IMG/VR virus record: IMGVR_UViG_3300021520_000002
Coordinates: 1 to 64,000 of that record
DNA: 64,000 nt
Strand: one strand, 5' to 3'
In this document: positions 1-64,000 of the stretch, in pieces
Position numbering within the stretch: the first letter of the stretch is position 1
Layout of the letters: each line of letters opens with the position of its first letter
Made by a program: the position numbers and the translations under genes
The notes under the pieces: model-generated
The model's input: the letters and a program-made list of their open reading frames with translations, nothing else
Databases searched by the model: none
What the model was told of the DNA's origin: nothing

Positions 1-1080
1 GGAACCGCTGGAAGTTCTGGAACAAGTGGTAGTAGTGGAACGTCAGGAGCAGCTGGAGCGCCAGGTACATCTGGAACTTCAGGTTCTGATGGAACAAGTG
101 GAACTTCAGGTTCTGATGGAACCTCTGGAAGTTCTGGAACAAGTGGTAGTAGTGGAACGTCAGGAGCAGCTGGAGCGCCAGGTACAAGTGGAAGTTCAGG
201 AACTTCTGGAAGTTCTGGAACAAGTGGAACTGCAGGTACTTCAGGATCTTCAGGTACATCAGGAAGTTCTGGAACATCTGGTAGTAGTGGAACATCAGGA
301 ACAAGTGGGTCGAGTGGTACATCAGGAAGTTCAGGAACATCAGGAAGTTCAGGTACGAGTGGAGCAGCAGGTACTTCAGGGTCTTCAGGAACATCTGGAA
401 GTTCTGGAACAAGTGGAGCAGCAGGTACTTCAGGGTCTTCAGGAACATCTGGAAGTTCAGGTACGAGTGGAGCAGCAGGTACTTCAGGGTCTTCAGGAAC
501 GAGTGGATCTAGTGGAACATCAGCTCTTAATGGATTACCTTCTGGTGGAACTGATGCACAAGTATTAGCTAAAATAGATGGAACAAATTATAATGTACAA
601 TGGGTAGATCAAACAGGTGGTACTGGAGGAACTGGAACATCTGGTACAAGTGGAACATCTTCTACTGTTGGTGCATATTTACACACTCAGGGTACAGCTG
701 GCACTAGTTGGACTGCATCTCATAATCTTGGTACTAAATATTTGAATATTATGGCTTTTGATAGTACTGATTATGTTGTTATACCAAATTCTGTAATAGG
801 TACAGATGTTAATACAATGGTACTTGATTTTGGTACATCATCAATTTCTGGAAAAGCTTATTTTTCAATTGGTGGAGGAACAAGTGGTAGTTCAGGTTCT
901 TCTGGAACATCTGGAAGTTCAGGTAGTAGTGGAACAAGTGGTTTAGATGGTACTGGTGGAGTTCCTGCTGGTGGTAATACATTTGATATATTAATGAAAA
1001 ATTCAACTAGTGCTTATGATGTTGCATGGAAAGAAGGTGTAACAAAAAGCCAAGCTATAGCGTATGCTATAGTGTTTTAG
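1..1080 (+). CDS. 5'-truncated Gly/Ser/Thr-repeat (G-x-x) virion fibre protein
   Basis: Frame 1 is open from base 1 (GTAGSSGTSGSSGTS...) to TAG at 1078-1080. The track's 742..1080 ORF is only its C-terminus. It has two copies of a phage-fibre-type motif (LPSGGTDAQVLAKIDGTNYNVQW / VPAGGNTFDILMKNSTSAYDVAW). Confidence 0.75.
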   Translation, partial: GTAGSSGTSGSSGTSGAAGAPGTSGTSGSDGTSGTSGSDGTSGSSGTSGSSGTSGAAGAPGTSGSSGTSGSSGTSGTAGTSGSSGTSGSSGTSGSSGTSGTSGSSGTSGSSGTSGSSGTSGAAGTSGSSGTSGSSGTSGAAGTSGSSGTSGSSGTSGAAGTSGSSGTSGSSGTSALNGLPSGGTDAQVLAKIDGTNYNVQWVDQTGGTGGTGTSGTSGTSSTVGAYLHTQGTAGTSWTASHNLGTKYLNIMAFDSTDYVVIPNSVIGTDVNTMVLDFGTSSISGKAYFSIGGGTSGSSGSSGTSGSSGSSGTSGLDGTGGVPAGGNTFDILMKNSTSAYDVAWKEGVTKSQAIAYAIVF

Positions 1081-1088
1081 AAAATATT

Positions 1089-1126
1089 ATATCGGCAAGA
1101 TCTTGTAATATAGATCTTGCCGATAT
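1089..1126. terminator. Hairpin built from paired TTGCCGAT motifs (15-bp perfect stem)
   Basis: ATATCGGCAAGATCT, 8-nt loop, AGATCTTGCCGATAT; intergenic, just after a stop codon. Confidence 0.7.
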
Positions 1127-1154
1127 TAAAAAGTTATAGTTTTTGGGGAGTGAT

Positions 1155-1544
1155 ATGAAAAGGATAATAACTGATTATAATTTTGTAGCATCAACAAAGA
1201 AAATAACATTTCCATTAGAAACAGGTTTTACTATAGATGGTCTTCTTTTAATTACAAATGTTACAGACAATATTATTATTTATAATTTTGCAGATCCTTT
1301 AACTGGGGCATCTGTAGATATAAGTGGTCTTATTATTACTCTTACATATAATACAACATCAATGAGTGATACTGATCATCTTTTAATTTATCATGATGAT
1401 GGATTACCTGCTGTTAATCAAATAACTGGTGAGAAAGGACGAGAAGCAAGTGAAGTAACTAGTAAAGAACAAATGGATATGTTTACTGATATATTAGAAG
1501 AATTGAGAGAGATTAAACTTATTTTAGCATCTAGTTTTGGATAA
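1155..1544 (+). CDS. Hypothetical virion-associated protein
   Basis: ATG at 1155 after GGGGAG. The LLLITNVTDNIIIYNFAD...LTYNTTSMSDTDHLLIY segment is typical of phage structural proteins. Confidence 0.55.
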   Translation: MKRIITDYNFVASTKKITFPLETGFTIDGLLLITNVTDNIIIYNFADPLTGASVDISGLIITLTYNTTSMSDTDHLLIYHDDGLPAVNQITGEKGREASEVTSKEQMDMFTDILEELREIKLILASSFG

Positions 1545-1562
1545 AAAGGAGGAAATGAGAAT

Positions 1563-2234
1563 ATGTTAGTTAAAATAGCTGGAAGGGTAAGAGGATTATT
1601 TGCCGGTAATTATCCCGACAATAGAGAAGATGAACAATTTCATTTAAATAATAGAGGTGATTGGCTTGTTGCACAAGCTTTACCTGAAAGAACTGAAATA
1701 GTTCGAATGGGAGATACTTGGCAAGTTGCAACAGCAAGTAATGCACCAACAGCTACACTTACTGCGTGGCCAACAACTGTAGCTGGACTTGGTATATGGA
1801 ATGGTGAACCACAAGGTGGTAAATGTTATATTATAGATTCTATAGCGGCAACAGAAATTATTGTTGATCAAACACAATCAAACTGTACTGCTTTATTTGT
1901 ATTAAATAATAAAACTCCAGTAGCCACACCAACACAAATTGGTGCTCAAACTATTAGATCAATGAGTGGAAGAACTTATGGTGGTAGATGTGTTATAGCT
2001 TTAACTGCAAACAATGTAACTGATGATGGTTGGTTTCCTGCTGGTAACTCTGTTGCTCCAGCTCCAGCTGTTGCTGGAAGTGGATGGAAACAAACTGATA
2101 TTCCAATAAATGGACTATATATCGTTCCTCCAGGTGGAATGTTTAGTGTTCAAGGAGTAAAAATTGCAAATCTTGCAGCCCAAATGATATACACAATTCG
2201 TTGGCATGAAGTCCAACTTATTTTAAAATCATAA
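1563..2234 (+). CDS. Tandem paralog 1 of 5 (GRVRGLFxGxYPxNREDE...RWHEVQ family), putative virion protein
   Basis: AAGGAGG RBS; clear similarity to the next four ORFs. Confidence 0.7.
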   Translation: MLVKIAGRVRGLFAGNYPDNREDEQFHLNNRGDWLVAQALPERTEIVRMGDTWQVATASNAPTATLTAWPTTVAGLGIWNGEPQGGKCYIIDSIAATEIIVDQTQSNCTALFVLNNKTPVATPTQIGAQTIRSMSGRTYGGRCVIALTANNVTDDGWFPAGNSVAPAPAVAGSGWKQTDIPINGLYIVPPGGMFSVQGVKIANLAAQMIYTIRWHEVQLILKS

Positions 2235-2251
2235 AGATGAGGTAGGAAACT

Positions 2252-2911
2252 ATGTTAATTAAAATAGCTGGAAGGGTAAGAGGATTTTTTGCCGGTAATT
2301 ATCCTGAAAATAAAGAAGATGAAGAATTTCATTTAAATACTAGAGGTGATATGCTTGTTGCACAAGGATTACCTGAAAGAGCTGAACTTACTAGATTAGG
2401 AGATTCTTGGACAGCTTCAAATACAACAGGGATTGCTGCTTTAACTGGTTGGCCAACAACAACAGCAGGATTTGGTATATGGAATGGTGAACCTTCTAAT
2501 GGTAAATGTTATGTTATAGATTCAGTTTCTTGTACAGATATTGTTGTTGATGCAACACAAGGTGATTGTACTGCTTTATTTGTTATGCTTAATAAACCAC
2601 CTGTTGCTCTACCTGCTGGTGGACAACTTATCCGTGGATTAAGTGGAAGAACTTATGGTGGTAGAGCATTAACAGTTTTAACAGCTGTTGCTAGAGTAGA
2701 TGAAGGTTGGTTTCCAGCAGGATCTTCAGCAACTGTTGGAGCAACTGTTGCTGGTTGTAACTTTAAACAACAATATGCTCCATTAAATGGAATGTATATT
2801 GTGCCTCCAGGTGGAATGTTCAGTGTTGCTGCTGCAAAAGTAGCTGCTGCTGCTGCACAAGTTGTATATACAATTTGTTGGCATGAAGTCCAACTTATTC
2901 TAAAATCATAA
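2252..2911 (+). CDS. Tandem paralog 2 of 5
   Basis: Same N- and C-terminal motifs as paralog 1. Confidence 0.7.
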   Translation: MLIKIAGRVRGFFAGNYPENKEDEEFHLNTRGDMLVAQGLPERAELTRLGDSWTASNTTGIAALTGWPTTTAGFGIWNGEPSNGKCYVIDSVSCTDIVVDATQGDCTALFVMLNKPPVALPAGGQLIRGLSGRTYGGRALTVLTAVARVDEGWFPAGSSATVGATVAGCNFKQQYAPLNGMYIVPPGGMFSVAAAKVAAAAAQVVYTICWHEVQLILKS

Positions 2912-2928
2912 AGATGAGGTAGGAAACT

Positions 2929-3603
2929 ATGTTAATTAAAATAGCTGGAAGAGTAAGAGGATTATTTACCGGTAATTATCCTGAAAATAGAGAAGATGAA
3001 GAGTCACATATAAATAGTAGAGGAGATAATTTATTAATTCAAGGATTACCGGAAAAAACTGAATTAGTTAGACATGGTGATTCATGGCAAGTTAGAAACA
3101 CTACTGCAGTTGCAGCTAGAACAGCACTCCCAACGACTAACCCAGGACTTGGAATTTATAATGGTGAACCAACTGGTGGTAAAAGTTATATTATAGATTC
3201 TGTAGCTTGTACAGAAATTGTTGTTGACGCAACACAATCAGATTGTACTGCTTTAATGGTTTGTATGAATAAACTTCCATTAGCAGTTATACCTTTAGCA
3301 AATTATGATGTTTTAGTTCCAAAATCATTAAGTGGAGGAGGAGCATATCCTGGTAAAGCAATATTTCAATTAATAGCTAGAACTTGTGTTAATGATGGTT
3401 GGTATGCTTGTGGAGATTCTGTACCGGTTGCTACAGCAGTTGCCGGTAGCGGATGGAAACAAACTGATGTCGATGTTAGAGGAATGTATATTGTGCCTCC
3501 AGGTGGCCAATTTAATGTTAATGCTGTTAAAGTAGCTGCAGCTGCCAGTCAATGTTCATATACAATTCGTTGGCATGAAGTTCTTATTTTATATAAAACA
3601 TAA
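2929..3603 (+). CDS. Tandem paralog 3 of 5
   Basis: Same motifs; upstream junction is identical to that of paralog 2. Confidence 0.7.
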   Translation: MLIKIAGRVRGLFTGNYPENREDEESHINSRGDNLLIQGLPEKTELVRHGDSWQVRNTTAVAARTALPTTNPGLGIYNGEPTGGKSYIIDSVACTEIVVDATQSDCTALMVCMNKLPLAVIPLANYDVLVPKSLSGGGAYPGKAIFQLIARTCVNDGWYACGDSVPVATAVAGSGWKQTDVDVRGMYIVPPGGQFNVNAVKVAAAASQCSYTIRWHEVLILYKT

Positions 3604-3618
3604 GTGAGGTATAAAAAC

Positions 3619-4281
3619 ATGTCTGAAATAGCAAGAATGTTAGGAAGGGTAAGAGGATTATTTGCCGGTAAATATCCTGAAAATAGAGAAGATGAACAAT
3701 TTCATCTGGACAATATGGGAAATAATATAGTTACTCAAGCACTTCCACCACTTACAGAAATAGTAAGACTTGGTGATTCATGGCAAGTTATGAGTGCAGC
3801 TTTTGCTGGAATAACAACTGTCGGTTCAACAGCAGGAATGTTTACTATGTGGAATGGTGAGGGTGGTAATGGAAAAATATATATTATAGATTCTATAGCT
3901 CTAACTAAAGTAGTTATTGATACTACACAATTAGAAGGTGGATTTTCTCTTCTTGTTCAGATTATTAGATCTATGGCAGCTCCAACTCATGTTGAATATA
4001 CACCATCTGGTTTAAGTGGTAAAAGATATGGTGGTCGTTGTCGAACTCTTGCGTCTTCAACTACAGTGGCTGCTAGTTGGGATATGGTTGGTTCCTCAGG
4101 AAATCCAGCGAGAGCTACTAATGGGTCTGGTTGGCAACAAGTTGATATAAATTTATTTGGAAAATATATACTTCGTCCTGGTGATGCTCTTACACTTCAA
4201 ATATCTGAAGTGACAGCCACAGCTGCAAAATTCAGATCAACAGTAAGATGGCATGAAGTTCAGATACCGTATGTAACATAA
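3619..4281 (+). CDS. Tandem paralog 4 of 5
   Basis: ATG at 3619 after GAGG (MSEIARMLGRVRG); closest to paralog 5. Confidence 0.7.
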   Translation: MSEIARMLGRVRGLFAGKYPENREDEQFHLDNMGNNIVTQALPPLTEIVRLGDSWQVMSAAFAGITTVGSTAGMFTMWNGEGGNGKIYIIDSIALTKVVIDTTQLEGGFSLLVQIIRSMAAPTHVEYTPSGLSGKRYGGRCRTLASSTTVAASWDMVGSSGNPARATNGSGWQQVDINLFGKYILRPGDALTLQISEVTATAAKFRSTVRWHEVQIPYVT

Positions 4282-4294
4282 GTGAGGAAAGAAC

Positions 4295-4957
4295 ATGGCT
4301 CAATTTGGAAAAATGTTAGGAAGAGTAAGAGGATTATTTACCGGTAATTATCCTGAAAATAGAGAAGATGAACAATTTCATGTAGACAATATGGGAAATA
4401 ATATAGTTACTCAAGCACTTCCACCACTTACTGAAATAGTAAGACTTGGTGATTCATGGCAGGTTATGGGAGTTGCATATGCAGCATTAACAGGTGTTGG
4501 TTCAACAGCAGGAAGATTAACTATATGGAATGGTGAACCCTCTAATGGAAAAATATATATTATAGATTCTATAGCTTATACTAAAATTATTATAGATACT
4601 ACACAATTAGAAGGTGGATTTTCTTGTTTGGTTCAAATTATTAAACAAATGACAATACCAACTGATGCTGCTTATGTACCAGCTGGTTTAAGTGGTAAAA
4701 GATATGGTGGTAGAATGAGAACTGTTGCTACTTCAACTACATTAGCTGCTAACTGGGATATGGTTGGTTCTTCAGGAAATCCAGCTGCTGTTATTGCTGG
4801 ATCAGCTTGGCAACAAGTTGATATAAATTTATTTGGAAAATATATACTTCGTCCTGGTGATGCTTTTGCAATTAATATATCAGAAGTAACAAATACAGCC
4901 TCAAAATTTAGAACAACAATAAGATGGCATGAAGTTCAGATACCGTATGTATTTTAG
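4295..4957 (+). CDS. Tandem paralog 5 of 5
   Basis: Long identical blocks with paralog 4 (DNMGNNIVTQALPPLTEIVRLGDSWQVM; WQQVDINLFGKYILRPGDA). Confidence 0.7.
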   Translation: MAQFGKMLGRVRGLFTGNYPENREDEQFHVDNMGNNIVTQALPPLTEIVRLGDSWQVMGVAYAALTGVGSTAGRLTIWNGEPSNGKIYIIDSIAYTKIIIDTTQLEGGFSCLVQIIKQMTIPTDAAYVPAGLSGKRYGGRMRTVATSTTLAANWDMVGSSGNPAAVIAGSAWQQVDINLFGKYILRPGDAFAINISEVTNTASKFRTTIRWHEVQIPYVF

Positions 4958-4966
4958 GAGTTTATT

Positions 4967-5167
4967 ATGAAACTATATGGTGTTGAAGGAGAAGGAAATT
5001 TTGTTCCAGAAATAGTCGCTTCAGTTCCAAGTTACACAGCTGCAGATGAAGGAAGATTAATTTATGTTACAGCGGATAAAAAATATTATTATGCGACAGA
5101 TGCTGCATGGATAGCTGTAGGTTCTGGAGCTGGAGCTGGAATATTAGAATCTCAAGTGTTTGGTTAA
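4967..5167 (+). CDS. Small hypothetical virion protein
   Basis: AGGAG RBS; GRLIYVTADKKYYY...W motif resembles short fibre domains. Confidence 0.5.
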   Translation: MKLYGVEGEGNFVPEIVASVPSYTAADEGRLIYVTADKKYYYATDAAWIAVGSGAGAGILESQVFG

Positions 5168-5176
5168 GGAGGTTAA

Positions 5177-5548
5177 ATGGCTGCTACTACATATACAAAA
5201 AATCATTTATCTAATTCAACAGATGGTAAAGGTATAAAAGTTGCTGGAACATCATCTGGGGGAGCAACAGATATTCATACTGCAAGTACTGCAAGTACTA
5301 CAACTGATTTTGATGAAGTATGGATATGGTGTGTTAATACATCTGCAAGCGCAATAAAACTTACAATAATGTGGGGTGGTACTGGTGATCCAGATGATTT
5401 TATTGAATATACAGTAGCTCCTGAAGATGGGTTAAAATGTATCATACCAGGATTAGTACTACAACATAGTTTAGCTATAAAAGCGTTTGCCGGTACAACT
5501 AATTTACTTGTTATACATGGTTTTGTTAATAGTATGGTTACAGCATAA
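5177..5548 (+). CDS. Hypothetical phage structural protein
   Basis: AAGGAGG RBS; beta-rich; DEVWIW...LTIxWGG...PGLVL...VIHGFVN pattern. Confidence 0.55.
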   Translation: MAATTYTKNHLSNSTDGKGIKVAGTSSGGATDIHTASTASTTTDFDEVWIWCVNTSASAIKLTIMWGGTGDPDDFIEYTVAPEDGLKCIIPGLVLQHSLAIKAFAGTTNLLVIHGFVNSMVTA

Positions 5549-5559
5549 GGATTAATATT

Positions 5560-6645
5560 ATGAGAACTGATTTTTTTAGAAATAGATTATTTATGGGTGA
5601 TATAAAACAGATGCAATCAGAGTTTTTAGTTCCAGAAATTTCTAGTTTAATTGGTTGGTATATTGGTGATGATCTATCGGCAAATTTTGCCGATGAAGAT
5701 GCTATCTTTGCTTGGAAAGATCATTATTCTGGAAATACAGCATATCAAGAAGATGATACTATTACTCAAAGACCTGTTTATAAAGCAAATATAATTAATG
5801 ATCATGGTGTTGCTAGATTTGATAATGCTACATATTCACAAAATTTAATACTTACTAATCCAAAACCATCAACAAAAACTGCTTTTATTGTTGCTAAGAA
5901 AACAGCCACAAGTAATAGTTGTTCAGTTCTTTATCAAACAAATACTAATGTTTTTAATTTCCCAACACCAACCAGTGGAAATGGACAATTATCAATCTCT
6001 GAAGGAACAGTTACTGTTTATACTCATATGGTGGATGCAACTGGATTACACATATTAACAGCAAGAAGAGTATATTCAGATACAGCTTGTGTTGCTAGAG
6101 TAGATGGTGTTGAAGGTTTTCCAGCTAATACAGCAAATTATTGGAATATATCACGTATAGGTTATAATGGTACACGAACTTCATGTTTTGATGGGGATAT
6201 TGCAGAAGTAATATTATTTTCAGATATATTATCTGATGCGAGTGTTATAACTATAGAATGTTATTTATCAAATAAATATGGAATTACTTTTACTGGAGAA
6301 ATGACTGAATCTGTATTAGTATCTGCTGACTGGACATTTGAAAATGCTGCTTGGTCAATAACCGCTGGTGTTTTAAGCTGTACAGGTTCAGGAAATTGTT
6401 ATCCTAATTATGCTGCTCAATCTCCTCCAAAAGTTGGATTAGGTTATGATATTGTTATAACAGTAACAGCTTGTTCTGGAACAATATATTTTTCTTATGC
6501 TGGTAATGCAACAACATTTGAGTTTTCATCAACTGGTACAAAAACATATACAAATATAATAACTTCTGATGCAACAACAATGTATTTAATGAGTATTGGT
6601 GGTACATGTTCTATATCAGCTATAAGTTGTAAAGAACATGTATAA
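5560..6645 (+). CDS. LamG/concanavalin-like domain protein with C-terminal carbohydrate-binding-like domain
   Basis: W-x-D-x-SGN, RPVYKANIIN and FDGDIAEVILF...IECYLSNKYGI signatures; C-terminus is homologous to 34025..34435. Confidence 0.6.
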   Translation: MRTDFFRNRLFMGDIKQMQSEFLVPEISSLIGWYIGDDLSANFADEDAIFAWKDHYSGNTAYQEDDTITQRPVYKANIINDHGVARFDNATYSQNLILTNPKPSTKTAFIVAKKTATSNSCSVLYQTNTNVFNFPTPTSGNGQLSISEGTVTVYTHMVDATGLHILTARRVYSDTACVARVDGVEGFPANTANYWNISRIGYNGTRTSCFDGDIAEVILFSDILSDASVITIECYLSNKYGITFTGEMTESVLVSADWTFENAAWSITAGVLSCTGSGNCYPNYAAQSPPKVGLGYDIVITVTACSGTIYFSYAGNATTFEFSSTGTKTYTNIITSDATTMYLMSIGGTCSISAISCKEHV

Positions 6646-6658
6646 TGGAGGTTCATAA

Positions 6659-7381
6659 ATGTATCAAAGAAATAGATATGAATCAGGACCTACACAATTA
6701 GGTAGACCATGGTTGCCAATAGATGTTCCTAATTGTAAATTATGGGTACCGGCACATTCATATATTGGTGCTGATAATGATGCTGTTGGTACTTGGCCAG
6801 ATTTAAGTGGAAATAATAATCATCCAACTCAAGGAACTACTACTAGAAAAGCAATATATAAAACAAATATTCTTAATGGTTATCCAATAATGAGAGCTGA
6901 TGGAACTACACGAATGTCATTCACAGAAATAACAGATATTCGAGCTTGTTATGCTGTTGTTAAAAAAGATGATGTTTCCAATTCAAGTACTTATATAACG
7001 ACAGATCAATCTAATACTGGATATATTCAGTGTTCTGATGAAAATCCTGGAAACACATCTCATCGTGGTAGAATAAGTGGACAAGATATTGAAGCTGGAC
7101 CAGTATTTACAGTCGCAAATACTTGGCATATTTCTGCGATGATATCATATGGTACATATAGAATAATGCGAGTTGATGGAGTAACAGTTACTTGGGCAGC
7201 GATAACTGGTGATCATCAGGTATATCAGGATCTTCTTTATGATTATGACGCTGGTTATTCTTATGATGGTGATATGGCAGAATGTATTATTTATACAACT
7301 GCTGATTTAACATTAAGAAACATGTATTTAATTGAAAGATATTTAGCTATTAAATATGGTTTAACTACTGGTTTGAAATAA
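6659..7381 (+). CDS. LamG/concanavalin-like domain protein
   Basis: LWV...VGTWPDLSGNNNH...YDGDMAECIIY...IERYLAIKYGL; paralogous to the preceding ORF. Confidence 0.6.
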   Translation: MYQRNRYESGPTQLGRPWLPIDVPNCKLWVPAHSYIGADNDAVGTWPDLSGNNNHPTQGTTTRKAIYKTNILNGYPIMRADGTTRMSFTEITDIRACYAVVKKDDVSNSSTYITTDQSNTGYIQCSDENPGNTSHRGRISGQDIEAGPVFTVANTWHISAMISYGTYRIMRVDGVTVTWAAITGDHQVYQDLLYDYDAGYSYDGDMAECIIYTTADLTLRNMYLIERYLAIKYGLTTGLK

Positions 7382-7412
7382 TTTTTAATTTAAGTTTATA
7401 GAGGTAATTACA

Positions 7413-7796
7413 ATGGCTGAAGATTATACAAAAATACTTCTAGAGTTAACAGATCGTCAGTTTAGAAGATATGATGAAACGATTGATGATGTTGCTCGAC
7501 TAGAAATTAAAACTCAAGATTTAGAAGTATCAATCAATAGATTTGATGTGGATTTAGATAATGAGAAAAAAGAACGTGTAAAAATAGAATTGTCAATTAA
7601 AGAGAATATAGACAATTTACATAAAGTTGATAAATCTTTATCAAATTTATCTGGAAGAGTTTGGGTGATAATTGGTTTTTTTATGGCTATTATTGGTTCA
7701 GCAACAGGAGTTCTTATTCATGTTTTTTCTAAAATTGGAGATATTTCTGGTAAAATTGGATGGTTAGAAGGATCACTTTCAAAAATTATTAAATAG
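7413..7796 (+). CDS. Coiled-coil protein with C-terminal transmembrane helix (possible lysis accessory)
   Basis: Heptad-rich N-terminus followed by VWVIIGFFMAIIGSATGVLIHVF. Confidence 0.5.
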   Translation: MAEDYTKILLELTDRQFRRYDETIDDVARLEIKTQDLEVSINRFDVDLDNEKKERVKIELSIKENIDNLHKVDKSLSNLSGRVWVIIGFFMAIIGSATGVLIHVFSKIGDISGKIGWLEGSLSKIIK

Positions 7797-7805
7797 AGGG
7801 TTAGA

Positions 7806-10565
7806 ATGTTAACTGAAGACATAAAAAATAAATATCAAATTCAAAGAGAAAAAGCGGCAGCAGATCTTGCCGAAATAAAAAATATAATAACTTTAATAGA
7901 AAAGAAAGACAGTCAAATAAAAGAGAAATGTGATTTTTTACAAACTCTAGTTGATAGTTTACCAACTCCAATTTATGTTAAAGATCTTAATTTAAGATAT
8001 AAAGTTTGTAATGATGCTTTAGCCATTTTAATGGGAGTTAATAGAGAAAGTATTATCGGCAAAACTCTAACAGAGATCTATTCAGATAATGATGAAAGTA
8101 GATTTATGTATGAAAAAGATATGGAACTTCTTGAAAATGGTGGAACACAAACTTTCGATTATGAAATTGCTGGGATAGGTAAACATCCACAAATTTTAAA
8201 TTTTAACAGATCTATATTTAGAGATGAAAATAGACAGATTGCTGGTATTATTGGTTCTTGTTTTGATATAACTGATAGAGTTAAAAAAGAAAAAGAACTT
8301 AGGGTAGAAAGAGAAAAATTTTATAATGCTTTTGATCAGAGTCCTATACCTAAAGTAATAATACAATATGGAACAGGATTAATTTTAGAGATCAACGAAA
8401 CAGCATTAGAAATGTTTGGTTTTACTCGAGAAGAAATTAAAGACAAAACTGTATATGATTTAAGAACGAATAGTGGAAAATCATTAATTAAAGATTATCA
8501 AGATTTTACTCAAGAATTTTTCTTAAGTCAATTAGATGAAAATAATGGTAGAATTAAAAGTATTGATATTATTATATATACTAAAAATGATGAAGAAAAA
8601 GTTATAGCACTTTCAGCTTCAAAGTATCGAGTTAATGGTGGATTTTGTGTTTTATCTATTTTAAAAGATATTACATATCGAGTATTAGCTGAAAATAAGG
8701 TAAAACAAATTCAACGTAATTATGAAATATTTTTTAACACAATTAATGAATTTCTTTTTGTTCTTGATGAAAATGGAAATATCATTCATATGAATTCGAC
8801 AGTTATTGATCGTCTTGGATATACTAAAGAAGAACTTAAATGTATGAATATTATTTCTCTTCATCCAATTGAACGTCAGGATGATACTAAAAAAATTATT
8901 AGAGATATGCTTGATAAAATTATATCAATATGTCCAATTCCAATCATTACAAAACAAGGCATTCAAATACCAGTTGAAACAAAAATTGCACATGGAGTTT
9001 GGAATGATAAACCTGTAATTTTTGGTGTTTCAAAAGATATTTCAGATCTTAAACTATCAGAAGAAAAATTTTCAAAATTATTTTATATTAATCCGACTGT
9101 TTGTGGTTTAAGTGAATTTGATTCTCATCGATATATTGATGTTAATGAAGCTTTTTATACTTTGCTTGGTTTTGAAAAAGACGAAGTTATTGGTAAAACA
9201 GTACATGAATTAAATATTATAACTCATGATCAAATGAATAAAATATTATTAAATGCTGATATTAATGGAAATATAAAGAATATTGAATCTGATATAAGAT
9301 CTAAAAATGGTAATATAAAACATGTTATATTTTCTTCAGAGAGTTTTTTTGTTCAAGATAAAAAATATCGGTTTGTAGTAGTTCAGGATATTACTGAAAG
9401 AAAAAGAATGGAACAAGAAAATATTAAAATAAAAGAAGAATGGGAAGAAACTTTTAATGTTGTTCCTGAGCTTATTGCTATTTTAGATAATGATCATACT
9501 ATAATTAGAGTTAACAAATCTTTTACCGATAGATTTAATAATTCAATGGATTATTTTATCGGCAAGAAATGTTATGAAATTGTTCATAATAATGATAATG
9601 TACCAGAAGAATGTCCACATGCTCAATTATTATTAGATGGAAAACAACATGTTCAGGAAGGATATGATAATCTTCTTAAAGGTTATTTTATAGTAACTTG
9701 TTCTCCAATATTTAATGATAATAAAGAATTGATTGGAAGTGTACATTCAATGATTGATATTACTAAGAGGAAAGAAACAGAAGATAAACTTAAAGAAATT
9801 AGTGAACAATACCAAACTGCTATAGAATTATCAAATGATGCTGTAGCTATTGTTCAAGATGGTAAACATGTTTTTGTTAATAAAAGATTTTTAGAAATTT
9901 TTGGAATTGATTCTTTTGAAGATATTATTGGTAAAGAATATATTAATGTTTATCATAATGATATTGAATTTGTTAGAGATATAAATAGAAGAAGAACTGA
10001 AGGATTAAGAGTACCAAGTAAATATGAATTTAGAGGTTTAAAACTTGGTGATAGAAGAAGTATGTGTATTGAAGTTTCAGCGGCAAAAATTACTTATAAA
10101 GGTAGAGTGGCTACTTTATCATATCTAAGAGATGTTACTGAAAGAAAGAGATATGAGCAATTTCAAAATTTGCCGATATCAACTTTAGATACTATTCCAG
10201 AAATGGTTTGTAGACACGATTCTAATTTTAAATTTACATACGCTAATGAAACATATTGTAAGTTTATTGGTAAGACAAGAGAAAAACTTGAAACTATGAC
10301 TTTATTTGATTTTATGCCATCAGAAGAAGTTGAAAGAGTAAAAGATTATTTAGCTTCTTTTTCAGTTAATAAAACATCTAGTAGTATAGTTAATAAAGTA
10401 ATATTATATAGTGGAGAAATTGTTTACATATATTGGATGAATAGAGCATTTTTCGATTCTGATAATCAATTAATTGAATTACAATCGATAGGTAGAGTTA
10501 GTGATGTATTCGAAATAGAAGATAAGTCAAATAGAAGATTGGATAAGAAAAATTTGGAGAGATAA
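7806..10565 (+). CDS. Multi-PAS/PAC domain protein (about 7 PAS domains), no kinase or GGDEF output domain
   Basis: Six PAC ends (DITDR, DITYR, DISDL, DITER, DITKR, DVTER) plus a seventh PAS (IPEMVCRHD...YANETYC...WMNRAFFD...QSIGR). No H-box or GGDEF follows. Confidence 0.85.
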   Translation: MLTEDIKNKYQIQREKAAADLAEIKNIITLIEKKDSQIKEKCDFLQTLVDSLPTPIYVKDLNLRYKVCNDALAILMGVNRESIIGKTLTEIYSDNDESRFMYEKDMELLENGGTQTFDYEIAGIGKHPQILNFNRSIFRDENRQIAGIIGSCFDITDRVKKEKELRVEREKFYNAFDQSPIPKVIIQYGTGLILEINETALEMFGFTREEIKDKTVYDLRTNSGKSLIKDYQDFTQEFFLSQLDENNGRIKSIDIIIYTKNDEEKVIALSASKYRVNGGFCVLSILKDITYRVLAENKVKQIQRNYEIFFNTINEFLFVLDENGNIIHMNSTVIDRLGYTKEELKCMNIISLHPIERQDDTKKIIRDMLDKIISICPIPIITKQGIQIPVETKIAHGVWNDKPVIFGVSKDISDLKLSEEKFSKLFYINPTVCGLSEFDSHRYIDVNEAFYTLLGFEKDEVIGKTVHELNIITHDQMNKILLNADINGNIKNIESDIRSKNGNIKHVIFSSESFFVQDKKYRFVVVQDITERKRMEQENIKIKEEWEETFNVVPELIAILDNDHTIIRVNKSFTDRFNNSMDYFIGKKCYEIVHNNDNVPEECPHAQLLLDGKQHVQEGYDNLLKGYFIVTCSPIFNDNKELIGSVHSMIDITKRKETEDKLKEISEQYQTAIELSNDAVAIVQDGKHVFVNKRFLEIFGIDSFEDIIGKEYINVYHNDIEFVRDINRRRTEGLRVPSKYEFRGLKLGDRRSMCIEVSAAKITYKGRVATLSYLRDVTERKRYEQFQNLPISTLDTIPEMVCRHDSNFKFTYANETYCKFIGKTREKLETMTLFDFMPSEEVERVKDYLASFSVNKTSSSIVNKVILYSGEIVYIYWMNRAFFDSDNQLIELQSIGRVSDVFEIEDKSNRRLDKKNLER

Positions 10566-10570
10566 AGAAA

Positions 10571-10960
10571 ATGACAACAACTAAATGGATTTTAGTTTTA
10601 TTAGGTATTGTTGCTATATTTGGTTTAGCTTGGGGTGTTGATAATCATTTTAGAACTGCTAGTGAACAGAAACGTATTGATGCAGAAATTAAAAAGAAAA
10701 CGGATGAAATTACAAAAACATACACTGATCAAAAAACAGTTCTTGAAGGTCAAGTTACTAACAAGCAAAATGAGATAGCTAATAAAAACATTTTACTGAA
10801 AGAGAAGGATAAGAAACTTAAAGAGTCTGAAACAAAGGTAGCAGCACTTCAAGTTGATAAAGTTAGGTTAGAAAAACTGTTAGCGTCAGTTCTTCTTCCT
10901 ACAAATATTGAAGAGACAAAGAAAAGGTTACAAGATTTAGGAGTTGTATTATGCAAATAA
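10571..10960 (+). CDS. Putative inner-membrane spanin (Rz-like)
   Basis: N-terminal TM helix plus long coiled coil; overlaps the next ORF. Confidence 0.5.
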   Translation: MTTTKWILVLLGIVAIFGLAWGVDNHFRTASEQKRIDAEIKKKTDEITKTYTDQKTVLEGQVTNKQNEIANKNILLKEKDKKLKESETKVAALQVDKVRLEKLLASVLLPTNIEETKKRLQDLGVVLCK

Positions 10961-11439
10961 AACCATTATATAAGTATTTAGTTTTTGCCTTTAGTATTTT
11001 AATGTTCATTTTTCTTTTATTAGCATCCACAGCATTTTCTCAAGAAATTAAAACAATACCAATTCAAACTTGTGTTCCGATAAATTCTGATTCTGCAGCT
11101 AAGATGGTTGTTGAATTAGAACAGTGTCGAATTAGAACACAGGAACTGGATAACATCAATTTACAAGCAGGTGAATTGGTAAAACAAGTAGTTACTTATA
11201 AAGAGCGTGAAGAAATATTTCTTCAGAAAGAGGAACTATATAAACAAATAATTGAATTACAGAAACAACAGATAGTTGCAGCTGAGACTGCTATGACCCA
11301 ATATAAAGAACATATTAAGTTTGTTCAGACAAGTTATCAACAATTATTAAAAGATGCTAAACCAAATCCTTTTGTAGATTTTTTAAAATCTCTTTTATTT
11401 ATGGGAGCTGGTGTAGCAGCAGGAGTTGCTATTCATTAG
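10951..11439 (+). CDS. Secreted/membrane coiled-coil protein, possible spanin partner
   Basis: Signal-peptide-like N-terminus (no clear lipobox), coiled coil, hydrophobic C-terminus. Confidence 0.4.
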   Translation: MQIKPLYKYLVFAFSILMFIFLLLASTAFSQEIKTIPIQTCVPINSDSAAKMVVELEQCRIRTQELDNINLQAGELVKQVVTYKEREEIFLQKEELYKQIIELQKQQIVAAETAMTQYKEHIKFVQTSYQQLLKDAKPNPFVDFLKSLLFMGAGVAAGVAIH

Positions 11440-11454
11440 AAATGGAGGTTAATT

Positions 11455-11781
11455 ATGTTAGAGAGATTTAGAGCAGTATTTAAAGATAGTTGGAATTGGA
11501 CAATGATAGAACTTGAGCGTATGTGGTTTGTATTAATACTTTCAATATTGATAATTGTTCCAAGTGATAATCGTAGTATTGTTATTTTTGCATTGGGTAT
11601 TGTTACATTAACTACAATTGTTATGCATTTAACAAGAAAAACAATTTGGAGTTATATTGATCTTAAAAAATTAGTCGAGAAAGCGGCAGAATCGTCTACA
11701 GGTGCTGCAGTTGTTGTAGCTGCTGTTATATATTTAATGGCAGTAACAATTCAGTCTGTAATGATATTTTTAAAACCATAG
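11455..11781 (+). CDS. Putative holin (3 TM helices)
   Basis: 108 aa with three hydrophobic segments; WSYIDLKKLVEKAAESSTGAAVV loop; lies near the spanin-like and endolysin genes. Confidence 0.55.
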   Translation: MLERFRAVFKDSWNWTMIELERMWFVLILSILIIVPSDNRSIVIFALGIVTLTTIVMHLTRKTIWSYIDLKKLVEKAAESSTGAAVVVAAVIYLMAVTIQSVMIFLKP

Positions 11782-11788
11782 AAAGGGG

Positions 11789-12178
11789 GTGTGGTTGATC
11801 AAACGTTATATTGCTTATTTGGTTCGGTGGCAATTGTCGACACCTATTCTTGCACCTATAGTTGCTTACTTCAAACATTCACCAGGATTATTTGGTACTT
11901 TTGAAGATTGGATTGGTTCAGCAGTTGCTAATTTAGTTGGTGGATTAATCTTTTTCTGGATTGATAGATTTATATTTTATCATAAACTTAATTTTCCAAT
12001 ATGGCAGATAGAACAAGAAATAATATGTCATGATTGTGGTAAATTAGGAAGAGGTTATCGTTTAGTAAAAGATGATAATCTTAAATATGATAGAACTAAA
12101 GATTTACAACCAGAATTTAGATGTGAATATTGTTCCAAAATAAAACACAATACAATTTGTGTATCAGAATTAAATTAA
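11789..12178 (+). CDS. Membrane protein with C-terminal Cys4 zinc finger
   Basis: Hydrophobic N-terminal half; CHDC...CEYC. Confidence 0.5.
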   Translation: MWLIKRYIAYLVRWQLSTPILAPIVAYFKHSPGLFGTFEDWIGSAVANLVGGLIFFWIDRFIFYHKLNFPIWQIEQEIICHDCGKLGRGYRLVKDDNLKYDRTKDLQPEFRCEYCSKIKHNTICVSELN

Positions 12179-12196
12179 ATAAGGAGAAACAGAGAA

Positions 12197-12367
12197 ATGT
12201 CAGATGATAAGATAGTTTGTAAAGAATGTAACGAAGAATTTGAATTTACGGAAGGTGAACAGAAGTTTTTTGCCGATAAAGGATTTCCCGCACCTATAAG
12301 ATGTCCTGAATGTCGTAAGTCTAAAAAATCTAATGGCAATAAAAGTCAAGATGGTAACAAAAAATAA
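12197..12367 (+). CDS. Small zinc-ribbon protein (zf-trcl-like), absent from the ORF track
   Basis: AAGGAG RBS; MSDDKIVCKECNEEFEFTEGEQKFFADKGFPAPIRCPECRKSKK..., 56 aa. Confidence 0.75.
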   Translation: MSDDKIVCKECNEEFEFTEGEQKFFADKGFPAPIRCPECRKSKKSNGNKSQDGNKK

Positions 12368-12749
12368 AAGAAGAAAGAGATATCAATATAAAGGTAAAAG
12401 AATATCGAAGGGTGAAAAACGAGTTGCCCAGTTCTTAGACACGTATAATATAAACTACATAAGAGAATATAAATTCCTTGATTGTCTTAGTGAACTGGGT
12501 AACCCTCTTCGTTTTGATTTTTATTTACCAACATTTAATTTATTAATTGAATATGACGGAATGCAACATTTTAAGCCGATAAATAAATATCCAAAGGCAA
12601 AAAAATCTCATATACTAACAGTAGTTCATGATTATATTAAAAAGGTATATGTTGAGAAAAATAATATTTATTTTTTTAGAATTTCATATAAAGATTATGA
12701 AAATATTGAAACATTATTAAAACAGTTTTTAAACATAGGAGAGAACTAG
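12333..12749 (+). CDS. PD-(D/E)XK (DUF559/Vsr-like) endonuclease
   Basis: SKGE...LRFDFYLP...LIEYDGMQHF...RISY. Confidence 0.75.
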   Translation: MAIKVKMVTKNKRRKRYQYKGKRISKGEKRVAQFLDTYNINYIREYKFLDCLSELGNPLRFDFYLPTFNLLIEYDGMQHFKPINKYPKAKKSHILTVVHDYIKKVYVEKNNIYFFRISYKDYENIETLLKQFLNIGEN

Positions 12750-12752
12750 AAA

Positions 12753-13337
12753 ATGATAAGAGAAATAAAAATAGATGTAAATAATCATCCATTTAAATTA
12801 GAAGAAGTATTATATGGTAATGAATTTGTACAATTATCGGAAAGAGTTTTATTATGTCATTTAGCGGCAGAATGTACTGGAAATATTTTAGAAATTGGTT
12901 GTAATAAAGGAATAACAACACGTATGCTTGCTTTAAATAATCCATATAAAATTATTTATGGAGTTGATTATGTTGAAGAGAATACAGGTGATCTTCAACA
13001 AGCTGCAGAAAAACCACCAGAAATAGCTATGTATGCTAGGGATCTTAAAAATGTAGTATTACTTGACTTGGATTCAAGGAAACTTAACTATGATTTATTA
13101 TTTCAGAATGTTGAATTAATATTTCTTGATGGAAATCACACATATGATTTTGTTAAAATTGATAGTGAAAAAGCTCTTAGTTATATGAAGAAAAGAGGTA
13201 GTGGAACAATTATATGGCACGATTATTGGAAGCCACAACCATGGATAGGTGTAATGGATTATGTAGATCAATTCATAGCACCAAATTATGAAATGATTAA
13301 AATTGGGGGAATGGTCGCTTGCCGATTTAAATTCTAA
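12753..13337 (+). CDS. Class I SAM-dependent methyltransferase (Methyltransf_24-like)
   Basis: ILEIGCNKG; LIFLDGNHTYD; GTIIWHDY. Confidence 0.8.
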   Translation: MIREIKIDVNNHPFKLEEVLYGNEFVQLSERVLLCHLAAECTGNILEIGCNKGITTRMLALNNPYKIIYGVDYVEENTGDLQQAAEKPPEIAMYARDLKNVVLLDLDSRKLNYDLLFQNVELIFLDGNHTYDFVKIDSEKALSYMKKRGSGTIIWHDYWKPQPWIGVMDYVDQFIAPNYEMIKIGGMVACRFKF

Positions 13338-13347
13338 GGTGGTAATT

Positions 13348-14130
13348 ATGAAGATTATTAGAATAATTTTAATGATAGTTATGGCTGGAGTAATTTTATG
13401 TTTTATTATTGGTGATTTATTTCCACAGGATAAAATTCCACCAAATTCAGTTCAATATCTTCCAGTACTTAAACAATTACTTGAAAGAGATTGGCCGCAA
13501 GGAACTCCTAAATCTTTAATGGCTGGTCAAGTTGAACAAGAGACTTGTATATCTTTAACTCATAAAAAATGTTGGTCACCAACAGCTGAATTAAAGACAA
13601 GTAGAGAATATGGCTTTGGATTAGGTCAAATAACTATTGCGTATGATGCTTCAGGTAAAGAACGTTTTAATAATTTTTTAGATGTTAAAAAAATAGATAA
13701 AAGATTAGAGAAGTGGGAATGGACTGATAGATATAATCCAAATTATCAACTACAAGCTTTAGTTATGAAAGATAGATATAATTATAATCTTATGAAAGGT
13801 TGGGCTGCTGATCACGAGAATAAGATGAATTTTACAATGAATGCTTATAATGGTGGTCTTGGTGGATTAATAAAAGATAGACAATTATGTCAAACTAAAG
13901 CTAATTGTAATCCAAATATTTGGTTTGGTAATGTTGCATTATATTCTTATAAAGCTAAAAATAAAGTTGCTGGCTATGGTAAATCGTTTTTTGAGATTAA
14001 TAGAGAATATGTTGATAATATTAGAAATAAGAGAAGTGCTAAATATACTAGTTATTTAGAACCATTACCGGCAAAAAAAGAAATCTTGCCGGTTAAAAAA
14101 GATTGTTGGATAACTTTAATATTTAAATAA
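13348..14130 (+). CDS. Lytic transglycosylase (SLT-like) endolysin with N-terminal signal/anchor
   Basis: ATG at 13348 after AAGGTGG; hydrophobic N-terminus; QVEQE (catalytic Glu), GFGLGQ, AYNGG, NREYV. Confidence 0.75.
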   Translation: MKIIRIILMIVMAGVILCFIIGDLFPQDKIPPNSVQYLPVLKQLLERDWPQGTPKSLMAGQVEQETCISLTHKKCWSPTAELKTSREYGFGLGQITIAYDASGKERFNNFLDVKKIDKRLEKWEWTDRYNPNYQLQALVMKDRYNYNLMKGWAADHENKMNFTMNAYNGGLGGLIKDRQLCQTKANCNPNIWFGNVALYSYKAKNKVAGYGKSFFEINREYVDNIRNKRSAKYTSYLEPLPAKKEILPVKKDCWITLIFK

Positions 14131-14147
14131 AAATAGGAAAAATAAAA

Positions 14148-15839
14148 ATGATAAGAGAAATAAAAATAGATTTTTTAGAAAGAGTGAGAGTTGAAATTCT
14201 TGGAGAACCAGATGGTAATAAATATTTGGTAGAATTTATTAATCAAGATACTAGAATATTAGAATATTCAAGAGAGATGTATATTAATAATTGGGCAGTT
14301 TATATTAAATCATATTTTGTTAATTGGTTAATAAGAGTTACTGGACCAAATTATAAATATGAATATAAATATGATTGTACTGATAAAAAAGTAGTTGTTT
14401 ATTTTTCAGGTACAGGATTAGGTGATGCAATTGCTTGGTTACCAGCTTGTGTGGAATTTGTTAAGAAACATAATTGTAATTTATATGTTATGACAAATTG
14501 GGCAAAATTATTTAGTAAAGTTTATCCTGAAATCAACTTTGTAAATTTTGCCGATACAACAAATGAATATGCTCGATATAGAATTAATCTTTATCATAAT
14601 GATAAGAATAGAAATCACCAACCAAATGATTGGAGAACAATTCCTTTACAACAAATATCATCTGATATTCTTGGAATAGAATATAAAGAATCTGCTCCTA
14701 AAATAGATGTTAGTAATATAAAAACTTCTATGGTAAAAAGACCAAAAAAATATGTTTGTATATCTGAACATACTGCTTTAGGTTATTGTAAGTTATGGCA
14801 TTATCCAGGAGGATGGCAAGAAGTTGTTGATTATTTAATATCTAAAGATTATGAGGTTGTTGTTATAAGTACAGAACCAACTAAATTAGTTAATGTAATT
14901 GATATGACAAACAATTCTATTGAAGTTACTATGGGATTGTTAATGAATTGTGAGTTTTATATTGGAGTAGCATCTGGTTTAGCTTGGTTATCATGGACTT
15001 TAGGTAAGAGAGTTATTATGTTTTCTGGATTCAGTTTACCGTGGTGTGAGTTTCAAACAAACAACTATAGAATTTCTGGTGTAGGAAATTGTGTAGGTTG
15101 TTTACATGATGTATTTATCGACACATCCAGGTGGAACTCAAACTGTCCCAGAAACCAAGATAACACTTGTACTAAACAAATAACACCAAAGATGGTAACT
15201 AATATGATTGATAGATTGGTTCCATCAATAAACATTCCAATAAGTTCATTTCAAGGAGATTATGTGTTTGAAACTACAAAGGCAAATAAAAGAAGACAAA
15301 AGATAGAATTATTTCATAGAATTTTTAAAGGAAAAGGAATTGATATTGGTGCTGGTCAAGATAATGTAAATAAAGATAATATTTTTAAAGATGTTGAGTA
15401 TTGTGAGAGTTTTGATGTTGGACATGGAGATGCTCAATATATAAATTCTTATAAGCCAGAAAATTTTTATGATTTTGTACATAGTTCACATTGTTTAGAA
15501 CATATGGTTGATCCTTTTGAAGCTATTAAAAATTGGTTTTCTTTAGTTAAACCAGGTGGTTATTTAGTAGTTACAGTTCCAGATGAAGATTTATATGAAC
15601 AAGGATATTGGCCATCAAAGTTTTCAACATGTCACAATTGGACTATGACAATTAATAAAGAAAAATCATGGAGTCCAAAATCAGTTAATGTTTTAGGACT
15701 AATTCAATCTCTTGAAAAATATGAAATTATTAAAATTGAATTAGTTGATGTGAATTATAATTATTCTTTAAAGAATTTCGATCAATGTTTAAATGAAGCA
15801 GAATGTTGTGTTGAATTTATAATTCGTAAAAAAGAATAA
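14148..15839 (+). CDS. Aah/TibC-like (BAHT, GT9-related) glycosyltransferase fused to a C-terminal SAM methyltransferase
   Basis: GLGDAIAWLP, KLWHYPGGWQ, YIGVASGLAWLSW, SGFSLPWCEF, CxxC...CP...CT iron-finger cysteines; then IDIGAG...HSSHCLEH...KPGG. Confidence 0.75.
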   Translation: MIREIKIDFLERVRVEILGEPDGNKYLVEFINQDTRILEYSREMYINNWAVYIKSYFVNWLIRVTGPNYKYEYKYDCTDKKVVVYFSGTGLGDAIAWLPACVEFVKKHNCNLYVMTNWAKLFSKVYPEINFVNFADTTNEYARYRINLYHNDKNRNHQPNDWRTIPLQQISSDILGIEYKESAPKIDVSNIKTSMVKRPKKYVCISEHTALGYCKLWHYPGGWQEVVDYLISKDYEVVVISTEPTKLVNVIDMTNNSIEVTMGLLMNCEFYIGVASGLAWLSWTLGKRVIMFSGFSLPWCEFQTNNYRISGVGNCVGCLHDVFIDTSRWNSNCPRNQDNTCTKQITPKMVTNMIDRLVPSINIPISSFQGDYVFETTKANKRRQKIELFHRIFKGKGIDIGAGQDNVNKDNIFKDVEYCESFDVGHGDAQYINSYKPENFYDFVHSSHCLEHMVDPFEAIKNWFSLVKPGGYLVVTVPDEDLYEQGYWPSKFSTCHNWTMTINKEKSWSPKSVNVLGLIQSLEKYEIIKIELVDVNYNYSLKNFDQCLNEAECCVEFIIRKKE

Positions 15840-15855
15840 ATTTTAAGAGGATGAT

Positions 15856-16551
15856 ATGATGTCTGTAATGTACTTATTTGAAGGTAAACCAGATAATCCA
15901 AACAGTGTAATTCTGTTGAATGAATACTATCCTAAAGGATTAACTCAACAACAAATCTATGATTATTACATGAATAATAAGAATAAGGTTCTCAATCAAG
16001 TTAAGAATAGAGAAGTGATGTTCTTTTTTGCAGTATCAAAGAATCAATTTATTGTTCGAAGAAAAGCTGCTGATGAATATTATAAACTTACTCCTGAGAA
16101 CTATGAAGACATGATTAATGGAAGAGTTGTATCAATTCATTCAACAATGAGTTCAAATGAAGAGTTTGGTATTATTGATATTGATTTTCATATTTTTGAT
16201 CAATGTAAGAAAGCTGCCGCTGAAATATATGATTATTTATTTAAGTTTTATAATAAGAATCTACAAATAAGATATACAGGTAAACAATCATTTCATATTG
16301 TTTATAATTTTAATAGATCATATAGAATTGAAACTGTTAAAGATTATTTGAAAGATGCTTTACATGGGCTTAATAAACAATATATTATTGGCGGCAAAAG
16401 ATCTGAAGAAAAAATAAATCTTGATCTTTCAAGTAATAAATATCGTGGTGGTTTTATTACTTTAAATTCATTATCAATAAATGGACTAAGATGTATGGAA
16501 ATAAAAAGAGAAGACTTAGACAAGTTTGTACAGAATCAGGCAAGAATCTAA
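15856..16551 (+). CDS. LigD-type primase-polymerase (AEP) domain protein with MxS leader
   Basis: LTQQQIYDYY, IIDID (DxD), YTGKQSFHI (motif II), INLD. Starts MMSVMYLFE. Confidence 0.65.
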   Translation: MMSVMYLFEGKPDNPNSVILLNEYYPKGLTQQQIYDYYMNNKNKVLNQVKNREVMFFFAVSKNQFIVRRKAADEYYKLTPENYEDMINGRVVSIHSTMSSNEEFGIIDIDFHIFDQCKKAAAEIYDYLFKFYNKNLQIRYTGKQSFHIVYNFNRSYRIETVKDYLKDALHGLNKQYIIGGKRSEEKINLDLSSNKYRGGFITLNSLSINGLRCMEIKREDLDKFVQNQARI

Positions 16552-16563
16552 GTTGGGGGTTTT

Positions 16564-16797
16564 ATGGTGTCTATATCTAATTTATTCGAAATCAATTTAA
16601 AATATGTGCCGATAGAAAAACAGAAAATGGGTGTAAGTGATAATTTTAAACATTATCTTGAAAGACTTAAATCAGATAGAGAAAAGATATTAGGTAAATC
16701 AGAAAGTGAAAATATTAATCCATTAAGACAATTTGGAAAAACAGAAACTGTAAATAGCAATCCAAATCCAATGAAACAGTTTGGGGTAGAAATATGA
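16564..16797 (+). CDS. MIS-leader family small protein
   Basis: Starts MVSISNLFE. Confidence 0.6.
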   Translation: MVSISNLFEINLKYVPIEKQKMGVSDNFKHYLERLKSDREKILGKSESENINPLRQFGKTETVNSNPNPMKQFGVEI

Positions 16798-17051
16798 TTA
16801 GTATAATTAATTTATTTGAAGAAATGAATATGGAAGTTCCTGGGAATTTTTCTGGAAGTGGAATAACCAGAGTAGTATCAAATAATAGTGGTGATGCACG
16901 AGAGGCAGAATTAGCAGCTTTCATGAAACGCCAAAGAGCAGCATTAAAAGAACAATCTGAATTACCACCAGGAGCAGAAAAAAGTCAAAAAAGACTTATG
17001 TTTAATCGTGGAGAAGAAATTAATGAGTTAGTAAGTAAATCAAAGAGGTAA
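16794..17051 (+). CDS. MIS-leader family small protein
   Basis: Starts MISIINLFE. Confidence 0.6.
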   Translation: MISIINLFEEMNMEVPGNFSGSGITRVVSNNSGDAREAELAAFMKRQRAALKEQSELPPGAEKSQKRLMFNRGEEINELVSKSKR

Positions 17052-17055
17052 TATT

Positions 17056-17247
17056 ATGATTAGTATTATATTTGAATTTAATTTTGATGATTTAAGTTTT
17101 GGTGGTGTCACTAGTAATGCTAAAAAATTAATAGCGGCAAAAACCGAACAAGATCAAAAACCAGGTTTACTTTCTAATATGTTAAAAAATAAAATTAAAG
17201 CAGGTATAGAAAATAAAATTAATACTTTAACTACAAAACCAATGTAA
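17056..17247 (+). CDS. MIS-leader family small protein
   Basis: Starts MISIIFE. Confidence 0.6.
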   Translation: MISIIFEFNFDDLSFGGVTSNAKKLIAAKTEQDQKPGLLSNMLKNKIKAGIENKINTLTTKPM

Positions 17248-17257
17248 GGGGTAAACT

Positions 17258-17464
17258 ATGATTAGTATTGTTGAAATGTTTAATACATCACCACAAGCTC
17301 TTTCCGATAAATGGAAATATTATAATAATGAAGCACAGAAATCTGGTAATATTGATTTACAAAATAAAGCTCAGAAAGCAGCAGCTCTTTCTAATGCCTC
17401 TTTATATCCTACTGGTTCAATATCATGGAAAAAATATATGGATAGAGCTAAAGGAGTTAATTGA
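17258..17464 (+). CDS. MIS-leader family small protein
   Basis: Starts MISIVE. Confidence 0.6.
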   Translation: MISIVEMFNTSPQALSDKWKYYNNEAQKSGNIDLQNKAQKAAALSNASLYPTGSISWKKYMDRAKGVN

Positions 17465-17583
17465 TGTTATCTATTATTGATTTATTTGAAACTAAACAAG
17501 ATAAAAAGAAAGAAAAAGAATCTGATAAATCAAAAACTAAAAAATATGATGAAGAACATGAAGGAGATGAAGACGATGATTAG
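17464..17583 (+). CDS. MIS-leader family 39-aa peptide, absent from the ORF track
   Basis: AAGGAG RBS; TGATG coupling with the upstream stop; MLSIIDLFETKQDKKKEKESDKSKTKKYDEEHEGDEDDD. Confidence 0.6.
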   Translation: MLSIIDLFETKQDKKKEKESDKSKTKKYDEEHEGDEDDD

Positions 17584-18013
17584 TTTAACTAATTTGTTTG
17601 AAATATCTCCAGAACATGTTGTGACTCCAGATTCAGATATTAATGGAAAATTTCTTGTCCATTTTCATCAAGCTAGAAAAGCTGGGGATCATTTTGATAT
17701 CAGATTAGGAAAAGATGGAGCTTTAGTTTCTTGGGCAACTAAAAAACTTCCAGAATTAATTGATGAAGAATCTAAGAAAATTATGTTGTTCAAACAACCA
17801 GATCATGATGCTGCTTGGTTCAATTTCAAAGGTGAAATTACTGATGGATATGGAGCTGGAAATGTCAATATCTGGGATAAGGGAAAATATAAGGTTTTGA
17901 AATGGGAAAAGAATATTATAACTGTTGATTTTAAAGGAACTAAAATAAAAGGAGTTTATACATTTCTTTTCTATGGTGAAGATAAATGGTTATTATTTAA
18001 ATCTAAGGGGTGA
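17576..18013 (+). CDS. LigD 3'-phosphoesterase (PE) domain protein with MIS leader
   Basis: ATG at 17576 after AAGGAG (MISLTNLFE); FLVHFHQA...HFDIRL...LVSWA...PDH...GYGAGNVNIWDKG...G.Y...WL. Confidence 0.85.
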   Translation: MISLTNLFEISPEHVVTPDSDINGKFLVHFHQARKAGDHFDIRLGKDGALVSWATKKLPELIDEESKKIMLFKQPDHDAAWFNFKGEITDGYGAGNVNIWDKGKYKVLKWEKNIITVDFKGTKIKGVYTFLFYGEDKWLLFKSKG

Positions 18014-18017
18014 TAGT

Positions 18018-18596
18018 ATGAAGAATATGATATTAATTGTGGAAGCATTTACAGAAGCTGAAAAAAGAAGAATTAAACGGGAATTAGATAGAGTAGAAGA
18101 ATTTAAAGCGAGAAATGAAGCAGGAACAAACACAGAAACTCCAAATCAAGCTGGAACTAAATTATATGATGAACATGTTATTAGAACTCATAGAGATGTA
18201 AATAATTCTCTTAACGCACATTTAGCTGCTAATAAATATGCACCAGATAAAGATAAAAGTTTATTTAATAAATTTATGGCTAATTATACTAAAGGTATAG
18301 CTGATATACATGCTGGGCGAGTAGATAGAGCTACTAAAATAATGAATGAAAGATTAAAGAATAATAATTTTAATCGTCCAGTTACTTGGAATGAAAAAAC
18401 AGAAGATATAATCAAAAATAAAGTTATTCCAACTGTAAGAGATAAAGTTATTCCAGCGGCAAAAAATATTGGAAATGCAGCTTTAACTAACGCTCAAAAA
18501 ATTGGAGTGGCTGTAGCAACTCGAGCTAAAACTGCAGCTAGTAATATTAGGAATTATACACAAACAAAATTTCAAAATTTTAAATCTAAACCATAA
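18018..18596 (+). CDS. Basic hypothetical protein with leader-like N-terminus
   Basis: ATG at 18018 after AAGGGG; starts MKNMILIVE. Confidence 0.5.
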   Translation: MKNMILIVEAFTEAEKRRIKRELDRVEEFKARNEAGTNTETPNQAGTKLYDEHVIRTHRDVNNSLNAHLAANKYAPDKDKSLFNKFMANYTKGIADIHAGRVDRATKIMNERLKNNNFNRPVTWNEKTEDIIKNKVIPTVRDKVIPAAKNIGNAALTNAQKIGVAVATRAKTAASNIRNYTQTKFQNFKSKP

Positions 18597-18699
18597 AAAA
18601 TAAACTTCACTTTTTATACAGAAATATTACATTTAAAAATGATCAACTGGAGGTTTTATGCCTTAGCTTTTTTAATTAATTTTTAGGGAGGTAGTCAAA

Positions 18700-19170
18700 G
18701 TGATTATTAAAACACCTAACATTTTTTTCCTTACATGTGGAAATTCAGAGGGATTTTCTTTATTGAATGCTTTTGATGGAGCACTTTTAAATTCAGGTAT
18801 TGGAGATATGAATTTAGTTAGACTAAGTTCAATATTACCACCATATTGTCAAGAAGTAGAAAAAATTAATATTCCTTACGGTTCTCTTGTACCAACAGCA
18901 TATGCTTCAATTACAAGTGATATTCCTGGAGATATTATTTCTTCTGCTGTAGCAGTTGGTGTTTCCGAAGATCCCAATCTTGCTAGTCTTATAATGGAAT
19001 ATTCAGCTCGTGCCGATAAAGAAACCGTTGAAATACAAGTTAGAAAAATGGCAGAAGAGGGAATGAAATTTAGGAATAGAAATATTAAAGAAATAAAATC
19101 AATATCAGCAACTCATAAAGTTATATCTTATGGTGCGACTTTTGCTGCAGTTATTTTGTGGTCAAATTAA
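18700..19170 (+). CDS. pdaD: Pyruvoyl-dependent arginine decarboxylase
   Basis: LNAFDGALLNSGIGDMNLVRLSSILPP (Ser-Ser autocleavage site), GSLVPTAYA, LIMEY. Confidence 0.9.
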   Translation: MIIKTPNIFFLTCGNSEGFSLLNAFDGALLNSGIGDMNLVRLSSILPPYCQEVEKINIPYGSLVPTAYASITSDIPGDIISSAVAVGVSEDPNLASLIMEYSARADKETVEIQVRKMAEEGMKFRNRNIKEIKSISATHKVISYGATFAAVILWSN

Positions 19171-19187
19171 AATGGAGAAAATAAATA

Positions 19188-19745
19188 ATGGAAAGAAAAA
19201 GAAATGATCCTAATGAAATCATTGTTGAAGATGATATTTGTCGAATGAAATTATATAATAATAAATGTGAAGAAGTTGCAGAAACTATTTTTGATCTTAA
19301 ATATAAATCTGAAATTGAAAAATATAAGTGGCATTTACAAAAAGGTTATGTAGCAACTGATTGGTTTGATGAAAATGATAAACATGTACAAATGTGTTTA
19401 CATCAAGCAATCATTCAAATATCTGGACAAGAAGTACCAGAAGGATATGAAATAGATCACAAAGATACAATTAAATTAAATAATTTAGAAGAAAATTTAA
19501 GAGTTTGTACAAGATATCAAAATCAACATAATAGAACAAAACAAAGAAATAACACAAGTGGTTATAAAGGTATTACTTGGCAAGAACAATCTAAAAAATG
19601 GAGAGCTCAAATTCGTGTTAATAATAAAAAGATATTTTTAGGATTATTTGAAAAAGATTTAGATGCAGCACAAGCTTATAATAATGCCGCTCTTCAATAT
19701 CATGGAGAGTTTGCTCAAATAAATCCAATTTCAACAGGAGTATAA
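19188..19745 (+). CDS. HNH endonuclease with C-terminal AP2 DNA-binding domain (homing endonuclease)
   Basis: IDHKD...NNLEENLR...N; SGYKGITW...KWRAQI...LGLF...AAQAYN. Confidence 0.9.
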   Translation: MERKRNDPNEIIVEDDICRMKLYNNKCEEVAETIFDLKYKSEIEKYKWHLQKGYVATDWFDENDKHVQMCLHQAIIQISGQEVPEGYEIDHKDTIKLNNLEENLRVCTRYQNQHNRTKQRNNTSGYKGITWQEQSKKWRAQIRVNNKKIFLGLFEKDLDAAQAYNNAALQYHGEFAQINPISTGV

Positions 19746-19747
19746 TC

Positions 19748-19981
19748 ATGATATCAATTTCTAATTTATTTGAACAGGACGAAACCTGGATACAAGACGC
19801 GAAGCCAAAGAAAGGTTTACTTCATAGAAAATTAGGAGTTCCACAAGATGAAAAGATACCACAGGAGAAGTTACAAAGTATAAAAGATAGATTACACAAT
19901 AAAGCTGAAAAAGGAAAATTATCTCCTTCTGAACTTAAAACTTCAAGAAGAGTTAATTTTGCAATAAACGCACAAGGATAA
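19748..19981 (+). CDS. MIS-leader family small basic protein
   Basis: Starts MISISNLFE; WIQDA...KGLLHRKLGVPQDEKIP. Confidence 0.6.
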   Translation: MISISNLFEQDETWIQDAKPKKGLLHRKLGVPQDEKIPQEKLQSIKDRLHNKAEKGKLSPSELKTSRRVNFAINAQG

Positions 19982-19984
19982 AAA

Positions 19985-20959
19985 ATGAAAGATTTGATTT
20001 GGATTATTGATGCTTATATCAATACCGAAGAAAAAGAACAGATGACAATTGATTTGATTAAAAATTTAAGAACTAGAGATGGTGATATTGCTATAGTTTC
20101 ACATTTGCCGATATCTAAAACAATTCAAGAGATGGTTGATTATACAATTTATGATAAAAATAATTTATTCATTAATTGGGGACATGAAGTATTTTATATG
20201 TTTGATGATTTAAAAATATGTTTTAAAAAAAGAGATATTTATCATGGTCTAGCCATATATATGAATCGGAAAAATGCATGTGATTTATTTGCCGATAGAT
20301 ATAAACTTGGAAATTTTATTGAATATGATTTCAATATAAAATCTTTAACTGAATATATTGAAAAGACTAAAGACTTTCTTTTTAAATATGATGTGATTAG
20401 TAGACCATTTTATAGTGATCCGTCTGGAAAAACATCTGGAATTTTAACTGATCTTTATACTGTTAATTTATCTTGGGCTAATAAAATTTTACCTTATGTA
20501 GATACAGCAGAAGATTATATGAATTTACATTATGGTTATATGATTGAAAATTTACTTTATAATTTATTTTTAAAAGGTCAAGGAGAAATAAAATTTATAG
20601 AAATGGAAAGAATTATTAATAGTTGTTCTTCAGATAATGATAATAATCTTATTGTACTTTTGTGTGATACAATAGAAAGTAATATTATTGCTGCATTTAT
20701 TTTTAACCAATCAAATGAAGTAAAAGAATATTTTATAAACGATCAAAAACACATATTAGGTTCACAACAGTGGCATTGGTCTAGATTATCTCGAGAAAAT
20801 TTAAAAATAATAACAGATAATAAAGAATATATAATTGAACAAGATATAAAGTACAACAATTGTAGATTTATTTTTAGTAAAAGTAATATGATGGTTTGTC
20901 CTTATTGGACAGAAAGTGATAGTATATTTTTTGGATTAACAACTAAAATGGAGGCGTAA
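19985..20959 (+). CDS. Hypothetical protein, possible glycosyltransferase-like; paralog of the central domain of 21461..25276
   Basis: IIDAY...VSHLP...VDYTIYDKNN...YHGL...FIEYD aligns with IVDCY...TTHY...VDYVVYDKRN...YHSL...FIEYD. Confidence 0.55.
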   Translation: MKDLIWIIDAYINTEEKEQMTIDLIKNLRTRDGDIAIVSHLPISKTIQEMVDYTIYDKNNLFINWGHEVFYMFDDLKICFKKRDIYHGLAIYMNRKNACDLFADRYKLGNFIEYDFNIKSLTEYIEKTKDFLFKYDVISRPFYSDPSGKTSGILTDLYTVNLSWANKILPYVDTAEDYMNLHYGYMIENLLYNLFLKGQGEIKFIEMERIINSCSSDNDNNLIVLLCDTIESNIIAAFIFNQSNEVKEYFINDQKHILGSQQWHWSRLSRENLKIITDNKEYIIEQDIKYNNCRFIFSKSNMMVCPYWTESDSIFFGLTTKMEA

Positions 20960-21468
20960 TGGAAAATGTAGTAGAAAAAGAAAAGAAGTCAGTAGATTTT
21001 ATTTCAAGACAACAGAGACGTCAACAAGAAAGAGATCAAGAAAAGTATAATGAAGCAATGAGAAAACAGATGGCAGCAAATGCAACAAAAGGTGATTTGA
21101 TGATGTTGGTCCAATCATTTCAGAAACTGAGAGATAGATTGTTTCAGATGGATATTATTAATTCAGCTTTAGAAAAAATTATAATTAGTAAAGGACTTGC
21201 AACAAGAGATGAAATTAAAGAAGCTGTTGGTCAAGAAGCTAATAGAGCAGTAAAAATGAAAGAAGTATCTGAAGAAAAAGGAAATTATGAAAAGAGACTT
21301 GAAACATGTAAAGAATGGGATATAGTAGCTGATATGACTAATATTCCAATTCAAATTTTACAGGATAATTCTTTGACTGAAGTTCAGAAAAGAGAACTTG
21401 CTGAAAAATATGAATTACAAAGTGTTTTAGATAAATTAGACGGAAAAGAGGAAAATAAAAATGTTTGA
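20959..21468 (+). CDS. Hypothetical helical protein
   Basis: GGAGG RBS; charged, helical. Confidence 0.55.
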   Translation: MENVVEKEKKSVDFISRQQRRQQERDQEKYNEAMRKQMAANATKGDLMMLVQSFQKLRDRLFQMDIINSALEKIIISKGLATRDEIKEAVGQEANRAVKMKEVSEEKGNYEKRLETCKEWDIVADMTNIPIQILQDNSLTEVQKRELAEKYELQSVLDKLDGKEENKNV

Positions 21469-24400
21469 TTTAGTATTAGGAAATAGTAGCTATTTAGGAC
21501 ACACAGGCTACGCTCATCACTCAAGAGAATTTTTTACAAGATTAAGTAGAAGAGTTCCTGTTAGAATCAGAAATTTCGCATATGTTGAAAGTCTTGATTA
21601 TTTAACACAAGAACAAAAAGATTTAGTCATTCATCAGACTTGGAATCAACCACCTTATGAAGTTGGTAAACCATTTGAAAGAAATCCAAAAGATAAAATT
21701 GTGAATATTGTTCTTAATGAAACAAACCATTTTTATTTTTATGATAAGTATGAAGGTCCTAAAATAGCTTATAATGTTTGGGAAAGCACCATACAACCTT
21801 TCGGGTTTTTTAATAAGTTATTAGAATATGATCAATTGTGGGTACCTACAAAATGGCAAAGAGATTGTTCCATTGGACAAGGATTTCCAGCGGCAAGAGT
21901 TAAAATTGTTCCAGAAGGAATAGATGGAACAAAGTTCTGTCCTGGTGATAGTGATATATCTTTAACACAACTTAGAAAAGATGAATTTAATTTTACGTTA
22001 ATTGGTCGTTGGGATAATCGTAAATCAACAACTGAAATTATTAGAGCTTTTTTAAATGAATTTAAAGAAGATGAGCCAGTTAATTTATATCTTCATGTTG
22101 ATAATCCTTGGGGCGAGAAAATAGATGGTTTTAAAACAACTGAAGAACGTATGAAACATTATGGATTTGATCCAGAATATAAAAGATTTGTTCTTATTAG
22201 AGGTCTTGAACGAGTTGAGAATGATGATCTTTATATTAATTATCTTCGTAATGCTAATTGTTTTATAAGTTGTGCCAAAGCTGAAGGATGGAATATTCCT
22301 TTAATTCAAGCAATATGTTGTGGAACACCAACTATATCTTCTAATTATGGAGCACAATTAGATTTTGCCGATCAAGTATCCCATCTTGTAAATATAAAAA
22401 GATATGTAAAACCATATAAAGTTTTTATGCAAGATGATAATACTCCTGGAGTTGTTGCTGAACCAGATTATGAACATCTTCAACAAGTAATGAGAGACGT
22501 TTATAATAATTATAAAGAGTATAAGGAAATTGCATTAAATGATTCTATAACTATTAGAGAAAAATTTGATTGGGAAAAAGCTGTAGATAAAGCAATGCCA
22601 GCTTTGGAAGAACTTTATCAAAGATATTACCCACCAAGAGTAAGACTCAATCTTGGTTCTGGTAATTTTATAAAAGATGGATATATTAATATTGATGAAT
22701 TTGTTGAATCAGAAGATATTAGAAAAATGAGTATGCTCAGTTTAGATTTTGCCGATAATAGTGTTGATGAAGTATATACTTCCCATTCTTTGGAACATTT
22801 TGGTAAAGATGGAGTAAATCAAGTTCTTAAAGAATGTAATCGGGTATTAAAACCAAATGGAATTATTGTAATTGAAGTTCCTAATCTTGAAAGTGTTTTA
22901 CAACATTGGTTGAATACAAAAGAAGAAGATAGATGGGGATTTCCTTTAGATACTATTTTTGGTATGCAAACTACTCCTGGTGAATATCATAAAACAGGAT
23001 TTACAAAACAACGTTTATCTGAAGTGGTTAAACAAGCTGGATTTGAAGTTGATGAAATTAAAGACATAGATAGTCATGCTCAAGAATGTATTTTATTAAC
23101 TGCTCATAAAATTAATATTAGAGAAAACAGTGTAGTTATTGTTGATTGCTATCCAGATAATGAATTGAAACAAAATTTATTAATTAAACAAATTCAATAT
23201 CTTAAACAATTCGGTATGCCAATTTTATTAACTACTCACTATTCAGGATTATCAAAAGAAATTATTGAATTAGTTGATTATGTTGTTTATGATAAAAGAA
23301 ATATTATGAGTGAAGATAGTTTAGGATATTTCTTTGTTCAAGAAAAATTTATTAAAGTTAAAAGTGTAATTTCGAAAAAATACCATTCTTTAACTGTTCA
23401 TATGAATCTTAAGAATGCTTTAACGTTTTGTAGAAACAAATTTAAATATGCACATTTTATAGAATATGATGTTAATGTAGATTTTTCGAGACATTTAGAA
23501 GTTGTTGAAAAGTCTTTATTAGAATCTAAATTTTGTGCATACTCATATGATGAAGAAATGGAAAATCTTAAAAAAGTATCTCAAAATAAAGATATTAGTG
23601 GAATAGTTACTAATCTTTTATCTTTTAATGTTGATTGGTTAGATGATAATTTTATTAATATTGATAATTGGAATTCATATAAACAAATAGCTTATGCATC
23701 ATCGATAAAAAATCATAAATTTGCAGATCTGATTTATGAAAATTGGTTATATGATTATTTTAAAGCAGGAGATTTATTTAAAAATATTAAGCTTTTTGAT
23801 AGAGATTTGAAAAATGAAATAATAAAAGAAAGAAGTGTAGTATCTTCTGAAATGTTTGATAACAAAATTGTTTTTCTCACATCAGAAACAGATCAACACG
23901 AAGTTATTCTATTTGTAATAAATCATTTTTCAGATCATGAAGTTGATTATAAATTTATTTGTAATGATCATACTAGTGAAGGTAAAATACCTACAAACGG
24001 TTTAGCATATTATGTTGCTAATAAAATTGATAAAGTTAGAGTTATAATTGATGGAAGAGTTGAAGATCTATCTTTTGATTTTGCAAAATTATATGCTGAA
24101 ACTAGATTTAAATTTGGTGATGATAGATTTAAATGTTTTGTGTGGACAGATGATGATGATGATGGTTTTACTCCTGGAAGGGAAAAGAAAGTTGCCGATG
24201 TTAGATTCCATTATGTTGATGGGGCTTTTGTTGAATTACTTGGAAAAAGTTCTGATGAAAAATTATTTGAGGTTGAGTTTTCTGATCAAGATGAAAATAA
24301 AAAATTATACTCAACTAGATTATCACCGAACATGTGGTCAAAATCTGACTATAAATACTTTATAAATTGGAAAACCCTTGTAAAATATAAGAATGATGTT

Positions 24401-25276
24401 ATCTTTGAACATTTATATAATGCAAAAGGTAAAAGAGTTCTGATAACGGTTGATAGTAAAGCTATGGGTGATACTGTGGCTTGGGTACCTTATCTTGAAG
24501 AATTTAGAAAGAAACATGAATGTCAACTTATTGTAACAACTTTTTGGAATAAACTTTATAAAGACATGTATCCAGAAATCGAATTTCACGAACCTGGTGA
24601 AGGATTAAGAGATTTATATGCTCAGTATGTTGTTGGTGTTTTTGATGATGATTATAATCGTAATAAGATTCATTGGAGATCTATACCGTTACAAAAAGTA
24701 GCATCAGATTTACTTGGTTTAGAGTATAAAGAAATTAAACCAAGAATTTTAATTAAACCAGAAGAGAAAAGAGAAATTAAACAAAAATATGTTGTATTAT
24801 CTCAGCATAGTACTTTTCAATGTAAGTTTTGGTTATATCCAAATGGTTGGCAACGTATAGTTGATTATTTAAGTGGTTTAGGATATAAAGTTGCAATAGT
24901 TTCTTTACAAAAACCATTAGAAGTTAAAAATGTAATTGATTGTACTGGTAGAGATATATTTGATAGTATTAATATTATTAAAAATGCTGAATTTTTTATA
25001 GGTATTAGTTCTGGTCCAACTTGGTTAGCTTGGGCATTAGATATTCCAACTATTTTAATTTCAGGATATAGTTCTGAATGGGCAGAAATGCAAGAAACAG
25101 ATACAGCTATTAGAGTTATAAATAAAAATGTTTGTAATAGTTGTTGGCAAGATTCAAGTCAACCAATTGATAGAGGAAAATGGGATTGGTGTCCTAGAGA
25201 TAAGAGAATGGAGTGTACAACACAAATAACTCCGAAAATGGTAATTGATGCAATAGAAAAAATTAGAATCAAGTAA
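21461..25276 (+). CDS. Four-domain enzyme: GT4-type glycosyltransferase + SAM methyltransferase + unknown domain + Aah/TibC-like (BAHT) glycosyltransferase
   Basis: GT4: TGYAHH, GRWDNRK, AEGWNIPLIQA. MTase: LNLGSG, SHSLEH, RVLKPNG. BAHT: AMGDTVAWVPY, KFWLYPNGWQ, FIGISSGPTWLAWAL, CNSCW...WCP...ECT. Confidence 0.8.
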   Translation: MFDLVLGNSSYLGHTGYAHHSREFFTRLSRRVPVRIRNFAYVESLDYLTQEQKDLVIHQTWNQPPYEVGKPFERNPKDKIVNIVLNETNHFYFYDKYEGPKIAYNVWESTIQPFGFFNKLLEYDQLWVPTKWQRDCSIGQGFPAARVKIVPEGIDGTKFCPGDSDISLTQLRKDEFNFTLIGRWDNRKSTTEIIRAFLNEFKEDEPVNLYLHVDNPWGEKIDGFKTTEERMKHYGFDPEYKRFVLIRGLERVENDDLYINYLRNANCFISCAKAEGWNIPLIQAICCGTPTISSNYGAQLDFADQVSHLVNIKRYVKPYKVFMQDDNTPGVVAEPDYEHLQQVMRDVYNNYKEYKEIALNDSITIREKFDWEKAVDKAMPALEELYQRYYPPRVRLNLGSGNFIKDGYINIDEFVESEDIRKMSMLSLDFADNSVDEVYTSHSLEHFGKDGVNQVLKECNRVLKPNGIIVIEVPNLESVLQHWLNTKEEDRWGFPLDTIFGMQTTPGEYHKTGFTKQRLSEVVKQAGFEVDEIKDIDSHAQECILLTAHKINIRENSVVIVDCYPDNELKQNLLIKQIQYLKQFGMPILLTTHYSGLSKEIIELVDYVVYDKRNIMSEDSLGYFFVQEKFIKVKSVISKKYHSLTVHMNLKNALTFCRNKFKYAHFIEYDVNVDFSRHLEVVEKSLLESKFCAYSYDEEMENLKKVSQNKDISGIVTNLLSFNVDWLDDNFINIDNWNSYKQIAYASSIKNHKFADLIYENWLYDYFKAGDLFKNIKLFDRDLKNEIIKERSVVSSEMFDNKIVFLTSETDQHEVILFVINHFSDHEVDYKFICNDHTSEGKIPTNGLAYYVANKIDKVRVIIDGRVEDLSFDFAKLYAETRFKFGDDRFKCFVWTDDDDDGFTPGREKKVADVRFHYVDGAFVELLGKSSDEKLFEVEFSDQDENKKLYSTRLSPNMWSKSDYKYFINWKTLVKYKNDVIFEHLYNAKGKRVLITVDSKAMGDTVAWVPYLEEFRKKHECQLIVTTFWNKLYKDMYPEIEFHEPGEGLRDLYAQYVVGVFDDDYNRNKIHWRSIPLQKVASDLLGLEYKEIKPRILIKPEEKREIKQKYVVLSQHSTFQCKFWLYPNGWQRIVDYLSGLGYKVAIVSLQKPLEVKNVIDCTGRDIFDSINIIKNAEFFIGISSGPTWLAWALDIPTILISGYSSEWAEMQETDTAIRVINKNVCNSCWQDSSQPIDRGKWDWCPRDKRMECTTQITPKMVIDAIEKIRIK

Positions 25277-25284
25277 AGTATTTA

Positions 25285-25329
25285 AAAAAGAATCAATATC
25301 TTCTAAATAAGAGGATATTGATTCTTTTT
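25285..25329 (+). terminator. Intrinsic terminator-like hairpin
   Basis: AAAAAGAATCAATATC...GATATTGATTCTTTTT after the glycosyltransferase gene. Confidence 0.7.
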
Positions 25330-25351
25330 AATTTTAAAGAGAGGTTAAATT

Positions 25352-27970
25352 ATGCCTATTACTTTTGAATATGAACCTTCTATAAATATGATGAGATTTT
25401 CAGCGGGTCTTACAAGTGATGTAACAGTTCATGATAATGAAGACAATACAATAACTGTTAGTGAAGTTACTGCAAGACTATTTACAACCACAGATTATAC
25501 TGGTGAATTTATTGATTGTATTGTTGCTGGTGGAATTTTTTCTGTACCAATAAATACTACACGTTATATAGTTGTTAACTATAATAACGGAGTACCAGTA
25601 ATGCAATGCATAACAGATTCAGCTAATATAAATGAGTCTAATGTTATTCCAGTAACATCTGTATTTAATGATAATGCTGAAATACACTACAGAACATTTG
25701 ATTATTGGGCAATTGGAGCATTAAATAAACACAATCAACGATTAGTATATACTCGTAAATATCTGAGACAATCAGGATTATCTATTTCTGAATCTGGAAC
25801 AAGATATCTTACAGTAAGTGCTGGAAAATTGTGGTATGGTATCAAACAGTATGTGACAGGAATAGTTACAACAGCTGTTCATGAAAAATTTTATCAGTGG
25901 TATCATGATCCAAGTGCTCCTAGTAGTTGGACAAATGTAAAAATTTCTCAGTCATATAATAATACTCATTTCGATGATATATTATTAGGTTATAAAGAAA
26001 TGACTGGTGGTAAATATGGTGTAAATTGGATTTATTTAATGGTTACTGATGATGAAAATGAATTAATGTACACCATGAGTAGATATGAATATAATTCAGT
26101 TGGAGAAGCACAAGCGGCAACTATTCCAACAGCACCAACAACTATAGATAGTCATTGTCTTCTTGTTGGTAGAGTTATATTTTTAAAGGGAGCGGCAACA
26201 GGACTTATTGAATCTGCATTTGATACAACTTTTACTGGTTCTCAAATAAGTGAACATAATTCATTAACAAATCTTCAAGGTGGACAAGCTGATGAATATT
26301 ATCACTTAGAAAAAACTGAACATGATACATTAACAGATGGTTCTGATGCTGACGCTTTACATATACATGATAGTAAAGCAGACAAAGTATCATCACCTAC
26401 AAATGGAAATTTTGCTGGATTGGATGCATCAGGAAATCTTACAGATTCTGGAAAGAAAGATGCTGATTATTCAACTGCTGGGCATACACATGATAGTAGA
26501 TACTATACAGAATCTGAAATGGATATTTCTTTAGCTGGAAAGTCTGGAACAAGTCACACTCATGATGATAGATATTTTACTGAAACTGAACTTGATAATG
26601 GTCAGTTAGATAATCTATATTATGGGACTTCAGCAGTAGATACTCTTCTACTTGGAAAGTCTGGAACAGCTCACAATCACAATGATTTATATTATGGAAC
26701 ATCAGCTGTAGACACTTTGCTACTTGGAAAATCAGGAACAAGTCACACCCATGATGGTAGATATTATACTGAAACAGCACTTGATAATGGTCAGTTAGAT
26801 AATAGATATTATACAGAAACTGAACTTGATAATGGTCAGTTGGATAATCTATACTATGGAACTTCAGCTGTAGATACTTTACTTGATGGAAAATCAGGAA
26901 CTGCACATAATCATAACGATTTATACTATGGAACATCAGCTGTAGATACCTTACTTGATGGAAAATCAGGAACATCTCATACTCATGATGATAGATATTA
27001 TACTGAAACTGAACTGAATAATGGTCAGTTAGATAATCTATATTATGGCACATCAGCTGTAGATACATTGTTACTTGGAAAGTCTGGAACATCTCACACC
27101 CATGATGATAGATACTTTACTGAAACTGAACTGAACAATGGTCAGTTAGATAATTTATATTATGGAACTTCAGCAGTAGATACTCTACTGCTTGGAAAAT
27201 CTGGAACGGGTCATAATCACAACGATTTATATTATGGAACATCAGCTGTAGATACTCTTCTACTTGGAAAGTCTGGAACATCTCACACTCATGATGATAG
27301 ATACTTTACTGAAACTGAATTAAACAATGGACAGTTAGATAATCTATATTATGGAACATCAGCTGTAGATACTCTTCTACTTGGAAAGTCTGGAACAGCA
27401 CATAATCATAACGATTTGTATTATGGAACATCAGCTGTAGATACTCTACTGCTTGGAAAATCTAGTACATCACATAATCATAATACATTATATTATGGAA
27501 CATCAGCTGTAGATACTTTATTGCTTGGAAAATCTAGTACGTCTCATACTCATTTAAAAGCGGCTGTAACAGATTTTGTCGAAGCAAATTATGTACATGT
27601 GACTGGAAATGAATCTATTGCAGGAGATAAAACATTTACTGGACAACTTATTAGACCTTGGGGTGGTTTAACTTTATCAACAACTAATAATAATGTTGTT
27701 ATTGGAGATTATAAAAATTTTAGAATAACTGGTCCAACTGGAAATTTTACAATTTCTGGTTTACAAGGTGGAGTTGATGGAAGAGATATAGTATTATATA
27801 ATACAGTTGGATATAGAATGACTTTAACTAATGAAGGTGCAAATTCTTCAGCGGCAAATAGAATTACTACATTGTCTGGTGGTGATTTTCAAACAACAAC
27901 TCAAGGTGTTGTTAATTTAGTTTATGATGGTGCTGCATCAAGGTGGATTATTACAGGAACAGTAACATAG
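25352..27970 (+). CDS. Tail-fibre-like protein with His-x-His repeats
   Basis: HNSLTNLQGG...YYHL motif; repeated HTHDDRY(Y/F)TETE and HNHNDLYY units; ESIAGDKTFTG near the C-terminus. Confidence 0.7.
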   Translation: MPITFEYEPSINMMRFSAGLTSDVTVHDNEDNTITVSEVTARLFTTTDYTGEFIDCIVAGGIFSVPINTTRYIVVNYNNGVPVMQCITDSANINESNVIPVTSVFNDNAEIHYRTFDYWAIGALNKHNQRLVYTRKYLRQSGLSISESGTRYLTVSAGKLWYGIKQYVTGIVTTAVHEKFYQWYHDPSAPSSWTNVKISQSYNNTHFDDILLGYKEMTGGKYGVNWIYLMVTDDENELMYTMSRYEYNSVGEAQAATIPTAPTTIDSHCLLVGRVIFLKGAATGLIESAFDTTFTGSQISEHNSLTNLQGGQADEYYHLEKTEHDTLTDGSDADALHIHDSKADKVSSPTNGNFAGLDASGNLTDSGKKDADYSTAGHTHDSRYYTESEMDISLAGKSGTSHTHDDRYFTETELDNGQLDNLYYGTSAVDTLLLGKSGTAHNHNDLYYGTSAVDTLLLGKSGTSHTHDGRYYTETALDNGQLDNRYYTETELDNGQLDNLYYGTSAVDTLLDGKSGTAHNHNDLYYGTSAVDTLLDGKSGTSHTHDDRYYTETELNNGQLDNLYYGTSAVDTLLLGKSGTSHTHDDRYFTETELNNGQLDNLYYGTSAVDTLLLGKSGTGHNHNDLYYGTSAVDTLLLGKSGTSHTHDDRYFTETELNNGQLDNLYYGTSAVDTLLLGKSGTAHNHNDLYYGTSAVDTLLLGKSSTSHNHNTLYYGTSAVDTLLLGKSSTSHTHLKAAVTDFVEANYVHVTGNESIAGDKTFTGQLIRPWGGLTLSTTNNNVVIGDYKNFRITGPTGNFTISGLQGGVDGRDIVLYNTVGYRMTLTNEGANSSAANRITTLSGGDFQTTTQGVVNLVYDGAASRWIITGTVT
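26483..27555 (+). repeat. Intragenic tandem repeats (about 39-aa and 24-aa units)
   Basis: 10 copies of YYGTSAVDTLL(L/D)GKS and 12 HxH motifs, with synonymous variation between copies. Confidence 0.9.
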
Positions 27971-27992
27971 TAATTAAAGGAGAGGTTAAATT

Positions 27993-29087
27993 ATGCCTAA
28001 ATATTTAAATGAAGCAAGCTATCCAATTTTTTATGGTAATAGTGTTTTTTATTTTGGAAATCCTATTGAAACACTAGATGTCATAGACAATCAAGCTTTT
28101 ATGTTTGGAACTGTTGGTGAAACCTATAATATTGTTGGTGGAGTAAATGATACTCTTATTTATAGATTCAATGAAGAAGATACATGGCTTACTGTAAAAC
28201 TTACAGCTGGTGCTGCTCAGACAGCAACAGATATAGCTAATGATATTAATGCTGCATATGGATATACTGTTGCTTTTGATGAAGGTGGAAGACTTAAAAT
28301 AGTTGCACCAAAAAGAAGTAGTGATTTATATGATATTTGGCTTGCTGTTACTGGTGGAACAGCAAATGCTACTTTAGGTTTAATTGGTCATGATCGTAAT
28401 CCATCGGCACTTTGTGCAAAACAGGTCTTTTTAAATTCAACAAATTTATCAACATATAATATCACAACAGCTAATAATACTTTTATTTTTAAATTTAATG
28501 GTGAAGCTTGGACAACAGTAATTTTAACTGTTGGAGCGGCAAGAACTGCACAAGAGATTGCTGATGAAATTAATACAGCATATCGTGTAGCTACTGGAAA
28601 ATTTGAAACAGTAGCTGATTCTGTAGAACTTATTACTGGAAGTGGTGATATTCAACTTCAATTAATTTCACCAGTTGTTGATAATTATAAATCATCAATT
28701 TATATTAAAACGTTGGGAAACACAGCTTTAACAGTTCTTGGATTTGATAGTGATGATAAATTACCTTTAGTTATTAATGGTTATCCTCAACTAACTCAAC
28801 AAGAGATTTTGCCGTTATTCAATCCTTTAGTTTCCAGCACTTTATTAACATTCCCAGGAGTTGGATGGACAACATTCTATACAAATGCTGGAGTTACTGC
28901 TTTTGAATTTATCAGAGTAACTGGTTCTGCTGTAAATATTTATATTGAAGATGTACATAATATTCCAGCTATAAATTTAGCAGTTGGTGAGAAGATAACT
29001 GTTAACCATAAGATAGCAAGAATTAACAAGTTTATAATTCAAGCACTTGGTGCTGGGACTATGACAATTTTAGAATTGAATGATTAA
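27993..29087 (+). CDS. Virion structural protein with an internal duplicated domain
   Basis: TYNI...LTAGAAQTATDIANDINAA and TYNI...LTVGAARTAQEIADEINTA. Confidence 0.55.
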   Translation: MPKYLNEASYPIFYGNSVFYFGNPIETLDVIDNQAFMFGTVGETYNIVGGVNDTLIYRFNEEDTWLTVKLTAGAAQTATDIANDINAAYGYTVAFDEGGRLKIVAPKRSSDLYDIWLAVTGGTANATLGLIGHDRNPSALCAKQVFLNSTNLSTYNITTANNTFIFKFNGEAWTTVILTVGAARTAQEIADEINTAYRVATGKFETVADSVELITGSGDIQLQLISPVVDNYKSSIYIKTLGNTALTVLGFDSDDKLPLVINGYPQLTQQEILPLFNPLVSSTLLTFPGVGWTTFYTNAGVTAFEFIRVTGSAVNIYIEDVHNIPAINLAVGEKITVNHKIARINKFIIQALGAGTMTILELND

Positions 29088-29124
29088 TTAAATGGTTTTT
29101 AATTTTTAAGGAGGTTTAATAATT

Positions 29125-30006
29125 ATGGATGACGAAAGAATTTATATTGGACGAGGAATGGGTACAAGTGGAACATCAGGAATAGGTGTAAGTGGTTCTA
29201 GTGGAACATCTGGAACAACACCCCCTGGATTAACTTCAGGTACAGATGGAACAAGTGGTTCGAGTGGAACAACAGGAAGTTCAGGTACAAGTGGTTCAAG
29301 TGGAACGTCTGGGTCTGGCACTTCGGGTAGTTCTGGAACATCTGGTGTAGCTGGAACATCTGGAACAACCCCTCCTGGATTAACTTCAGGAACAGATGGA
29401 ACAAGTGGTTCTAATGGCACATCAGGTTCTTCTGGAACAAGTGGAGCAGCTGGTACTGCTGGATCAAGTGGAACAAGTGGTGTAAATGGAACATCTGGAA
29501 CAACCCCTCCTGGATTAACTTCAGGTACAGATGGTACTTCTGGAACTTCTGGTGTAGATGGAACAAGTGGAACTTCTGGTGTATCTGGTTCAAGTGGAAC
29601 TTCTGGTGTATCTGGTTCAAGTGGAACATCAGGAAGTTCAGGAACAACTGGTTCATCTGGAACATCTGGAACATCAGGTTCTGGAACAAGTGGAACATCT
29701 GTAGCTTTTAGTTTAAATTATTTTGATTATAATCAAACAGTTACTGATGACGGTTCATTTGATCTTCCAGCAATTACTAATATTGGTAATGGTTGGATTG
29801 TGGCTGGTCAGAATCAGGAAAGAAGTTGGTTTATAGTTGGACCTGTTGGAACAGTTACTTTGATAAATAATACAACTAATGTTGTTGCTGGTGAAGATAC
29901 TAATAATAAATTATGTATTGGAACTGCAGTAGTTCAAGAACCCGTAACTATTAAAAATCGTTTAGGTTCATCAATGAATGTAATGTTACAGATGTGGTAT
30001 GATTAA
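29125..30006 (+). CDS. Gly/Ser/Thr-repeat fibre protein
   Basis: About 180 aa of G-x-x repeats with three TTPPGLTSGTDG kinks, then a globular C-terminus. Confidence 0.7.
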   Translation: MDDERIYIGRGMGTSGTSGIGVSGSSGTSGTTPPGLTSGTDGTSGSSGTTGSSGTSGSSGTSGSGTSGSSGTSGVAGTSGTTPPGLTSGTDGTSGSNGTSGSSGTSGAAGTAGSSGTSGVNGTSGTTPPGLTSGTDGTSGTSGVDGTSGTSGVSGSSGTSGVSGSSGTSGSSGTTGSSGTSGTSGSGTSGTSVAFSLNYFDYNQTVTDDGSFDLPAITNIGNGWIVAGQNQERSWFIVGPVGTVTLINNTTNVVAGEDTNNKLCIGTAVVQEPVTIKNRLGSSMNVMLQMWYD

Positions 30007-30041
30007 GAGATAAGTAACTTAATTTTTAGGAGGTTTTATTT

Positions 30042-31286
30042 ATGAATTTACCACCTTATGGAGATGATAGTAAGAGAAATTTTGCTCATTTTGGTACTCT
30101 TAAAGTAAGCTCACAAGACATACCAAATATGACTATAAAAATATCACCTGGTGGGTTCTGGTATTATACAAGTACTGGACCAATTTATGTTGAATTTGCT
30201 GGTGGTAATTCACCAACAATAACTAAACCGGGTACTAATGCTAAATGGGTAATAATAGCACTAAATTCTAGTGCTCAAATTGTTTTAATTGATGGTTCGA
30301 TTAGTGCACATCCTCAGGTACCAACAATTCCTAGAGGAAGAGTAATTCTTGCCGCTGTTTATGTTCAATCATCAACAACAGAAATTACTAATGATATGAT
30401 TTTTGATACAAGAGCATTGTTTGCTCAGTTTCCAACAGATCATAGAGATTTAGCTGGAACAACTGAAACTGGTTCACATCCAGTTTCATCGATTTCTGGA
30501 TTACAAACTATTTTAGATGATTTAGTTACAGAAGAAGACTTAACTACAGGTTTAGCAACAAAAGCAAATCAAACTGGTACTAATGAGTCTTCTTTTATTT
30601 TAAATGAAGATTTTCTTGGTACTCCTGCTTCTGATGTTAGTTTAATGGTTGAAAGAGGTAGTGAGAGTAATGTTGGTATAAAGTGGAATGAAACTTTAGA
30701 TCAATGGCAAGTAACTTCAGATGGTAGTATATGGAATACATTTGGTTCTGTTTCTACTAGTGGTGTGTCTGGTAGTTCAGGTACATCTGGCACAAGTGGA
30801 AGTGGCACAAGTGGAACTTCAGGTTCTGGAACAAGTGGTTCAAGTGGAACCTCTGGAATAGCTGGTTCTTCAGGAACTTCTGGAGCAGATGGAACTTCAG
30901 GTTCTTCAGGAACATCTGGAATAAATGGTTCTTCAGGCACTTCTGGTGTATCAGGTAGTAGTGGAACTTCTGGAAGTTCAGGTTTATCAGGTTCTGATGG
31001 AACAAGTGGGTCGAGTGGGTCGAATGGAACTTCAGGTTCTTCAGGTACATCAGGAGTAGATGGAACATCAGGTTCTTCAGGAACTTCTGGAGCAGATGGA
31101 ACAGCTGGTAGTTCTGGAACAAGTGGAGCAGATGGAACTTCAGGTTCTTCAGGAACGAGTGGAACATCTGGAACTGGTTGGAGTGGAACATGTTATGTTG
31201 GTAATACTTCAGGCACTTCAGCAGAACTTAATTATTATTTAACAATTAGTAATGGGATAGTTACTAATTTTGTTGGACCAGTGTAA
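30042..31286 (+). CDS. MNxPPYG-domain fibre paralog 1 with GST repeats
   Basis: Shared N-terminal domain; ERG...W...W module; GST repeats. Confidence 0.7.
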   Translation: MNLPPYGDDSKRNFAHFGTLKVSSQDIPNMTIKISPGGFWYYTSTGPIYVEFAGGNSPTITKPGTNAKWVIIALNSSAQIVLIDGSISAHPQVPTIPRGRVILAAVYVQSSTTEITNDMIFDTRALFAQFPTDHRDLAGTTETGSHPVSSISGLQTILDDLVTEEDLTTGLATKANQTGTNESSFILNEDFLGTPASDVSLMVERGSESNVGIKWNETLDQWQVTSDGSIWNTFGSVSTSGVSGSSGTSGTSGSGTSGTSGSGTSGSSGTSGIAGSSGTSGADGTSGSSGTSGINGSSGTSGVSGSSGTSGSSGLSGSDGTSGSSGSNGTSGSSGTSGVDGTSGSSGTSGADGTAGSSGTSGADGTSGSSGTSGTSGTGWSGTCYVGNTSGTSAELNYYLTISNGIVTNFVGPV

Positions 31287-31302
31287 TTTTTTAGAAACTC
31301 AA

Positions 31303-31331
31303 AAAGAGGGAGATGATATTTCTCCCTCTTT
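31303..31331 (+). terminator. Intrinsic terminator-like hairpin
   Basis: AAAGAGGGAGA, 7-nt loop, TCTCCCTCTTT. Confidence 0.7.
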
Positions 31332-31360
31332 AATTAAAATTTAGTTTCGGAGGGCTTTAT

Positions 31361-34021
31361 ATGAATGTGCCGCCCTATGGAAATGATTTAAAAAATGCAT
31401 TTGCTCATTTTGGTGTTCTTAGAGTGACTGCTCAAGATCCACCAAATATGACCGTGAAAATTTCACCAGGTGGATTTTGGTATTATGTAAGTACTGGACC
31501 TGTTTATGTTGAATTTGCCGGTGGAGATTCACCAATAATAACAACATCTATGGATAATTCATATTGGGTTTTAATTACAATAAGTCCAGAAGGTTTAATA
31601 ATTTTAGTTGAAGGAGAACATGCGGTAGAACCTGTGTTGCCTTATGTTCCTCGAGGAAGAGTAATTCTTGCCGCTATTTATGTTCAATTTGATATACATA
31701 CAATTACTGATGATATGATTTTTGATACGAGAACACTGTTCACTCAATATCCAACGGATCATAGAGATTTAACCGGAACATCTGAAATTAATATACATTC
31801 AATTTCATCAATTTCTGGATTACAAACAGCTCTTAATGATAAAGTAGATGTTGATGATTTAAGTGTTTTATTATTAACTAAAGCTGATATATTTGGTACT
31901 CCTAATATTGTTTTTAAATTTAATCAAGATTTTACCGGCACACCAACTGATAATATTATATTAGAAGTTGAAAGAGGAACGGAATCAAATGCTGCTATAA
32001 GATGGAATGAAACATCAAAAATGTGGGAACATTCAAAAGATAGTATTATTTGGCAAGGTATTGGAACATCTGGTGTTTCTGGAACATCAGGAACAAGCGG
32101 TACATCAGCAAGTTCTGGAACATCTGGAACAACTGGAACCTCGGGTTCTAGTGGAACATCAGCAACTGGTGGATCTTCTGGAACAAGTGGAACTTCATTT
32201 TATGGAGTAACATCTGGAACCTCTGGAAGTGCAGGAACATCAGGTAGTTCAAGTACATCTGGAACATCTGGAAGTGCAGGAACATCTGGAAGTTCTGGAA
32301 CATCTGGAAGTTCTGGAACATCAGGTTCATCTGGTAGTTCTGGTTCATCAGGAAGTTCAGGTAGTAGTGGAACATCACCTCCTGGATTCACTTCTGGAAC
32401 ATCAGGAAGTTCTGGAACATCAGGAAGTTCTGGAACAAGTGGATCGGGTGGTACTTCTGGTAGTTCTAGTACAAGTGGTTCATCAGGAACATCTGGAAGT
32501 TCTGGTTCAAGTGGAAGTTCTGGAATATCTGGGAGTTCTGGATCATCAGGAAGATCTGGAACAAGTGGGTCGAGTGGTACAGCTGGTAGTTCTGGTACAA
32601 GTGGAAGTGCAGGAACTTCAGGTTCTGATGGTACTTCTGGAAGTTCTGGTACAAGTGGGTCGAGTGGAACATCAGGAAGTTCTGGTTCAAGTGGTTCTGA
32701 TGGAACATCTGGTAGTTCTGGTTTTGATGGTACCTCAGGATCTTCTGGAACAAGTGGGTCGAGTGGAAGTTCAGGTTCAAGTGGAAGTTCTGGTTCTTCT
32801 GGAACATCTGGAAGCTCTGGTACAAGTGGTAGTAGTGGAACATCAGGGAGCTCTGGAAGTTCAGGTTCTTCAGGCACAAGTGGTGATGGTTTTTATTGGG
32901 TTGGTGCTTGGACACTTACTGATCATTATGATATAGATGATATAGTTGAAAATGATGGTAATTCATATGTTTGTAAATTAGCAAATACTGCAGATGCAAA
33001 TAATGAACCAGGTGTTGGTGGAAGTTGGGCAACATATTGGGATTTATTTACACAAGGTGGTACAGGAACATCTGGTACTTCAGGTAGTTCTGGAACAAGT
33101 GGGTCAAGTGGAACAACAGGTAGTTCTGGAACAAGTGGGTCGAGTGGAACAACAGGTAGTTCTGGAACAAGTGGAAGTAGTGGTACATCTGGAAGTTCAA
33201 GTACAAGTGGTAGTAGTGGAACATCTGGAACTTCAGGTTCTGATGGTACCTCTGGAAGTTCTGGTACAAGTGGATCGAGTGGAACATCTGGGTCTTCAGG
33301 TACTGCTGGAAGTTCTGGTACATCCCCTCCTGGTTTAACATCAGGTACAGATGGAACATCAGGAAGTTCTGGTACAAGTGGAAGTAGTGGAACATCAGGA
33401 AGTTCTGGTACAAGTGGTATAGATGGTACATCTGGAAGTTCTGGAACAAGTGGATCGAGTGGCACATCTGGAAGTTCTGGAACAAGTGGATCATCTGGTA
33501 GTTCTGGTTCTTCTGGAACAAGTGGTATAAATGGAACGTCTGGGTCTTCAGGTACTGCTGGTAGTTCTGGAACATCCCCTCCTGGTTTAACATCAGGTAC
33601 TGATGGCACATCAGGTAGTTCTGGTACAAGCGGAAGTAGTGGTACATCAGGAAGTTCTGGAACTTCAGGTTCTGGAACAAGTGGGTCTTCAGGTGATGGA
33701 ACATTATCAGTATATACAAAAGGAACAAGTGGTACATTATCAGCTGATGAAGTTAAAGGAACGCTTATAAAAATAACAGCAGCTATAACTTTAACATTAC
33801 CTGCTGGTTCTTCAGGATATAATTCAATTTTTTATAGTAGTACCTCTGCTGCTGTATCAGTAGATCCAAACAGTAGTGAAGTTATGGTTTTAAATGGGGT
33901 ACCTTTAACTGGTGGATATAAAGTTACAAGTCCTGGAACAAGAGGAGATACATTAACTGTTGCTCATGATGGAACTAACTGGCTTTGTTTAGGTGCAAGT
34001 AACTGGACTAGTGGAGGATAA
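31361..34021 (+). CDS. MNxPPYG-domain fibre paralog 2 with long GST repeats and an internal CBM5/12-like module
   Basis: Two GST tracts flank WVGAW...YDIDDIVENDGNSYVC...PG...YWDL. Confidence 0.7.
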   Translation: MNVPPYGNDLKNAFAHFGVLRVTAQDPPNMTVKISPGGFWYYVSTGPVYVEFAGGDSPIITTSMDNSYWVLITISPEGLIILVEGEHAVEPVLPYVPRGRVILAAIYVQFDIHTITDDMIFDTRTLFTQYPTDHRDLTGTSEINIHSISSISGLQTALNDKVDVDDLSVLLLTKADIFGTPNIVFKFNQDFTGTPTDNIILEVERGTESNAAIRWNETSKMWEHSKDSIIWQGIGTSGVSGTSGTSGTSASSGTSGTTGTSGSSGTSATGGSSGTSGTSFYGVTSGTSGSAGTSGSSSTSGTSGSAGTSGSSGTSGSSGTSGSSGSSGSSGSSGSSGTSPPGFTSGTSGSSGTSGSSGTSGSGGTSGSSSTSGSSGTSGSSGSSGSSGISGSSGSSGRSGTSGSSGTAGSSGTSGSAGTSGSDGTSGSSGTSGSSGTSGSSGSSGSDGTSGSSGFDGTSGSSGTSGSSGSSGSSGSSGSSGTSGSSGTSGSSGTSGSSGSSGSSGTSGDGFYWVGAWTLTDHYDIDDIVENDGNSYVCKLANTADANNEPGVGGSWATYWDLFTQGGTGTSGTSGSSGTSGSSGTTGSSGTSGSSGTTGSSGTSGSSGTSGSSSTSGSSGTSGTSGSDGTSGSSGTSGSSGTSGSSGTAGSSGTSPPGLTSGTDGTSGSSGTSGSSGTSGSSGTSGIDGTSGSSGTSGSSGTSGSSGTSGSSGSSGSSGTSGINGTSGSSGTAGSSGTSPPGLTSGTDGTSGSSGTSGSSGTSGSSGTSGSGTSGSSGDGTLSVYTKGTSGTLSADEVKGTLIKITAAITLTLPAGSSGYNSIFYSSTSAAVSVDPNSSEVMVLNGVPLTGGYKVTSPGTRGDTLTVAHDGTNWLCLGASNWTSGG

Positions 34022-34024
34022 AAT

Positions 34025-34435
34025 ATGATAAGAGGTTCTGCATTTTTGGGAGCAATTAGACCATATATTCCTTCAACAGGTAATCCAGAAATGATGGTAC
34101 TTCCAATGGTTACTAGTGGTTGGTCTTTAAATGCTAATTGGACAATTTCAAGTGGTATTTTGTCATGTGGTGGAGGTGGAGGTTGGGATGATTGTTTTCC
34201 TAATTATACTACAGGTATGGTTCAACCAACAGCTGGAGTAAGTTATGATCTTATTTTTTCTGTTTCAGCCAATAGTGGCACAATATATTTTAATTTTTCA
34301 GCTGCTGGAATACAATCATTTTCAGGAACTGGTGATAAGAGTTTTACTTTAACATCGGTTGATGGAACATCAATATATATAGTAAGTATGGGTGCTTCAT
34401 GTTCTATAACAAAGATAAGTTGTAAAGTACATTAG
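34025..34435 (+). CDS. Small carbohydrate-binding-like protein, homologous to the C-terminus of 5560..6645
   Basis: W.I..G.LSC, C(Y/F)PNY, YD...V.A.SGTIYF, CSI..ISCK.H are shared. Confidence 0.55.
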   Translation: MIRGSAFLGAIRPYIPSTGNPEMMVLPMVTSGWSLNANWTISSGILSCGGGGGWDDCFPNYTTGMVQPTAGVSYDLIFSVSANSGTIYFNFSAAGIQSFSGTGDKSFTLTSVDGTSIYIVSMGASCSITKISCKVH

Positions 34436-34444
34436 AAATGTTTG

Positions 34445-34476
34445 ATCGGCAAGATTTAGAAATAGATCTTGCCGAT
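34445..34476. terminator. Hairpin built from paired TTGCCGAT motifs
   Basis: ATCGGCAAGAT...ATCTTGCCGAT, intergenic. Confidence 0.65.
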
Positions 34477-34508
34477 AATTAATTGGTATTTAATAGGAGG
34501 TAATTTTA

Positions 34509-36839
34509 ATGAATGTACCACCTTATGGAAATAATTATAAAAAAATGGGTGCATATTTTTCAAACTTACAGGTAACATCTAGATCTACACCTGATATGAC
34601 AGTAAAAGTTTTACCAGGTGGTTTTTGGAGACATACGGTCAATGGACCAGTTTATGTTGAATGTGTTGGAGGTTATTCAACAACAATCACAGCACCTGTT
34701 AGTTATTCAAAATGGGTAATGATTACTCTTAATGAAAGTGGACAAATTGTTCTTTTAGATGGGGCATCTGCTAGCAATCCAGATTTACCAACTGTTCCAC
34801 GTGGTAGGATGACTTTAGCTGTTATTCGTATAAATTCAACAACAACTGAAATCAATGATGATATGATTTATGATCTTAGACCTTTGTTTGCACAGTATCC
34901 AACAGATTATCGGGATTTAACTGCTCCTGATGAGTCTACTTATAATCCAACTTCAGGATCGTCAGGAAGTTCTGGAACATCAGGTAGATCAGGAACGAGT
35001 GGATATTCTGGATTAAGTGGCACATCTGGTAGTTCTGGTTCTTCTGGAACATCTGGAAGCTCTGGTACAAGTGGGTCGAGTGGAACATCAGGTTCTTCAG
35101 GAACATCAGGTTCTTCTGGAACAAGTGGTTCAAGTGGTTCTTCAGGAAGTTCAGGTACATCTGGAAGTTCAAGTACATCAGGTTCTTCAGGAACATCAGG
35201 TTCTTCTGGAACAAGCGGAAGTTCTGGTTCAAGTGGTTCTGATGGTACTTCAGGAAGTTCAGGAACATCAGGTTCTTCAAGTACATCAGGAAGTTCTGGA
35301 ACAAGTGGAACATCAGGTTCTTCAGGTTCTTCAGGTTCTGATGGAACAAGTGGTTCTTCTGGAACGAGTGGGTCGAGTGGTACATCTGGAAGTTCTGGAA
35401 CAAGTGGAAGTAGTGGAACTTCAGGTTCTGATGGTACTTCAGGTAGTTCTGGAACAAGTGGAAGTAGTGGAACTTCAGGAACAGATGGAACAAGTGGTTC
35501 TAGTGGAACATCAGGTTCTTCAGGAACAAGTGGTATAGATGGTTCTTCAGGAACAAGTGGAAGTTCAAGCACATCTGGAAGTTCTGGAACAAGTGGAACA
35601 GATGGAACAAGTGGTACAGATGGAACAAGCGGTTCTAGTGGAACATCAGGAAGTTCTGGAACAAGTGGTTCATCAGGCACTTCAGGGTCAAGTGGACTTG
35701 CTGGTGGAACTTCTGGATATTTAGCTGTTTGGTCTGGAGATGATTCGATAGAGAATTCGGGAATATTTAGAAGTGTTGAAAAATATTTTATAGGTACTAG
35801 TGGTATTAATACAAAATTAACTATTGGTTTAACTATTAATCAAGATAATAGTGATGATGAAATAATTTCTTTAAAATCATCTGATGTTTCTCATGCAATG
35901 ACTGGTGTTACTGAAACTGATACATATGGATGTTTTGGTAAAAGTGTTCATGATAAAGGAGGTTTATCAGTTCAAGGTTTTACTGAAAGTATTATTGGAC
36001 TTACTCTTTATGGATATGCAGCTACATCTGCAACAAATGCATCTCAAGCACCAATAGTACTTAATGCTTATGAAACTGGTACTAGAGGATGGTTTAATGC
36101 AACAGATAATCTTATTTTATTTATAAATGGTGGTAGTGCAGCTAGTAGAATTATGGGAGATGGTAGTTATTTTATCAATGAAAGCATCAATACAAAACAA
36201 AATATGGGTATTACAATTAATCAATATACTTATGATACTGAATATATTTCTCTTAAACAAAATTTTACTCATGGAATGTCAAATATTACAGAAACTGATA
36301 CATATGGAATTATGAGAGAAGTTTTGATAGACCATGGTGGATTAGATATTAAAGGTTTATCAGATCAAATTAAAGGTGTTCAAATTAATGGATATGCTGG
36401 CACATCTGGCACATCTACTGCAACAACATCCGAATCTACTATTTATGTTAATGCTTATTTAAAAAATAGTACTACTTCAGGTTCTCATGGAACTGATGCT
36501 AATTTATTTGCTGTTGCAAATAATAGTGATGTTCAATTTATAGTTAAAGGAAATGGTGATATATTTTATAATGGTACATCTGGAACACCATTTGATGATT
36601 ATCAAGATGCTTTAGCGTGTCAAGATCTTTCTTATAACTTAAGTAGTGAATATGGTAAAATACTCATGTATAATAAAGAACAATTTGTTCAAATGGGTGT
36701 TATGACTGAAGATGGATTTGTTAGTAGAAAGAATATGGATATGTTACAGCTTGGTGCTGTAGGTGAATTATATCGAGTGTGTTTGACGTTATGTGATGAA
36801 CTTGGTATATCATTTGATGATGCTAAAAAAATGAATTAA
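34509..36839 (+). CDS. MNxPPYG-domain fibre paralog 3 with GST repeats and a duplicated C-terminal beta domain
   Basis: NTK..G.TINQ...D.E.ISLK...H.M...TETDTYG occurs twice. The C-terminal helical segment (FDDYQDAL...LQLGAVGELY) could be an intramolecular chaperone. Confidence 0.7.
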   Translation: MNVPPYGNNYKKMGAYFSNLQVTSRSTPDMTVKVLPGGFWRHTVNGPVYVECVGGYSTTITAPVSYSKWVMITLNESGQIVLLDGASASNPDLPTVPRGRMTLAVIRINSTTTEINDDMIYDLRPLFAQYPTDYRDLTAPDESTYNPTSGSSGSSGTSGRSGTSGYSGLSGTSGSSGSSGTSGSSGTSGSSGTSGSSGTSGSSGTSGSSGSSGSSGTSGSSSTSGSSGTSGSSGTSGSSGSSGSDGTSGSSGTSGSSSTSGSSGTSGTSGSSGSSGSDGTSGSSGTSGSSGTSGSSGTSGSSGTSGSDGTSGSSGTSGSSGTSGTDGTSGSSGTSGSSGTSGIDGSSGTSGSSSTSGSSGTSGTDGTSGTDGTSGSSGTSGSSGTSGSSGTSGSSGLAGGTSGYLAVWSGDDSIENSGIFRSVEKYFIGTSGINTKLTIGLTINQDNSDDEIISLKSSDVSHAMTGVTETDTYGCFGKSVHDKGGLSVQGFTESIIGLTLYGYAATSATNASQAPIVLNAYETGTRGWFNATDNLILFINGGSAASRIMGDGSYFINESINTKQNMGITINQYTYDTEYISLKQNFTHGMSNITETDTYGIMREVLIDHGGLDIKGLSDQIKGVQINGYAGTSGTSTATTSESTIYVNAYLKNSTTSGSHGTDANLFAVANNSDVQFIVKGNGDIFYNGTSGTPFDDYQDALACQDLSYNLSSEYGKILMYNKEQFVQMGVMTEDGFVSRKNMDMLQLGAVGELYRVCLTLCDELGISFDDAKKMN

Positions 36840-36846
36840 AAAGAAG

Positions 36847-36879
36847 ATCGGCAAGATTTAGAAATTAGATCTTGCCGAT
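36847..36879. terminator. Hairpin built from paired TTGCCGAT motifs
   Basis: ATCGGCAAGAT...ATCTTGCCGAT, intergenic. Confidence 0.65.
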
Positions 36880-36900
36880 AATTTAGTTGGAGGTAATTTA

Positions 36901-38553
36901 ATGAAGGTACCACCTTATGGAGATGATAACAAACGAATAGGTGCCTACTTTTCTAATTTACAAGTTAAGGCTCAAATTATACCAGATATGACCGTGTATA
37001 TCTCTTCTGGTGGATTCTGGTACTATACTAGTACTAGTCCAATTTATGTTGAATATGTTGGTGGTAGTTCACCTGAAATTAGTTGCCCTTTTGCTAATTC
37101 AAAATTTGTAGTAATAACAATTAGTGAAATGGGAGAAATTGTACTTATAGATGGGGATTCAAATGCTACACCAGTATTACCATCAATTCCACGTGGTAGA
37201 ATGATATTGGCAGTTGTTGAAATCAATTCGTCAACAATTAAAATAACAGATGATATGATTTTTGATACAAGAACTTTATTTGCTCAATTTCCAACTGATT
37301 ATAGAGATATATCTTCAGCGTTTTATGGTACTAATGGAACTTCTGGTACTTCTGGTTCATCAGGAAGTTCAGGTACTGGTGGAACTTCTGGTTCTTCAGG
37401 TAGAGCTGGATTTAGTGGTAGTAGTGGAACTAGTGGAACTTCTAGTACAAGTGGAAGTTCTGGAACATCTGGAACATCTGGAACATCTGGAACATCTGGA
37501 AGTAGTGGAACATCTGGATCATCTGGAACAAGTGGATTTGGAATAACTGGTACTGGTGGAACTTCAGGAAGTAGTGGAACATCAGGAACATCAGGTATTT
37601 CTTTTTATGGAGTAACATCTGGATCATCTGGAAGTTCTGGAACAAGTGGTAGTTCTAGTACTAGTGGAACTTCAGGAACTAGTGGAACTTCAGGAACTAG
37701 TGGAACTTCAGGAACATCTGGAACTTCAGGAACATCTGGAAGTAGCGGTTCTTCAGGAACATCAGCAACTAGTGTAACATCAGGTTCATCTGGAATAAGT
37801 GGTACAGCTGGTTCATCGGGAAGTTCTGGTTCAAGTGGATCGAGTGGAACAACAGGAAGTTCAGGTTCTAGTGGAACTTCAGCAACTTCTATAACTTCTG
37901 GAAGTAGTGGAACTTCGGGTAGTTCTGGTTCGAGTGGAAGTAGTGGAACATCTGGAAGTTCTGGAACAGGTGGATCTTCAGGTTCATCTGGAAGTTCAGG
38001 AACAGGTGGTTCATCTGGAAGTTCAGGAACAGGTGGTTCATCTGGAAGTTCAGGAACAGGTGGTTCATCTGGAAGTTCAGGAACAGGTGGTTCATCTGGA
38101 AGTTCTGGTTCTGATGGTAGTTCTGGATCAAGTGGTTCTTCTGGAAGTTCTGGATCTGGTGGGACATCTGGTTCATCTGGAACATCAGGTTCTAGTGGAC
38201 CTGCTGGAACAAGTGGATCGAGTGGAACATCTGCAACTTTAGGAACAAGTGGTGTTTTTGGAGCTTGGTCAACAGCTGGAGAATATGGAGCAGGAACTAG
38301 TTATCAAGCATCTGTTGATGGATTTGTACTTGTTCATCTTGCTGGGGGTGCTGGGGTATCATCTATTGGTTATACAGATTCTGCTGATCCACCAACAGTT
38401 ATAAGAGCAAGTGCTGGATGTGATGTTGTAAATGGAGGAGATTATAGTGTACATGTATATTATAATTCTTTTACCATGCCTGTTAAAAAAGGAGATTATT
38501 GGAAAGTTAGTGCTGCAACTCAATTATATTGGCTACCACTAATGAGTATTTAA
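36901..38553 (+). CDS. MNxPPYG-domain fibre paralog 4 with GST repeats
   Basis: Shared N-terminal domain; C-terminal YQASVDGFV...FTMPVKKGDYWKV domain. Confidence 0.7.
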   Translation: MKVPPYGDDNKRIGAYFSNLQVKAQIIPDMTVYISSGGFWYYTSTSPIYVEYVGGSSPEISCPFANSKFVVITISEMGEIVLIDGDSNATPVLPSIPRGRMILAVVEINSSTIKITDDMIFDTRTLFAQFPTDYRDISSAFYGTNGTSGTSGSSGSSGTGGTSGSSGRAGFSGSSGTSGTSSTSGSSGTSGTSGTSGTSGSSGTSGSSGTSGFGITGTGGTSGSSGTSGTSGISFYGVTSGSSGSSGTSGSSSTSGTSGTSGTSGTSGTSGTSGTSGTSGSSGSSGTSATSVTSGSSGISGTAGSSGSSGSSGSSGTTGSSGSSGTSATSITSGSSGTSGSSGSSGSSGTSGSSGTGGSSGSSGSSGTGGSSGSSGTGGSSGSSGTGGSSGSSGTGGSSGSSGSDGSSGSSGSSGSSGSGGTSGSSGTSGSSGPAGTSGSSGTSATLGTSGVFGAWSTAGEYGAGTSYQASVDGFVLVHLAGGAGVSSIGYTDSADPPTVIRASAGCDVVNGGDYSVHVYYNSFTMPVKKGDYWKVSAATQLYWLPLMSI

Positions 38554-38569
38554 TTATTTAGAAAAGAAG

Positions 38570-38603
38570 ATCAGCAAGATTTATATTTCAAGATCTTGCC
38601 GAT
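38570..38603. terminator. Degenerate hairpin of the TTGCCGAT family
   Basis: ATCAGCAAGAT...ATCTTGCCGAT (one mismatch). Confidence 0.55.
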
Positions 38604-38625
38604 AAATTTATAGGAGGTAATTTTA

Positions 38626-39513
38626 ATGAATGTACCACCTTATGGCGATGGTTATAAACGTGTAGGTGCTTATTTTTCAAATTTACAAGTAACAGCCCAA
38701 ACAGTACCAGGTATGACAGTAAAAATATCTGCTGGTGGATTTTGGTACTATTCTAATACAGGAGCTTCATATGTTGAATATGTTGGTGGTAATTCACCAG
38801 CTATGACTGCTCCAGTAGGTAATGCAAAATGGGTTATAATTACAATTGGACAGAGTGGTATAATTTCTATTGTTGATGGTTCACCTGGAGCACATCCAGT
38901 TTTACCAGCTGTTCCTGGAAAAGGGAGAATACCTTTAGCAGCAATTTATATTAATGCTGGAACAACTTCAATTACTAATGATATTATTTTTGATATTCGT
39001 CCATTATTTCCAATGGAAGTAAGAGATCATAGTGACTTAGAAGGTACTGGTGCAACAGGTTTACACCCAATAACATCAATTTCTGGTCTTGTTGATTCTC
39101 TTGCACAGTTAGTTTCAATGACTGCATTAGCTGCATATTTAGCTGATAAAGCAGATAAAACAGGTACAGTTGAAACAAATTTTATTTTAAATAAAGATTA
39201 CACAGGTACACCTGGATCAGATTGTTTATTTGAAATTGAAAGAGGTAGTGAAAGTAATACAGCTTTAAAATGGGATGAATATATAAATAAGTGGAGATTT
39301 ACTGATGATGGATCTGCTTGGATAACTTTTAGTGATTTTTATTTGAATGATGGAACACAAGAATTAAAAATATTAAGTTATACACAAGCAACAGAGCCAG
39401 ATCTTGCCGCTGATTCAAATATGGCTATATGGGTAGATTCTTCAGTTTCAAATCGTGTATATTTGGTTTATCGTAGGGGAACCGCAGATCAGGTTAAAAT
39501 AGAGTTAACATAA
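38626..39513 (+). CDS. MNxPPYG-domain paralog 5 (no GST repeats)
   Basis: Shared N-terminal domain and ERGSESN...W..W module. Confidence 0.7.
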   Translation: MNVPPYGDGYKRVGAYFSNLQVTAQTVPGMTVKISAGGFWYYSNTGASYVEYVGGNSPAMTAPVGNAKWVIITIGQSGIISIVDGSPGAHPVLPAVPGKGRIPLAAIYINAGTTSITNDIIFDIRPLFPMEVRDHSDLEGTGATGLHPITSISGLVDSLAQLVSMTALAAYLADKADKTGTVETNFILNKDYTGTPGSDCLFEIERGSESNTALKWDEYINKWRFTDDGSAWITFSDFYLNDGTQELKILSYTQATEPDLAADSNMAIWVDSSVSNRVYLVYRRGTADQVKIELT

Positions 39514-39525
39514 TAGTATAGATCT

Positions 39526-39568
39526 ATGTGGTTGGTGGGAGTTCTTTTAATGTTCTTACCGACCACAT
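39526..39568 (+). terminator. Hairpin with G:U pairs ending the fibre block
   Basis: ATGTGGTTGGTGGGA pairs with TCTTACCGACCACAT using three G:U pairs on the + strand. Confidence 0.55.
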
Positions 39569-39640
39569 GCTAATTTTGTGAACCCTTTACATTTTTTATG
39601 TCATGCTTAGACAGCTAACTATAATAATAGAGAGGTAATT

Positions 39641-39982
39641 ATGGCAAATCAATTCAAGATTCAAGAAGCTGTGACTTTCGCGCAGCAGACACCACCGGAA
39701 ACATTTAGACTTATGGATATTACCATTCAGGTCGTTCCTGTAGCTTATGAACATGGAATGATTATAGCTGAGAGTGAAGTTGTTGATCTTAAAGTCTCTG
39801 AAGAAGTTAATATTTTTATTTTAAATTGTGCTAGCGGCGTGAGCTTAAAAGTAGGTAGCACAACAAACCCAGCAATGACCAATGTTACACATTATTCTTA
39901 TCAAGGTGCGAAAACATCTTTCTGGGTCTCTAATAGTGGAACAGAAGATATTACTATTAGTTTCGCAACCGCAAGTATCTAA
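39641..39982 (+). CDS. Hypothetical protein
   Basis: GAGG RBS; 113 aa, beta-rich. Confidence 0.55.
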   Translation: MANQFKIQEAVTFAQQTPPETFRLMDITIQVVPVAYEHGMIIAESEVVDLKVSEEVNIFILNCASGVSLKVGSTTNPAMTNVTHYSYQGAKTSFWVSNSGTEDITISFATASI

Positions 39983-39996
39983 AAAGAGGTGTAGAA

Positions 39997-40149
39997 ATGG
40001 CAGATGAAATGGTTGAAATACAGAAAAAAATTAGTGAAGCGTTACAGAAACAAAATGAAATTATAAAAAAGAATCAACGTGAAATGCTTGAGAAAATGAA
40101 AAAGATGGGTGAAATTAAAATAGAGAAACCAGCTAAACCAACATTATAA
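39997..40149 (+). CDS. Small coiled-coil peptide (50 aa), absent from the ORF track
   Basis: GAGGTG RBS; MADEMVEIQKKISEALQKQNEIIKK... Confidence 0.5.
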   Translation: MADEMVEIQKKISEALQKQNEIIKKNQREMLEKMKKMGEIKIEKPAKPTL

Positions 40150-40159
40150 CGGAGTATAT

Positions 40160-40363
40160 ATGATTTCAATTTCTAGTTTATTTGAAGCTCCAAATGTGCC
40201 TTCTGAACAAGCAAATGGATTAACTGTGCCGTTTGGAAATTATAATCCAGCAAAAAGAAATAATGAAGTTTTAGGTAATCTTCAAGGTTTAAACAAGTTA
40301 CCACTCGAAGATCAGGTTAAGAAGTTACGTGATAGTGGAGTTGATATTGGTACTTTTATATAA
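40160..40363 (+). CDS. MIS-leader family small protein
   Basis: Starts MISISSLFE. Confidence 0.6.
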   Translation: MISISSLFEAPNVPSEQANGLTVPFGNYNPAKRNNEVLGNLQGLNKLPLEDQVKKLRDSGVDIGTFI

Positions 40364-40374
40364 TAGGAGTATTT

Positions 40375-40560
40375 ATGATTTCAGTAAGTATATTATTTGA
40401 AGATGACAGTTCAATACAAAAAAATTTTATTCCAAAATTAGATCAAAAAGAAAATCAACAAACTATTCTTGGACTTATTAAAAAACCAATCAAAAAAATA
40501 CAAAATATTTTTATAGGAAATCCAGATTTTTCAGGAACAATTGCTGGATCACGTGGATAA
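40375..40560 (+). CDS. MIS-leader family small protein
   Basis: Starts MISVSILFE. Confidence 0.6.
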   Translation: MISVSILFEDDSSIQKNFIPKLDQKENQQTILGLIKKPIKKIQNIFIGNPDFSGTIAGSRG

Positions 40561-40569
40561 GGAGTACTT

Positions 40570-40743
40570 ATGATTTCTGTAAGTAGATTATTTGAAGATG
40601 GTAATTTAGTACAAAATACAAATCAAGAGAATAAAAATATTATTCAAGAAATTGTTAAAAAAGCAATTAAAAAAATATCTGTAGCTGTTGAAGGTAAAGT
40701 GGATGTTAGTGGACCTACAGCTGTTACTGGTATACGTGGATAA
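40570..40743 (+). CDS. MIS-leader family 57-aa protein, absent from the ORF track
   Basis: AAGGAG RBS; MISVSRLFEDGN...SGPTAVTGIRG; paralog of the previous ORF. Confidence 0.6.
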   Translation: MISVSRLFEDGNLVQNTNQENKNIIQEIVKKAIKKISVAVEGKVDVSGPTAVTGIRG

Positions 40744-40755
40744 GAGAGGAAGATT

Positions 40756-40929
40756 ATGATATCAATTATATTTGAATTTGATTTAGAAAAAACTAGACAA
40801 GGATTTTTTAATAAACAAGTTAAAGAATTAGAAAATAAAAAAGAAATTCCTGGTACGATAGCTGAGAAATTACATCAAAAAAATATTGACAATATGAAAA
40901 TCGAAGCTAGTGGAAAGTATCCGAAATAA
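40756..40929 (+). CDS. MIS-leader family 57-aa protein, absent from the ORF track
   Basis: GAGGA RBS; starts MISIIFEFD. Confidence 0.6.
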   Translation: MISIIFEFDLEKTRQGFFNKQVKELENKKEIPGTIAEKLHQKNIDNMKIEASGKYPK

Positions 40930-40945
40930 AATTGAGGGTTAACAG

Positions 40946-42574
40946 ATGTTAATTCATAACTTCTATGCAGATTTATTATTATCAACTAGAGTTTTATTTG
41001 ATAACTTTATTTTTCAAAATGAAAGATATATTAGAAGGTATGAATTTAATATCGGTAATAGATCTTTCCAAATGCCTAAAGATTTTACAACACAGTTTGA
41101 ATTTCCAAATATTATAGCTGTTATTAATGATGAAACACCAGCATGGGGACAAAGACCAGATGTGTCTCAATCTATTTCTGGTTATAATGTTGATCAAGTC
41201 CCAGTTTTATATGATTTAACAAATGAAAATGTTTTATATCTTCAAGAGGAAATGGTAACAGTTCCAATATCAATAATTATAAATTGTGAATCTCCATTAC
41301 AAGCAAAAGAAATTGCAAATGTTATAAGGAGATGGTTACCTTATAATAAATATATTCAATTTTTAGAATATACTTCATTTTTAGAAATGTCAAAACCATT
41401 TTTATCTAATAGTGGATTTGATATTAATAATGATAATATTGTGAATCTTTATACAAAATTAAATCATCGTGATGGTCAAATTTATAATTGTTTTGCAGTA
41501 CAATATAAACCATTTATTAGATTAGATGGTATTGGAACAACTATTCCAGATTCAACTCAAAGATCTTTTCAAGTGAGTGTTGATTTAACATATATGGTTC
41601 AATTTCCTTTACATCTTTTTAGTAGTTTAGTATCAGGATATATTGAAAGAATTGATATATCATTTAGTATGAATAGTTTTGAACCTATAGCTGATTATCC
41701 ATCAGCAAAAATGGTAAATCAATCTCTTGATAATGTTGATGAATTAAAAAAAGGGTATGTAAGAAGACAGTATTTAGTTTATGATAATAATTCAACAGAA
41801 AATCTTATTATGCTTGATGGTTTATTAATGCAACCAACAACAATAACAGCTAAATCAGATAGATTACAAGCAACAAGAACAGCTACAAATTTTATTTATA
41901 TAACTGTTGATAATGATGAAACTCGCCGATATAAAGCGAACATTTCAAATATACCAATTGATGGAATAACAATTCCAATAGATGTAGATTATTATTTGAT
42001 ACTTACAAGTGATGACTCTGGAAATATAAGTATTGGATACAGACAGAAAGGAAAAGATTTAGTAATACAATTTAATAAAGAAGATTTTATAATAAATCCA
42101 AGATACTCTTATAATCTAATTTGTGGAATTACAATTATAAAGAATTTTATAGATTATCAAATTGATGAAGATTTGAATTGTATCACATTTTCGATTATTG
42201 AAAGTATGTGGTTAAGTCTTACACCTTCATTAACAAGACCACTTATTATTCAATTTTATGATGATGAGTATAAATATCCACATAGTTATGGTGGAATAGC
42301 TCCAGAATTAGATAATATAAAAATAGCAGAGAAGAATTCAACATCAGTAATTATTACATGGACTTCTGGAATAGAAACAACAACATGTGTTGAATATGGT
42401 CCAACAGCTGAATATGGATTTTTTACTGAACTTAATAATAATTTTGTTCAAACTCATAAAGCTGTAATTTATTCTCTGCAACCTTTTACATTTTATCATT
42501 ATCGAGTTAATACACTTGATGTTGATGGAAATGAGATTATATCTGAAGATTTTACGTTTACAACTAGTCCTTAG
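40946..42574 (+). CDS. Putative virion protein with C-terminal fibronectin-III-like domain
   Basis: TSVIITWTS...VEYGPT..YG...H...L.P.T.YHYRV...G...SEDFTFTT. Confidence 0.6.
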   Translation: MLIHNFYADLLLSTRVLFDNFIFQNERYIRRYEFNIGNRSFQMPKDFTTQFEFPNIIAVINDETPAWGQRPDVSQSISGYNVDQVPVLYDLTNENVLYLQEEMVTVPISIIINCESPLQAKEIANVIRRWLPYNKYIQFLEYTSFLEMSKPFLSNSGFDINNDNIVNLYTKLNHRDGQIYNCFAVQYKPFIRLDGIGTTIPDSTQRSFQVSVDLTYMVQFPLHLFSSLVSGYIERIDISFSMNSFEPIADYPSAKMVNQSLDNVDELKKGYVRRQYLVYDNNSTENLIMLDGLLMQPTTITAKSDRLQATRTATNFIYITVDNDETRRYKANISNIPIDGITIPIDVDYYLILTSDDSGNISIGYRQKGKDLVIQFNKEDFIINPRYSYNLICGITIIKNFIDYQIDEDLNCITFSIIESMWLSLTPSLTRPLIIQFYDDEYKYPHSYGGIAPELDNIKIAEKNSTSVIITWTSGIETTTCVEYGPTAEYGFFTELNNNFVQTHKAVIYSLQPFTFYHYRVNTLDVDGNEIISEDFTFTTSP

Positions 42575-42586
42575 GGAGGAAAATTT

Positions 42587-42880
42587 ATGATTTCAATAGT
42601 AATGTTTATGGAAGCAATGTCTGATACTTTAGCAAATGCTGGAGAAGAAATGTTAAGTGGATTTAAAAAGACAGCTCAAGGTGCTGCTAGAGCTACTGGA
42701 GTTGGAGTTGATTCTGCTGGACATGGAATGAGTAAAGTTGCTGGTTGGGTTCAAAGTGGTGGAAAAGAATTGCAGAAAGATCCATTAGGAACTCCAGGAA
42801 TGATTCTTGGTGGTGTTGCTGGTCTTAGTGCTGCAGCTCTTTTAGCAAGAAGAAATAAACAGAAACAATATAGTGAATAA
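42587..42880 (+). CDS. MIS-leader protein with Gly/Ala hydrophobic tail
   Basis: MISIVMFME; ILGGVAGLSAAALLARRNKQ. Confidence 0.6.
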   Translation: MISIVMFMEAMSDTLANAGEEMLSGFKKTAQGAARATGVGVDSAGHGMSKVAGWVQSGGKELQKDPLGTPGMILGGVAGLSAAALLARRNKQKQYSE

Positions 42881-42893
42881 TAGAGAGGTCAAT

Positions 42894-43322
42894 ATGATTT
42901 CTGTGATTAGTGAAGGTTGGTGGGCTGAAAAACAAAAAGAAAAAGCATTAAATCAAGAACAGTTTTCTCGTGATAATCTCAATAGTAAAATAAGAGAACG
43001 AGAAAAAGAAGAACAGTTTAAAATTTCAACTAAGAAAAAATTAGATGATAATTTAACAGATATGAGAGCTAAACTTAAAGCTGGAAAAATTGATCAGAAA
43101 GAATATAATGAATATGAAAAAGGTCATTTAAATACTAGATCTAAAGTTCTTGGAAATAAAGATCTTCCAGATGAACCTACTGTTAAACCATCTAGTGGAA
43201 AAATTATGGATTTAGTATCAGAACATCCATTAGCAGCAGCTGCAATTGGAGCTGTTGGTGTTGGTCTTGGTGCTCATGCTCTTCTTGGTGGTAGAAATAA
43301 ACAACAATCACCTAGTTATTAA
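42894..43322 (+). CDS. MIS-leader protein with Gly/Ala hydrophobic tail
   Basis: ATG at 42894 after GAGAGG; MISVISE; AAAAIGAVGVGLGAHALLGGRNKQ. Confidence 0.6.
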   Translation: MISVISEGWWAEKQKEKALNQEQFSRDNLNSKIREREKEEQFKISTKKKLDDNLTDMRAKLKAGKIDQKEYNEYEKGHLNTRSKVLGNKDLPDEPTVKPSSGKIMDLVSEHPLAAAAIGAVGVGLGAHALLGGRNKQQSPSY

Positions 43323-43347
43323 AAATAATATTTTTGGAGGTTTTTTT

Positions 43348-43911
43348 ATGAGTTTAGATATTAATAGAGTTATTATGGAGGCAACAAGTAGTCTTTTAGA
43401 GACTCAGAATACTGTTGATGATAAAGGGGATAAACCACAAGTTTCTGCTGATAAGAACAGTCTTCATGTTCCTGCTGATAAACCATCATCTACATCAACT
43501 ACTGCTCCTGTGAAACCAGTAACTGAAACAGAAGCTGAAACAGAAGCTGTGAAACCAGTGACTGAAACAGAAACAGCTCCTGTAAAAACAGAAACAGTTT
43601 CTGTAAAACCAGTAACTGAAAGTGCAGTTACAGATGTTATTAAAAAGATAAAGGATAAAATTACAACAGCTAAAGCAGAAGGTAGCAAAGAAGGTTATCA
43701 AGCTGGTCCTCAGAGTGCTGAACCTGCTCTTTCTAAAGTAGAGGGAGATGCTTATACACCGAGTGGAGCAGATGTTGAAACTGATTACATGTCTGCAATG
43801 AAAAAACTTAAGAATTATGGTTTACCAACTGCAGCAATCGCAGCTGGTCTTGGTGCAGTAGCTTTAGCAAAGAAACTTAGAAAAGCAAAGAAAGCAGCTA
43901 AAAAAGCGTAA
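43348..43911 (+). CDS. Low-complexity protein with VKPVTE repeats and AIAAGLGAVALAKKLRKAKK tail
   Basis: ATG at 43348 after GGAGG. Confidence 0.6.
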   Translation: MSLDINRVIMEATSSLLETQNTVDDKGDKPQVSADKNSLHVPADKPSSTSTTAPVKPVTETEAETEAVKPVTETETAPVKTETVSVKPVTESAVTDVIKKIKDKITTAKAEGSKEGYQAGPQSAEPALSKVEGDAYTPSGADVETDYMSAMKKLKNYGLPTAAIAAGLGAVALAKKLRKAKKAAKKA

Positions 43912-43941
43912 ATAAAAACAAAATTATGGAGGTAATATAAT

Positions 43942-44271
43942 ATGAATCTTACAAAAATTATCGATGAATCAGTACAGGCAGTTTTGACAGAAAAAAAAGA
44001 TGTTGGTGCATATGAACCAGGTCCTAATGTTGGTCCAGGAAAGTCTCCTTCAGAATATGTTCCTGCAGGTGGAGAACAGGAAAGTAACGCTACTAGGATA
44101 TTAAGAAAAGTAAAAGAAGGGGCTGAGGGAGTTGGTAAGAAAGTTGTTGGTGCAATTAAATCTGAACCAGTTGCAGCTTCAACTGCAGCTGCAATCGCAG
44201 CGGGTCTTGGCGCAGTAGCCTTAGCAAAGAAACTTAGAAAAGCAAAGAAATCTGCTAAAGCTAAAGCATAA
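43942..44271 (+). CDS. Protein with an identical AIAAGLGAVALAKKLRKAKK tail
   Basis: GGAGG RBS; 60-bp near-identical duplication of the previous gene's 3' end. Confidence 0.6.
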   Translation: MNLTKIIDESVQAVLTEKKDVGAYEPGPNVGPGKSPSEYVPAGGEQESNATRILRKVKEGAEGVGKKVVGAIKSEPVAASTAAAIAAGLGAVALAKKLRKAKKSAKAKA

Positions 44272-44292
44272 CTTTTAAATAGGAGTTGACTT

Positions 44293-44673
44293 ATGAAATT
44301 TAACGTCAACAAGATTATAACCGAAACAGTTTCTGAAAAAATAGTTAATGAATTTGAGATGGCTGATATTGGTGGAGCGGCTGTTAAAGGTTATAAGAAG
44401 GCTGAAGATGTTCTTGGTGGAGCTCTTTATAAAGCTTCTGGTTTAGAAAAGCATGATAAAGATGTTAATGAAATGCAAGATAAAGCAGGATCAATGCTTG
44501 TAAATGCTATAAAGAAAAAGAAATCAGCTTTAGCATCACTTCCACCGGAAGAACCATATACACCACCACCATCACTACCAACACCAGAAACAGATGATTA
44601 TGGACCAGCAGCAGGACTAGCTCTTGTTGGAGGTCTTGGGGCTTATGCTCTATCAAAAAAATCAAAAAAATAA
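44293..44673 (+). CDS. Protein with Gly/Ala hydrophobic segment and Lys tail
   Basis: AAGLALVGGLGAYALSKKSKK. Confidence 0.55.
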   Translation: MKFNVNKIITETVSEKIVNEFEMADIGGAAVKGYKKAEDVLGGALYKASGLEKHDKDVNEMQDKAGSMLVNAIKKKKSALASLPPEEPYTPPPSLPTPETDDYGPAAGLALVGGLGAYALSKKSKK

Positions 44674-44696
44674 AACAACAATCGGAGGATAATAAT

Positions 44697-45005
44697 ATGT
44701 TAGACAGAATTAATACCCTTATGGAAAGTGAAGATACACAGAAACTTTTGACTGAAAATGAGCAGTTACTTACTGAAGCAGTAGGTGATACTGTACAGTT
44801 TTCAAACACGTTGAAAGCATTCGTCATCAAACATCCTGAAGAATTTCTTGGTGAGAATACCGAAGAGACTTATAAGAATGTTAGATTATTTACTGAAGTA
44901 GCTACTTCACAGTTTCTTACTGAAGTGACTCATGTTTACGGTTCACAGATTCCAGAACCGATTCAGGAAACTCAGCAGCAGGAAGGTCTTGATCAATATC
45001 TGTAA
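44697..45005 (+). CDS. Acidic hypothetical protein, possible prohead core component
   Basis: GGAGG RBS; multiple L-x-E sites (LME, LTE). Confidence 0.45.
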   Translation: MLDRINTLMESEDTQKLLTENEQLLTEAVGDTVQFSNTLKAFVIKHPEEFLGENTEETYKNVRLFTEVATSQFLTEVTHVYGSQIPEPIQETQQQEGLDQYL

Positions 45006-45017
45006 AAAGAGGTTGTT

Positions 45018-45266
45018 ATGACAAACGATTCGATCAACGAAGCTATTGATCCAGTAACTGCAGTAATAGCTGCTGGTATAGCGGCTTATGCTGGTCATAA
45101 ACTTTATAAAAACTATAAACAAAAAAAGACTCTTGAAAAATTTGGTGTTAAAGAAGAACCAAAAAAAGATAGTACTTCAGATGATGAAGATTCTGCAAGA
45201 GATATAGCATACTATAATGCCGTTGATTTACCATCAAGTATAACTTATAATACACCAAAGAGGTAA
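45018..45266 (+). CDS. Small protein with Gly/Ala hydrophobic segment
   Basis: AVIAAGIAAYAGHKLYKNYKQKK. Confidence 0.5.
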   Translation: MTNDSINEAIDPVTAVIAAGIAAYAGHKLYKNYKQKKTLEKFGVKEEPKKDSTSDDEDSARDIAYYNAVDLPSSITYNTPKR

Positions 45267-45271
45267 ATATT

Positions 45272-45493
45272 ATGGTATCAGTGGTTGAATATTTGAATGA
45301 AGGTAGAATTTGGAATTCATTAAAATCTAGTTTTGCTAATCTTTTTGGTGGACCGGCAAAAATTAAGAAATCAGATTTATCTTCAAATGATAAAATTGAT
45401 AACTCAGAAGCATCATATCGTCGTTTAACACCAAAACCATTAGCATCAACTAGAAATAAGCTTGGTTATAAACCTAAGAAAACTACAGTTTAA
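45272..45493 (+). CDS. MIS-leader family small protein
   Basis: Starts MVSVVEYLNE. Confidence 0.55.
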   Translation: MVSVVEYLNEGRIWNSLKSSFANLFGGPAKIKKSDLSSNDKIDNSEASYRRLTPKPLASTRNKLGYKPKKTTV

Positions 45494-45505
45494 CATAAAA
45501 AAGAA

Positions 45506-45542
45506 TTATCGGCAAGACCTTTAAAATAGGTCTTGCCGATAA
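45506..45542. terminator. Bidirectional terminator-like hairpin of the TTGCCGAT family between convergent genes
   Basis: TTATCGGCAAGACCT, 7-nt loop, AGGTCTTGCCGATAA; perfect 15-bp stem. Confidence 0.75.
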
Positions 45543-45544
45543 AA

Positions 45545-46885
45545 TTAATTATTTATCATTATTTGTGAGATGTTTGTATAGCTTGGATCAAAAGTCATCA
45601 TCTTTCCACCTTTCACTATAATGAAAGTTAATGGAATATTATTTTTAATCCAGTTATATTTTGTATAGTTGTATTCAATATCTGAATGCATGTCTGTTAA
45701 ACTAATAACCATGCTTAAATCATCCTTATTCTTGTCCCAATATTCTTTTTCAACTAAGTCAAAAACACCTTTATGTGATGTTCCTCCACGACCTTTATAA
45801 CCTTCTTTTTTTAAGAAGTCATAAAAGGTATGAATATTTTCTAATGTGAATACTTTTTGTTGGTGGATAACTGAGTCATGTGTAATTAAATGTATTTCTT
45901 TGAAATGTCTCATACTATTTTCTGTTACACTTGAAAATTGTTTGAGATTTCGATCAGTGATAGATCCGGAAGTGTCAGTAAAAATTACTAATGTTCCTAC
46001 TCCTTCTACATCTTCTGTAAATGAATATCCTGGGAGTATTAGTCCATGAGGAATATAAATTTTATTTAATTGACGCCAACTTCTATCATCTGGTTTCATG
46101 ATGACATTTGTTTTAATTGATTTTTCAACTAAACGTTCCCAAGGTATTTCAACTTTTAGAAGTTCTTCTAAATATGTTGTTAAGTATCCTGGTAAGTCAC
46201 CTTTTGATTTAATTGTTTCAAAAACGGCTCTGGCTTCTGAAACTAATTGTTCAAGTTGATATGTGGCTTCTGGAGATTCAGTCATATCTTCTTTTTCAGA
46301 CTGACCTAGATCATCTGTCATTTCAAATAGTATATTATCATATTGATCTTTTACTATTATTGTATTCGGATCAGATCCAGAACCTATTATCATTTCAATA
46401 TGAATAAATTTTTCATTTTTCATTAACCAATCATATGCTTTTTCAACAGAACAATTTGGAAGAGCGTATTCTAATTTCTCAACAATATTGTATCTGTTTT
46501 GATATGGTTTTATAAGGTGTGATAAGTTTTTTCTTAGATATGTTTCAATAACATGATCTGCTGCAACACACCAAATTTCATGAATTCGATTATCTTTTCT
46601 TAGTCCATGTCTGTTTAAAATATGCATCAATTCATGACACAGAAGATAAACTAAATGAACAAATGAATAATCTGTTTTGCTCAAATAAAATTCATTTAAG
46701 TGAATCTTGCCGCTCTCAATGGATGATAAATCTTTTTCATTAAATCTTACAAATCCTTCTGCTGAAGGATGAAATTCATAAACCATCCAATCGAATTTAT
46801 GAAGCATCATTCCAAAAAAGATCAGTTCTTTTGTAAATAGTTTTATTTTGCTTAATCTAATTAAATCACCAATTCTGGGATTCAT
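45545..46885 (-). CDS. DUF2201-like metallopeptidase / vWA-domain protein
   Basis: HELMH (HExxH), W..AAD..I, DTSGS MIDAS, HDS, GRGGT, LTD. Confidence 0.8.
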   Translation of the reverse strand: MNPRIGDLIRLSKIKLFTKELIFFGMMLHKFDWMVYEFHPSAEGFVRFNEKDLSSIESGKIHLNEFYLSKTDYSFVHLVYLLCHELMHILNRHGLRKDNRIHEIWCVAADHVIETYLRKNLSHLIKPYQNRYNIVEKLEYALPNCSVEKAYDWLMKNEKFIHIEMIIGSGSDPNTIIVKDQYDNILFEMTDDLGQSEKEDMTESPEATYQLEQLVSEARAVFETIKSKGDLPGYLTTYLEELLKVEIPWERLVEKSIKTNVIMKPDDRSWRQLNKIYIPHGLILPGYSFTEDVEGVGTLVIFTDTSGSITDRNLKQFSSVTENSMRHFKEIHLITHDSVIHQQKVFTLENIHTFYDFLKKEGYKGRGGTSHKGVFDLVEKEYWDKNKDDLSMVISLTDMHSDIEYNYTKYNWIKNNIPLTFIIVKGGKMMTFDPSYTNISQIMINN

Positions 46886-46888
46886 TTT

Positions 46889-48130
46889 TTATACCTCGGA
46901 CATTGATTGACTAATTTCAATTACTGACTTTAAAACTTCTGAAGCTCTAGTTGGATCAATTTTTTGAATTTGTAAAATTATTTGATCGACAATATTCCTT
47001 TTCTTTAAAGTCTTTTCTAATTGTTTCATTTCTTTGAGCATCATAATAGAAAGCTCTGGAGCGTGTATCATAAATTGATCAATTAGATATGCTAAATTTT
47101 GTGTATATTTGGAACGATCAGATCTACCAATATAATTAGTTATTAATGCATAAGCTAAAGCATATCTTTTTACAGGGTCATCAGGAAGTTCATAACTTGA
47201 AGCACTCATTAAGATGCCATCAATATCGAATTCTGAATATACCTTGTAATAAATTACGAAATCACTTGCTCCTTCTTTTCCAACATATCCTGTTCCAAGA
47301 TATGAACAAATGTCTGAAGAAATTGTTTTTGTATACCATTCTTCACGTATTAAAATTTCTCTAGCGAATCTTGTCCATGATCTTGGAGAGCCCCAAGCTT
47401 GATCAACTTGTTCTTCTTCATGAAAATATTTTCTATATTGATTATGTCCAAGAAATGAAATAACGGCAGGATGGATTTTTACACCTTCTGTTAATGCATA
47501 ATTAGTTTTCCATCCATCAAAATCTGTATGGACTGGCATCATAACACATCTGTTTACGATAGCGCTAAATAAAGTTTTAGCACCTGATTTATTAGATGTA
47601 TTTCCAGCCATAACAATAGCAACATTCTGTGGAAGCTTATAGCTACGTAATGAACGTTCTGTTAAAAGTTCATACAAAAGAGCCATGTGGATTGGACTTA
47701 AAAGATGAGCATCGTCAAGCAACCAAATTACAAGTTTAGGTTTCTGTTCGATTATTTCTTTACCATCTTTATCTTTGGCTTTAACACTAATAGTTTCACT
47801 AGCTAATTCAAATAATGTTTTCATAATATCTGGAAAAGACCATATAGTTCCAATCATTGGTTTTCCATTAATTATGATGTTTTCAAATTGTGGAATACCT
47901 CCAGTTTCTTCTAATGGTTTAAGTGCCAAATGTGTTGATAAAATTCCAAAATTATATAAAGTACTTAAATAATGTAAACTGGCTGTTTTTCCACCACCAG
48001 GCGCACCACAAATAAAAGGTGTTCCTACATCGTAACCTTGAACTTGAAGATAACAATTTTCAATCACAAGATTAATAACTTCATGTAAAGCTTTTGATCC
48101 TTTTGTAAATTGTTCGTTGTCTGTAAGCAT
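46889..48130 (-). CDS. MoxR-like AAA+ ATPase
   Basis: Walker A GAPGGGKT, Walker B WLLDD, MAGN, NR, SPRSW; GGAGG RBS on the minus strand. Confidence 0.85.
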   Translation of the reverse strand: MLTDNEQFTKGSKALHEVINLVIENCYLQVQGYDVGTPFICGAPGGGKTASLHYLSTLYNFGILSTHLALKPLEETGGIPQFENIIINGKPMIGTIWSFPDIMKTLFELASETISVKAKDKDGKEIIEQKPKLVIWLLDDAHLLSPIHMALLYELLTERSLRSYKLPQNVAIVMAGNTSNKSGAKTLFSAIVNRCVMMPVHTDFDGWKTNYALTEGVKIHPAVISFLGHNQYRKYFHEEEQVDQAWGSPRSWTRFAREILIREEWYTKTISSDICSYLGTGYVGKEGASDFVIYYKVYSEFDIDGILMSASSYELPDDPVKRYALAYALITNYIGRSDRSKYTQNLAYLIDQFMIHAPELSIMMLKEMKQLEKTLKKRNIVDQIILQIQKIDPTRASEVLKSVIEISQSMSEV

Positions 48131-48221
48131 TATACCTCCTTAAAGTTTTGAAACAAAAATATTGTATCTTTATTATTTCTATATGAAAAATTTAAAAATT
48201 AAATTTAGAGGTAACTAATCT

Positions 48222-48431
48222 ATGAAGAATATTAATGAGATTAGATTTGGAGTTGTGTTAAGTAAAATACTTTCTGATGCAGATATGTATAATCCAGACA
48301 AATCGGTTACACCAAAGATGAATTCATATCTTGATAAACAAGCTGCTGCTGCTAAAGCACAAGTAGAAAAACTTATGGCAGTAAGAGAATCACAATCACA
48401 ACCAAAGCCAGGGATGCAAATGAGGTCTTAA
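48222..48431 (+). CDS. Small hypothetical protein (NE-x-RFG N-terminus)
   Basis: Starts MKNINEIRFGV. Confidence 0.5.
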   Translation: MKNINEIRFGVVLSKILSDADMYNPDKSVTPKMNSYLDKQAAAAKAQVEKLMAVRESQSQPKPGMQMRS

Positions 48432-48803
48432 ATGGCAGAACAACAAGTATTAGTAGATCAATATTATAAATTTCAACCATATGATGTTAAAAATGTTTTT
48501 ACAGAATTTGCAAAACCAATTTTTGATAATGCTTTTTTTAACAATTTAGCAACATTGAGAATTAATGCTGATTTTATTAATTTCAATACTGAAAGATGGC
48601 AACAACGACCAACTGTTTTTTGTTTAGATTTATATGAAGAACCACAGTTATATCCTGTGATTATGTTGATTAATAATGTTAAAAGTTTTTTAGAGTTTGT
48701 TCCCGAATATTTTTCTAGAGTTCGTGAGCCACCATATCAAAGTTATGTTATTATTGCTCCTTATCGTTCTGAGATTAAAAGAGTTTTGAATTTTGTTTCA
48801 TAG
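48432..48803 (+). CDS. Baseplate wedge protein, T4 gp53-like
   Basis: RPTVFCLDLYEEPQLYPVIMLINN resembles the gp53/LysM-like RP...LYG.P.LYW..L..N motif. Confidence 0.55.
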   Translation: MAEQQVLVDQYYKFQPYDVKNVFTEFAKPIFDNAFFNNLATLRINADFINFNTERWQQRPTVFCLDLYEEPQLYPVIMLINNVKSFLEFVPEYFSRVREPPYQSYVIIAPYRSEIKRVLNFVS

Positions 48804-48815
48804 GAGTTCCAATAT

Positions 48816-49793
48816 ATGTCGAATATAGATAAAAATTTCCAATCCAAATTCTTTTCTAATTCTGATGTGAATAATATTTTACTTGACAGCGAACAGAAAA
48901 TGTTAATAGTAGATAAAAATAAGGAATCAATTGAAGTTTATAAAACATTTAATGATGATCTTTCAACATATTTATCTAAACTATCTAACGGTTCTGTGAG
49001 ACAACAAGTGCAAAATTTACTGAATAAGGATTTAATATTTCTTGGTTTATCGAAAACCAAAATAGATAATATTTTTTCCAGATTGCTTATAACAACTGAT
49101 AATAAATTAGCAGGAGTAGTATTAGATACTCAACAATTAGCAATAGATCCATTGACTGGATCTTGTGAGTCTGCTGATGAATGTGTTTATGCTGTTTATT
49201 TTGGTTTAGTTCGCGCCGCTGTCTTACTTAATAAAGATGAAATTAGAAAAGATAAAGATTTACACAAATTAATGACAACATATTTGTATTTATTATTATT
49301 GAAAGCAGTTGGAGTTGATAAAGTATATTCAGAAAAATTTAAATCATTTATTCACATTTTATCTGTTTACATGTACTATAAATATTATTTAAAAGAGAAA
49401 CATAATTATATCATATCTATTATTGAAAGAGATTATGAACCATTTATTGGAAAGAAAAACATTGATGAATTTTTGCCGACAATTGAAAAATTTGAATCAT
49501 ATATGTCAATAAAAGACTTTCCAAAAATGTTGGTTGATGCTAAACTTTGGTCAGAGAATCCCAATAGTATTATAGTTTCATTGTTGAAAACTTTGAAACC
49601 AACTGGATTTTATTGTTTGCTTGGTCCATTAGATTATTTTGTAAGTCTAGCAGTTGTTTCAAAATATCCAGTTGAATTCTTTTCAAAGAAAAGTTTAGTA
49701 AATGAAAAAGTACAAGGAGCAATAGAAGATATTATAACAGGTTATATGAATAAAATAAAATATGATTTAAGCGCAATACCGAAAAAAGAATAA
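48816..49793 (+). CDS. Hypothetical protein
   Basis: 325-aa ORF with AGGAG RBS; no recognised motif. Confidence 0.6.
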   Translation: MSNIDKNFQSKFFSNSDVNNILLDSEQKMLIVDKNKESIEVYKTFNDDLSTYLSKLSNGSVRQQVQNLLNKDLIFLGLSKTKIDNIFSRLLITTDNKLAGVVLDTQQLAIDPLTGSCESADECVYAVYFGLVRAAVLLNKDEIRKDKDLHKLMTTYLYLLLLKAVGVDKVYSEKFKSFIHILSVYMYYKYYLKEKHNYIISIIERDYEPFIGKKNIDEFLPTIEKFESYMSIKDFPKMLVDAKLWSENPNSIIVSLLKTLKPTGFYCLLGPLDYFVSLAVVSKYPVEFFSKKSLVNEKVQGAIEDIITGYMNKIKYDLSAIPKKE

Positions 49794-49813
49794 AATTTAG
49801 GAGGATTTAAATT

Positions 49814-50995
49814 ATGTCATACGATTATATGTTACCAAGACAGGATGCAAATGATTTTTTCATGGAAGTAGCAAAAGGAACAGTTAATAATATGTCAGCT
49901 CTTCGTATGTTTGGTAGTAGAGTTGTTGCTGGTGCAGCTACTGATGTTTGGAAAGTTGTAGCAGCAGTGGATGGTGAACCTGTAGCAAAGACTCTTCCAT
50001 CAGTAGCAAAACTTCTTTCAATTTCTTCATCTGATGTTCTAGATATCACTCAGTATGTAACAGTAAATGGTTTGGATGCTAATTATCAGCCCATTTCAGT
50101 AACTAAGAAATTAGCTGGTAGAACTGAAACAGCACTTAGCACAACTGTTTATTTTCTTAGAGTAACATCAGTAACACTTGATGCTGCTTGTCTTGGAAAT
50201 GTTTTTGTTTATGATGCAGCAAGCGCAGTAACTAATGGAGTACCAAATTCAAAGAATAAGATTTTAGCAACAATTACTATTGCTGATCTTGAATCCTATG
50301 ATTGTTATGCTTGTACACCATATAACAAGAAAGGTTGGGTTTACAATATTAAATGGCATTCAAATAGTGCAGCAGTTGCAAAGGAAGTTCTTTTAACATT
50401 AGTTGTAAAAACTGATGCTGGCGTAACTACAACTTATAATATTGCAAGTTATACAGATCCAGGTTCTGGTCAATTACAGCTTGCTTATAAACCAATTGAA
50501 GTTGCTCCTAAATCAGATATTAAACTTATGGCAAGTCTTGTGGGTGGAAGTGCATTAGCTCTTGAGACTGAAGTTAATATCGTTCTTGAAGATGTAACAG
50601 CAGCTGGTGATATTGTAACTGTTTTAACAAAGTCACAGTTTGATGCTCAACTTGCTCCTCATACTCTTGCTTCAACAAAACTTTATCTTATTGGTCTTGC
50701 TGAAGTTCCTTCAGTATTTCCAACGACAGTTGATCTTAATGATACTCTTGCTATTATAACTGGTGAAGCTATTGCTGTTGGACATAATGGTTATCATGTT
50801 GCGGCAACTACTGAAGTTGCATTTAACATGGATGTTTTCAGAACTGGTATTTTAGTTCAGACTACACAGAAAGCAATTGCTTGTGTTTGGAGATGTGTTG
50901 ATAGTAATGGTGATGTATTGTATAATGCTGGATTAACTCCTCAGATAATCACTCTGGGTGGTAAAACTTTAAAGACAATATTCAGCGAAATTTAA
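49814..50995 (+). CDS. Putative virion structural protein
   Basis: Val/Ala/Thr-rich beta protein; GGAGG RBS; followed by a terminator. Confidence 0.5.
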   Translation: MSYDYMLPRQDANDFFMEVAKGTVNNMSALRMFGSRVVAGAATDVWKVVAAVDGEPVAKTLPSVAKLLSISSSDVLDITQYVTVNGLDANYQPISVTKKLAGRTETALSTTVYFLRVTSVTLDAACLGNVFVYDAASAVTNGVPNSKNKILATITIADLESYDCYACTPYNKKGWVYNIKWHSNSAAVAKEVLLTLVVKTDAGVTTTYNIASYTDPGSGQLQLAYKPIEVAPKSDIKLMASLVGGSALALETEVNIVLEDVTAAGDIVTVLTKSQFDAQLAPHTLASTKLYLIGLAEVPSVFPTTVDLNDTLAIITGEAIAVGHNGYHVAATTEVAFNMDVFRTGILVQTTQKAIACVWRCVDSNGDVLYNAGLTPQIITLGGKTLKTIFSEI

Positions 50996-51010
50996 TTATG
51001 TAACTAAGTA

Positions 51011-51038
51011 GGGAGATCAGATTAACTTCTGATCTCCC
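51011..51038 (+). terminator. Intrinsic terminator-like hairpin
   Basis: GGGAGATCAGA, 6-nt loop, TCTGATCTCCC. Confidence 0.7.
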
Positions 51039-51056
51039 ACTCTTTATCGTATAAGA

Positions 51057-51067
51057 TATATAGAAAT
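51057..51067 (+). promoter_or_regulatory. Candidate phage promoter element YATAYAGAAAT
   Basis: Also at 18615-18625 (+), 59919-59929 (+) and 48175-48185 (-); each intergenic and 45-75 nt upstream of a gene-block start. Confidence 0.4.
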
Positions 51068-51127
51068 AAAAACATTAAAACTGTAAATAATAATCTTGAA
51101 ATAAGATTTTGAAATAAAGGAGAAGAA

Positions 51128-51331
51128 ATGATTTCAGTTTCTGATTTATTCGAAATATCTCCAATTAATATTGATAATTATAAAAATACAAATCGAGAAC
51201 CAGAAGCAAAAATAATAAATCATTTGATTAATATTAAAGGTAAAGATCCACAAGCATATAAAGCTGAAAGACCATATTTATTGAATCAGATAAAACAAAA
51301 TAAAGTTGCCGATAATAGGAGTTTATCATGA
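51128..51331 (+). CDS. MIS-leader family small protein
   Basis: Starts MISVSDLFE. Confidence 0.6.
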   Translation: MISVSDLFEISPINIDNYKNTNREPEAKIINHLINIKGKDPQAYKAERPYLLNQIKQNKVADNRSLS

Positions 51332-51678
51332 TTAGTGTTAGTCAAATATTTGAGTCTGAATTAGATGGACCTTTAGATGATTATTCATATCTTTTACATC
51401 ATGTTGAAGTAGATGATAAAGGTAATGAGAATTTACATCATTGTTTTGTATATGATCATTTGGGTAATATGTTTACTCAAGATACAATTATTATTAAAGA
51501 TGGAAAATGTTATGATGGAAATAATAAATTATTAAAAGATGGAACTTATCATTCAATTTCAGGTTTAGAACCAGAACAAGAAGTTTGTTGGAGTGATTCA
51601 CAAGCAGAAGAAAATGGAATTAAACCAAAACGTATGGTTGCAGGAATGACATATAAACAGAAAGCTAAGGAGTGGTAA
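51328..51678 (+). CDS. MIS-leader family protein, His-rich
   Basis: Starts MISVSQIFE; LLHH..., LHHC, HSI. Confidence 0.6.
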   Translation: MISVSQIFESELDGPLDDYSYLLHHVEVDDKGNENLHHCFVYDHLGNMFTQDTIIIKDGKCYDGNNKLLKDGTYHSISGLEPEQEVCWSDSQAEENGIKPKRMVAGMTYKQKAKEW

Positions 51679-52385
51679 TGATCATTAATCCTATTAATTG
51701 GAGAAGTATAGGAAAAGTTCCTACGATTGAACAAATAGAGGATTATATTTTTGAAGTTATTAATAATCTTGATTGTAGAAATTTAGCCTTATCTGGAGGA
51801 ATAGATAGTTCTTATATGTTATGGTGTATGGTGCAAAAATTTGGAAATGACATAAATTGTTTTACCATAGCTTTAAATCATAGTCATCCTGATTATATTT
51901 ATTCAAAACAGATAACAAAATTATTAGGAGTTAATTGGCATTGTTATATTCCTTCAGATAAAGAAGTTAAAGAATTACTTGAAGATAAAAATGGAGATTT
52001 AATAGTTGCAAAATTTTTTACTTGGTTAGAAGCTAAAGAAAGAATAACTGAAATAATTTGTTGTGATGGTATTGATGAATTTATGGGTGGTTATTATGAT
52101 CATCTTCATAATCCTACACATGAAACCTATTATGATTATATGATTAGATTACAAAAAGAACAATTTGAACCTCTTCATAAAAATTCTGGTAAAATAGATG
52201 TGTTGTTACCATATATGAATAGAAATCTTATTGAATTATATAATAGAATTCCTATGATTGATAGATTTGATGCTGTTGGTGGTAGAAAAAAGATAATGGT
52301 TGAATTAGCAAAAGATAAAATTCCAGAAGAAATAATTAATCGAAGAAAATATGGATTTATTGACGCTATGAAAATAAAGGAGTAA
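51678..52385 (+). CDS. Stand-alone asparagine-synthetase-like ATP-pyrophosphatase domain (no glutaminase)
   Basis: LALSGGIDSS PP-loop, DGIDEFMGGY, LPYM, K......IPEEIINRRKYGF; ATG at 51678 after AAGGAG. Confidence 0.8.
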   Translation: MIINPINWRSIGKVPTIEQIEDYIFEVINNLDCRNLALSGGIDSSYMLWCMVQKFGNDINCFTIALNHSHPDYIYSKQITKLLGVNWHCYIPSDKEVKELLEDKNGDLIVAKFFTWLEAKERITEIICCDGIDEFMGGYYDHLHNPTHETYYDYMIRLQKEQFEPLHKNSGKIDVLLPYMNRNLIELYNRIPMIDRFDAVGGRKKIMVELAKDKIPEEIINRRKYGFIDAMKIKE

Positions 52386-52388
52386 ATT

Positions 52389-52826
52389 ATGATTAGTGTA
52401 AATTATTTATTTGAAGGTGATGAACCTAAAGGGGTTATAACAGATGAAAATATTTTAAAGGATGTAAAAAAGACACAAGAAATTCAAGATGCTGTTATAA
52501 GACTTATTATAGACAAAAAACTAAGACCGGATGATGATGACATTCATAATCTTGCCGGTAAATTTAATATGGACCCACATGAGTTTGAAGAAGTTATTTA
52601 TGCTTTACTTGGTGATTTAATTACTAAAAGTGCTGGAAAACATAAGGATATTCCAATATCAAAATTTGATCCAAAACAAGTTAAGATAGGGATGAAAATA
52701 GAAAAAGAACATTCAGACAATCCAGCGATAAGAGCAGAAATAACTAAAGATCATTTAGCTGAATTTCCAAAAGATTATTATACAAGATTAGTTAAATTGG
52801 AAAAAGATGCTAAGAAAAATAAATAA
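52389..52826 (+). CDS. MIS-leader protein with DUF5661-like C-terminal domain
   Basis: MISVNYLFE; FDPKQVKIGMKIEKEH...ITKDHLAEFPKDYYTRL. Confidence 0.6.
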   Translation: MISVNYLFEGDEPKGVITDENILKDVKKTQEIQDAVIRLIIDKKLRPDDDDIHNLAGKFNMDPHEFEEVIYALLGDLITKSAGKHKDIPISKFDPKQVKIGMKIEKEHSDNPAIRAEITKDHLAEFPKDYYTRLVKLEKDAKKNK

Positions 52827-52836
52827 GGAGAACATT

Positions 52837-53244
52837 ATGCCAAAAGATAATGAAGCGTGGTATAAAAAACTTTCTGGTATATTAGGAATAGTAGTAGTTG
52901 TTATTGGTTTAATAACAACATTATTTGCTATTGATAGTAGATATGCAAAATGTCAAGATTTACAACAACAAAAAATTGATACTTCTAAAACTCTTCAACA
53001 AATCAGAATTGATATGAGACAAGATAGATATCTTGATAGATATGATAGATTAAAATCTAGAAAGAAAGATCTTGAATATCAAGTTAAGAGATATCCAAAT
53101 GATAGAGATTTAAAAAATGATCTCGAAGAAACAAAAGAAGAATTAGCTATAGCTAGACAACAAATAAATGAAATGGAAAAAATTCAAACTCGTCAACAAG
53201 GTAAGTTTGATGCTCCGTTAGCACCTGCACCGGCAAAAAAATAA
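52837..53244 (+). CDS. Single-TM coiled-coil protein
   Basis: ATG at 52837 after AAGGAG; GILGIVVVVIGLITTLFAI. Confidence 0.55.
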   Translation: MPKDNEAWYKKLSGILGIVVVVIGLITTLFAIDSRYAKCQDLQQQKIDTSKTLQQIRIDMRQDRYLDRYDRLKSRKKDLEYQVKRYPNDRDLKNDLEETKEELAIARQQINEMEKIQTRQQGKFDAPLAPAPAKK

Positions 53245-53259
53245 ATTTGGAGATTAATT

Positions 53260-53454
53260 ATGATTAGCGTTATAGCTGAAATATACAACAATCAAAAATT
53301 TCAACCAAATACAGTTGAAATTCCTAATCAGAATCAGCCACTTCCCCCAACAAATCTTTCTAGAGAAATACCAGTTCCACAACCACAAAATAAAAGAGTT
53401 ACAACTGTGACTAATCCTATTTTTAAAAATTCACCAGTTCCAGTTGGAGGATGA
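53260..53454 (+). CDS. MIS-leader family small protein
   Basis: Starts MISVIAE. Confidence 0.55.
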   Translation: MISVIAEIYNNQKFQPNTVEIPNQNQPLPPTNLSREIPVPQPQNKRVTTVTNPIFKNSPVPVGG

Positions 53455-53455
53455 G

Positions 53456-53761
53456 ATGATAAGTATATGTGAATTTCAAGATGAAGTTCTCGCTAAATAT
53501 GAAGCCCAAAGAAAAGAGTTATATAATAGAGTACATCCAGATGAAGCTCATAGTGGTTTAGATAAGGCTAGTAAAGCATTAGAAAGTAAACCAGAAGTTA
53601 GAAATTATAGAGCTGTAGAACTACCAGTTAATAAAGAACCTTTTGATAAAAAAATATTAAAAAAAGTTGGTCAAGGTATAGATAATGCAGATGGTGGAGT
53701 AAGAAAAATATTTACTTCATTCAATCAAGCTGGTCAAAATATATATTCTGCAACTCATTAA
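53456..53761 (+). CDS. MIS-leader family protein
   Basis: ATG at 53456 after GGAGG; starts MISICE. Confidence 0.55.
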   Translation: MISICEFQDEVLAKYEAQRKELYNRVHPDEAHSGLDKASKALESKPEVRNYRAVELPVNKEPFDKKILKKVGQGIDNADGGVRKIFTSFNQAGQNIYSATH

Positions 53762-53773
53762 TGAGAGGTAATT

Positions 53774-53965
53774 ATGATAAGTATGGTGGCTGAACAGATT
53801 ACAGATGAAGAGATAAATGAATTTATGGGTAATCTTGGTAAATCTTTAAAGAAAAATAAAGAAGAAAATCAATCTGAAGGTGAAAAACTAAAAGATAAAA
53901 TAGATCAAGAAAAACCATTTAAAAATTTTCCTTGGCAAGATAAAAATAAACAAACACAGGTGTAA
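53774..53965 (+). CDS. MIS-leader family small protein
   Basis: Starts MISMVAE. Confidence 0.55.
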   Translation: MISMVAEQITDEEINEFMGNLGKSLKKNKEENQSEGEKLKDKIDQEKPFKNFPWQDKNKQTQV

Positions 53966-53967
53966 TT

Positions 53968-54294
53968 ATGATATCAATTTCTAGTTTATTTGAGGGAGAA
54001 AATATTATAGAAAAAGTTGTTGATGAAAAAAAATTTAGAAAAAAATTTGATCAAGGTTCTTTAAGATATAATATGATGTTGGGTTCATTAATAGCACCAG
54101 CTTCATTAGCGGCAAAAACTGCATTTGTTGATAAAGATATTTTAAATAAATTAAATCAGGATCATACATTGGCTGCTCCTGCTGCGTTAGCTGCAGCATC
54201 AGCTCTTGGTGCTGGAAGTGCAGCCGCTATACATGGGGTTGTTAAAAGTTATTTTAAAGTAAGAGATAAAATTAAAAGGAGAAAGAAACAATGA
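53968..54294 (+). CDS. MIS-leader protein with Ala/Gly hydrophobic segment and basic tail
   Basis: MISISSLFE; AALAAASALGAGSAAAIHGVV...KRRKKQ. Confidence 0.6.
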   Translation: MISISSLFEGENIIEKVVDEKKFRKKFDQGSLRYNMMLGSLIAPASLAAKTAFVDKDILNKLNQDHTLAAPAALAAASALGAGSAAAIHGVVKSYFKVRDKIKRRKKQ

Positions 54295-54497
54295 TATCAA
54301 TTCTTTCCGATATTAATCAATTTGCTGGACTTATGAGAACTGATCCAAGATTACTAATACAAATAGCTGCTAAAAAAGCAGCATCAAAAGGAACAACATC
54401 AGATGAAATTAATCAACATGTTGATAACACTGCTAAAGAAGGTACAGGAAAAGTTACTAAAAAGACTATAAAAAATATTATAGATGCAGGAAGGTAA
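54291..54497 (+). CDS. MIS-leader family small protein
   Basis: Starts MISILSD. Confidence 0.55.
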   Translation: MISILSDINQFAGLMRTDPRLLIQIAAKKAASKGTTSDEINQHVDNTAKEGTGKVTKKTIKNIIDAGR

Positions 54498-54499
54498 TT

Positions 54500-55333
54500 A
54501 TGATATCTATTATGGAAATTTTTGATAGACCATCACCGGATACTAGATCATTTGCTCAAAAAGCTTTTGGTGCTAAAGCTCCTGAAAGAACCCCAAATCT
54601 TGCCGATAAATTAAAATCTTCATATCAAGACAAGATTAAAGAGACTAAAGATTTTCGTAGAGATATTATAAATAAGAATGTAGAAAATTTAAAATTAAAA
54701 ACATCCAATTGGATTAAGCCTAAGGATGAAAACAACACATCTAAATTTAGTAAATTTAGAACTGGTGTGTCTAATTTAATAAGACCTGAAAATGCTGAGA
54801 ATATTAAACCAAGAAATCTTGTTGATGATGCGCGTGATATGATTGGTTCTAGAAGGGTTGAAAAAGGTTTTGAACAAAAAATTGGTAGATTAAATCAATT
54901 ACAAAAGAATCAACAAGCTAAAAGAAATCTTAGTGATTTAACTAATGCTTCTGATAAATATAGAGAACAACATCCTATTAGAACGGCAATTTTCGGTGGT
55001 ACTCCACAAGAACGAACTGGATTTTTAGGAGTTAAAGGAATATCTGATTTAGAAAAAGCTCAAATAAGAGCAGATAATGTGAAATCAACTTCACCATTAA
55101 AAAATCAAAGTGGTGCTTATAAAAGTGCCGATAGATTTTTAGATACTGTTGAAAATAGGAATAGAAAAGGAATAGGTGTTGCACAACCAGCTTTAAATAC
55201 AACTAATCCAATTCCACAACCAGCTGCAACTAATCCAACAACTATAACTCAACCAATACAAAATGTTATTAATGGTCAAGCTGTAGCAAAAAGAAAAAAG
55301 AGATTAAATGATATGGGTGTATCAACTGCTTAA
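54500..55333 (+). CDS. MIS-leader basic protein
   Basis: Starts MISIME. Confidence 0.6.
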   Translation: MISIMEIFDRPSPDTRSFAQKAFGAKAPERTPNLADKLKSSYQDKIKETKDFRRDIINKNVENLKLKTSNWIKPKDENNTSKFSKFRTGVSNLIRPENAENIKPRNLVDDARDMIGSRRVEKGFEQKIGRLNQLQKNQQAKRNLSDLTNASDKYREQHPIRTAIFGGTPQERTGFLGVKGISDLEKAQIRADNVKSTSPLKNQSGAYKSADRFLDTVENRNRKGIGVAQPALNTTNPIPQPAATNPTTITQPIQNVINGQAVAKRKKRLNDMGVSTA

Positions 55334-55359
55334 AATTTTATTTACGAGAGGATATAATT

Positions 55360-55737
55360 ATGTCGACCATGAAAGAAAAATTAAAATCATTTAAAGATTC
55401 CATATCTAGAAATAAAGGTAATATAGAAAAGGTAGCGGCAGGTTCAGCTGGAGCAGCTGGGGTTGTTGGTGGATTGGGAACAGCAAAAGGAGCACAAATA
55501 TATCATGATGCATATGATGAAACTTTTAAAAGTTATAAAGAAAGTCCACAATATAAAATTTTAAAAAATATAGATCCTATAGGTACAGCAAAAATGGAAG
55601 GTAATATTACATTTGAAAAGGGAATGGTAAAAGGAGTTAGAGATCTTGGTCTTGCAGGAGCTGGTATTGGTGGAGCAGTTTTAGCTGGAGTTATAGCTAA
55701 ACACTATCATGATAAGAAAAAGAAGAAATCCAAATAA
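55360..55737 (+). CDS. Glycine-zipper-like membrane protein with Lys tail
   Basis: AAGSAGAAGVVGGLG; LGLAGAGIGGAVLAGVIAKHYHDKKKKKSK. Confidence 0.55.
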   Translation: MSTMKEKLKSFKDSISRNKGNIEKVAAGSAGAAGVVGGLGTAKGAQIYHDAYDETFKSYKESPQYKILKNIDPIGTAKMEGNITFEKGMVKGVRDLGLAGAGIGGAVLAGVIAKHYHDKKKKKSK

Positions 55738-55745
55738 GGTGAAAA

Positions 55746-56825
55746 ATGAAACTCATAGATCAAGAGTGGCTTGGTGTTATATTAGAAGATGATGATAATA
55801 AACACCAAGGTCGTTATAAAGTTCATATACCACAACTTCAACCTCATATGAGCAAGGATACCGGTATATGGGCTAAAAACCATGTTACTAATTATAGAAT
55901 ATCTCCATCTGAAGATGGGGTGTATGGAAGTTATTTTCCTTTACATCCAAATACACAAGTAATTGTTAAATTTTTTACCAATCAGTTTGAATCTGCTTAT
56001 ATTGATAGAATCACATCAGATCATAATCCTGAATCTATGCCGTATGAAATTATTGATAGGGATGATTATTATCAAATTATAAGAACTCCAAAAAATAATC
56101 ATTTAATTGCCTTATGTGAAGAAACGGAAACCGGTGGAGCTGCCGATACTCCTAACTCAATACATATCTATTATAATGATAAAACAATAACTATTGTTAT
56201 GGATAGTACTGGTTTAAATATTAATGTCGCGAAAGTGGAACCTGAAGAAGGTGAAGAAGAAGATGATGAGAGTGGTAATATTAATTTAAAAACTGAAGCT
56301 AGTACATTTATTCAAGTTGATGAAGATTTACATATAAAAGTAACTGGGACTGTTTACATTCAATCTGAAACTGATATTAATATTTTAGCGTCAGAAAATA
56401 TTAATGTTGAATCTGAAAATGCTAATATTAATATTTTAGCGTCAGAAAATATTAATATTCAATCAGATTCAGATTTAAACATTAAAGCTTCAGGAAATGT
56501 TAATATTCAGTCAGAGTCAGATATGAATATTAATTCTGGAGGTCTTTGTAATATTGAAGCAGAATCAGATGTTAATATTTTAGCTACTGGTAATTGTAAT
56601 ATAGAATCTACTTCAACAACTAGTATTAGAGCTGCTGGACTTTGTAATATTGATGGTGCTATGGTTAATTTAAATTGTGGTGGAGCTCAAAGTGCTGAGG
56701 GTGCTGATGAAGCTGAAGATGCAGAACCAGCTGAACCAGCAGAAGATTATACAGAACCAAATTTAATAGATACAGATAGTGAGTTTGAATATTATGAAGG
56801 AAGTGATGGGACAGTTATTATTTAA
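55746..56825 (+). CDS. Baseplate central spike / hub (T4 gp5- or gpV/VgrG-like)
   Basis: N-terminal OB-like D...GRYKVHIP...WA...G.YFP...V.V.F; 8-residue beta-helix repeats (INILASEN, VNIQSESD); ends GAMVNLN. Confidence 0.75.
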   Translation: MKLIDQEWLGVILEDDDNKHQGRYKVHIPQLQPHMSKDTGIWAKNHVTNYRISPSEDGVYGSYFPLHPNTQVIVKFFTNQFESAYIDRITSDHNPESMPYEIIDRDDYYQIIRTPKNNHLIALCEETETGGAADTPNSIHIYYNDKTITIVMDSTGLNINVAKVEPEEGEEEDDESGNINLKTEASTFIQVDEDLHIKVTGTVYIQSETDINILASENINVESENANINILASENINIQSDSDLNIKASGNVNIQSESDMNINSGGLCNIEAESDVNILATGNCNIESTSTTSIRAAGLCNIDGAMVNLNCGGAQSAEGADEAEDAEPAEPAEDYTEPNLIDTDSEFEYYEGSDGTVII

Positions 56826-56837
56826 GGAGTTATATTT

Positions 56838-57251
56838 ATGATATCGATTATAGCTGAAGTTAGTAAAAGTTTTAATATGAGAGATAAATTATATAAAGCT
56901 AGTAATGAATATAAAGATGCTGCTAAAAATTCTTCAATTTTTGCTCCGTTTAAAAAAGCACAATTATATGCAGCATCAGTAAGAGCTGATAAATTAGGAA
57001 AACTTATCAATTCAAAAATAAATGATGAACATTTAGTTTATGATAAAAGTGATATAAATTTGGCGAAAGTATTTCAACATCCAAAACGGGAATTAATTGA
57101 TAGAATTAATAATCAACCAGAAGTTAAAGAAATGATAAATAGAGCTGAAGGTGGTAAATCAAAAGTTCCTGAAAATTTAAAAAATTTATCATCAGCTTTA
57201 AAACAAACTGGAATGGGTATAAGAAATAAAATTTTTAAATCTTTTAAATAA
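56838..57251 (+). CDS. MIS-leader family protein
   Basis: Starts MISIIAE. Confidence 0.6.
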   Translation: MISIIAEVSKSFNMRDKLYKASNEYKDAAKNSSIFAPFKKAQLYAASVRADKLGKLINSKINDEHLVYDKSDINLAKVFQHPKRELIDRINNQPEVKEMINRAEGGKSKVPENLKNLSSALKQTGMGIRNKIFKSFK

Positions 57252-57269
57252 TTTTTTAGCGAGTTAAAT

Positions 57270-57776
57270 ATGATATCAATAACAGAAGTTCAGAAAGGGT
57301 ATTCCGGATATAAAATGGAACATGTGGGATCTGGTGTTGGAAAAATAATTGGAGGAACAGTTCCTGGTCCAGCAGCTGTAATAACAATTCCACTTGGTCA
57401 TTATATAGGAAAAAATGTTCCTAAAGATCCAGAGAAAGATATTGATGAATCTAAGAGAACTCATAGAGTTGCAGCTATTGCTGATGAAAGACTTAGAGCC
57501 AAAAGAATGTTAAAACATGCAGCTGTAGGCGCATCTATTGGTGCTGCTGTAGGGGCAACAATAGGAAAGAAAAAAGGAGCAGTTATTGGTGGAGGAGTAG
57601 GATCAGTTCTTGGATTAATTTCTGCTGGTGCAGTAGGTGGTTGGAGAGGTGCTGAAAAGCTTGGTTATGGACCAATTGGTAAAACTTCTGCCGCTCTTCC
57701 TTTTCCAGGAGAATATACTGGATTGTTAGCTCCTTCAGGAATAAAAATAGATGCTGTTCCGGAGGAAAAGAAATAA
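57270..57776 (+). CDS. MIS-leader glycine-zipper protein
   Basis: MISITE; AAVGASIGAAVGATIGKKKGAVIGGGVGSVLGLISAGAVGG. Confidence 0.6.
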   Translation: MISITEVQKGYSGYKMEHVGSGVGKIIGGTVPGPAAVITIPLGHYIGKNVPKDPEKDIDESKRTHRVAAIADERLRAKRMLKHAAVGASIGAAVGATIGKKKGAVIGGGVGSVLGLISAGAVGGWRGAEKLGYGPIGKTSAALPFPGEYTGLLAPSGIKIDAVPEEKK

Positions 57777-57796
57777 AATAAACAATAGAGGTAACA

Positions 57797-58447
57797 ATGT
57801 ACATCAACTACGACAGTACATGTAAGATAATAGCAGAAGGAGAATTGGATGAATTAATAAACAATTTTGATCGTCTTGATAGTACTGCTGATAGACCAGC
57901 AATACAAAATAAATTTACTATCAATATGAGACCGCAAGGAATTATTGTTTATGATTCTTATAATAACCCATTTTTTCCAATTAGACCTAGACCAAGAATA
58001 GATGATGCTAAAATGAATCTATTTGAAGTTTATAGGCGTACAAGAGAATTGTATGAAGCTTTTGCGCCGATAATTCTTCCTTGGCATTATATAATTGAAT
58101 TTATTAACGATCGTTATTTTGTTTTCGCGACAAGACCAATTGATATGAAATTTCCAGCTTCAAATCAAGATGTAACTGATGATAGACAAAAATTCTGGGA
58201 TGATGCAACAAAAGATTTTATGAAAGATAATTTATTTGATATTAGAGAATGTATTCATATTCTCATCCTTGGTGATTCTAATATTGATGTTTATACCAAG
58301 AAATTTTATGAGTTATTAGGACGTATTTGTGTTGTACCATTTGTAAGATATTTTAAATTGCCGGAAGGTATAGGTCAACGCATTTTTTATTTAAACATGG
58401 GGATTAAATTCCATGGTCAATTAATAATGAAGTTTATTAGGAGGTAG
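57797..58447 (+). CDS. Hypothetical protein (weak resemblance to an amidase-like fold)
   Basis: PWHYIIE...CIHILILGD is reminiscent of Amidase_2; catalytic residues are not evident. Confidence 0.4.
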   Translation: MYINYDSTCKIIAEGELDELINNFDRLDSTADRPAIQNKFTINMRPQGIIVYDSYNNPFFPIRPRPRIDDAKMNLFEVYRRTRELYEAFAPIILPWHYIIEFINDRYFVFATRPIDMKFPASNQDVTDDRQKFWDDATKDFMKDNLFDIRECIHILILGDSNIDVYTKKFYELLGRICVVPFVRYFKLPEGIGQRIFYLNMGIKFHGQLIMKFIRR

Positions 58448-58448
58448 A

Positions 58449-58637
58449 ATGATTAGTATTGTTGAAACAAAATTTGGTGTAGGTTTATCAGAACAATTAA
58501 GAAGAATTAATCCATTAAATCTTCCAGGCATTACTAAACTTGAACCTATTGATTTAAGTAAAAGATTAAATTCTCAAAATAGAGATTTAAATAATTTAAA
58601 AATGACATTATCATTGTTTAAACAAAAATCTAAATAA
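58449..58637 (+). CDS. MIS-leader family small protein
   Basis: Starts MISIVETKFGV. Confidence 0.55.
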   Translation: MISIVETKFGVGLSEQLRRINPLNLPGITKLEPIDLSKRLNSQNRDLNNLKMTLSLFKQKSK

Positions 58638-58662
58638 TCAAAAAACTAAAGGAGATTTTACT

Positions 58663-58866
58663 ATGAAGACTAACGAAGTGAAGTTTGGCGTAGCAGTTGT
58701 AGCATCTATTTATGAAGTTGAAAATGCAATATCTACAGAAGGTGCATCTGATGTAACGACTCCAGCATGTATTGCAAAAGCTATTCAGAGTGTTCTTGGT
58801 GTTCAGGGTTCTGATTCAGTTCAGGAAGCAAAAGCAACTGGTGGAGATGTGACAGCTGATAGGTAA
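58663..58866 (+). CDS. Small hypothetical protein (NE-x-KFG N-terminus)
   Basis: Starts MKTNEVKFGV; AAGGAG RBS. Confidence 0.5.
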   Translation: MKTNEVKFGVAVVASIYEVENAISTEGASDVTTPACIAKAIQSVLGVQGSDSVQEAKATGGDVTADR

Positions 58867-58899
58867 TTTTTGCCGATAAAAATAGTAAATGGAGGTTTT

Positions 58900-59061
58900 A
58901 TGATTTCAATAATGGAATCATTTTTTTGGAATTATTCAAACTGGGGAGAGAAAACCCCAAAATCAGTTTATACACTTACAGATGAAGAAGCTAATAAAAA
59001 AGATACTGAGATCAATAAAGATAATTTAATAATTCGTGATGAAAACATTACAGTTACATAA
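58900..59061 (+). CDS. MIS-leader family small protein
   Basis: ATG at 58900 after GGAGG; starts MISIME. Confidence 0.55.
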   Translation: MISIMESFFWNYSNWGEKTPKSVYTLTDEEANKKDTEINKDNLIIRDENITVT

Positions 59062-59070
59062 GAGGTTATT

Positions 59071-59883
59071 ATGATAAACAATGAAACTGCATTTGGAGCA
59101 GAATTAGCTATTGAGCTTAAAATGTTAATTGAGATTGGTGGTCAAAAAGGTGCTCTTGAAGACGCCTTAACACATGTAAGAAAAGAGAAAGCAGCATTAA
59201 GTCAAGAAAAAGGTGGTATTGGTTTTTGGAAAGGTCATTTTACAAAAGAAGGAAAAGAACATAAAAGGAAACTTGATGATGCTTTAGATCTTGTAAAGAA
59301 AAAAGAACATGATTATAAATCAGTTAATCGTGAAGTTAAGATGCATGATCGACCTTTAGCAAAAGCTAATAGATGGTTGTCTGGTTTTCTTGGACGTAAA
59401 GATGCAGCGGCACAATATGATGCTAAAGATGCAGATTTACATAAAAGAATTCAGAATATAAAAACTGGACAAGAGTATACTGATAGAGCTAATCTTGTAC
59501 AAAAAAATTTAAAAGATTGGAAAGAAGAAGCTCCTGGAATTTCAAACAAGGCTAAAGATGCAGCTGAAAAACTTAAAAATACTAGAATTGAAAATGCTGG
59601 AATTAAACCTAATTATACACCACCAGTCGATACAACTCCTCCAAAATTTGAAAAGGAAGATACATCTTCACTTTTGAAAAATTTTGGAACAAAGATTGTT
59701 GATAAGTTTAAACCAGCTTCAGAAACTCCAAAATCTGCTCCTGTAGATGTTCCTAAACCAGCTGCTGCTCCTGTAGAAGCACCAAAAGTTGAGGCTCCAG
59801 CATCAACGACAAATCAAAATTATAAAGCACCATCTCGGATAATTACCAAACCAATGTTTAGTCATCTTAGAGCAAAAGGATAA
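59071..59883 (+). CDS. Basic helical protein with Pro-rich tail
   Basis: Starts MINNETAFG. Confidence 0.55.
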   Translation: MINNETAFGAELAIELKMLIEIGGQKGALEDALTHVRKEKAALSQEKGGIGFWKGHFTKEGKEHKRKLDDALDLVKKKEHDYKSVNREVKMHDRPLAKANRWLSGFLGRKDAAAQYDAKDADLHKRIQNIKTGQEYTDRANLVQKNLKDWKEEAPGISNKAKDAAEKLKNTRIENAGIKPNYTPPVDTTPPKFEKEDTSSLLKNFGTKIVDKFKPASETPKSAPVDVPKPAAAPVEAPKVEAPASTTNQNYKAPSRIITKPMFSHLRAKG

Positions 59884-59966
59884 ACGGAAGAGTAACATTT
59901 TAATGTTGCTTCTAAAAATATATAGAAATTATACAATTTGAAAGCTTTTTAAAAAAAGAATAAATT

Positions 59967-61256
59967 GTGAGGATTAAAATGTTTTTAGAGGCGTTTGGAG
60001 TGGATGCATCAAAAACTGATGTAAGTTTAGATATATCTTATAAGCTTTTATTTTATCATATTAATGATGAATTACTAAAAGCTTCGGGTGACAGTAATAT
60101 TATTATTGCCACTAAGTTAATTGAGAGGTATTGGAAAGATTTAGATAGTAATCTTGGTGATACAATTCAAGATAGACATCCTTTAGTTAAAGGATTATAT
60201 TTTTTGTATCAAACAGGTAATGCTCTAAATAGATTCAATGAAAACGATTTAAAAATATCTAAAATTAAATTTCGTTCTAAAGTTTTATTTCCGTATTTAA
60301 TTTATATTCTTCAACAATATTTACCTAAGGTTCGACAATTTTTACAATATATTGTTTGGTCATCTTATGAAGAGATGAAAAAGAAATCGGCAGGTGCTGT
60401 CAATTTCTATGTTAATTCATTATATCTTGATCAAGATGTAATTAAACATGAGGTATTATTAGAATTTTTAGGTAATGCAATGATTAAATTTAGTCCATTA
60501 GATGTAGGAAATGTTAATGCATTTTATAAGAAAATCTTCAGAAATATTTTTAATTTTTATTTTAAGTATAAACAAAGTAATCAACCAATTTGGTCTAATT
60601 TTTGGAGTATTGAAAATGCTATAACATCAGTTAATACATCGGCAAGATTATCTGTTTATCGGGATGTTTTATATGGTCTCGAAGTTGAAAAACTTTATAA
60701 AGATTCACCAATGTTATCTCAGTTAGGTTATAATTATAAAATTTTTAGAAATTTAATTATCAATAATGAAATTCAAGATATTTATATGTCATTAGATCCA
60801 TGTAGTGCTGTTGGTATTTCCAATAACGAATATAAATTGCTTAAAATTTATGATGATGATATTATGAATGAGCGTCTTATAGACAAAATTCGCAAACTAC
60901 CAACAGTATTTAAATTACTTAAATGTATTCATATTGTTAATCCAAAAGGTAAACCACATAATGAAATGGTTATCAAACCAGAATTATTAAAATTTGCCGT
61001 TAGAGATGAATTAGTACATCCATTTAGAAATTTCTTTAATGATAATTATTTATTACCTATTTTAGATAAGGTTGCTGAAAATTTTGTAAACTCTTTATTG
61101 ATGGGTGATTATATAAATTTAATAACGTTGGCACCCATAAGAATTAATCAAATTAGTTTTGTAGAACAGATACGAAAATTTGTACGCATCTGTTTAGATG
61201 AAATGTCCAACGTTGGAGGCGAAATAGAAGATGTTAGAATCAGAGCAATTCGATAA
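59967..61256 (+). CDS. Hypothetical protein
   Basis: 429-aa ORF; true start may be ATG at 59979. Confidence 0.6.
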   Translation: MRIKMFLEAFGVDASKTDVSLDISYKLLFYHINDELLKASGDSNIIIATKLIERYWKDLDSNLGDTIQDRHPLVKGLYFLYQTGNALNRFNENDLKISKIKFRSKVLFPYLIYILQQYLPKVRQFLQYIVWSSYEEMKKKSAGAVNFYVNSLYLDQDVIKHEVLLEFLGNAMIKFSPLDVGNVNAFYKKIFRNIFNFYFKYKQSNQPIWSNFWSIENAITSVNTSARLSVYRDVLYGLEVEKLYKDSPMLSQLGYNYKIFRNLIINNEIQDIYMSLDPCSAVGISNNEYKLLKIYDDDIMNERLIDKIRKLPTVFKLLKCIHIVNPKGKPHNEMVIKPELLKFAVRDELVHPFRNFFNDNYLLPILDKVAENFVNSLLMGDYINLITLAPIRINQISFVEQIRKFVRICLDEMSNVGGEIEDVRIRAIR

Positions 61257-61713
61257 ACAAGAAATATCATCTAAATTTGAAGATCAAAGATCACAATTAG
61301 ATGCACAAATTACCCAACTTGGGAGTAGAATTTTATCTTTACAAAAACATATTATATCTTTAGAACATGCTAATAGTGTCCTTGATCAACTTGCAAAAAA
61401 TGAAAAAGATGGAACTAAAATAAAACAATATTATGGTGCAATGAAACAAAATATTGAATTATTAGCAAAACTTTATGAAGTTATTAAAGAATATGAAGGA
61501 ATAAAATTTAAATATTATAAAGAAATAGATGATATTATGATTAGTAAATATAGAATGATTTCAGTCGATATTAAGAAACTTGAAGAAAGACTTAATGGTG
61601 CTGATGATGTGTTTGGTTTCTTTGAAAGATTAACAGAAGCTTTAAAAAATTCTGGGTCTAAAAGGGAGCTAGTTAAAAGCGAATTACAAAGTGATCCAGA
61701 TTATAAGTTGTAG
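61231..61713 (+). CDS. Coiled-coil hypothetical protein
   Basis: Heptad pattern; GGAGG upstream. Confidence 0.55.
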   Translation: MLESEQFDKQEISSKFEDQRSQLDAQITQLGSRILSLQKHIISLEHANSVLDQLAKNEKDGTKIKQYYGAMKQNIELLAKLYEVIKEYEGIKFKYYKEIDDIMISKYRMISVDIKKLEERLNGADDVFGFFERLTEALKNSGSKRELVKSELQSDPDYKL

Positions 61714-61724
61714 GAGGAATTAAT

Positions 61725-62105
61725 ATGATATCTATTATAAGACCGGGGGCATTTTCTGGAGGGGAATTTCCTGATAATGATAGAGCTATTCCACTCGGTG
61801 GTAAAATAGTTAGAATAATAAGAATAAGAGCAATTCCGATAAAGTCTGATGAAGAAGAGGTAAAAGATATGGTAGATGAAAAATTAAATCAGATTCCAGA
61901 TGAAGAATTAAATCAGGAACCAGATGAGAATGAATTTGATGATGAAATAGAACAAATTTCGGATGATGAATTGGATGAAATTCCAGATGAAGATGAAGAA
62001 TTAGATGAACTTCCTGAATTTGATGTTGATGAATTAGATGAAGATGATGCTGAAGATTTTGAAGATGAAGAAGAAGATTTTGAAGGAATGGAAGACGATA
62101 TATGA
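61725..62105 (+). CDS. Highly acidic protein with MISII start
   Basis: C-terminal two-thirds dominated by D/E with (Q/E)IPDEEL repeats. Confidence 0.6.
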   Translation: MISIIRPGAFSGGEFPDNDRAIPLGGKIVRIIRIRAIPIKSDEEEVKDMVDEKLNQIPDEELNQEPDENEFDDEIEQISDDELDEIPDEDEELDELPEFDVDELDEDDAEDFEDEEEDFEGMEDDI

Positions 62106-62287
62106 TTAAGGAAGATCAGAAAATAGATTTAGATCAGTTAATTAATGAATTTGTACAAATGGTGGATGAAAACAGTCCTGAAGCAAGTACTGATCCAAAT
62201 GTTAAACGTGTAAAAGTAATTAGAGCACAGGGTGGTTGTGCTTGTGGAAATTGTTTTGATGAAGAAGACTTTGGTGAAACTCAATGA
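62102..62287 (+). CDS. Small hypothetical protein with CxCxxC
   Basis: GGCACGNC. Confidence 0.45.
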   Translation: MIKEDQKIDLDQLINEFVQMVDENSPEASTDPNVKRVKVIRAQGGCACGNCFDEEDFGETQ

Positions 62288-62514
62288 AATTAACAAAATT
62301 TGATCAAGAAATAAGTCAAAGAATTTCTAGTTCTATAATTCATGAAAAATATGATATATATGAAATTGAACAAAAAATTAAAAATAGTATAAAAGATTTA
62401 GTTAATGGATGGTATAAATTTACAATTAATAAATTAATTGATAAATTTTCTATTGAATTTACTTATTGTCCTACTGAATTTAGTATGAAAACAATTTTAA
62501 TCATTATCAAATAG
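62284..62514 (+). CDS. Small hypothetical protein
   Basis: ATGA overlap with the previous ORF. Confidence 0.4.
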   Translation: MKLTKFDQEISQRISSSIIHEKYDIYEIEQKIKNSIKDLVNGWYKFTINKLIDKFSIEFTYCPTEFSMKTILIIIK

Positions 62515-62544
62515 TTAAAATTTTTTGGAGGCGTAAAATAAATA

Positions 62545-63948
62545 ATGGCAAGAAAAAAAGAAGATACAAATAGAAGCGCAACTAATAGTTTTGATTCATC
62601 TTCATTTGAAGATGCATCAACAGAACAAGCTGAAAAGTTAGGAACAGCATTTGAAAGTATAATTACAAGTAAGTATGGTTTTGCAAGAGCACCGGAACCA
62701 TATCTAACTCCATTTGGTATTCAGCATCTTGATACATTAATTGGTGGAGGAATAACATCTTCTGCTCCAGTTATGTTAACATCAACACCTGAAACTGGAA
62801 AGAGTACTTTAGCATTTCAACTTTCATCTATATTTCAAATATTGTATCCTAATTCAATGGTTGTTTATTTAGATATTGAAACAGCTGCTAATAAATCAAA
62901 TAAGAATAATGCAATGTCAAGAGTTAATATATTTAAAATTGATGAGAAGAGATTTAGATATGAACCTTTGGTTATTAATATAAATCAGTTGTTTGAATTG
63001 ATTGAACAATTATGTGCTGTTAAACAGTTGTTTGAAGAGAAATCTCAGAAAGAGTTTAAAGTGTTAATTATTTGGGATAGTATAGCGGCAACTCCATCTT
63101 CTAAAGTTGAAGATGCAGAAGATCCGAATAAAATTATTGGTGTTAAAGCACGTCAGCTTACATTCGCTCTCGAGAAATATTTGCCGATGATGGCATTCAA
63201 TAGAATAACATTTCTAGCTATTGATCAGGTTCGTGCAAATCTTAATATTGATCCTTATGCTCAAAAAGAAAAATCTGTTGGAGTATTTAAAGACTATCGT
63301 GCCGCTACATCTATATCTGCATTAAATCATAGAGTTGCTCAATGGTTATTTTTATCCAGAAAAGCAGCTATTACACCAGATGATGGATTAGGCATTAATG
63401 GTTGGTATATGAGTATGTATGTTGAGAAGAATAAAATTGCTCCATCTCAGGAAGCTATTACTTGTGTTTTTGATAAGAGAAATGGTCTTCATAAATTTTG
63501 GAGTGAGTATACATTTCTTAGTGAGATGATGCCATCTGAAAAGAAGTATTATAAAACTGAAGATAAAATACCATTTCCATTATCTATTAAAAAATCTGGT
63601 CCTCAAGTATATCTTGAATTTATAGATCCAACATCAGGAAGTGTTGCATACACATCTGAAAAAATGTATAAGAAGAATATGAATAAAGCTTATATTGAAG
63701 ATAGTACTTTTAGACAAGCTTTTGATTATGTAACAAGTATGGCTGTTGAACTTAGAATTAGACAAGGACTTTTTAGGGAAAGTGAAACTGCTATTAATAT
63801 AAGTTCTGAAGTAATTGAAGAATTTGAAGCTGAAAGTCTTTCAGATGATAATTTTGATAAACCAAAAATTTCAGTTGCTGAACAAGTTGCCGCTACAATA
63901 CCTTCTATCGATGGAGAACAAGAAGCTACTTATGAATCAATATTTTAA
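62545..63948 (+). CDS. uvsX: RecA/UvsX-like recombinase
   Basis: LDTLIGGGI, Walker A STPETGKST, YLDIE, Walker B IIWDSIAA, IDQVR, KNKIAP. Confidence 0.8.
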   Translation: MARKKEDTNRSATNSFDSSSFEDASTEQAEKLGTAFESIITSKYGFARAPEPYLTPFGIQHLDTLIGGGITSSAPVMLTSTPETGKSTLAFQLSSIFQILYPNSMVVYLDIETAANKSNKNNAMSRVNIFKIDEKRFRYEPLVININQLFELIEQLCAVKQLFEEKSQKEFKVLIIWDSIAATPSSKVEDAEDPNKIIGVKARQLTFALEKYLPMMAFNRITFLAIDQVRANLNIDPYAQKEKSVGVFKDYRAATSISALNHRVAQWLFLSRKAAITPDDGLGINGWYMSMYVEKNKIAPSQEAITCVFDKRNGLHKFWSEYTFLSEMMPSEKKYYKTEDKIPFPLSIKKSGPQVYLEFIDPTSGSVAYTSEKMYKKNMNKAYIEDSTFRQAFDYVTSMAVELRIRQGLFRESETAINISSEVIEEFEAESLSDDNFDKPKISVAEQVAATIPSIDGEQEATYESIF

Positions 63949-64000
63949 TATTGGAGACTATTATGGATGTTAGATTTTTAAAAGAGATTAGTGAAGCGTA

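Follow-up and report, generated by a model that had tools for sequence, protein, structure and literature searches.

An uncultivated 286-kb freshwater jumbo phage (IMG/VR record IMGVR_UViG_3300021520_000002; 285,572 bp) places the same 9-residue N-terminal leader on about 26 otherwise unrelated proteins, among them a LigD-type polymerase (Pol) and a LigD-type 3'-phosphoesterase (PE). We consider this leader most likely to be a cleavable capsid-targeting signal, and we infer that the phage probably injects enzymes that heal DNA ends together with its genome. Our analysis started from a sequence-only reading of a 64,000-nucleotide window (positions 1 to 64,000 of the record), which noted a Pol-like and a PE ORF as separate genes flanking five small leader-bearing ORFs, with no ligase or Ku in the window, and which proposed that the two enzymes are packaged and co-injected to repair genome ends or breaks made by restriction enzymes or Cas nucleases, or to circularize the genome before phage gene expression. 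The observation holds as described. The interpretation is supported only in part: both enzyme identities and the shared leader are correct and the idea that the leader marks virion cargo is now well supported by indirect evidence, whereas packaging, cleavage, and the proposed purpose remain inferences.

Two LigD-type enzymes and the ORFs between them

The PE is encoded at 17576..18013 (+) and consists of 145 amino acids beginning MISLTNLFE; its start is supported by a GGAG located 9 nt upstream and by six homologs that all begin at the leader. The sequence matches Pfam LigD_N with an E-value of 2.1e-19 (70.1 bits against a curated cut-off of 31.1) and PE chains in the PDB (3p43, 3p4h, 5dmp, and 3n9b) with E-values down to 3.9e-22, and a fold search of the predicted structure recovered the same group, as the only seven PDB matches with E<=0.001 are PE structures, with an rmsd of 1.8–1.9 Å to the best two, 3p4h and 3p43. 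The Mn ligands His42, His48, and Asp50 and the phosphate contacts Arg52 and His84 correspond to H31, H39, D41, R43, and H77, which are invariant in 50 viral PEs. In contrast, Tyr88, which is essential in Pseudomonas LigD (PMC8656161), is replaced by Trp (W81) in all 8 proteins of the leader-bearing clade, whereas 30 of 42 other viral PEs have Tyr at this position; five of the six active-site residues are present, and the Mn-dependent 3'-phosphatase and 3'-ribonucleoside resection activity of LigD PEs is only inferred for this protein from sequence and fold.

The polymerase is encoded at 15856..16551 (+) and consists of 231 amino acids, of which the leader MMSVMYLFE occupies 15856-15882. Pfam, PHROGs, and PDB searches with the single sequence returned no hit, and only a profile of homologs and a fold search resolved its identity as a small archaeo-eukaryotic primase (AEP). 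A profile of 66 homologs has invariant D108, D110, and D190 and a near-invariant H147 (at least 90% conserved), which correspond to AEP motifs I (DxD), III (Asp), and II (His), and it hits the LigD/NHEJ polymerases 5dmu (1.1e-6), 2iru, and 2fao; 21 of the 66 homologs, but not the protein itself, match Pfam LigD_Prim-Pol. The AF2 model (pLDDT 95.8) has as its 16 best PDB matches only LigD Pol, NHEJ Pol, or Prim-PolC structures (TMq 0.72–0.80, E about 1e-10), and other AEPs have E-values of at least 6e-4.

Five small ORFs lie between the two enzymes: 16564..16797 (+) (77 aa, basic, MVSISNLFE), 16794..17051 (+) (85 aa, basic, MISIINLFE), 17056..17247 (+) (63 aa, basic, with the degenerate leader MISIIFEF and a similar N-terminus at 40756), 17258..17464 (+) (68 aa, basic, with the degenerate leader MISIVEMFN), and 17464..17583 (+) (39 aa, acidic, MLSIIDLFE, with a poly-Asp tail). 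The first and the last of these have orthologs in a relative that we designate L008. Further carriers within the window are a basic 189-aa protein at 18027..18596 (+) with the variant leader MILIVEAFTE, whose L008 ortholog starts MISICEALSE (the longer ORF from 17973 overlaps PE); a small basic ORF at 19748..19981 (+) (77 aa, MISISNLFE), also with an ortholog in L008; a run of four small leader ORFs at 40160..40929 (+) (starting at 40160, 40375, 40570, and 40756); two leader ORFs at 51128..51678 (+) (67 aa, MISVSDLFE; 116 aa, MISVSQIFE); a DUF5661 protein of 145 aa at 52389..52826 (+), a domain that in another phage (L035) is fused to PE-ligase; and a basic 108-aa ORF at 53968..54294 (+) (MISISSLFE).

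No Ku and no ATP-dependent ligase was found in the whole genome, including none with a leader, an outcome the sequence-only reading had named as a check. An NAD-dependent ligase is encoded outside the window at 216655-218532(-) and has no leader.

The leader and the head module

All seven proteins of the locus start with variants of M-I-S-[IV]-x-x-L-F-E. Genome-wide, the leader always sits at an ATG start, and 19 PSSM hits of at least 15 bits were found, all directly after Met at ORF starts, against one Met-preceded hit of at least 12 bits in 20 shuffled genomes taken together, which rules out chance. The Ser codons of the leader switch between TCN and AGY and only a Shine-Dalgarno site is present upstream, so that selection acts on the peptide and a DNA-level element can be rejected. 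Paralogy of the carriers can likewise be rejected, as they share no similarity with each other except for one pair; most are small, and 19 of 26 have a mature pI of at least 9. A secretion signal was excluded because the leader has neither a hydrophobic core nor a basic N-region. Three carriers are encoded on the minus strand outside the late gene block (184851, 188565, and 189269), although they sit beside RNAP genes, and some leader variants lack Glu at position 9.

The leader is an add-on. Of 112 polymerase homologs, 85 start directly at the conserved core (e.g., MSYPKNP), and 16 have an extension of 6–13 residues, of which 14 end in hydrophobic-x-E; these include M[KN]x[IV]xx[FY]LxE forms similar to the T4 capsid targeting sequence (CTS) MKTYQEFIAE (PMC8442874), carried on contigs too short to indicate what phages they come from. 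The leader is disordered in the models of both enzymes (residues 1–10 have a pLDDT of 55 in Pol and 48 in PE), and in 8 PE orthologs M1, L7, and E9 are invariant.

The genome encodes a 254-aa Peptidase_S80 prohead protease at 94957-95721 (26.8 bits, cut-off 23.4) next to a scaffold-like acidic protein starting MLLVEVLFE, and a major capsid protein starting MYEQAIFE. Among 85 capsid homologs (37–96% identity), 84 begin M-x(1-9)-[LI]-[FY]-E-N-Y-E-x-F-[LI]-x-E, which contains the tripeptide that ends the leader. Pfam Peptidase_S77 and Gp23 searches of the genome found nothing, but their controls gave no signal either and these searches are uninformative; some of the capsid homologs do hit Gp23. 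A structure prediction of the protease in complex with the leader peptide gave no answer and is evidence neither for nor against cleavage.

The closest precedent is the CTS of T4 internal proteins IPI-III and Alt, which are diverse anti-defense cargo that share only the CTS (PMC3012670, PMC5694885). As in T4, a leader of about 10 residues ending in hydrophobic-x-Glu is found on otherwise unrelated, mostly small basic proteins, the capsid protein carries the same motif, a protease of the gp21/gp175 superfamily is present, the cargo locus differs between relatives, and the cargo includes anti-defense functions. The present leader differs in sequence, the protease falls in Pfam S80 rather than S77, there are about 26 carriers, the cargo includes nucleic-acid repair enzymes not known as T4-type internal proteins, and the parallel rests on sequence alone. 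With phiKZ and SPN3US, the phage shares the protease family (gp175/gp245), a jumbo genome with two multisubunit RNAP sets, and, by inference from the leader, many head-internal proteins processed after Glu; however, known propeptides in those phages are mostly longer than 100 residues and the characterized proteases cut after S/A/G-x-E (PMC5694885), whereas here the leader is a uniform 9 residues with L/I at P3.

Association of the polymerase and phosphoesterase genes

In three of four relatives examined (L014, L064, and L065), Pol and PE both carry leaders and lie 0.2–3.3 kb apart; in the window, the five small ORFs (about 1 kb) separate them. In other phages the two domains occur in a Pol-PE fusion (L054), in giant Lig-Pol-PE proteins (L029; L025 with PE as the next ORF), and in a Pol-2H-PE protein (L026), in L028 a Lig-Pol protein sits beside a DJ-1-PE-2H protein, and in L050 a MuF-Pol fusion has PE nearby; homologous domains thus occur in proteins of 1352–2769 aa in other phages. 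These phage proteins recall the polyvalent proteins and MuF-fused effectors described previously (Iyer et al. 2017, PMC5512222), which fits the theme of enzymes delivered with the DNA, although in the genome studied here the domains are not combined in one large polypeptide but are separate small genes, each with its own leader. The cargo locus is variable: a relative with an 86%-identical PE has two HExxH proteins with the leader where Pol sits here, with no Pol in the 20 kb seen, and another relative has a leader-bearing Thoeris inhibitor, Tad6.

Compared with bacterial LigD and with the split archaeal NHEJ set (Methanocella paludicola Pol 5dmu, PE 5dmp), PE retains the fold and Pol retains the AEP motifs and a predicted fold closest to LigD PolDom, and Pol and PE are separate genes, as in archaea. 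However, Pol is about 60 residues shorter and 12–17% identical, both proteins carry a phage leader, and the Ku and ATP-dependent ligase partners are absent from the genome. The mycobacteriophages Omega and Corndog also use NHEJ chemistry on their own genome ends at entry, but they encode Ku and borrow host LigD to circularize the genome, whereas this phage encodes the Pol and PE parts without Ku and appears to deliver them preformed.

Proposed role and alternative readings

We hypothesize that the leader is a capsid-targeting propeptide that directs its carriers into the assembling prohead, where the S80 protease would remove it by cutting after the Glu, and that the mature proteins would stay in the head and enter the cell with the DNA. 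In this view, Pol and PE form a functional pair that heals and fills nucleic-acid 3' ends before any phage gene is expressed; their most likely substrates would be ends, nicks, or gaps of the incoming phage DNA, with sealing left to a host ligase or to the NAD-dependent ligase of the phage. The enzyme identities, the leader as a peptide-level add-on, the LFE/IFE motif shared with the capsid protein, the presence of the protease, and the linkage and fusions of Pol and PE, which support that the two work together, are established by our analyses; packaging, cleavage, ejection, the catalytic activities of the enzymes, and their substrate are inferred, in the absence of proteomic or biochemical data. 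We favor this explanation as a whole with moderate confidence; we are fairly confident that the leader is a capsid-targeting or cleavage signal, but the assignment to DNA-end repair or genome establishment is tentative. Against the explanation stand the lack of a leader-bearing ligase or Ku and the Trp of PE in place of Tyr88.

The alternative that survives best, although we consider it unlikely, is that the proteins are packaged cargo but the pair acts on RNA or on nucleotide signals, for example by healing 3'-phosphate or 2',3'-cyclic-phosphate ends of tRNAs cut by host anticodon nucleases or by destroying defense messengers. PE co-occurs with LigT/2H phosphoesterase domains in giant phage proteins (L026, L028), which hints at RNA or cyclic-phosphate substrates, the ligase domains there also score weakly as RNA_ligase, a leader-bearing HD-domain protein and the leader-bearing Tad6 of a relative show that anti-defense cargo uses the same leader, and RNA-repair kits built from phosphoesterases and ligases are described for jumbo phages (PMC7824862). 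However, Pol is closest to template-dependent NHEJ gap-filling polymerases, the fused ligases score best as ATP-dependent DNA ligases with an OB domain, and no RNA ligase family was found in this genome, although the control for one of these searches was uninformative.

It is less likely still that the AEP is the primase or primase-polymerase that starts replication, with its link to PE reflecting primer trimming. No DnaG-type primase domain was found in the genome, a profile search of the called ORFs that covered this family but no other AEP types found no second copy, and a leaderless homolog sits beside RNAP genes in another jumbo phage; in addition, the genome has PolB, topoisomerase II, helicases, and two multisubunit RNAP sets like phiKZ-group phages, which are reported to lack a recognizable primase (PMC7824862). 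Nevertheless, the fold and profile are specifically LigD-PolDom-like rather than replicative-primase-like, there is no helicase or zinc-finger partner, the gene sits in a variable cargo locus and is missing from that locus in a close relative, and the domain is repeatedly fused with ligase and PE, which is the LigD repair set. Least likely, the leader serves another post-translational purpose (sorting to a phage compartment or membrane, a degron, or a co-translational assembly tag) and Pol and PE act only after ordinary expression, a reading allowed by the lack of direct evidence of packaging, the carriers outside the late block, and phiKZ-like features that make a compartment conceivable, but opposed by the tripeptide shared with the capsid protein across the clade, the leader on the scaffold-like protein beside the protease, the match in length and hydrophobic-x-Glu end to the T4 CTS (PMC8442874), the lack of signal-peptide character, and the attachment of the same Pol domain to MuF, a head-associated module, in independent lineages.

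More speculatively, and in our view less likely than not, delivery of a LigD-like end-healing set (polymerase, 3'-phosphoesterase, and often ligase) with the genome may be a widespread and unrecognized phage strategy, reached independently through short cleavable capsid-targeting leaders (at least one, possibly two sequence dialects), MuF fusions, and giant Lig-Pol-PE proteins, that protects or re-seals incoming DNA before any phage gene is expressed. If the leader is a capsid-targeting signal, N-termini alone would give the injected proteome of an uncultivated jumbo-phage lineage, about 26 proteins, and DNA-repair enzymes would be added to the known kinds of phage-injected cargo, which bears on how phage DNA survives its first minutes in a cell containing end-directed nucleases, restriction, and CRISPR cuts. 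The leader also offers a short natural tag that could be tested for loading foreign proteins into capsids, as the T4 CTS is used.

The polymerase belongs to a compact LigD-type family of about 220 aa with no close match in the phage records or viral structure library searched: tblastn of Pol and of the capsid protein against 50,697 phage records (INPHARED/GenBank) gave no match, and blastn of the locus gave only a weak 280-bp hit. Metagenomic contigs yielded no information on genome ends, and a 350-nt contig of the PE gene occurs in a metatranscriptome library, which does not prove transcription. The phage recurs in lake metagenomes from several studies, and a 93–94% relative among these contigs keeps both Pol and PE.

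Genomic setting and identity of the two enzymes

The 285,572-bp IMG/VR virus record, of which the window is the first 64 kb, has a G+C content of 29% and a CheckV completeness of 95%. Plus-strand genes from about 1 to 107 kb include tail-fibre-like collagen proteins, a tail tube, the large terminase, a candidate portal (by position only), a prohead protease and the major capsid protein, whereas the long minus-strand block holds PolB, topoisomerase II, helicases, UDG, an NAD-dependent ligase, and two multisubunit RNAP beta-like genes. Neither the capsid protein nor the polymerase described below has a relative among the 50,697 phage records (INPHARED/GenBank) searched, although near-identical DNA is present in lake and freshwater metagenomes from several studies.

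The sequence-only reading had described a LigD polymerase-like gene and a LigD phosphoesterase gene that share an N-terminal leader and flank five small ORFs, and this observation holds. ORF 17576-18013 is a LigD 3'-phosphoesterase (PE): it matches Pfam LigD_N at 2.1e-19, its best PDB relatives by sequence are the archaeal stand-alone PEs 3p43 and 3p4h, and its AF2 model (pLDDT 87) has seven PDB matches with E<=0.001, all of which are PE structures, with rmsd of 1.8-1.9 A to the best two. A 350-nt contig identical to part of the PE gene (window 17601-17950) was found in a freshwater metatranscriptome library from a sample that also holds the phage DNA; DNA carry-over is not excluded. In contrast to PE, ORF 15856-16551 gave no hit as a single sequence in Pfam, PHROGs and PDB searches. 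An exhaustive HMMER search, however, found 337 relatives, mostly of 220-235 aa, whose alignment has invariant D108, D110 and D190 and near-invariant H147, corresponding to AEP motifs I-III. The resulting profile hits the NHEJ polymerases 5dmu, 2iru and 2fao, and 21 of 66 members hit Pfam LigD_Prim-Pol. The AF2 model of this protein (Pol; pLDDT 95.8) has as its 16 best PDB matches only LigD polymerase or Prim-PolC (TMq 0.72-0.80), well separated from other AEPs, whereas predicted viral structures contain nothing close.

The N-terminal leader and its carriers

Genome-wide, 19 ORFs start with a strong match to M-I-S-[IV]-x-x-[LI]-F-E, and with weaker variants (MMSVMYLFE of the polymerase itself, MINIGYLFE, MISIIFEF twice, MISIVEMFN, MLLVEVLFE, MISLFEMF, and MILIVEAFTE) about 26 genes carry the leader. 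The feature is statistically overwhelming: every match of at least 15 bits follows a Met at an ORF start, while 20 shuffled genomes together gave one Met-preceded match of at least 12 bits. The Ser codons alternate between TCN and AGY and only a Shine-Dalgarno site is found upstream, so selection is on the peptide. The carriers are unrelated apart from one pair, most are small, and 19 of 26 have a mature pI of at least 9; those with a Pfam domain include an HD phosphohydrolase, DUF5661, and DUF5662. One carrier, a 52-aa ORF (MISITRLFE) at 184851-185009 (-) of the full record, overlaps by 8 nt the start of a 592-aa ORF at 183080-184858 (-), which lies next to a 1548-aa RNAP beta-like gene at 177910-182556 (-). 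A second beta-like gene lies at 222157-224127. A leader-tagged virion RNAP subunit, or a frameshift, is possible. The two best internal matches to the leader pattern, VININQLFE at window 62971 (inside ORF 62545-63948) and MIDIKNLFE at 247193 of the full record (inside ORF 245933-247651), lie inside larger proteins and could be internal protease sites. Two ORFs of the set at window 12753-13337, 14148-15839 and 21461-25276 share a different start, MIREIKID; however, the N-terminal 357 aa of the 563-aa protein are 37% identical to the C-terminal part of the 1271-aa glycosyltransferase/methyltransferase protein, so this is a repeated domain and not a second leader.

The leader is an add-on. Of 112 polymerase homologs whose N-terminus lies near the domain start, 85 begin directly at the conserved core, and 16 have an extension of 6-13 residues, 14 of which end in hydrophobic-x-Glu. 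The extensions fall into the MIS...FE dialect and a second dialect, M[KN]x[IV]xx[FY]LxE, which resembles the T4 capsid targeting sequence (CTS) MKTYQEFIAE (PMC8442874). All six close PE homologs carry the leader, and M1, L7 and E9 are invariant across eight orthologs that share only about 55% identity overall. In both AF2 models the first ten residues are disordered. That cellular LigD homologs might share the same N-terminus had been set beforehand as grounds for rejecting virion delivery; we find that relatives outside this clade do not share it.

A putative capsid-targeting propeptide in a variable cargo locus

We posit that the leader is best read as a capsid-targeting propeptide that is removed by the prohead protease. 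ORF 94957-95721 is a Peptidase_S80 prohead protease, the phiKZ gp175 family, scoring above the curated cut-off. Directly upstream is an acidic, scaffold-like protein of 162 aa starting MLLVEVLFE, and directly downstream is the major capsid protein, starting MYEQAIFE-NYEMFLNE. Among 85 full-length capsid homologs (37-96% identity), some of which hit Pfam Gp23, 84 begin M-x(1-9)-[LI]-[FY]-E, as a rule followed by N-Y-E-x-F-[LI]-x-E, so the tripeptide that ends the leader is also the conserved N-terminal feature of the capsid protein. In T4, a CTS of 10-20 residues is what loads the internal proteins into the prohead (PMC5694885), and proteases of this family, in T4, phiKZ, and SPN3US alike, cut after Glu. 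We are nevertheless cautious, as packaging and cleavage are inferred, a prediction of the protease-leader complex gave no answer, and characterized S80 proteases prefer S/A/G at P3 (PMC5694885). T4 internal proteins are basic, abundant and diverse and share only the CTS, and at least IPI is an anti-restriction factor (PMC3012670, PMC8442874).

The locus studied here behaves likewise. In the close relative L008, whose PE is 86% identical, two leader-bearing proteins with HExxH motifs (8056-8577 and 8873-9703; 173 and 276 aa) lie between the same flanking genes in the place of the polymerase gene. In the related phage L014, a protein with the Pfam domain "Type I Thoeris inhibitor Tad6" (5.7e-13; 3640-4164) starts with the leader variant MISVVNLLE, suggesting pre-made anti-defence cargo. 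Within the leader-gene cluster of the window lies an HNH/AP2-type homing-endonuclease-like gene (19188-19745), the relative's ortholog of which hits HNH_3 and AP2; such genes may help shuffle the cargo locus. The cluster also contains a pyruvoyl-dependent arginine decarboxylase (18700-19170; Pfam PvlArgDC 4.6e-39), which is conserved in L008 and is a possible auxiliary metabolic or polyamine gene.

Linkage of Pol and PE and their possible role

Conserved linkage and domain fusions support the view that Pol and PE are a functional pair. Both carry the leader and lie close together in the window, and the same holds in three of the four relatives examined (L014, L064, and L065). A scan of IMG/VR found 42 viral loci with PE, in which PE occurs alone without a leader or as PE-ATP-ligase-OB fusions. 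One of these fusions (locus L035, 9740-11854) ends in DUF5661, the domain of the leader-bearing 145-aa protein at window 52389-52826. DUF5661 also lies 2 kb from PE on the contig of P0153, and it may be an unrecognized part of the end-repair set. Among the other loci there is a direct Pol-PE fusion (L054), and giant proteins combine the domains as Lig...Pol...PE (L029, 2769 aa), Lig...Pol with PE as the next ORF (L025), and Pol...2H...PE (L026). In L028 a Lig...Pol protein sits beside a DJ-1...PE...2H protein, and in L050 a MuF-Pol-TFIIB protein has PE 3 kb upstream. MuF and giant polyvalent proteins are the recognized vehicles for enzymes that travel with phage DNA.

The sequence-only reading further proposed that the two enzymes are packaged and co-injected to repair genome ends or breaks or to circularize the genome, and this interpretation is supported only in part. 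The enzyme assignments are correct, and virion delivery is well supported by comparative evidence but unproven, whereas the specific repair purpose is plausible, but not shown; catalytic activity is likewise inferred from sequence and predicted structure. The sequence-only reading had noted no ligase or Ku in the window, and searches of the whole genome found no Ku and no ATP-dependent or RNA ligase family, while the NAD-dependent ligase has no leader. Any sealing step therefore needs a host enzyme or later phage expression. PE keeps H31, H39, D41, R43 and H77, but at the Tyr88 position it has Trp in all eight clade members, in contrast to Tyr in 30 of 42 other viral PEs; Tyr88 is required in Pseudomonas LigD (PMC8656161). 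The 2H partners in other phages leave RNA or cyclic-phosphate substrates possible, and as no DnaG-type primase was found in the genome, a priming role for the AEP also remains possible. [quoted passage not shown] These two phages reportedly supply their own Ku. Whereas CTS-tagged internal proteins are already known, the leader, the lineage, and the inferred class of cargo described here are new.

Elsewhere in the window, five tandem paralogous genes (1563-4957) encode proteins of about 220 aa that are 40-77% identical, with N-termini like MLVKIAGRVRGLFAGNYPENREDE. Five consecutive genes at 29125-38553 encode collagen-triple-helix repeat proteins, likely fibres, in a region where G+C is locally raised to 0.35-0.43 against 0.29 for the genome. 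A 919-aa protein encoded at 7806-10565 is made almost entirely of PAS domains (at least five copies, Pfam E down to 8e-55), which is unusual for a phage, and is conserved in the relatives L007 and L008.

What the first reader, a model, noticed from the sequence alone, without database searches (positions are those of the whole stretch)
42587..57776. Family of proteins ending in a Gly/Ala hydrophobic helix plus a Lys/Arg tail, interleaved with the leader family
SEEN in 42587, 42894, 43348, 43942, 44293, 45018, 53968, 55360 and 57270. Genes 43348 and 43942 share an identical 20-aa tail (DNA 43834-43893 versus 44191-44250, differing only at synonymous sites). Genes 42587 and 42894 both end ALL..RNKQ. 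INFERENCE: moderately hydrophobic glycine-zipper helices suit proteins that stay soluble in the capsid and insert into the host membrane after ejection, as a DNA conduit, a superinfection block or an early compartment. The basic tails could bind DNA.
Basis: inference. Interest (0 to 1): 0.62.

Follow-up and report, generated by a model that had tools for sequence, protein, structure and literature searches.

The report
Gly/Ala-helix, basic-tail small phage proteins
An uncultured 285-kb jumbo phage and its relatives carry a conserved, unnamed family of small proteins: a short cleavable-looking leader, a fast-evolving disordered middle, and a weakly hydrophobic Gly/Ala helix running into a Lys/Arg tail, most likely proteins carried in the virion and inserted into the host membrane at infection.

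Summary
A genome-wide scan of the 285,572-bp phage found Gly/Ala-rich uncharged helices with Lys/Arg flanks only in the nine named genes, all within 42.6-57.8 kb.

Profile searches show homology for the tandem genes 42894, 43348, 43942 and 44293, and for 42587 through its orthologues. Genes 45018, 53968, 55360 and 57270 are look-alikes by composition only.

The core family is new and unnamed, with 155 clusters among 1.84 billion proteins. Its plan is a leader M-x-D-[IV]-N-K-I-I-x-E-S, a variable disordered middle, and one continuous helix (AF2 pLDDT 96) of ...AAGLGALAL + RKKLKK.

It always lies in the same block: neck/terminator-like FN3 protein, then the array, then an acidic ~100-aa protein, then a VWA/ATPase pair.

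The helices are about as hydrophobic as E. coli's tail anchor ElaB and this phage's own tape-measure segments. They are far less hydrophobic than the phage's ordinary membrane proteins.

The phage has a phiKZ-type S80 head protease that cuts after Glu. The leaders fit it, with Glu at P1 and Ser at P1'.

Best reading (about 0.4): virion-carried pilot or ejection proteins that insert N-out/C-in into the host membrane. No tool could test virion association or membrane insertion.

The parts
42587..42880 (+). 97-aa member. Leader MISIVMFME; Gly/Ala helix at residues 66-87 (nt 42782-42847); tail RRNKQKQYSE (net +3).
   Evidence: The profile E-value is only 0.47, but its orthologues in L015 and L016 score 7e-6 and 8e-4.
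42894..43322 (+). 142-aa member. Leader MISVISE; coiled, Lys/Glu-rich middle; EHP cap plus helix at residues 111-133 (nt 43224-43292); tail RNKQQSPSY.
   Evidence: Profile E=3e-8. Weak Pfam DUF883_C match, E=0.03, 14.4 bits against a cut-off of 27.
43348..43911 (+). 187-aa core member. Leader MSLDINRVIME; acidic middle carrying degenerate repeats; helix at residues 157-174 (nt 43816-43869); tail KKLRKAKKAAKKA (net +8).
   Evidence: E=2e-15; tandem repeats at 43511-43616.
43942..44271 (+). 109-aa core member. Leader MNLTKIIDES; helix at residues 76-95 (nt 44167-44226); tail KKLRKAKKSAKAKA (net +8).
   Evidence: (E=3e-20). The AF2 model has helix 3-16, a low-confidence middle and one continuous helix 76-108 at pLDDT about 96.
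44293..44673 (+). 126-aa core member. Leader MKFNVNKIITET; Pro-rich linker; helix at residues 103-121 (nt 44599-44655); tail KKSKK.
   Evidence: E=2e-12.
44697..45005 (+). Conserved acidic 102-aa protein (leader-like MLDRINTLMES, ends ...QYL). It follows the array in every relative examined. Its function is unknown.
   Evidence: 14 invariant columns over 8 lineages; 83% identity to L006. Complex prediction with 43942 gave no verdict.
45018..45266 (+). 82-aa look-alike. The Gly/Ala helix is at the N-terminus (residues 12-27, nt 45051-45098), followed by the basic stretch KLYKNYKQKK.
   Evidence: Profile E=0.2. Positional orthologues are present in L006, L015, L016, L017 and L019.
53968..54294 (+). 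108-aa look-alike. Leader MISISSLFE; helix at residues 66-92 (nt 54163-54243); tail KSYFKVRDKIKRRKKQ (net +8).
   Evidence: Orthologue at L006 13395-13688, 60% identity. Not significant against the core profile.
55360..55737 (+). 125-aa look-alike just upstream of the central spike gene. Two Gly/Ala segments, at residues 25-42 and 96-113 (nt 55645-55698); tail KHYHDKKKKKSK.
   Evidence: No hit to the core profile.
57270..57776 (+). 168-aa Gly-rich protein. Leader MISITE; internal Gly segments at residues 83-99 and 103-125; no basic C-terminal tail.
   Evidence: Pfam Gly-zipper_YMGG at E=3.7e-5, 23.8 bits, below the cut-off of 28.9.
40946..42574 (+). Context: conserved 542-aa virion-type protein with a C-terminal FN3 domain. 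It lies directly upstream of the array and was used as the synteny anchor.
   Evidence: Pfam fn3 and Pur_ac_phosph_N. 70 homologues. AF2 pLDDT 80. Foldseek matches: PBS1 protein at E=8e-12, phiKZ neck chain 9xps_w at 1e-6, and rows named tail sheath completion or stabilizer.
45545..48130 (-). Context: DUF2201 (metallopeptidase-like plus VWA) protein and an ATPase, on the opposite strand and always adjacent to the array.
55746..56825 (+). Context: gp5-like central spike with beta-helix repeats.
   Evidence: PHROG baseplate hub subunit, E=6e-14.

Best explanation
These are small proteins carried in the virion and delivered at infection, built from three modules.

1. A 6-12-residue N-terminal leader ending in Glu. 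This is MIS[IV]..LFE, or M-x-D-[IV]-N-K-I-I-x-E followed by Ser in the core family. It targets the protein into the assembling particle and is removed by the phage's S80 head maturation protease.
2. A fast-evolving, mostly disordered middle.
3. One continuous C-terminal helix. Its first ~20 residues are a marginally hydrophobic Gly/Ala-rich segment, capped by [DE]-[HN]-P. Its last 5-15 residues are Lys/Arg-rich.

Proposed mechanism: the weak hydrophobicity lets the proteins stay soluble beside the DNA or in the neck and tail channel. After ejection the helix enters the host cytoplasmic membrane. The membrane potential (inside negative) draws the basic extension to the cytoplasmic face, giving an N-out/C-in orientation. 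There the extension can hold anionic lipid or the leading DNA end. Small-residue faces let helices pack together, and possibly against the Gly-rich segments of the tape-measure protein, to open or stabilise the entry site.

Shown here: the architecture, its conservation, the synteny, the hydrophobicity class, the protease gene and the motif fit.

Inferred: packaging, cleavage, ejection, insertion, topology and oligomerisation.
For: - **Restricted to one place.** The feature occurs only in nine genes inside one 15-kb stretch of a 285-kb genome.
- **A real family.** The core family has 155 clusters at E<=1e-3, 33 of them at <=1e-10, among 1.84e9 proteins. 148 of 150 representatives keep a Gly/Ala helix with a basic tail, mostly 5-19 residues from the C-terminus.
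- **Constant context.** The same gene block is found in seven further lineages of 33-38% GC.
- **Conserved ends, variable middle.** Flanking genes are 76-85% identical between the window and L006. The array genes are 20-42% identical, with middles at 15-35%, yet the leaders and tails of 43348 and 43942 are 69-86% identical.
- **Structure.** AF2 gives a single helix 76-108 at pLDDT 96 and a disordered middle.
- **Hydrophobicity class.** It equals that of the verified tail anchor ElaB and of eight Gly-rich segments in this phage's tape-measure-like protein. It is clearly below the phage's ordinary Ile/Leu/Phe-rich membrane segments.
- **Composition is selected.** GC-rich Gly and Ala codons are kept in a 29% GC genome.
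- **Protease.** The S80 head protease gene lies just upstream of the capsid gene. SPN3US S80 cuts after Glu and prefers Ser at P1' (PMC10052503). The family logo has Glu 70% and Ser 86% at those positions, with Ile/Leu at P3 and P4.
- **Leader distribution.** [LIVMF]xE occurs in residues 2-12 in 9 of 9 members, 47% of genes in the + strand block at 1-108 kb, and 20% elsewhere.
- **Peptide-level selection.** The leader Ser uses both AGY and TCN codons.
- **Protein delivery is likely.** Split RNA polymerase genes of the phiKZ/AR9 kind suggest, by analogy, that proteins are injected; a virion polymerase was not shown here.
- **Precedent.** T7 gp16 is soluble, has membrane helices that insert after ejection, and needs a basic C-terminus for infectivity (PMC8954989). 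The small ejected proteins gp6.7 and gp7.3 touch the DNA end (PMC11784390).
Against: - No proteomic, structural or expression data exist for this phage or any relative. No cultured relative carries the block.
- The neighbourhood is not purely structural. It also holds PAS, glycosyltransferase, Asn-synthase-like and VWA/ATPase genes.
- By the Hessa scale most helices score positive (+0.8 to +8.8), so unassisted insertion is uncertain.
- The core helix is conserved at nearly every position, including K-K-L-R. That also suits a specific protein-docking peptide.
- P1 is Glu in only 70% of family leaders, and P3 is Ile rather than the Ala reported for SPN3US.
- In some relatives the basic stretch precedes the helix, or the helix is N-terminal or mid-protein. 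One fixed topology therefore does not hold for all.
Confidence: 0.4

Rival explanations
1. They are ordinary membrane-anchored proteins made in the infected cell and never packaged. The C-terminal or N-terminal Gly/Ala anchor sits in the host inner membrane. Possible roles are tethering or organising particle assembly at the membrane, blocking superinfection, or changing membrane physiology.
For: - The architecture resembles the E. coli tail anchor ElaB: [E/H]-x-P, a Gly/Ala-rich helix, then terminal basic residues, with similar hydrophobicity.
- There is a weak DUF883_C match for 42894.
- Relatives place the helix at the N-terminus or put the basic residues before it, as expected for generic single-pass anchors obeying the positive-inside rule.
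- SPN3US work links protease action to release of proheads from the inner membrane (PMC10052503).
Against: - A tail of up to +8 after a C-terminal anchor would have to cross the membrane against the potential, or the 75-190-residue N-terminal part would have to be exported without a signal peptide.
- This phage's other small membrane proteins use Ile/Leu/Phe-rich helices.
- The conserved Glu-Ser leader is unexplained.
- hhalign against ElaB gives a probability of only 4.5%.
Confidence: 0.25
2. They are internal head or neck-channel proteins with no membrane role. The basic tails neutralise and hold packaged DNA. The Ala/Gly-rich helices bundle with one another into an inner-body-like scaffold that leaves with the DNA.
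For: - The block also encodes very Lys-rich low-complexity proteins in distant relatives, plus a conserved, strongly acidic partner-like protein.
- Leaders fit a head protease.
- phiKZ-group phages pack tens of MDa of internal protein (PMC10052503).
- The T7 gp7.3 basic region contacts the DNA end (PMC11784390).
- The helix is conserved all round, as for a buried packing helix.
Against: - A run of 18-23 residues with no charged or amide side chain, kept in nearly all 150 representatives and matching the tape-measure segments, is not needed for DNA binding.
- T4-type internal proteins lack such helices (from general knowledge, not tested here).
Confidence: 0.2
3. The conserved ...AAGLGALAL-RKKL... 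end is a docking or cargo-loading peptide. It binds one site on a particle protein (capsid interior, portal, or neck/terminator), as encapsulin cargo peptides and scaffolding C-termini do, and so delivers variable cargo.
For: - The core family shows high position-by-position conservation of both the small and the basic residues.
- The middles are variable, like exchangeable cargo.
- The array is always adjacent to the neck/terminator-like 542-aa gene.
Against: - The look-alikes (42587, 53968, 55360, 45018) keep the composition but not the motif.
- The motif can sit at either end or mid-protein.
- An N-terminal targeting leader already exists.
- No partner was tested successfully. The only complex job was with the acidic protein and gave no verdict.
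Confidence: 0.08

Closest known systems
T7/P22-type ejection (pilot) proteins: gp14, gp16 and the small gp6.7 and gp7.3
   Same: They are stored soluble in the particle and leave through the tail. T7 gp16 has membrane helices that insert only after ejection, and a basic C-terminus required for infectivity. The small basic proteins touch the DNA end (PMC8954989; PMC11784390).
   Different: - No sequence relation was found; PHROGs and Pfam give no hits.
- Here the particle is a contractile-tailed jumbo phage.
- The proteins are much smaller, single-helix, in tandem arrays, and carry an N-terminal cleavable-looking leader.
T4 internal proteins with a capsid targeting sequence, and S80-processed head and ejection proteins of phiKZ and SPN3US
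   Same: - A short N-terminal leader ends in Glu, with aliphatic P3/P4 and Ser at P1'.
- An S80 protease gene is present.
- The bodies are small, polymorphic and partly basic.
   Different: - There is no homology to known internal proteins.
- The leaders are shorter than most SPN3US propeptides.
- P3 is Ile or Leu, not Ala.
- No known internal protein family ends in a Gly/Ala helix plus a polybasic tail.
ElaB/YqjD/YgaM (DUF883) C-tail-anchored inner-membrane proteins of E. coli
   Same: A hydrophilic N-terminal part, then [E/H]-x-P, then a ~20-residue Gly/Ala-rich helix of the same hydrophobicity class, then terminal basic residues.
   Different: - Not homologous: hhalign probability 4.5%, and the Pfam DUF883_C match is below its cut-off.
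- ElaB ends in two Arg; these proteins end in 4-8 Lys/Arg over 5-16 residues.
- ElaB has no leader.
Hydrophobic Gly-rich segments of tape-measure proteins
   Same: This phage's 1643-aa tape-measure-like protein has eight Gly-rich uncharged segments of the same hydrophobicity class. It is a particle protein expected to leave first through the tail.
   Different: Those segments are internal to a giant protein, richer in Gly, Ile, Leu and Met, and lack the polybasic extension.
Inovirus major coat protein (fd/M13 g8p, Pf1, Pf3); comparison from general knowledge, not tested here
   Same: A small protein with an acidic N-terminal part, one hydrophobic helix with small residues, and a basic C-terminus. 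It spans the membrane N-out/C-in and contacts DNA.
   Different: - It comes from an unrelated virus type.
- Its helix is more hydrophobic.
- It has a Sec- or YidC-type signal or a very short N-terminal part.
- No comparison was run.

Membership tests
DUF883 / ElaB-YqjD-YgaM tail-anchored proteins (Pfam PF05957, PF19029) | Match to the DUF883_C glycine-zipper model at or above its gathering score | tested here: not met
   Only 42894 matches, at E=0.03 and 14.4 bits against a cut-off of 27. The other eight have no match.
DUF883 / ElaB-YqjD-YgaM tail-anchored proteins (Pfam PF05957, PF19029) | Profile-level homology to E. coli ElaB | tested here: not met
   hhalign of alignment A7 against ElaB: probability 4.5%, 24 aligned columns.
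DUF883 / ElaB-YqjD-YgaM tail-anchored proteins (Pfam PF05957, PF19029) | Architecture: hydrophilic N-terminal part, Pro-capped Gly/Ala-rich helix at the extreme C-terminus, terminal basic residues | tested here: met
   Met in 42587, 42894, 43348, 43942, 44293, 53968 and 55360, and in 148 of 150 family representatives. This shows a functional likeness only.
Capsid-targeted, protease-processed internal or ejection proteins (T4 CTS type; phiKZ/SPN3US S80 type) | The genome encodes the matching head maturation protease | tested here: met
   G000 94957-95721: Pfam Peptidase_S80 at 26.8 bits (cut-off 23.4); PHROG head maturation protease at E=3e-15. It lies directly upstream of the capsid gene. T4 S77 and Gp23 models give no match.
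Capsid-targeted, protease-processed internal or ejection proteins (T4 CTS type; phiKZ/SPN3US S80 type) | N-terminal propeptide ending in Glu, with the reported subsite preferences | tested here: inconclusive
   All nine have [LIVMF]xE in residues 2-12. The family logo shows P1 Glu 70% (Asp 12%), P1' Ser 86% and P3/P4 Ile/Leu. SPN3US reports A-X-E with Val at P4 and Ser at P1'. P1 and P1' fit; P3 differs.
Capsid-targeted, protease-processed internal or ejection proteins (T4 CTS type; phiKZ/SPN3US S80 type) | Presence in purified virions with processed N-termini, and ejection into the host | not testable with these tools
   The phage is uncultured. There is no match in 50,697 phage records.
Transmembrane glycine zipper (Pfam Gly-zipper families PF13441, PF13436, PF13488) | Motif (G,A,S)xxxGxxx(G,S,T) within the helix (Ala also allowed at the last position in the scan) | tested here: inconclusive
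   Present in 42587, 53968, 55360 and 57270. Absent from 42894, 43348, 43942, 44293 and 45018, which have AxxxA/AxxxG ladders.
Transmembrane glycine zipper (Pfam Gly-zipper families PF13441, PF13436, PF13488) | Match to a Pfam Gly-zipper model above its cut-off | tested here: not met
   Only 57270 matches: YMGG at 23.8 bits against 28.9, and OmpA-type at 19.5 against 27.
Transmembrane glycine zipper (Pfam Gly-zipper families PF13441, PF13436, PF13488) | Helix hydrophobic enough to span a bilayer | tested here: inconclusive
   KD19 is 1.1-1.9 and the Hessa 19-residue sum is +1.6 to +8.7 for the nine genes. The verified anchor ElaB scores 1.85 and +2.41, while classical phage membrane helices score 2.35 and -1.23.
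Holins, spanins or other lysis membrane proteins | Strongly hydrophobic helix or helices, and a position in a lysis cassette beside an endolysin | tested here: not met
   There is no PHROG lysis hit. The neighbours are neck-like, spike and VWA/ATPase genes. Hydrophobicity is below the phage's own membrane proteins.
Encapsulin-type C-terminal cargo-loading peptide | Specific binding of the C-terminal peptide to the inner face of an HK97-fold shell protein | not tested
The resemblance is recalled from memory only.

The most novel reading that the evidence does not exclude
A large clade of uncultured phiKZ/AR9-like jumbo phages carries a dedicated, rapidly diversifying set of single-helix "pilot" proteins. 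Each is loaded into the particle by a cleavable N-terminal leader. After ejection, each is drawn by the membrane potential into the host inner membrane by its polybasic end. There they work with the Gly-rich tape-measure segments to build the DNA entry site, or to seed the membrane of an early infection vesicle. This would be the first defined membrane-insertion module of the jumbo-phage infection apparatus.
Probability: 0.15. Interest if true: 0.8.

Novelty: new variant of a known kind. Interest (0 to 1): 0.52.

Why it matters
How contractile-tailed jumbo phages get DNA, and their injected proteins, across the inner membrane is not known. Nor is it known where the membrane of the early infection vesicle comes from. 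No virion membrane-insertion element has been defined for them.

This family gives a concrete, conserved and easily mutated candidate: one helix plus a basic tail, with a recognisable leader.

It also supplies a sequence signature (leader, Gly/Ala helix, basic tail) that can pick out likely packaged proteins in uncultured jumbo phage genomes.

If the proteins turn out to be plain tail anchors or DNA-condensing proteins, the finding is still a new, widespread, unannotated phage protein family. It shows an unusual pattern of conserved ends around a hypervariable middle, and evidence of gene conversion between tandem copies.

Tried and rejected
- **Pfam and PHROGs on the nine proteins.** No family above its cut-off.
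- **Word-based homologue search with 43942.** Only one relative found.
- **Pattern scan of IMG/VR for the tail motif.** Only the same second contig.
- **IMG/VR scans with the 393-aa and 542-aa neighbours.** Same single contig.
- **Phage GenBank collection.** No DNA match, and no protein match for the 542-aa protein or the capsid protein.
- **ESM Atlas look-alikes for 42894 and 43942.** Scores of 0.80-0.81, unnamed clusters and low-confidence models, so no lead.
- **T4-type protease and capsid models.** Absent.
- **Homology to ElaB.** Rejected: hhalign probability 4.5%.
- **One-sided helix.** A helical-moment test of conservation and of side-chain volume did not differ from shuffles: 3328 and 2035 of 5000 shuffles reached the observed value. 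An in-plane amphipathic anchor is therefore not favoured.
- **Complex prediction of 43942 with the conserved acidic neighbour 44697.** No verdict (score 0.27, mark 0.32). This is no evidence either way.
- **Homo-oligomer and capsid-docking models.** Not run, because only one job was allowed.
- **VIA second look at the 542-aa model.** Dominated by the FN3 domain, so the N-terminal 450 residues were not resolved.
- **Sequencing-run look-up.** No reads were laid.
- **A script holding a typed ElaB sequence.** It was rerun from the stored protein P0221.
- **Near-identical tails of 43348 and 43942 explained by purifying selection alone.** Rejected. 43942 is closer in DNA to its paralogue (4 of 54 nt) than to its own orthologue (12 of 54), which points to gene conversion.

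Full report
**What the window is**

The window is the first 64 kb of a single 285,572-bp virus record. It has 29.4% GC and CheckV rates it about 95% complete. Elsewhere on the record are:
- a large terminase;
- a 1643-aa tape-measure-like protein with a transglycosylase domain;
- a capsid protein;
- a contractile sheath whose nearest cultured relatives are AR9, PBS1 and phiR1-37 at about 24% identity;
- a head maturation protease of Pfam family S80 directly upstream of the capsid gene;
- several split RNA polymerase beta and beta' genes.

It is therefore a deep relative of the phiKZ/AR9 group of jumbo myoviruses. Models for the T4 S77 protease and the T4 capsid protein gp23 find nothing. No GenBank phage record matches the region, the 542-aa neighbour or the capsid protein.

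**Checking the observation**

All nine ORFs are present at the stated starts.
- Seven end in a stretch of 18-27 residues with no Asp, Glu, Lys, Arg, Gln or Asn. This stretch is 45-67% Gly+Ala and is followed by 5-16 residues with a net charge of +2 to +8.
- Two depart from the description. In 45018 the helix is N-terminal. In 57270 the Gly-rich segments are internal and there is no basic end.

The feature is not chance.
- In a scan of 460 called ORFs of the whole genome, this kind of helix with a K/R flank occurs only in these nine genes.
- The nine occupy 29 consecutive gene positions. None of 200,000 random draws was as compact.
- The proteome is 10.6% Gly+Ala and the genome 29% GC. The helix-coding DNA is 47-59% GC, so the composition is held against the mutational bias.

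**One family or several?**

A profile of 123 homologues gives clear scores to 43942 (3e-20), 43348 (2e-15), 44293 (2e-12) and 42894 (3e-8). It also scores the orthologues of 42587 in two relatives. It does not score 45018, 53968, 55360 or 57270 significantly. So the five tandem genes at 42587-44673 form a real family, and the other four are look-alikes by composition.

The near-identity of the 43348 and 43942 tails reflects gene conversion in this genome. They differ at 4 of 54 nt. By contrast, 43942 differs from its own orthologue at 12 of 54, and the two paralogues of the relative differ at 14 of 54.

**Relatives and context**

The 542-aa protein upstream of the array has about 70 homologues. 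I fetched contigs for seven lineages with 33-38% GC. All show the same order:
1. the 542-aa protein;
2. an array of small genes with Gly/Ala helices and basic flanks;
3. a conserved, very acidic ~100-aa protein ending in ...YL;
4. a small protein with an N-terminal Gly/Ala helix;
5. a small basic protein;
6. a DUF2201 (VWA) protein and an ATPase on the other strand.

The 542-aa protein folds confidently (pLDDT 80). It resembles uncharacterised proteins of PBS1 and phiKZ-group phages, a chain of the phiKZ neck structure, and rows named tail sheath completion or stabiliser. This is a lead to a neck or terminator role, not a proof, because the FN3 domain dominates the second look. The gp5-like spike lies just after 55360.

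**The core family at large**

A profile of eight members found 155 clusters at 50% identity with E<=1e-3 among 1.84 billion proteins. All those looked up are unnamed. Of 150 representatives, 148 keep the Gly/Ala helix and basic tail, mostly 5-19 residues from the end.
- **Tail logo:** ...A-A-A-[AL]-[ALI]-A-A-G-[LG]-G-A-L-A-L | R-K-[KR]-L-K-K-x-K-K. The highest information lies at small residues spaced four apart and at the first two basic residues.
- **Cap:** [DE]-[HN]-P usually precedes the helix.
- **Leader logo:** M-x-D-[IV]-N-K-I-I-x-E-S-[IL], with Glu 70% and Ser 86%.
- **Middle:** 25-288 residues, near neutral and rich in charged residues.
- **Rate of change:** between the window and its closest relative the flanking genes are 76-85% identical. 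The array genes are only 20-42% identical, with middles at 15-35% but leaders and tails at 69-86%.
- **Repeats:** the middle of 43348 contains degenerate tandem repeats.
- **Structure:** AF2 with the deep alignment gives a short N-terminal helix, a low-confidence middle, and one continuous helix 76-108 at pLDDT about 96. That helix runs through both the Gly/Ala part and the basic part.

**Physical character of the helix**

| Set | KD 19-residue mean | Hessa 19-residue sum |
|---|---|---|
| Family (148 representatives) | 1.60 (median) | +3.25 (median) |
| E. coli ElaB, annotated tail-anchored inner-membrane protein | 1.85 | +2.41 |
| Seven measured Gly-rich segments (19 residues or longer) of the phage's tape-measure-like protein | 1.17-1.80 | +1.9 to +5.7 |
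| 21 ordinary small membrane proteins outside the structural block (Ile/Leu/Phe-rich) | 2.35 (median) | -1.23 (median) |

The genome thus uses two classes of hydrophobic segment, and the finding belongs with the tape-measure protein, a virion protein. There is no significant helical moment of conservation or side-chain volume, so an in-plane amphipathic anchor is not favoured. The strict glycine-zipper motif holds for four look-alikes but not for the core members.

**The leaders**

About 34 small ORFs, nearly all in the + strand block at 1-108 kb, begin MIS[IV]..LFE or a close variant.
- The Ser is encoded by both AGY and TCN codons, so selection acts on the peptide.
- [LIVMF]-x-E within residues 2-12 occurs in 47% of genes in that block and 20% elsewhere. 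It occurs in all nine genes of the finding.
- The capsid protein itself begins MYEQAIFE.
- In SPN3US the S80 protease cuts after Glu in A-X-E, prefers Ser at P1', and removes N-terminal propeptides, some of only 20-24 residues (PMC10052503).
- P1 and P1' fit here; P3 is Ile or Leu instead of Ala.

This agrees with a T4-like capsid targeting and cleavage logic, but cleavage was not shown.

**Interpretation**

I favour virion-carried pilot or ejection proteins whose helix enters the host inner membrane after ejection, with the basic end on the cytoplasmic side (confidence 0.4). The reasons are:
- the match in hydrophobicity class to the tape-measure segments rather than to the phage's own membrane proteins;
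- the leaders and the protease;
- the virion-gene context;
- the pattern of conserved ends and a hypervariable middle;
- the positive-inside argument, since a +8 tail after a C-terminal anchor is hard to export from inside but easy to draw in from outside;
- the T7 gp16, gp6.7 and gp7.3 precedents.

The rivals are:
- plain tail-anchored proteins made in the cell (0.25);
- inner-body or DNA-holding proteins with no membrane role (0.2);
- a docking or cargo-loading peptide (0.08).

The variable placement of the helix and its basic flank in distant relatives fits generic membrane helices better than a fixed docking peptide. The near-invariant core motif argues the other way.

**Limits**

- Host, expression timing, virion content, cleavage, membrane insertion, topology, oligomeric state and DNA binding are all untested.
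- The one complex prediction (43942 with the acidic neighbour) returned no verdict.

Noticed in passing
window 16794-19981, 40160-40929, 51128-54497, 56838-59061; also G000 66632, 87942, 97430, 98803, 185009(-), 189251(-): About 34 small ORFs begin with MIS[IV]..LFE or close variants. The Ser is encoded by both AGY and TCN codons, so the leader is selected as a peptide. The capsid protein begins MYEQAIFE.
   Followed up: partly
window 7806-10565: A 919-aa phage protein built from at least six PAS domains (Pfam PAS_9, E=8e-55), with no recognised output domain.
   Followed up: no
window 14148-15839, 21461-25276 and 29125-39513: Two large glycosyltransferase and methyltransferase fusion proteins lie just upstream of five paralogous fibre-like genes. 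Those genes share an N-terminus (MNVPPYG...) and carry long GTSGSS collagen-like repeats. This suggests fibre glycosylation.
   Followed up: no
G000 79316-84247 (outside the window): A 1643-aa tape-measure-like protein with eight Gly-rich uncharged segments (residues 791-1164) and a C-terminal transglycosylase-like region.
   Followed up: partly
window 45545-48130 (- strand): A DUF2201 (metallopeptidase-like plus VWA) protein and an ATPase sit inside the + strand block. They are next to the array in every relative. Their nearest cultured matches are N4-like phages, at about 25% identity.
   Followed up: partly
window 44697-45005: A strongly acidic 102-aa protein (ends ...QYL), 83% identical to its L006 orthologue and with 14 invariant columns across eight lineages. 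It always follows the array. A possible partner or chaperone, but complex prediction gave no verdict.
   Followed up: partly
L016 14191-15210: Two family members are fused in one 339-aa ORF. The first basic tail runs directly into a MISIIE leader, and the ORF ends in a second Gly/Ala helix and tail.
   Followed up: no
L018 12182-12829 and L020 11130-11839: In distant relatives the ...GITAGLGA..AKKLRR motif sits at the N-terminus of 48-70-aa proteins. The DVNKII leader sits on a separate acidic protein with no helix, so the modules are shuffled.
   Followed up: partly
L018 1420-8148, L019 8511-9044, L020 1428-7292: Relatives carry Tad6, SUKH, PilZ, SNase, and response-regulator or PAS genes with HD-type (HD_5/HD) domains just upstream of the block. 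These are possible anti-defence and signalling cargo.
   Followed up: no
window 51672-52385 and 52389-52826: An asparagine-synthase-like protein (Pfam E=2e-17) and a DUF5661 protein that carries the MIS leader lie among the small leader genes.
   Followed up: no
window 43511-43616: Degenerate 12- and 21-nt tandem repeats encode VKPVTETE-like units in the middle of 43348. These units are absent from the orthologue in L006.
   Followed up: partly
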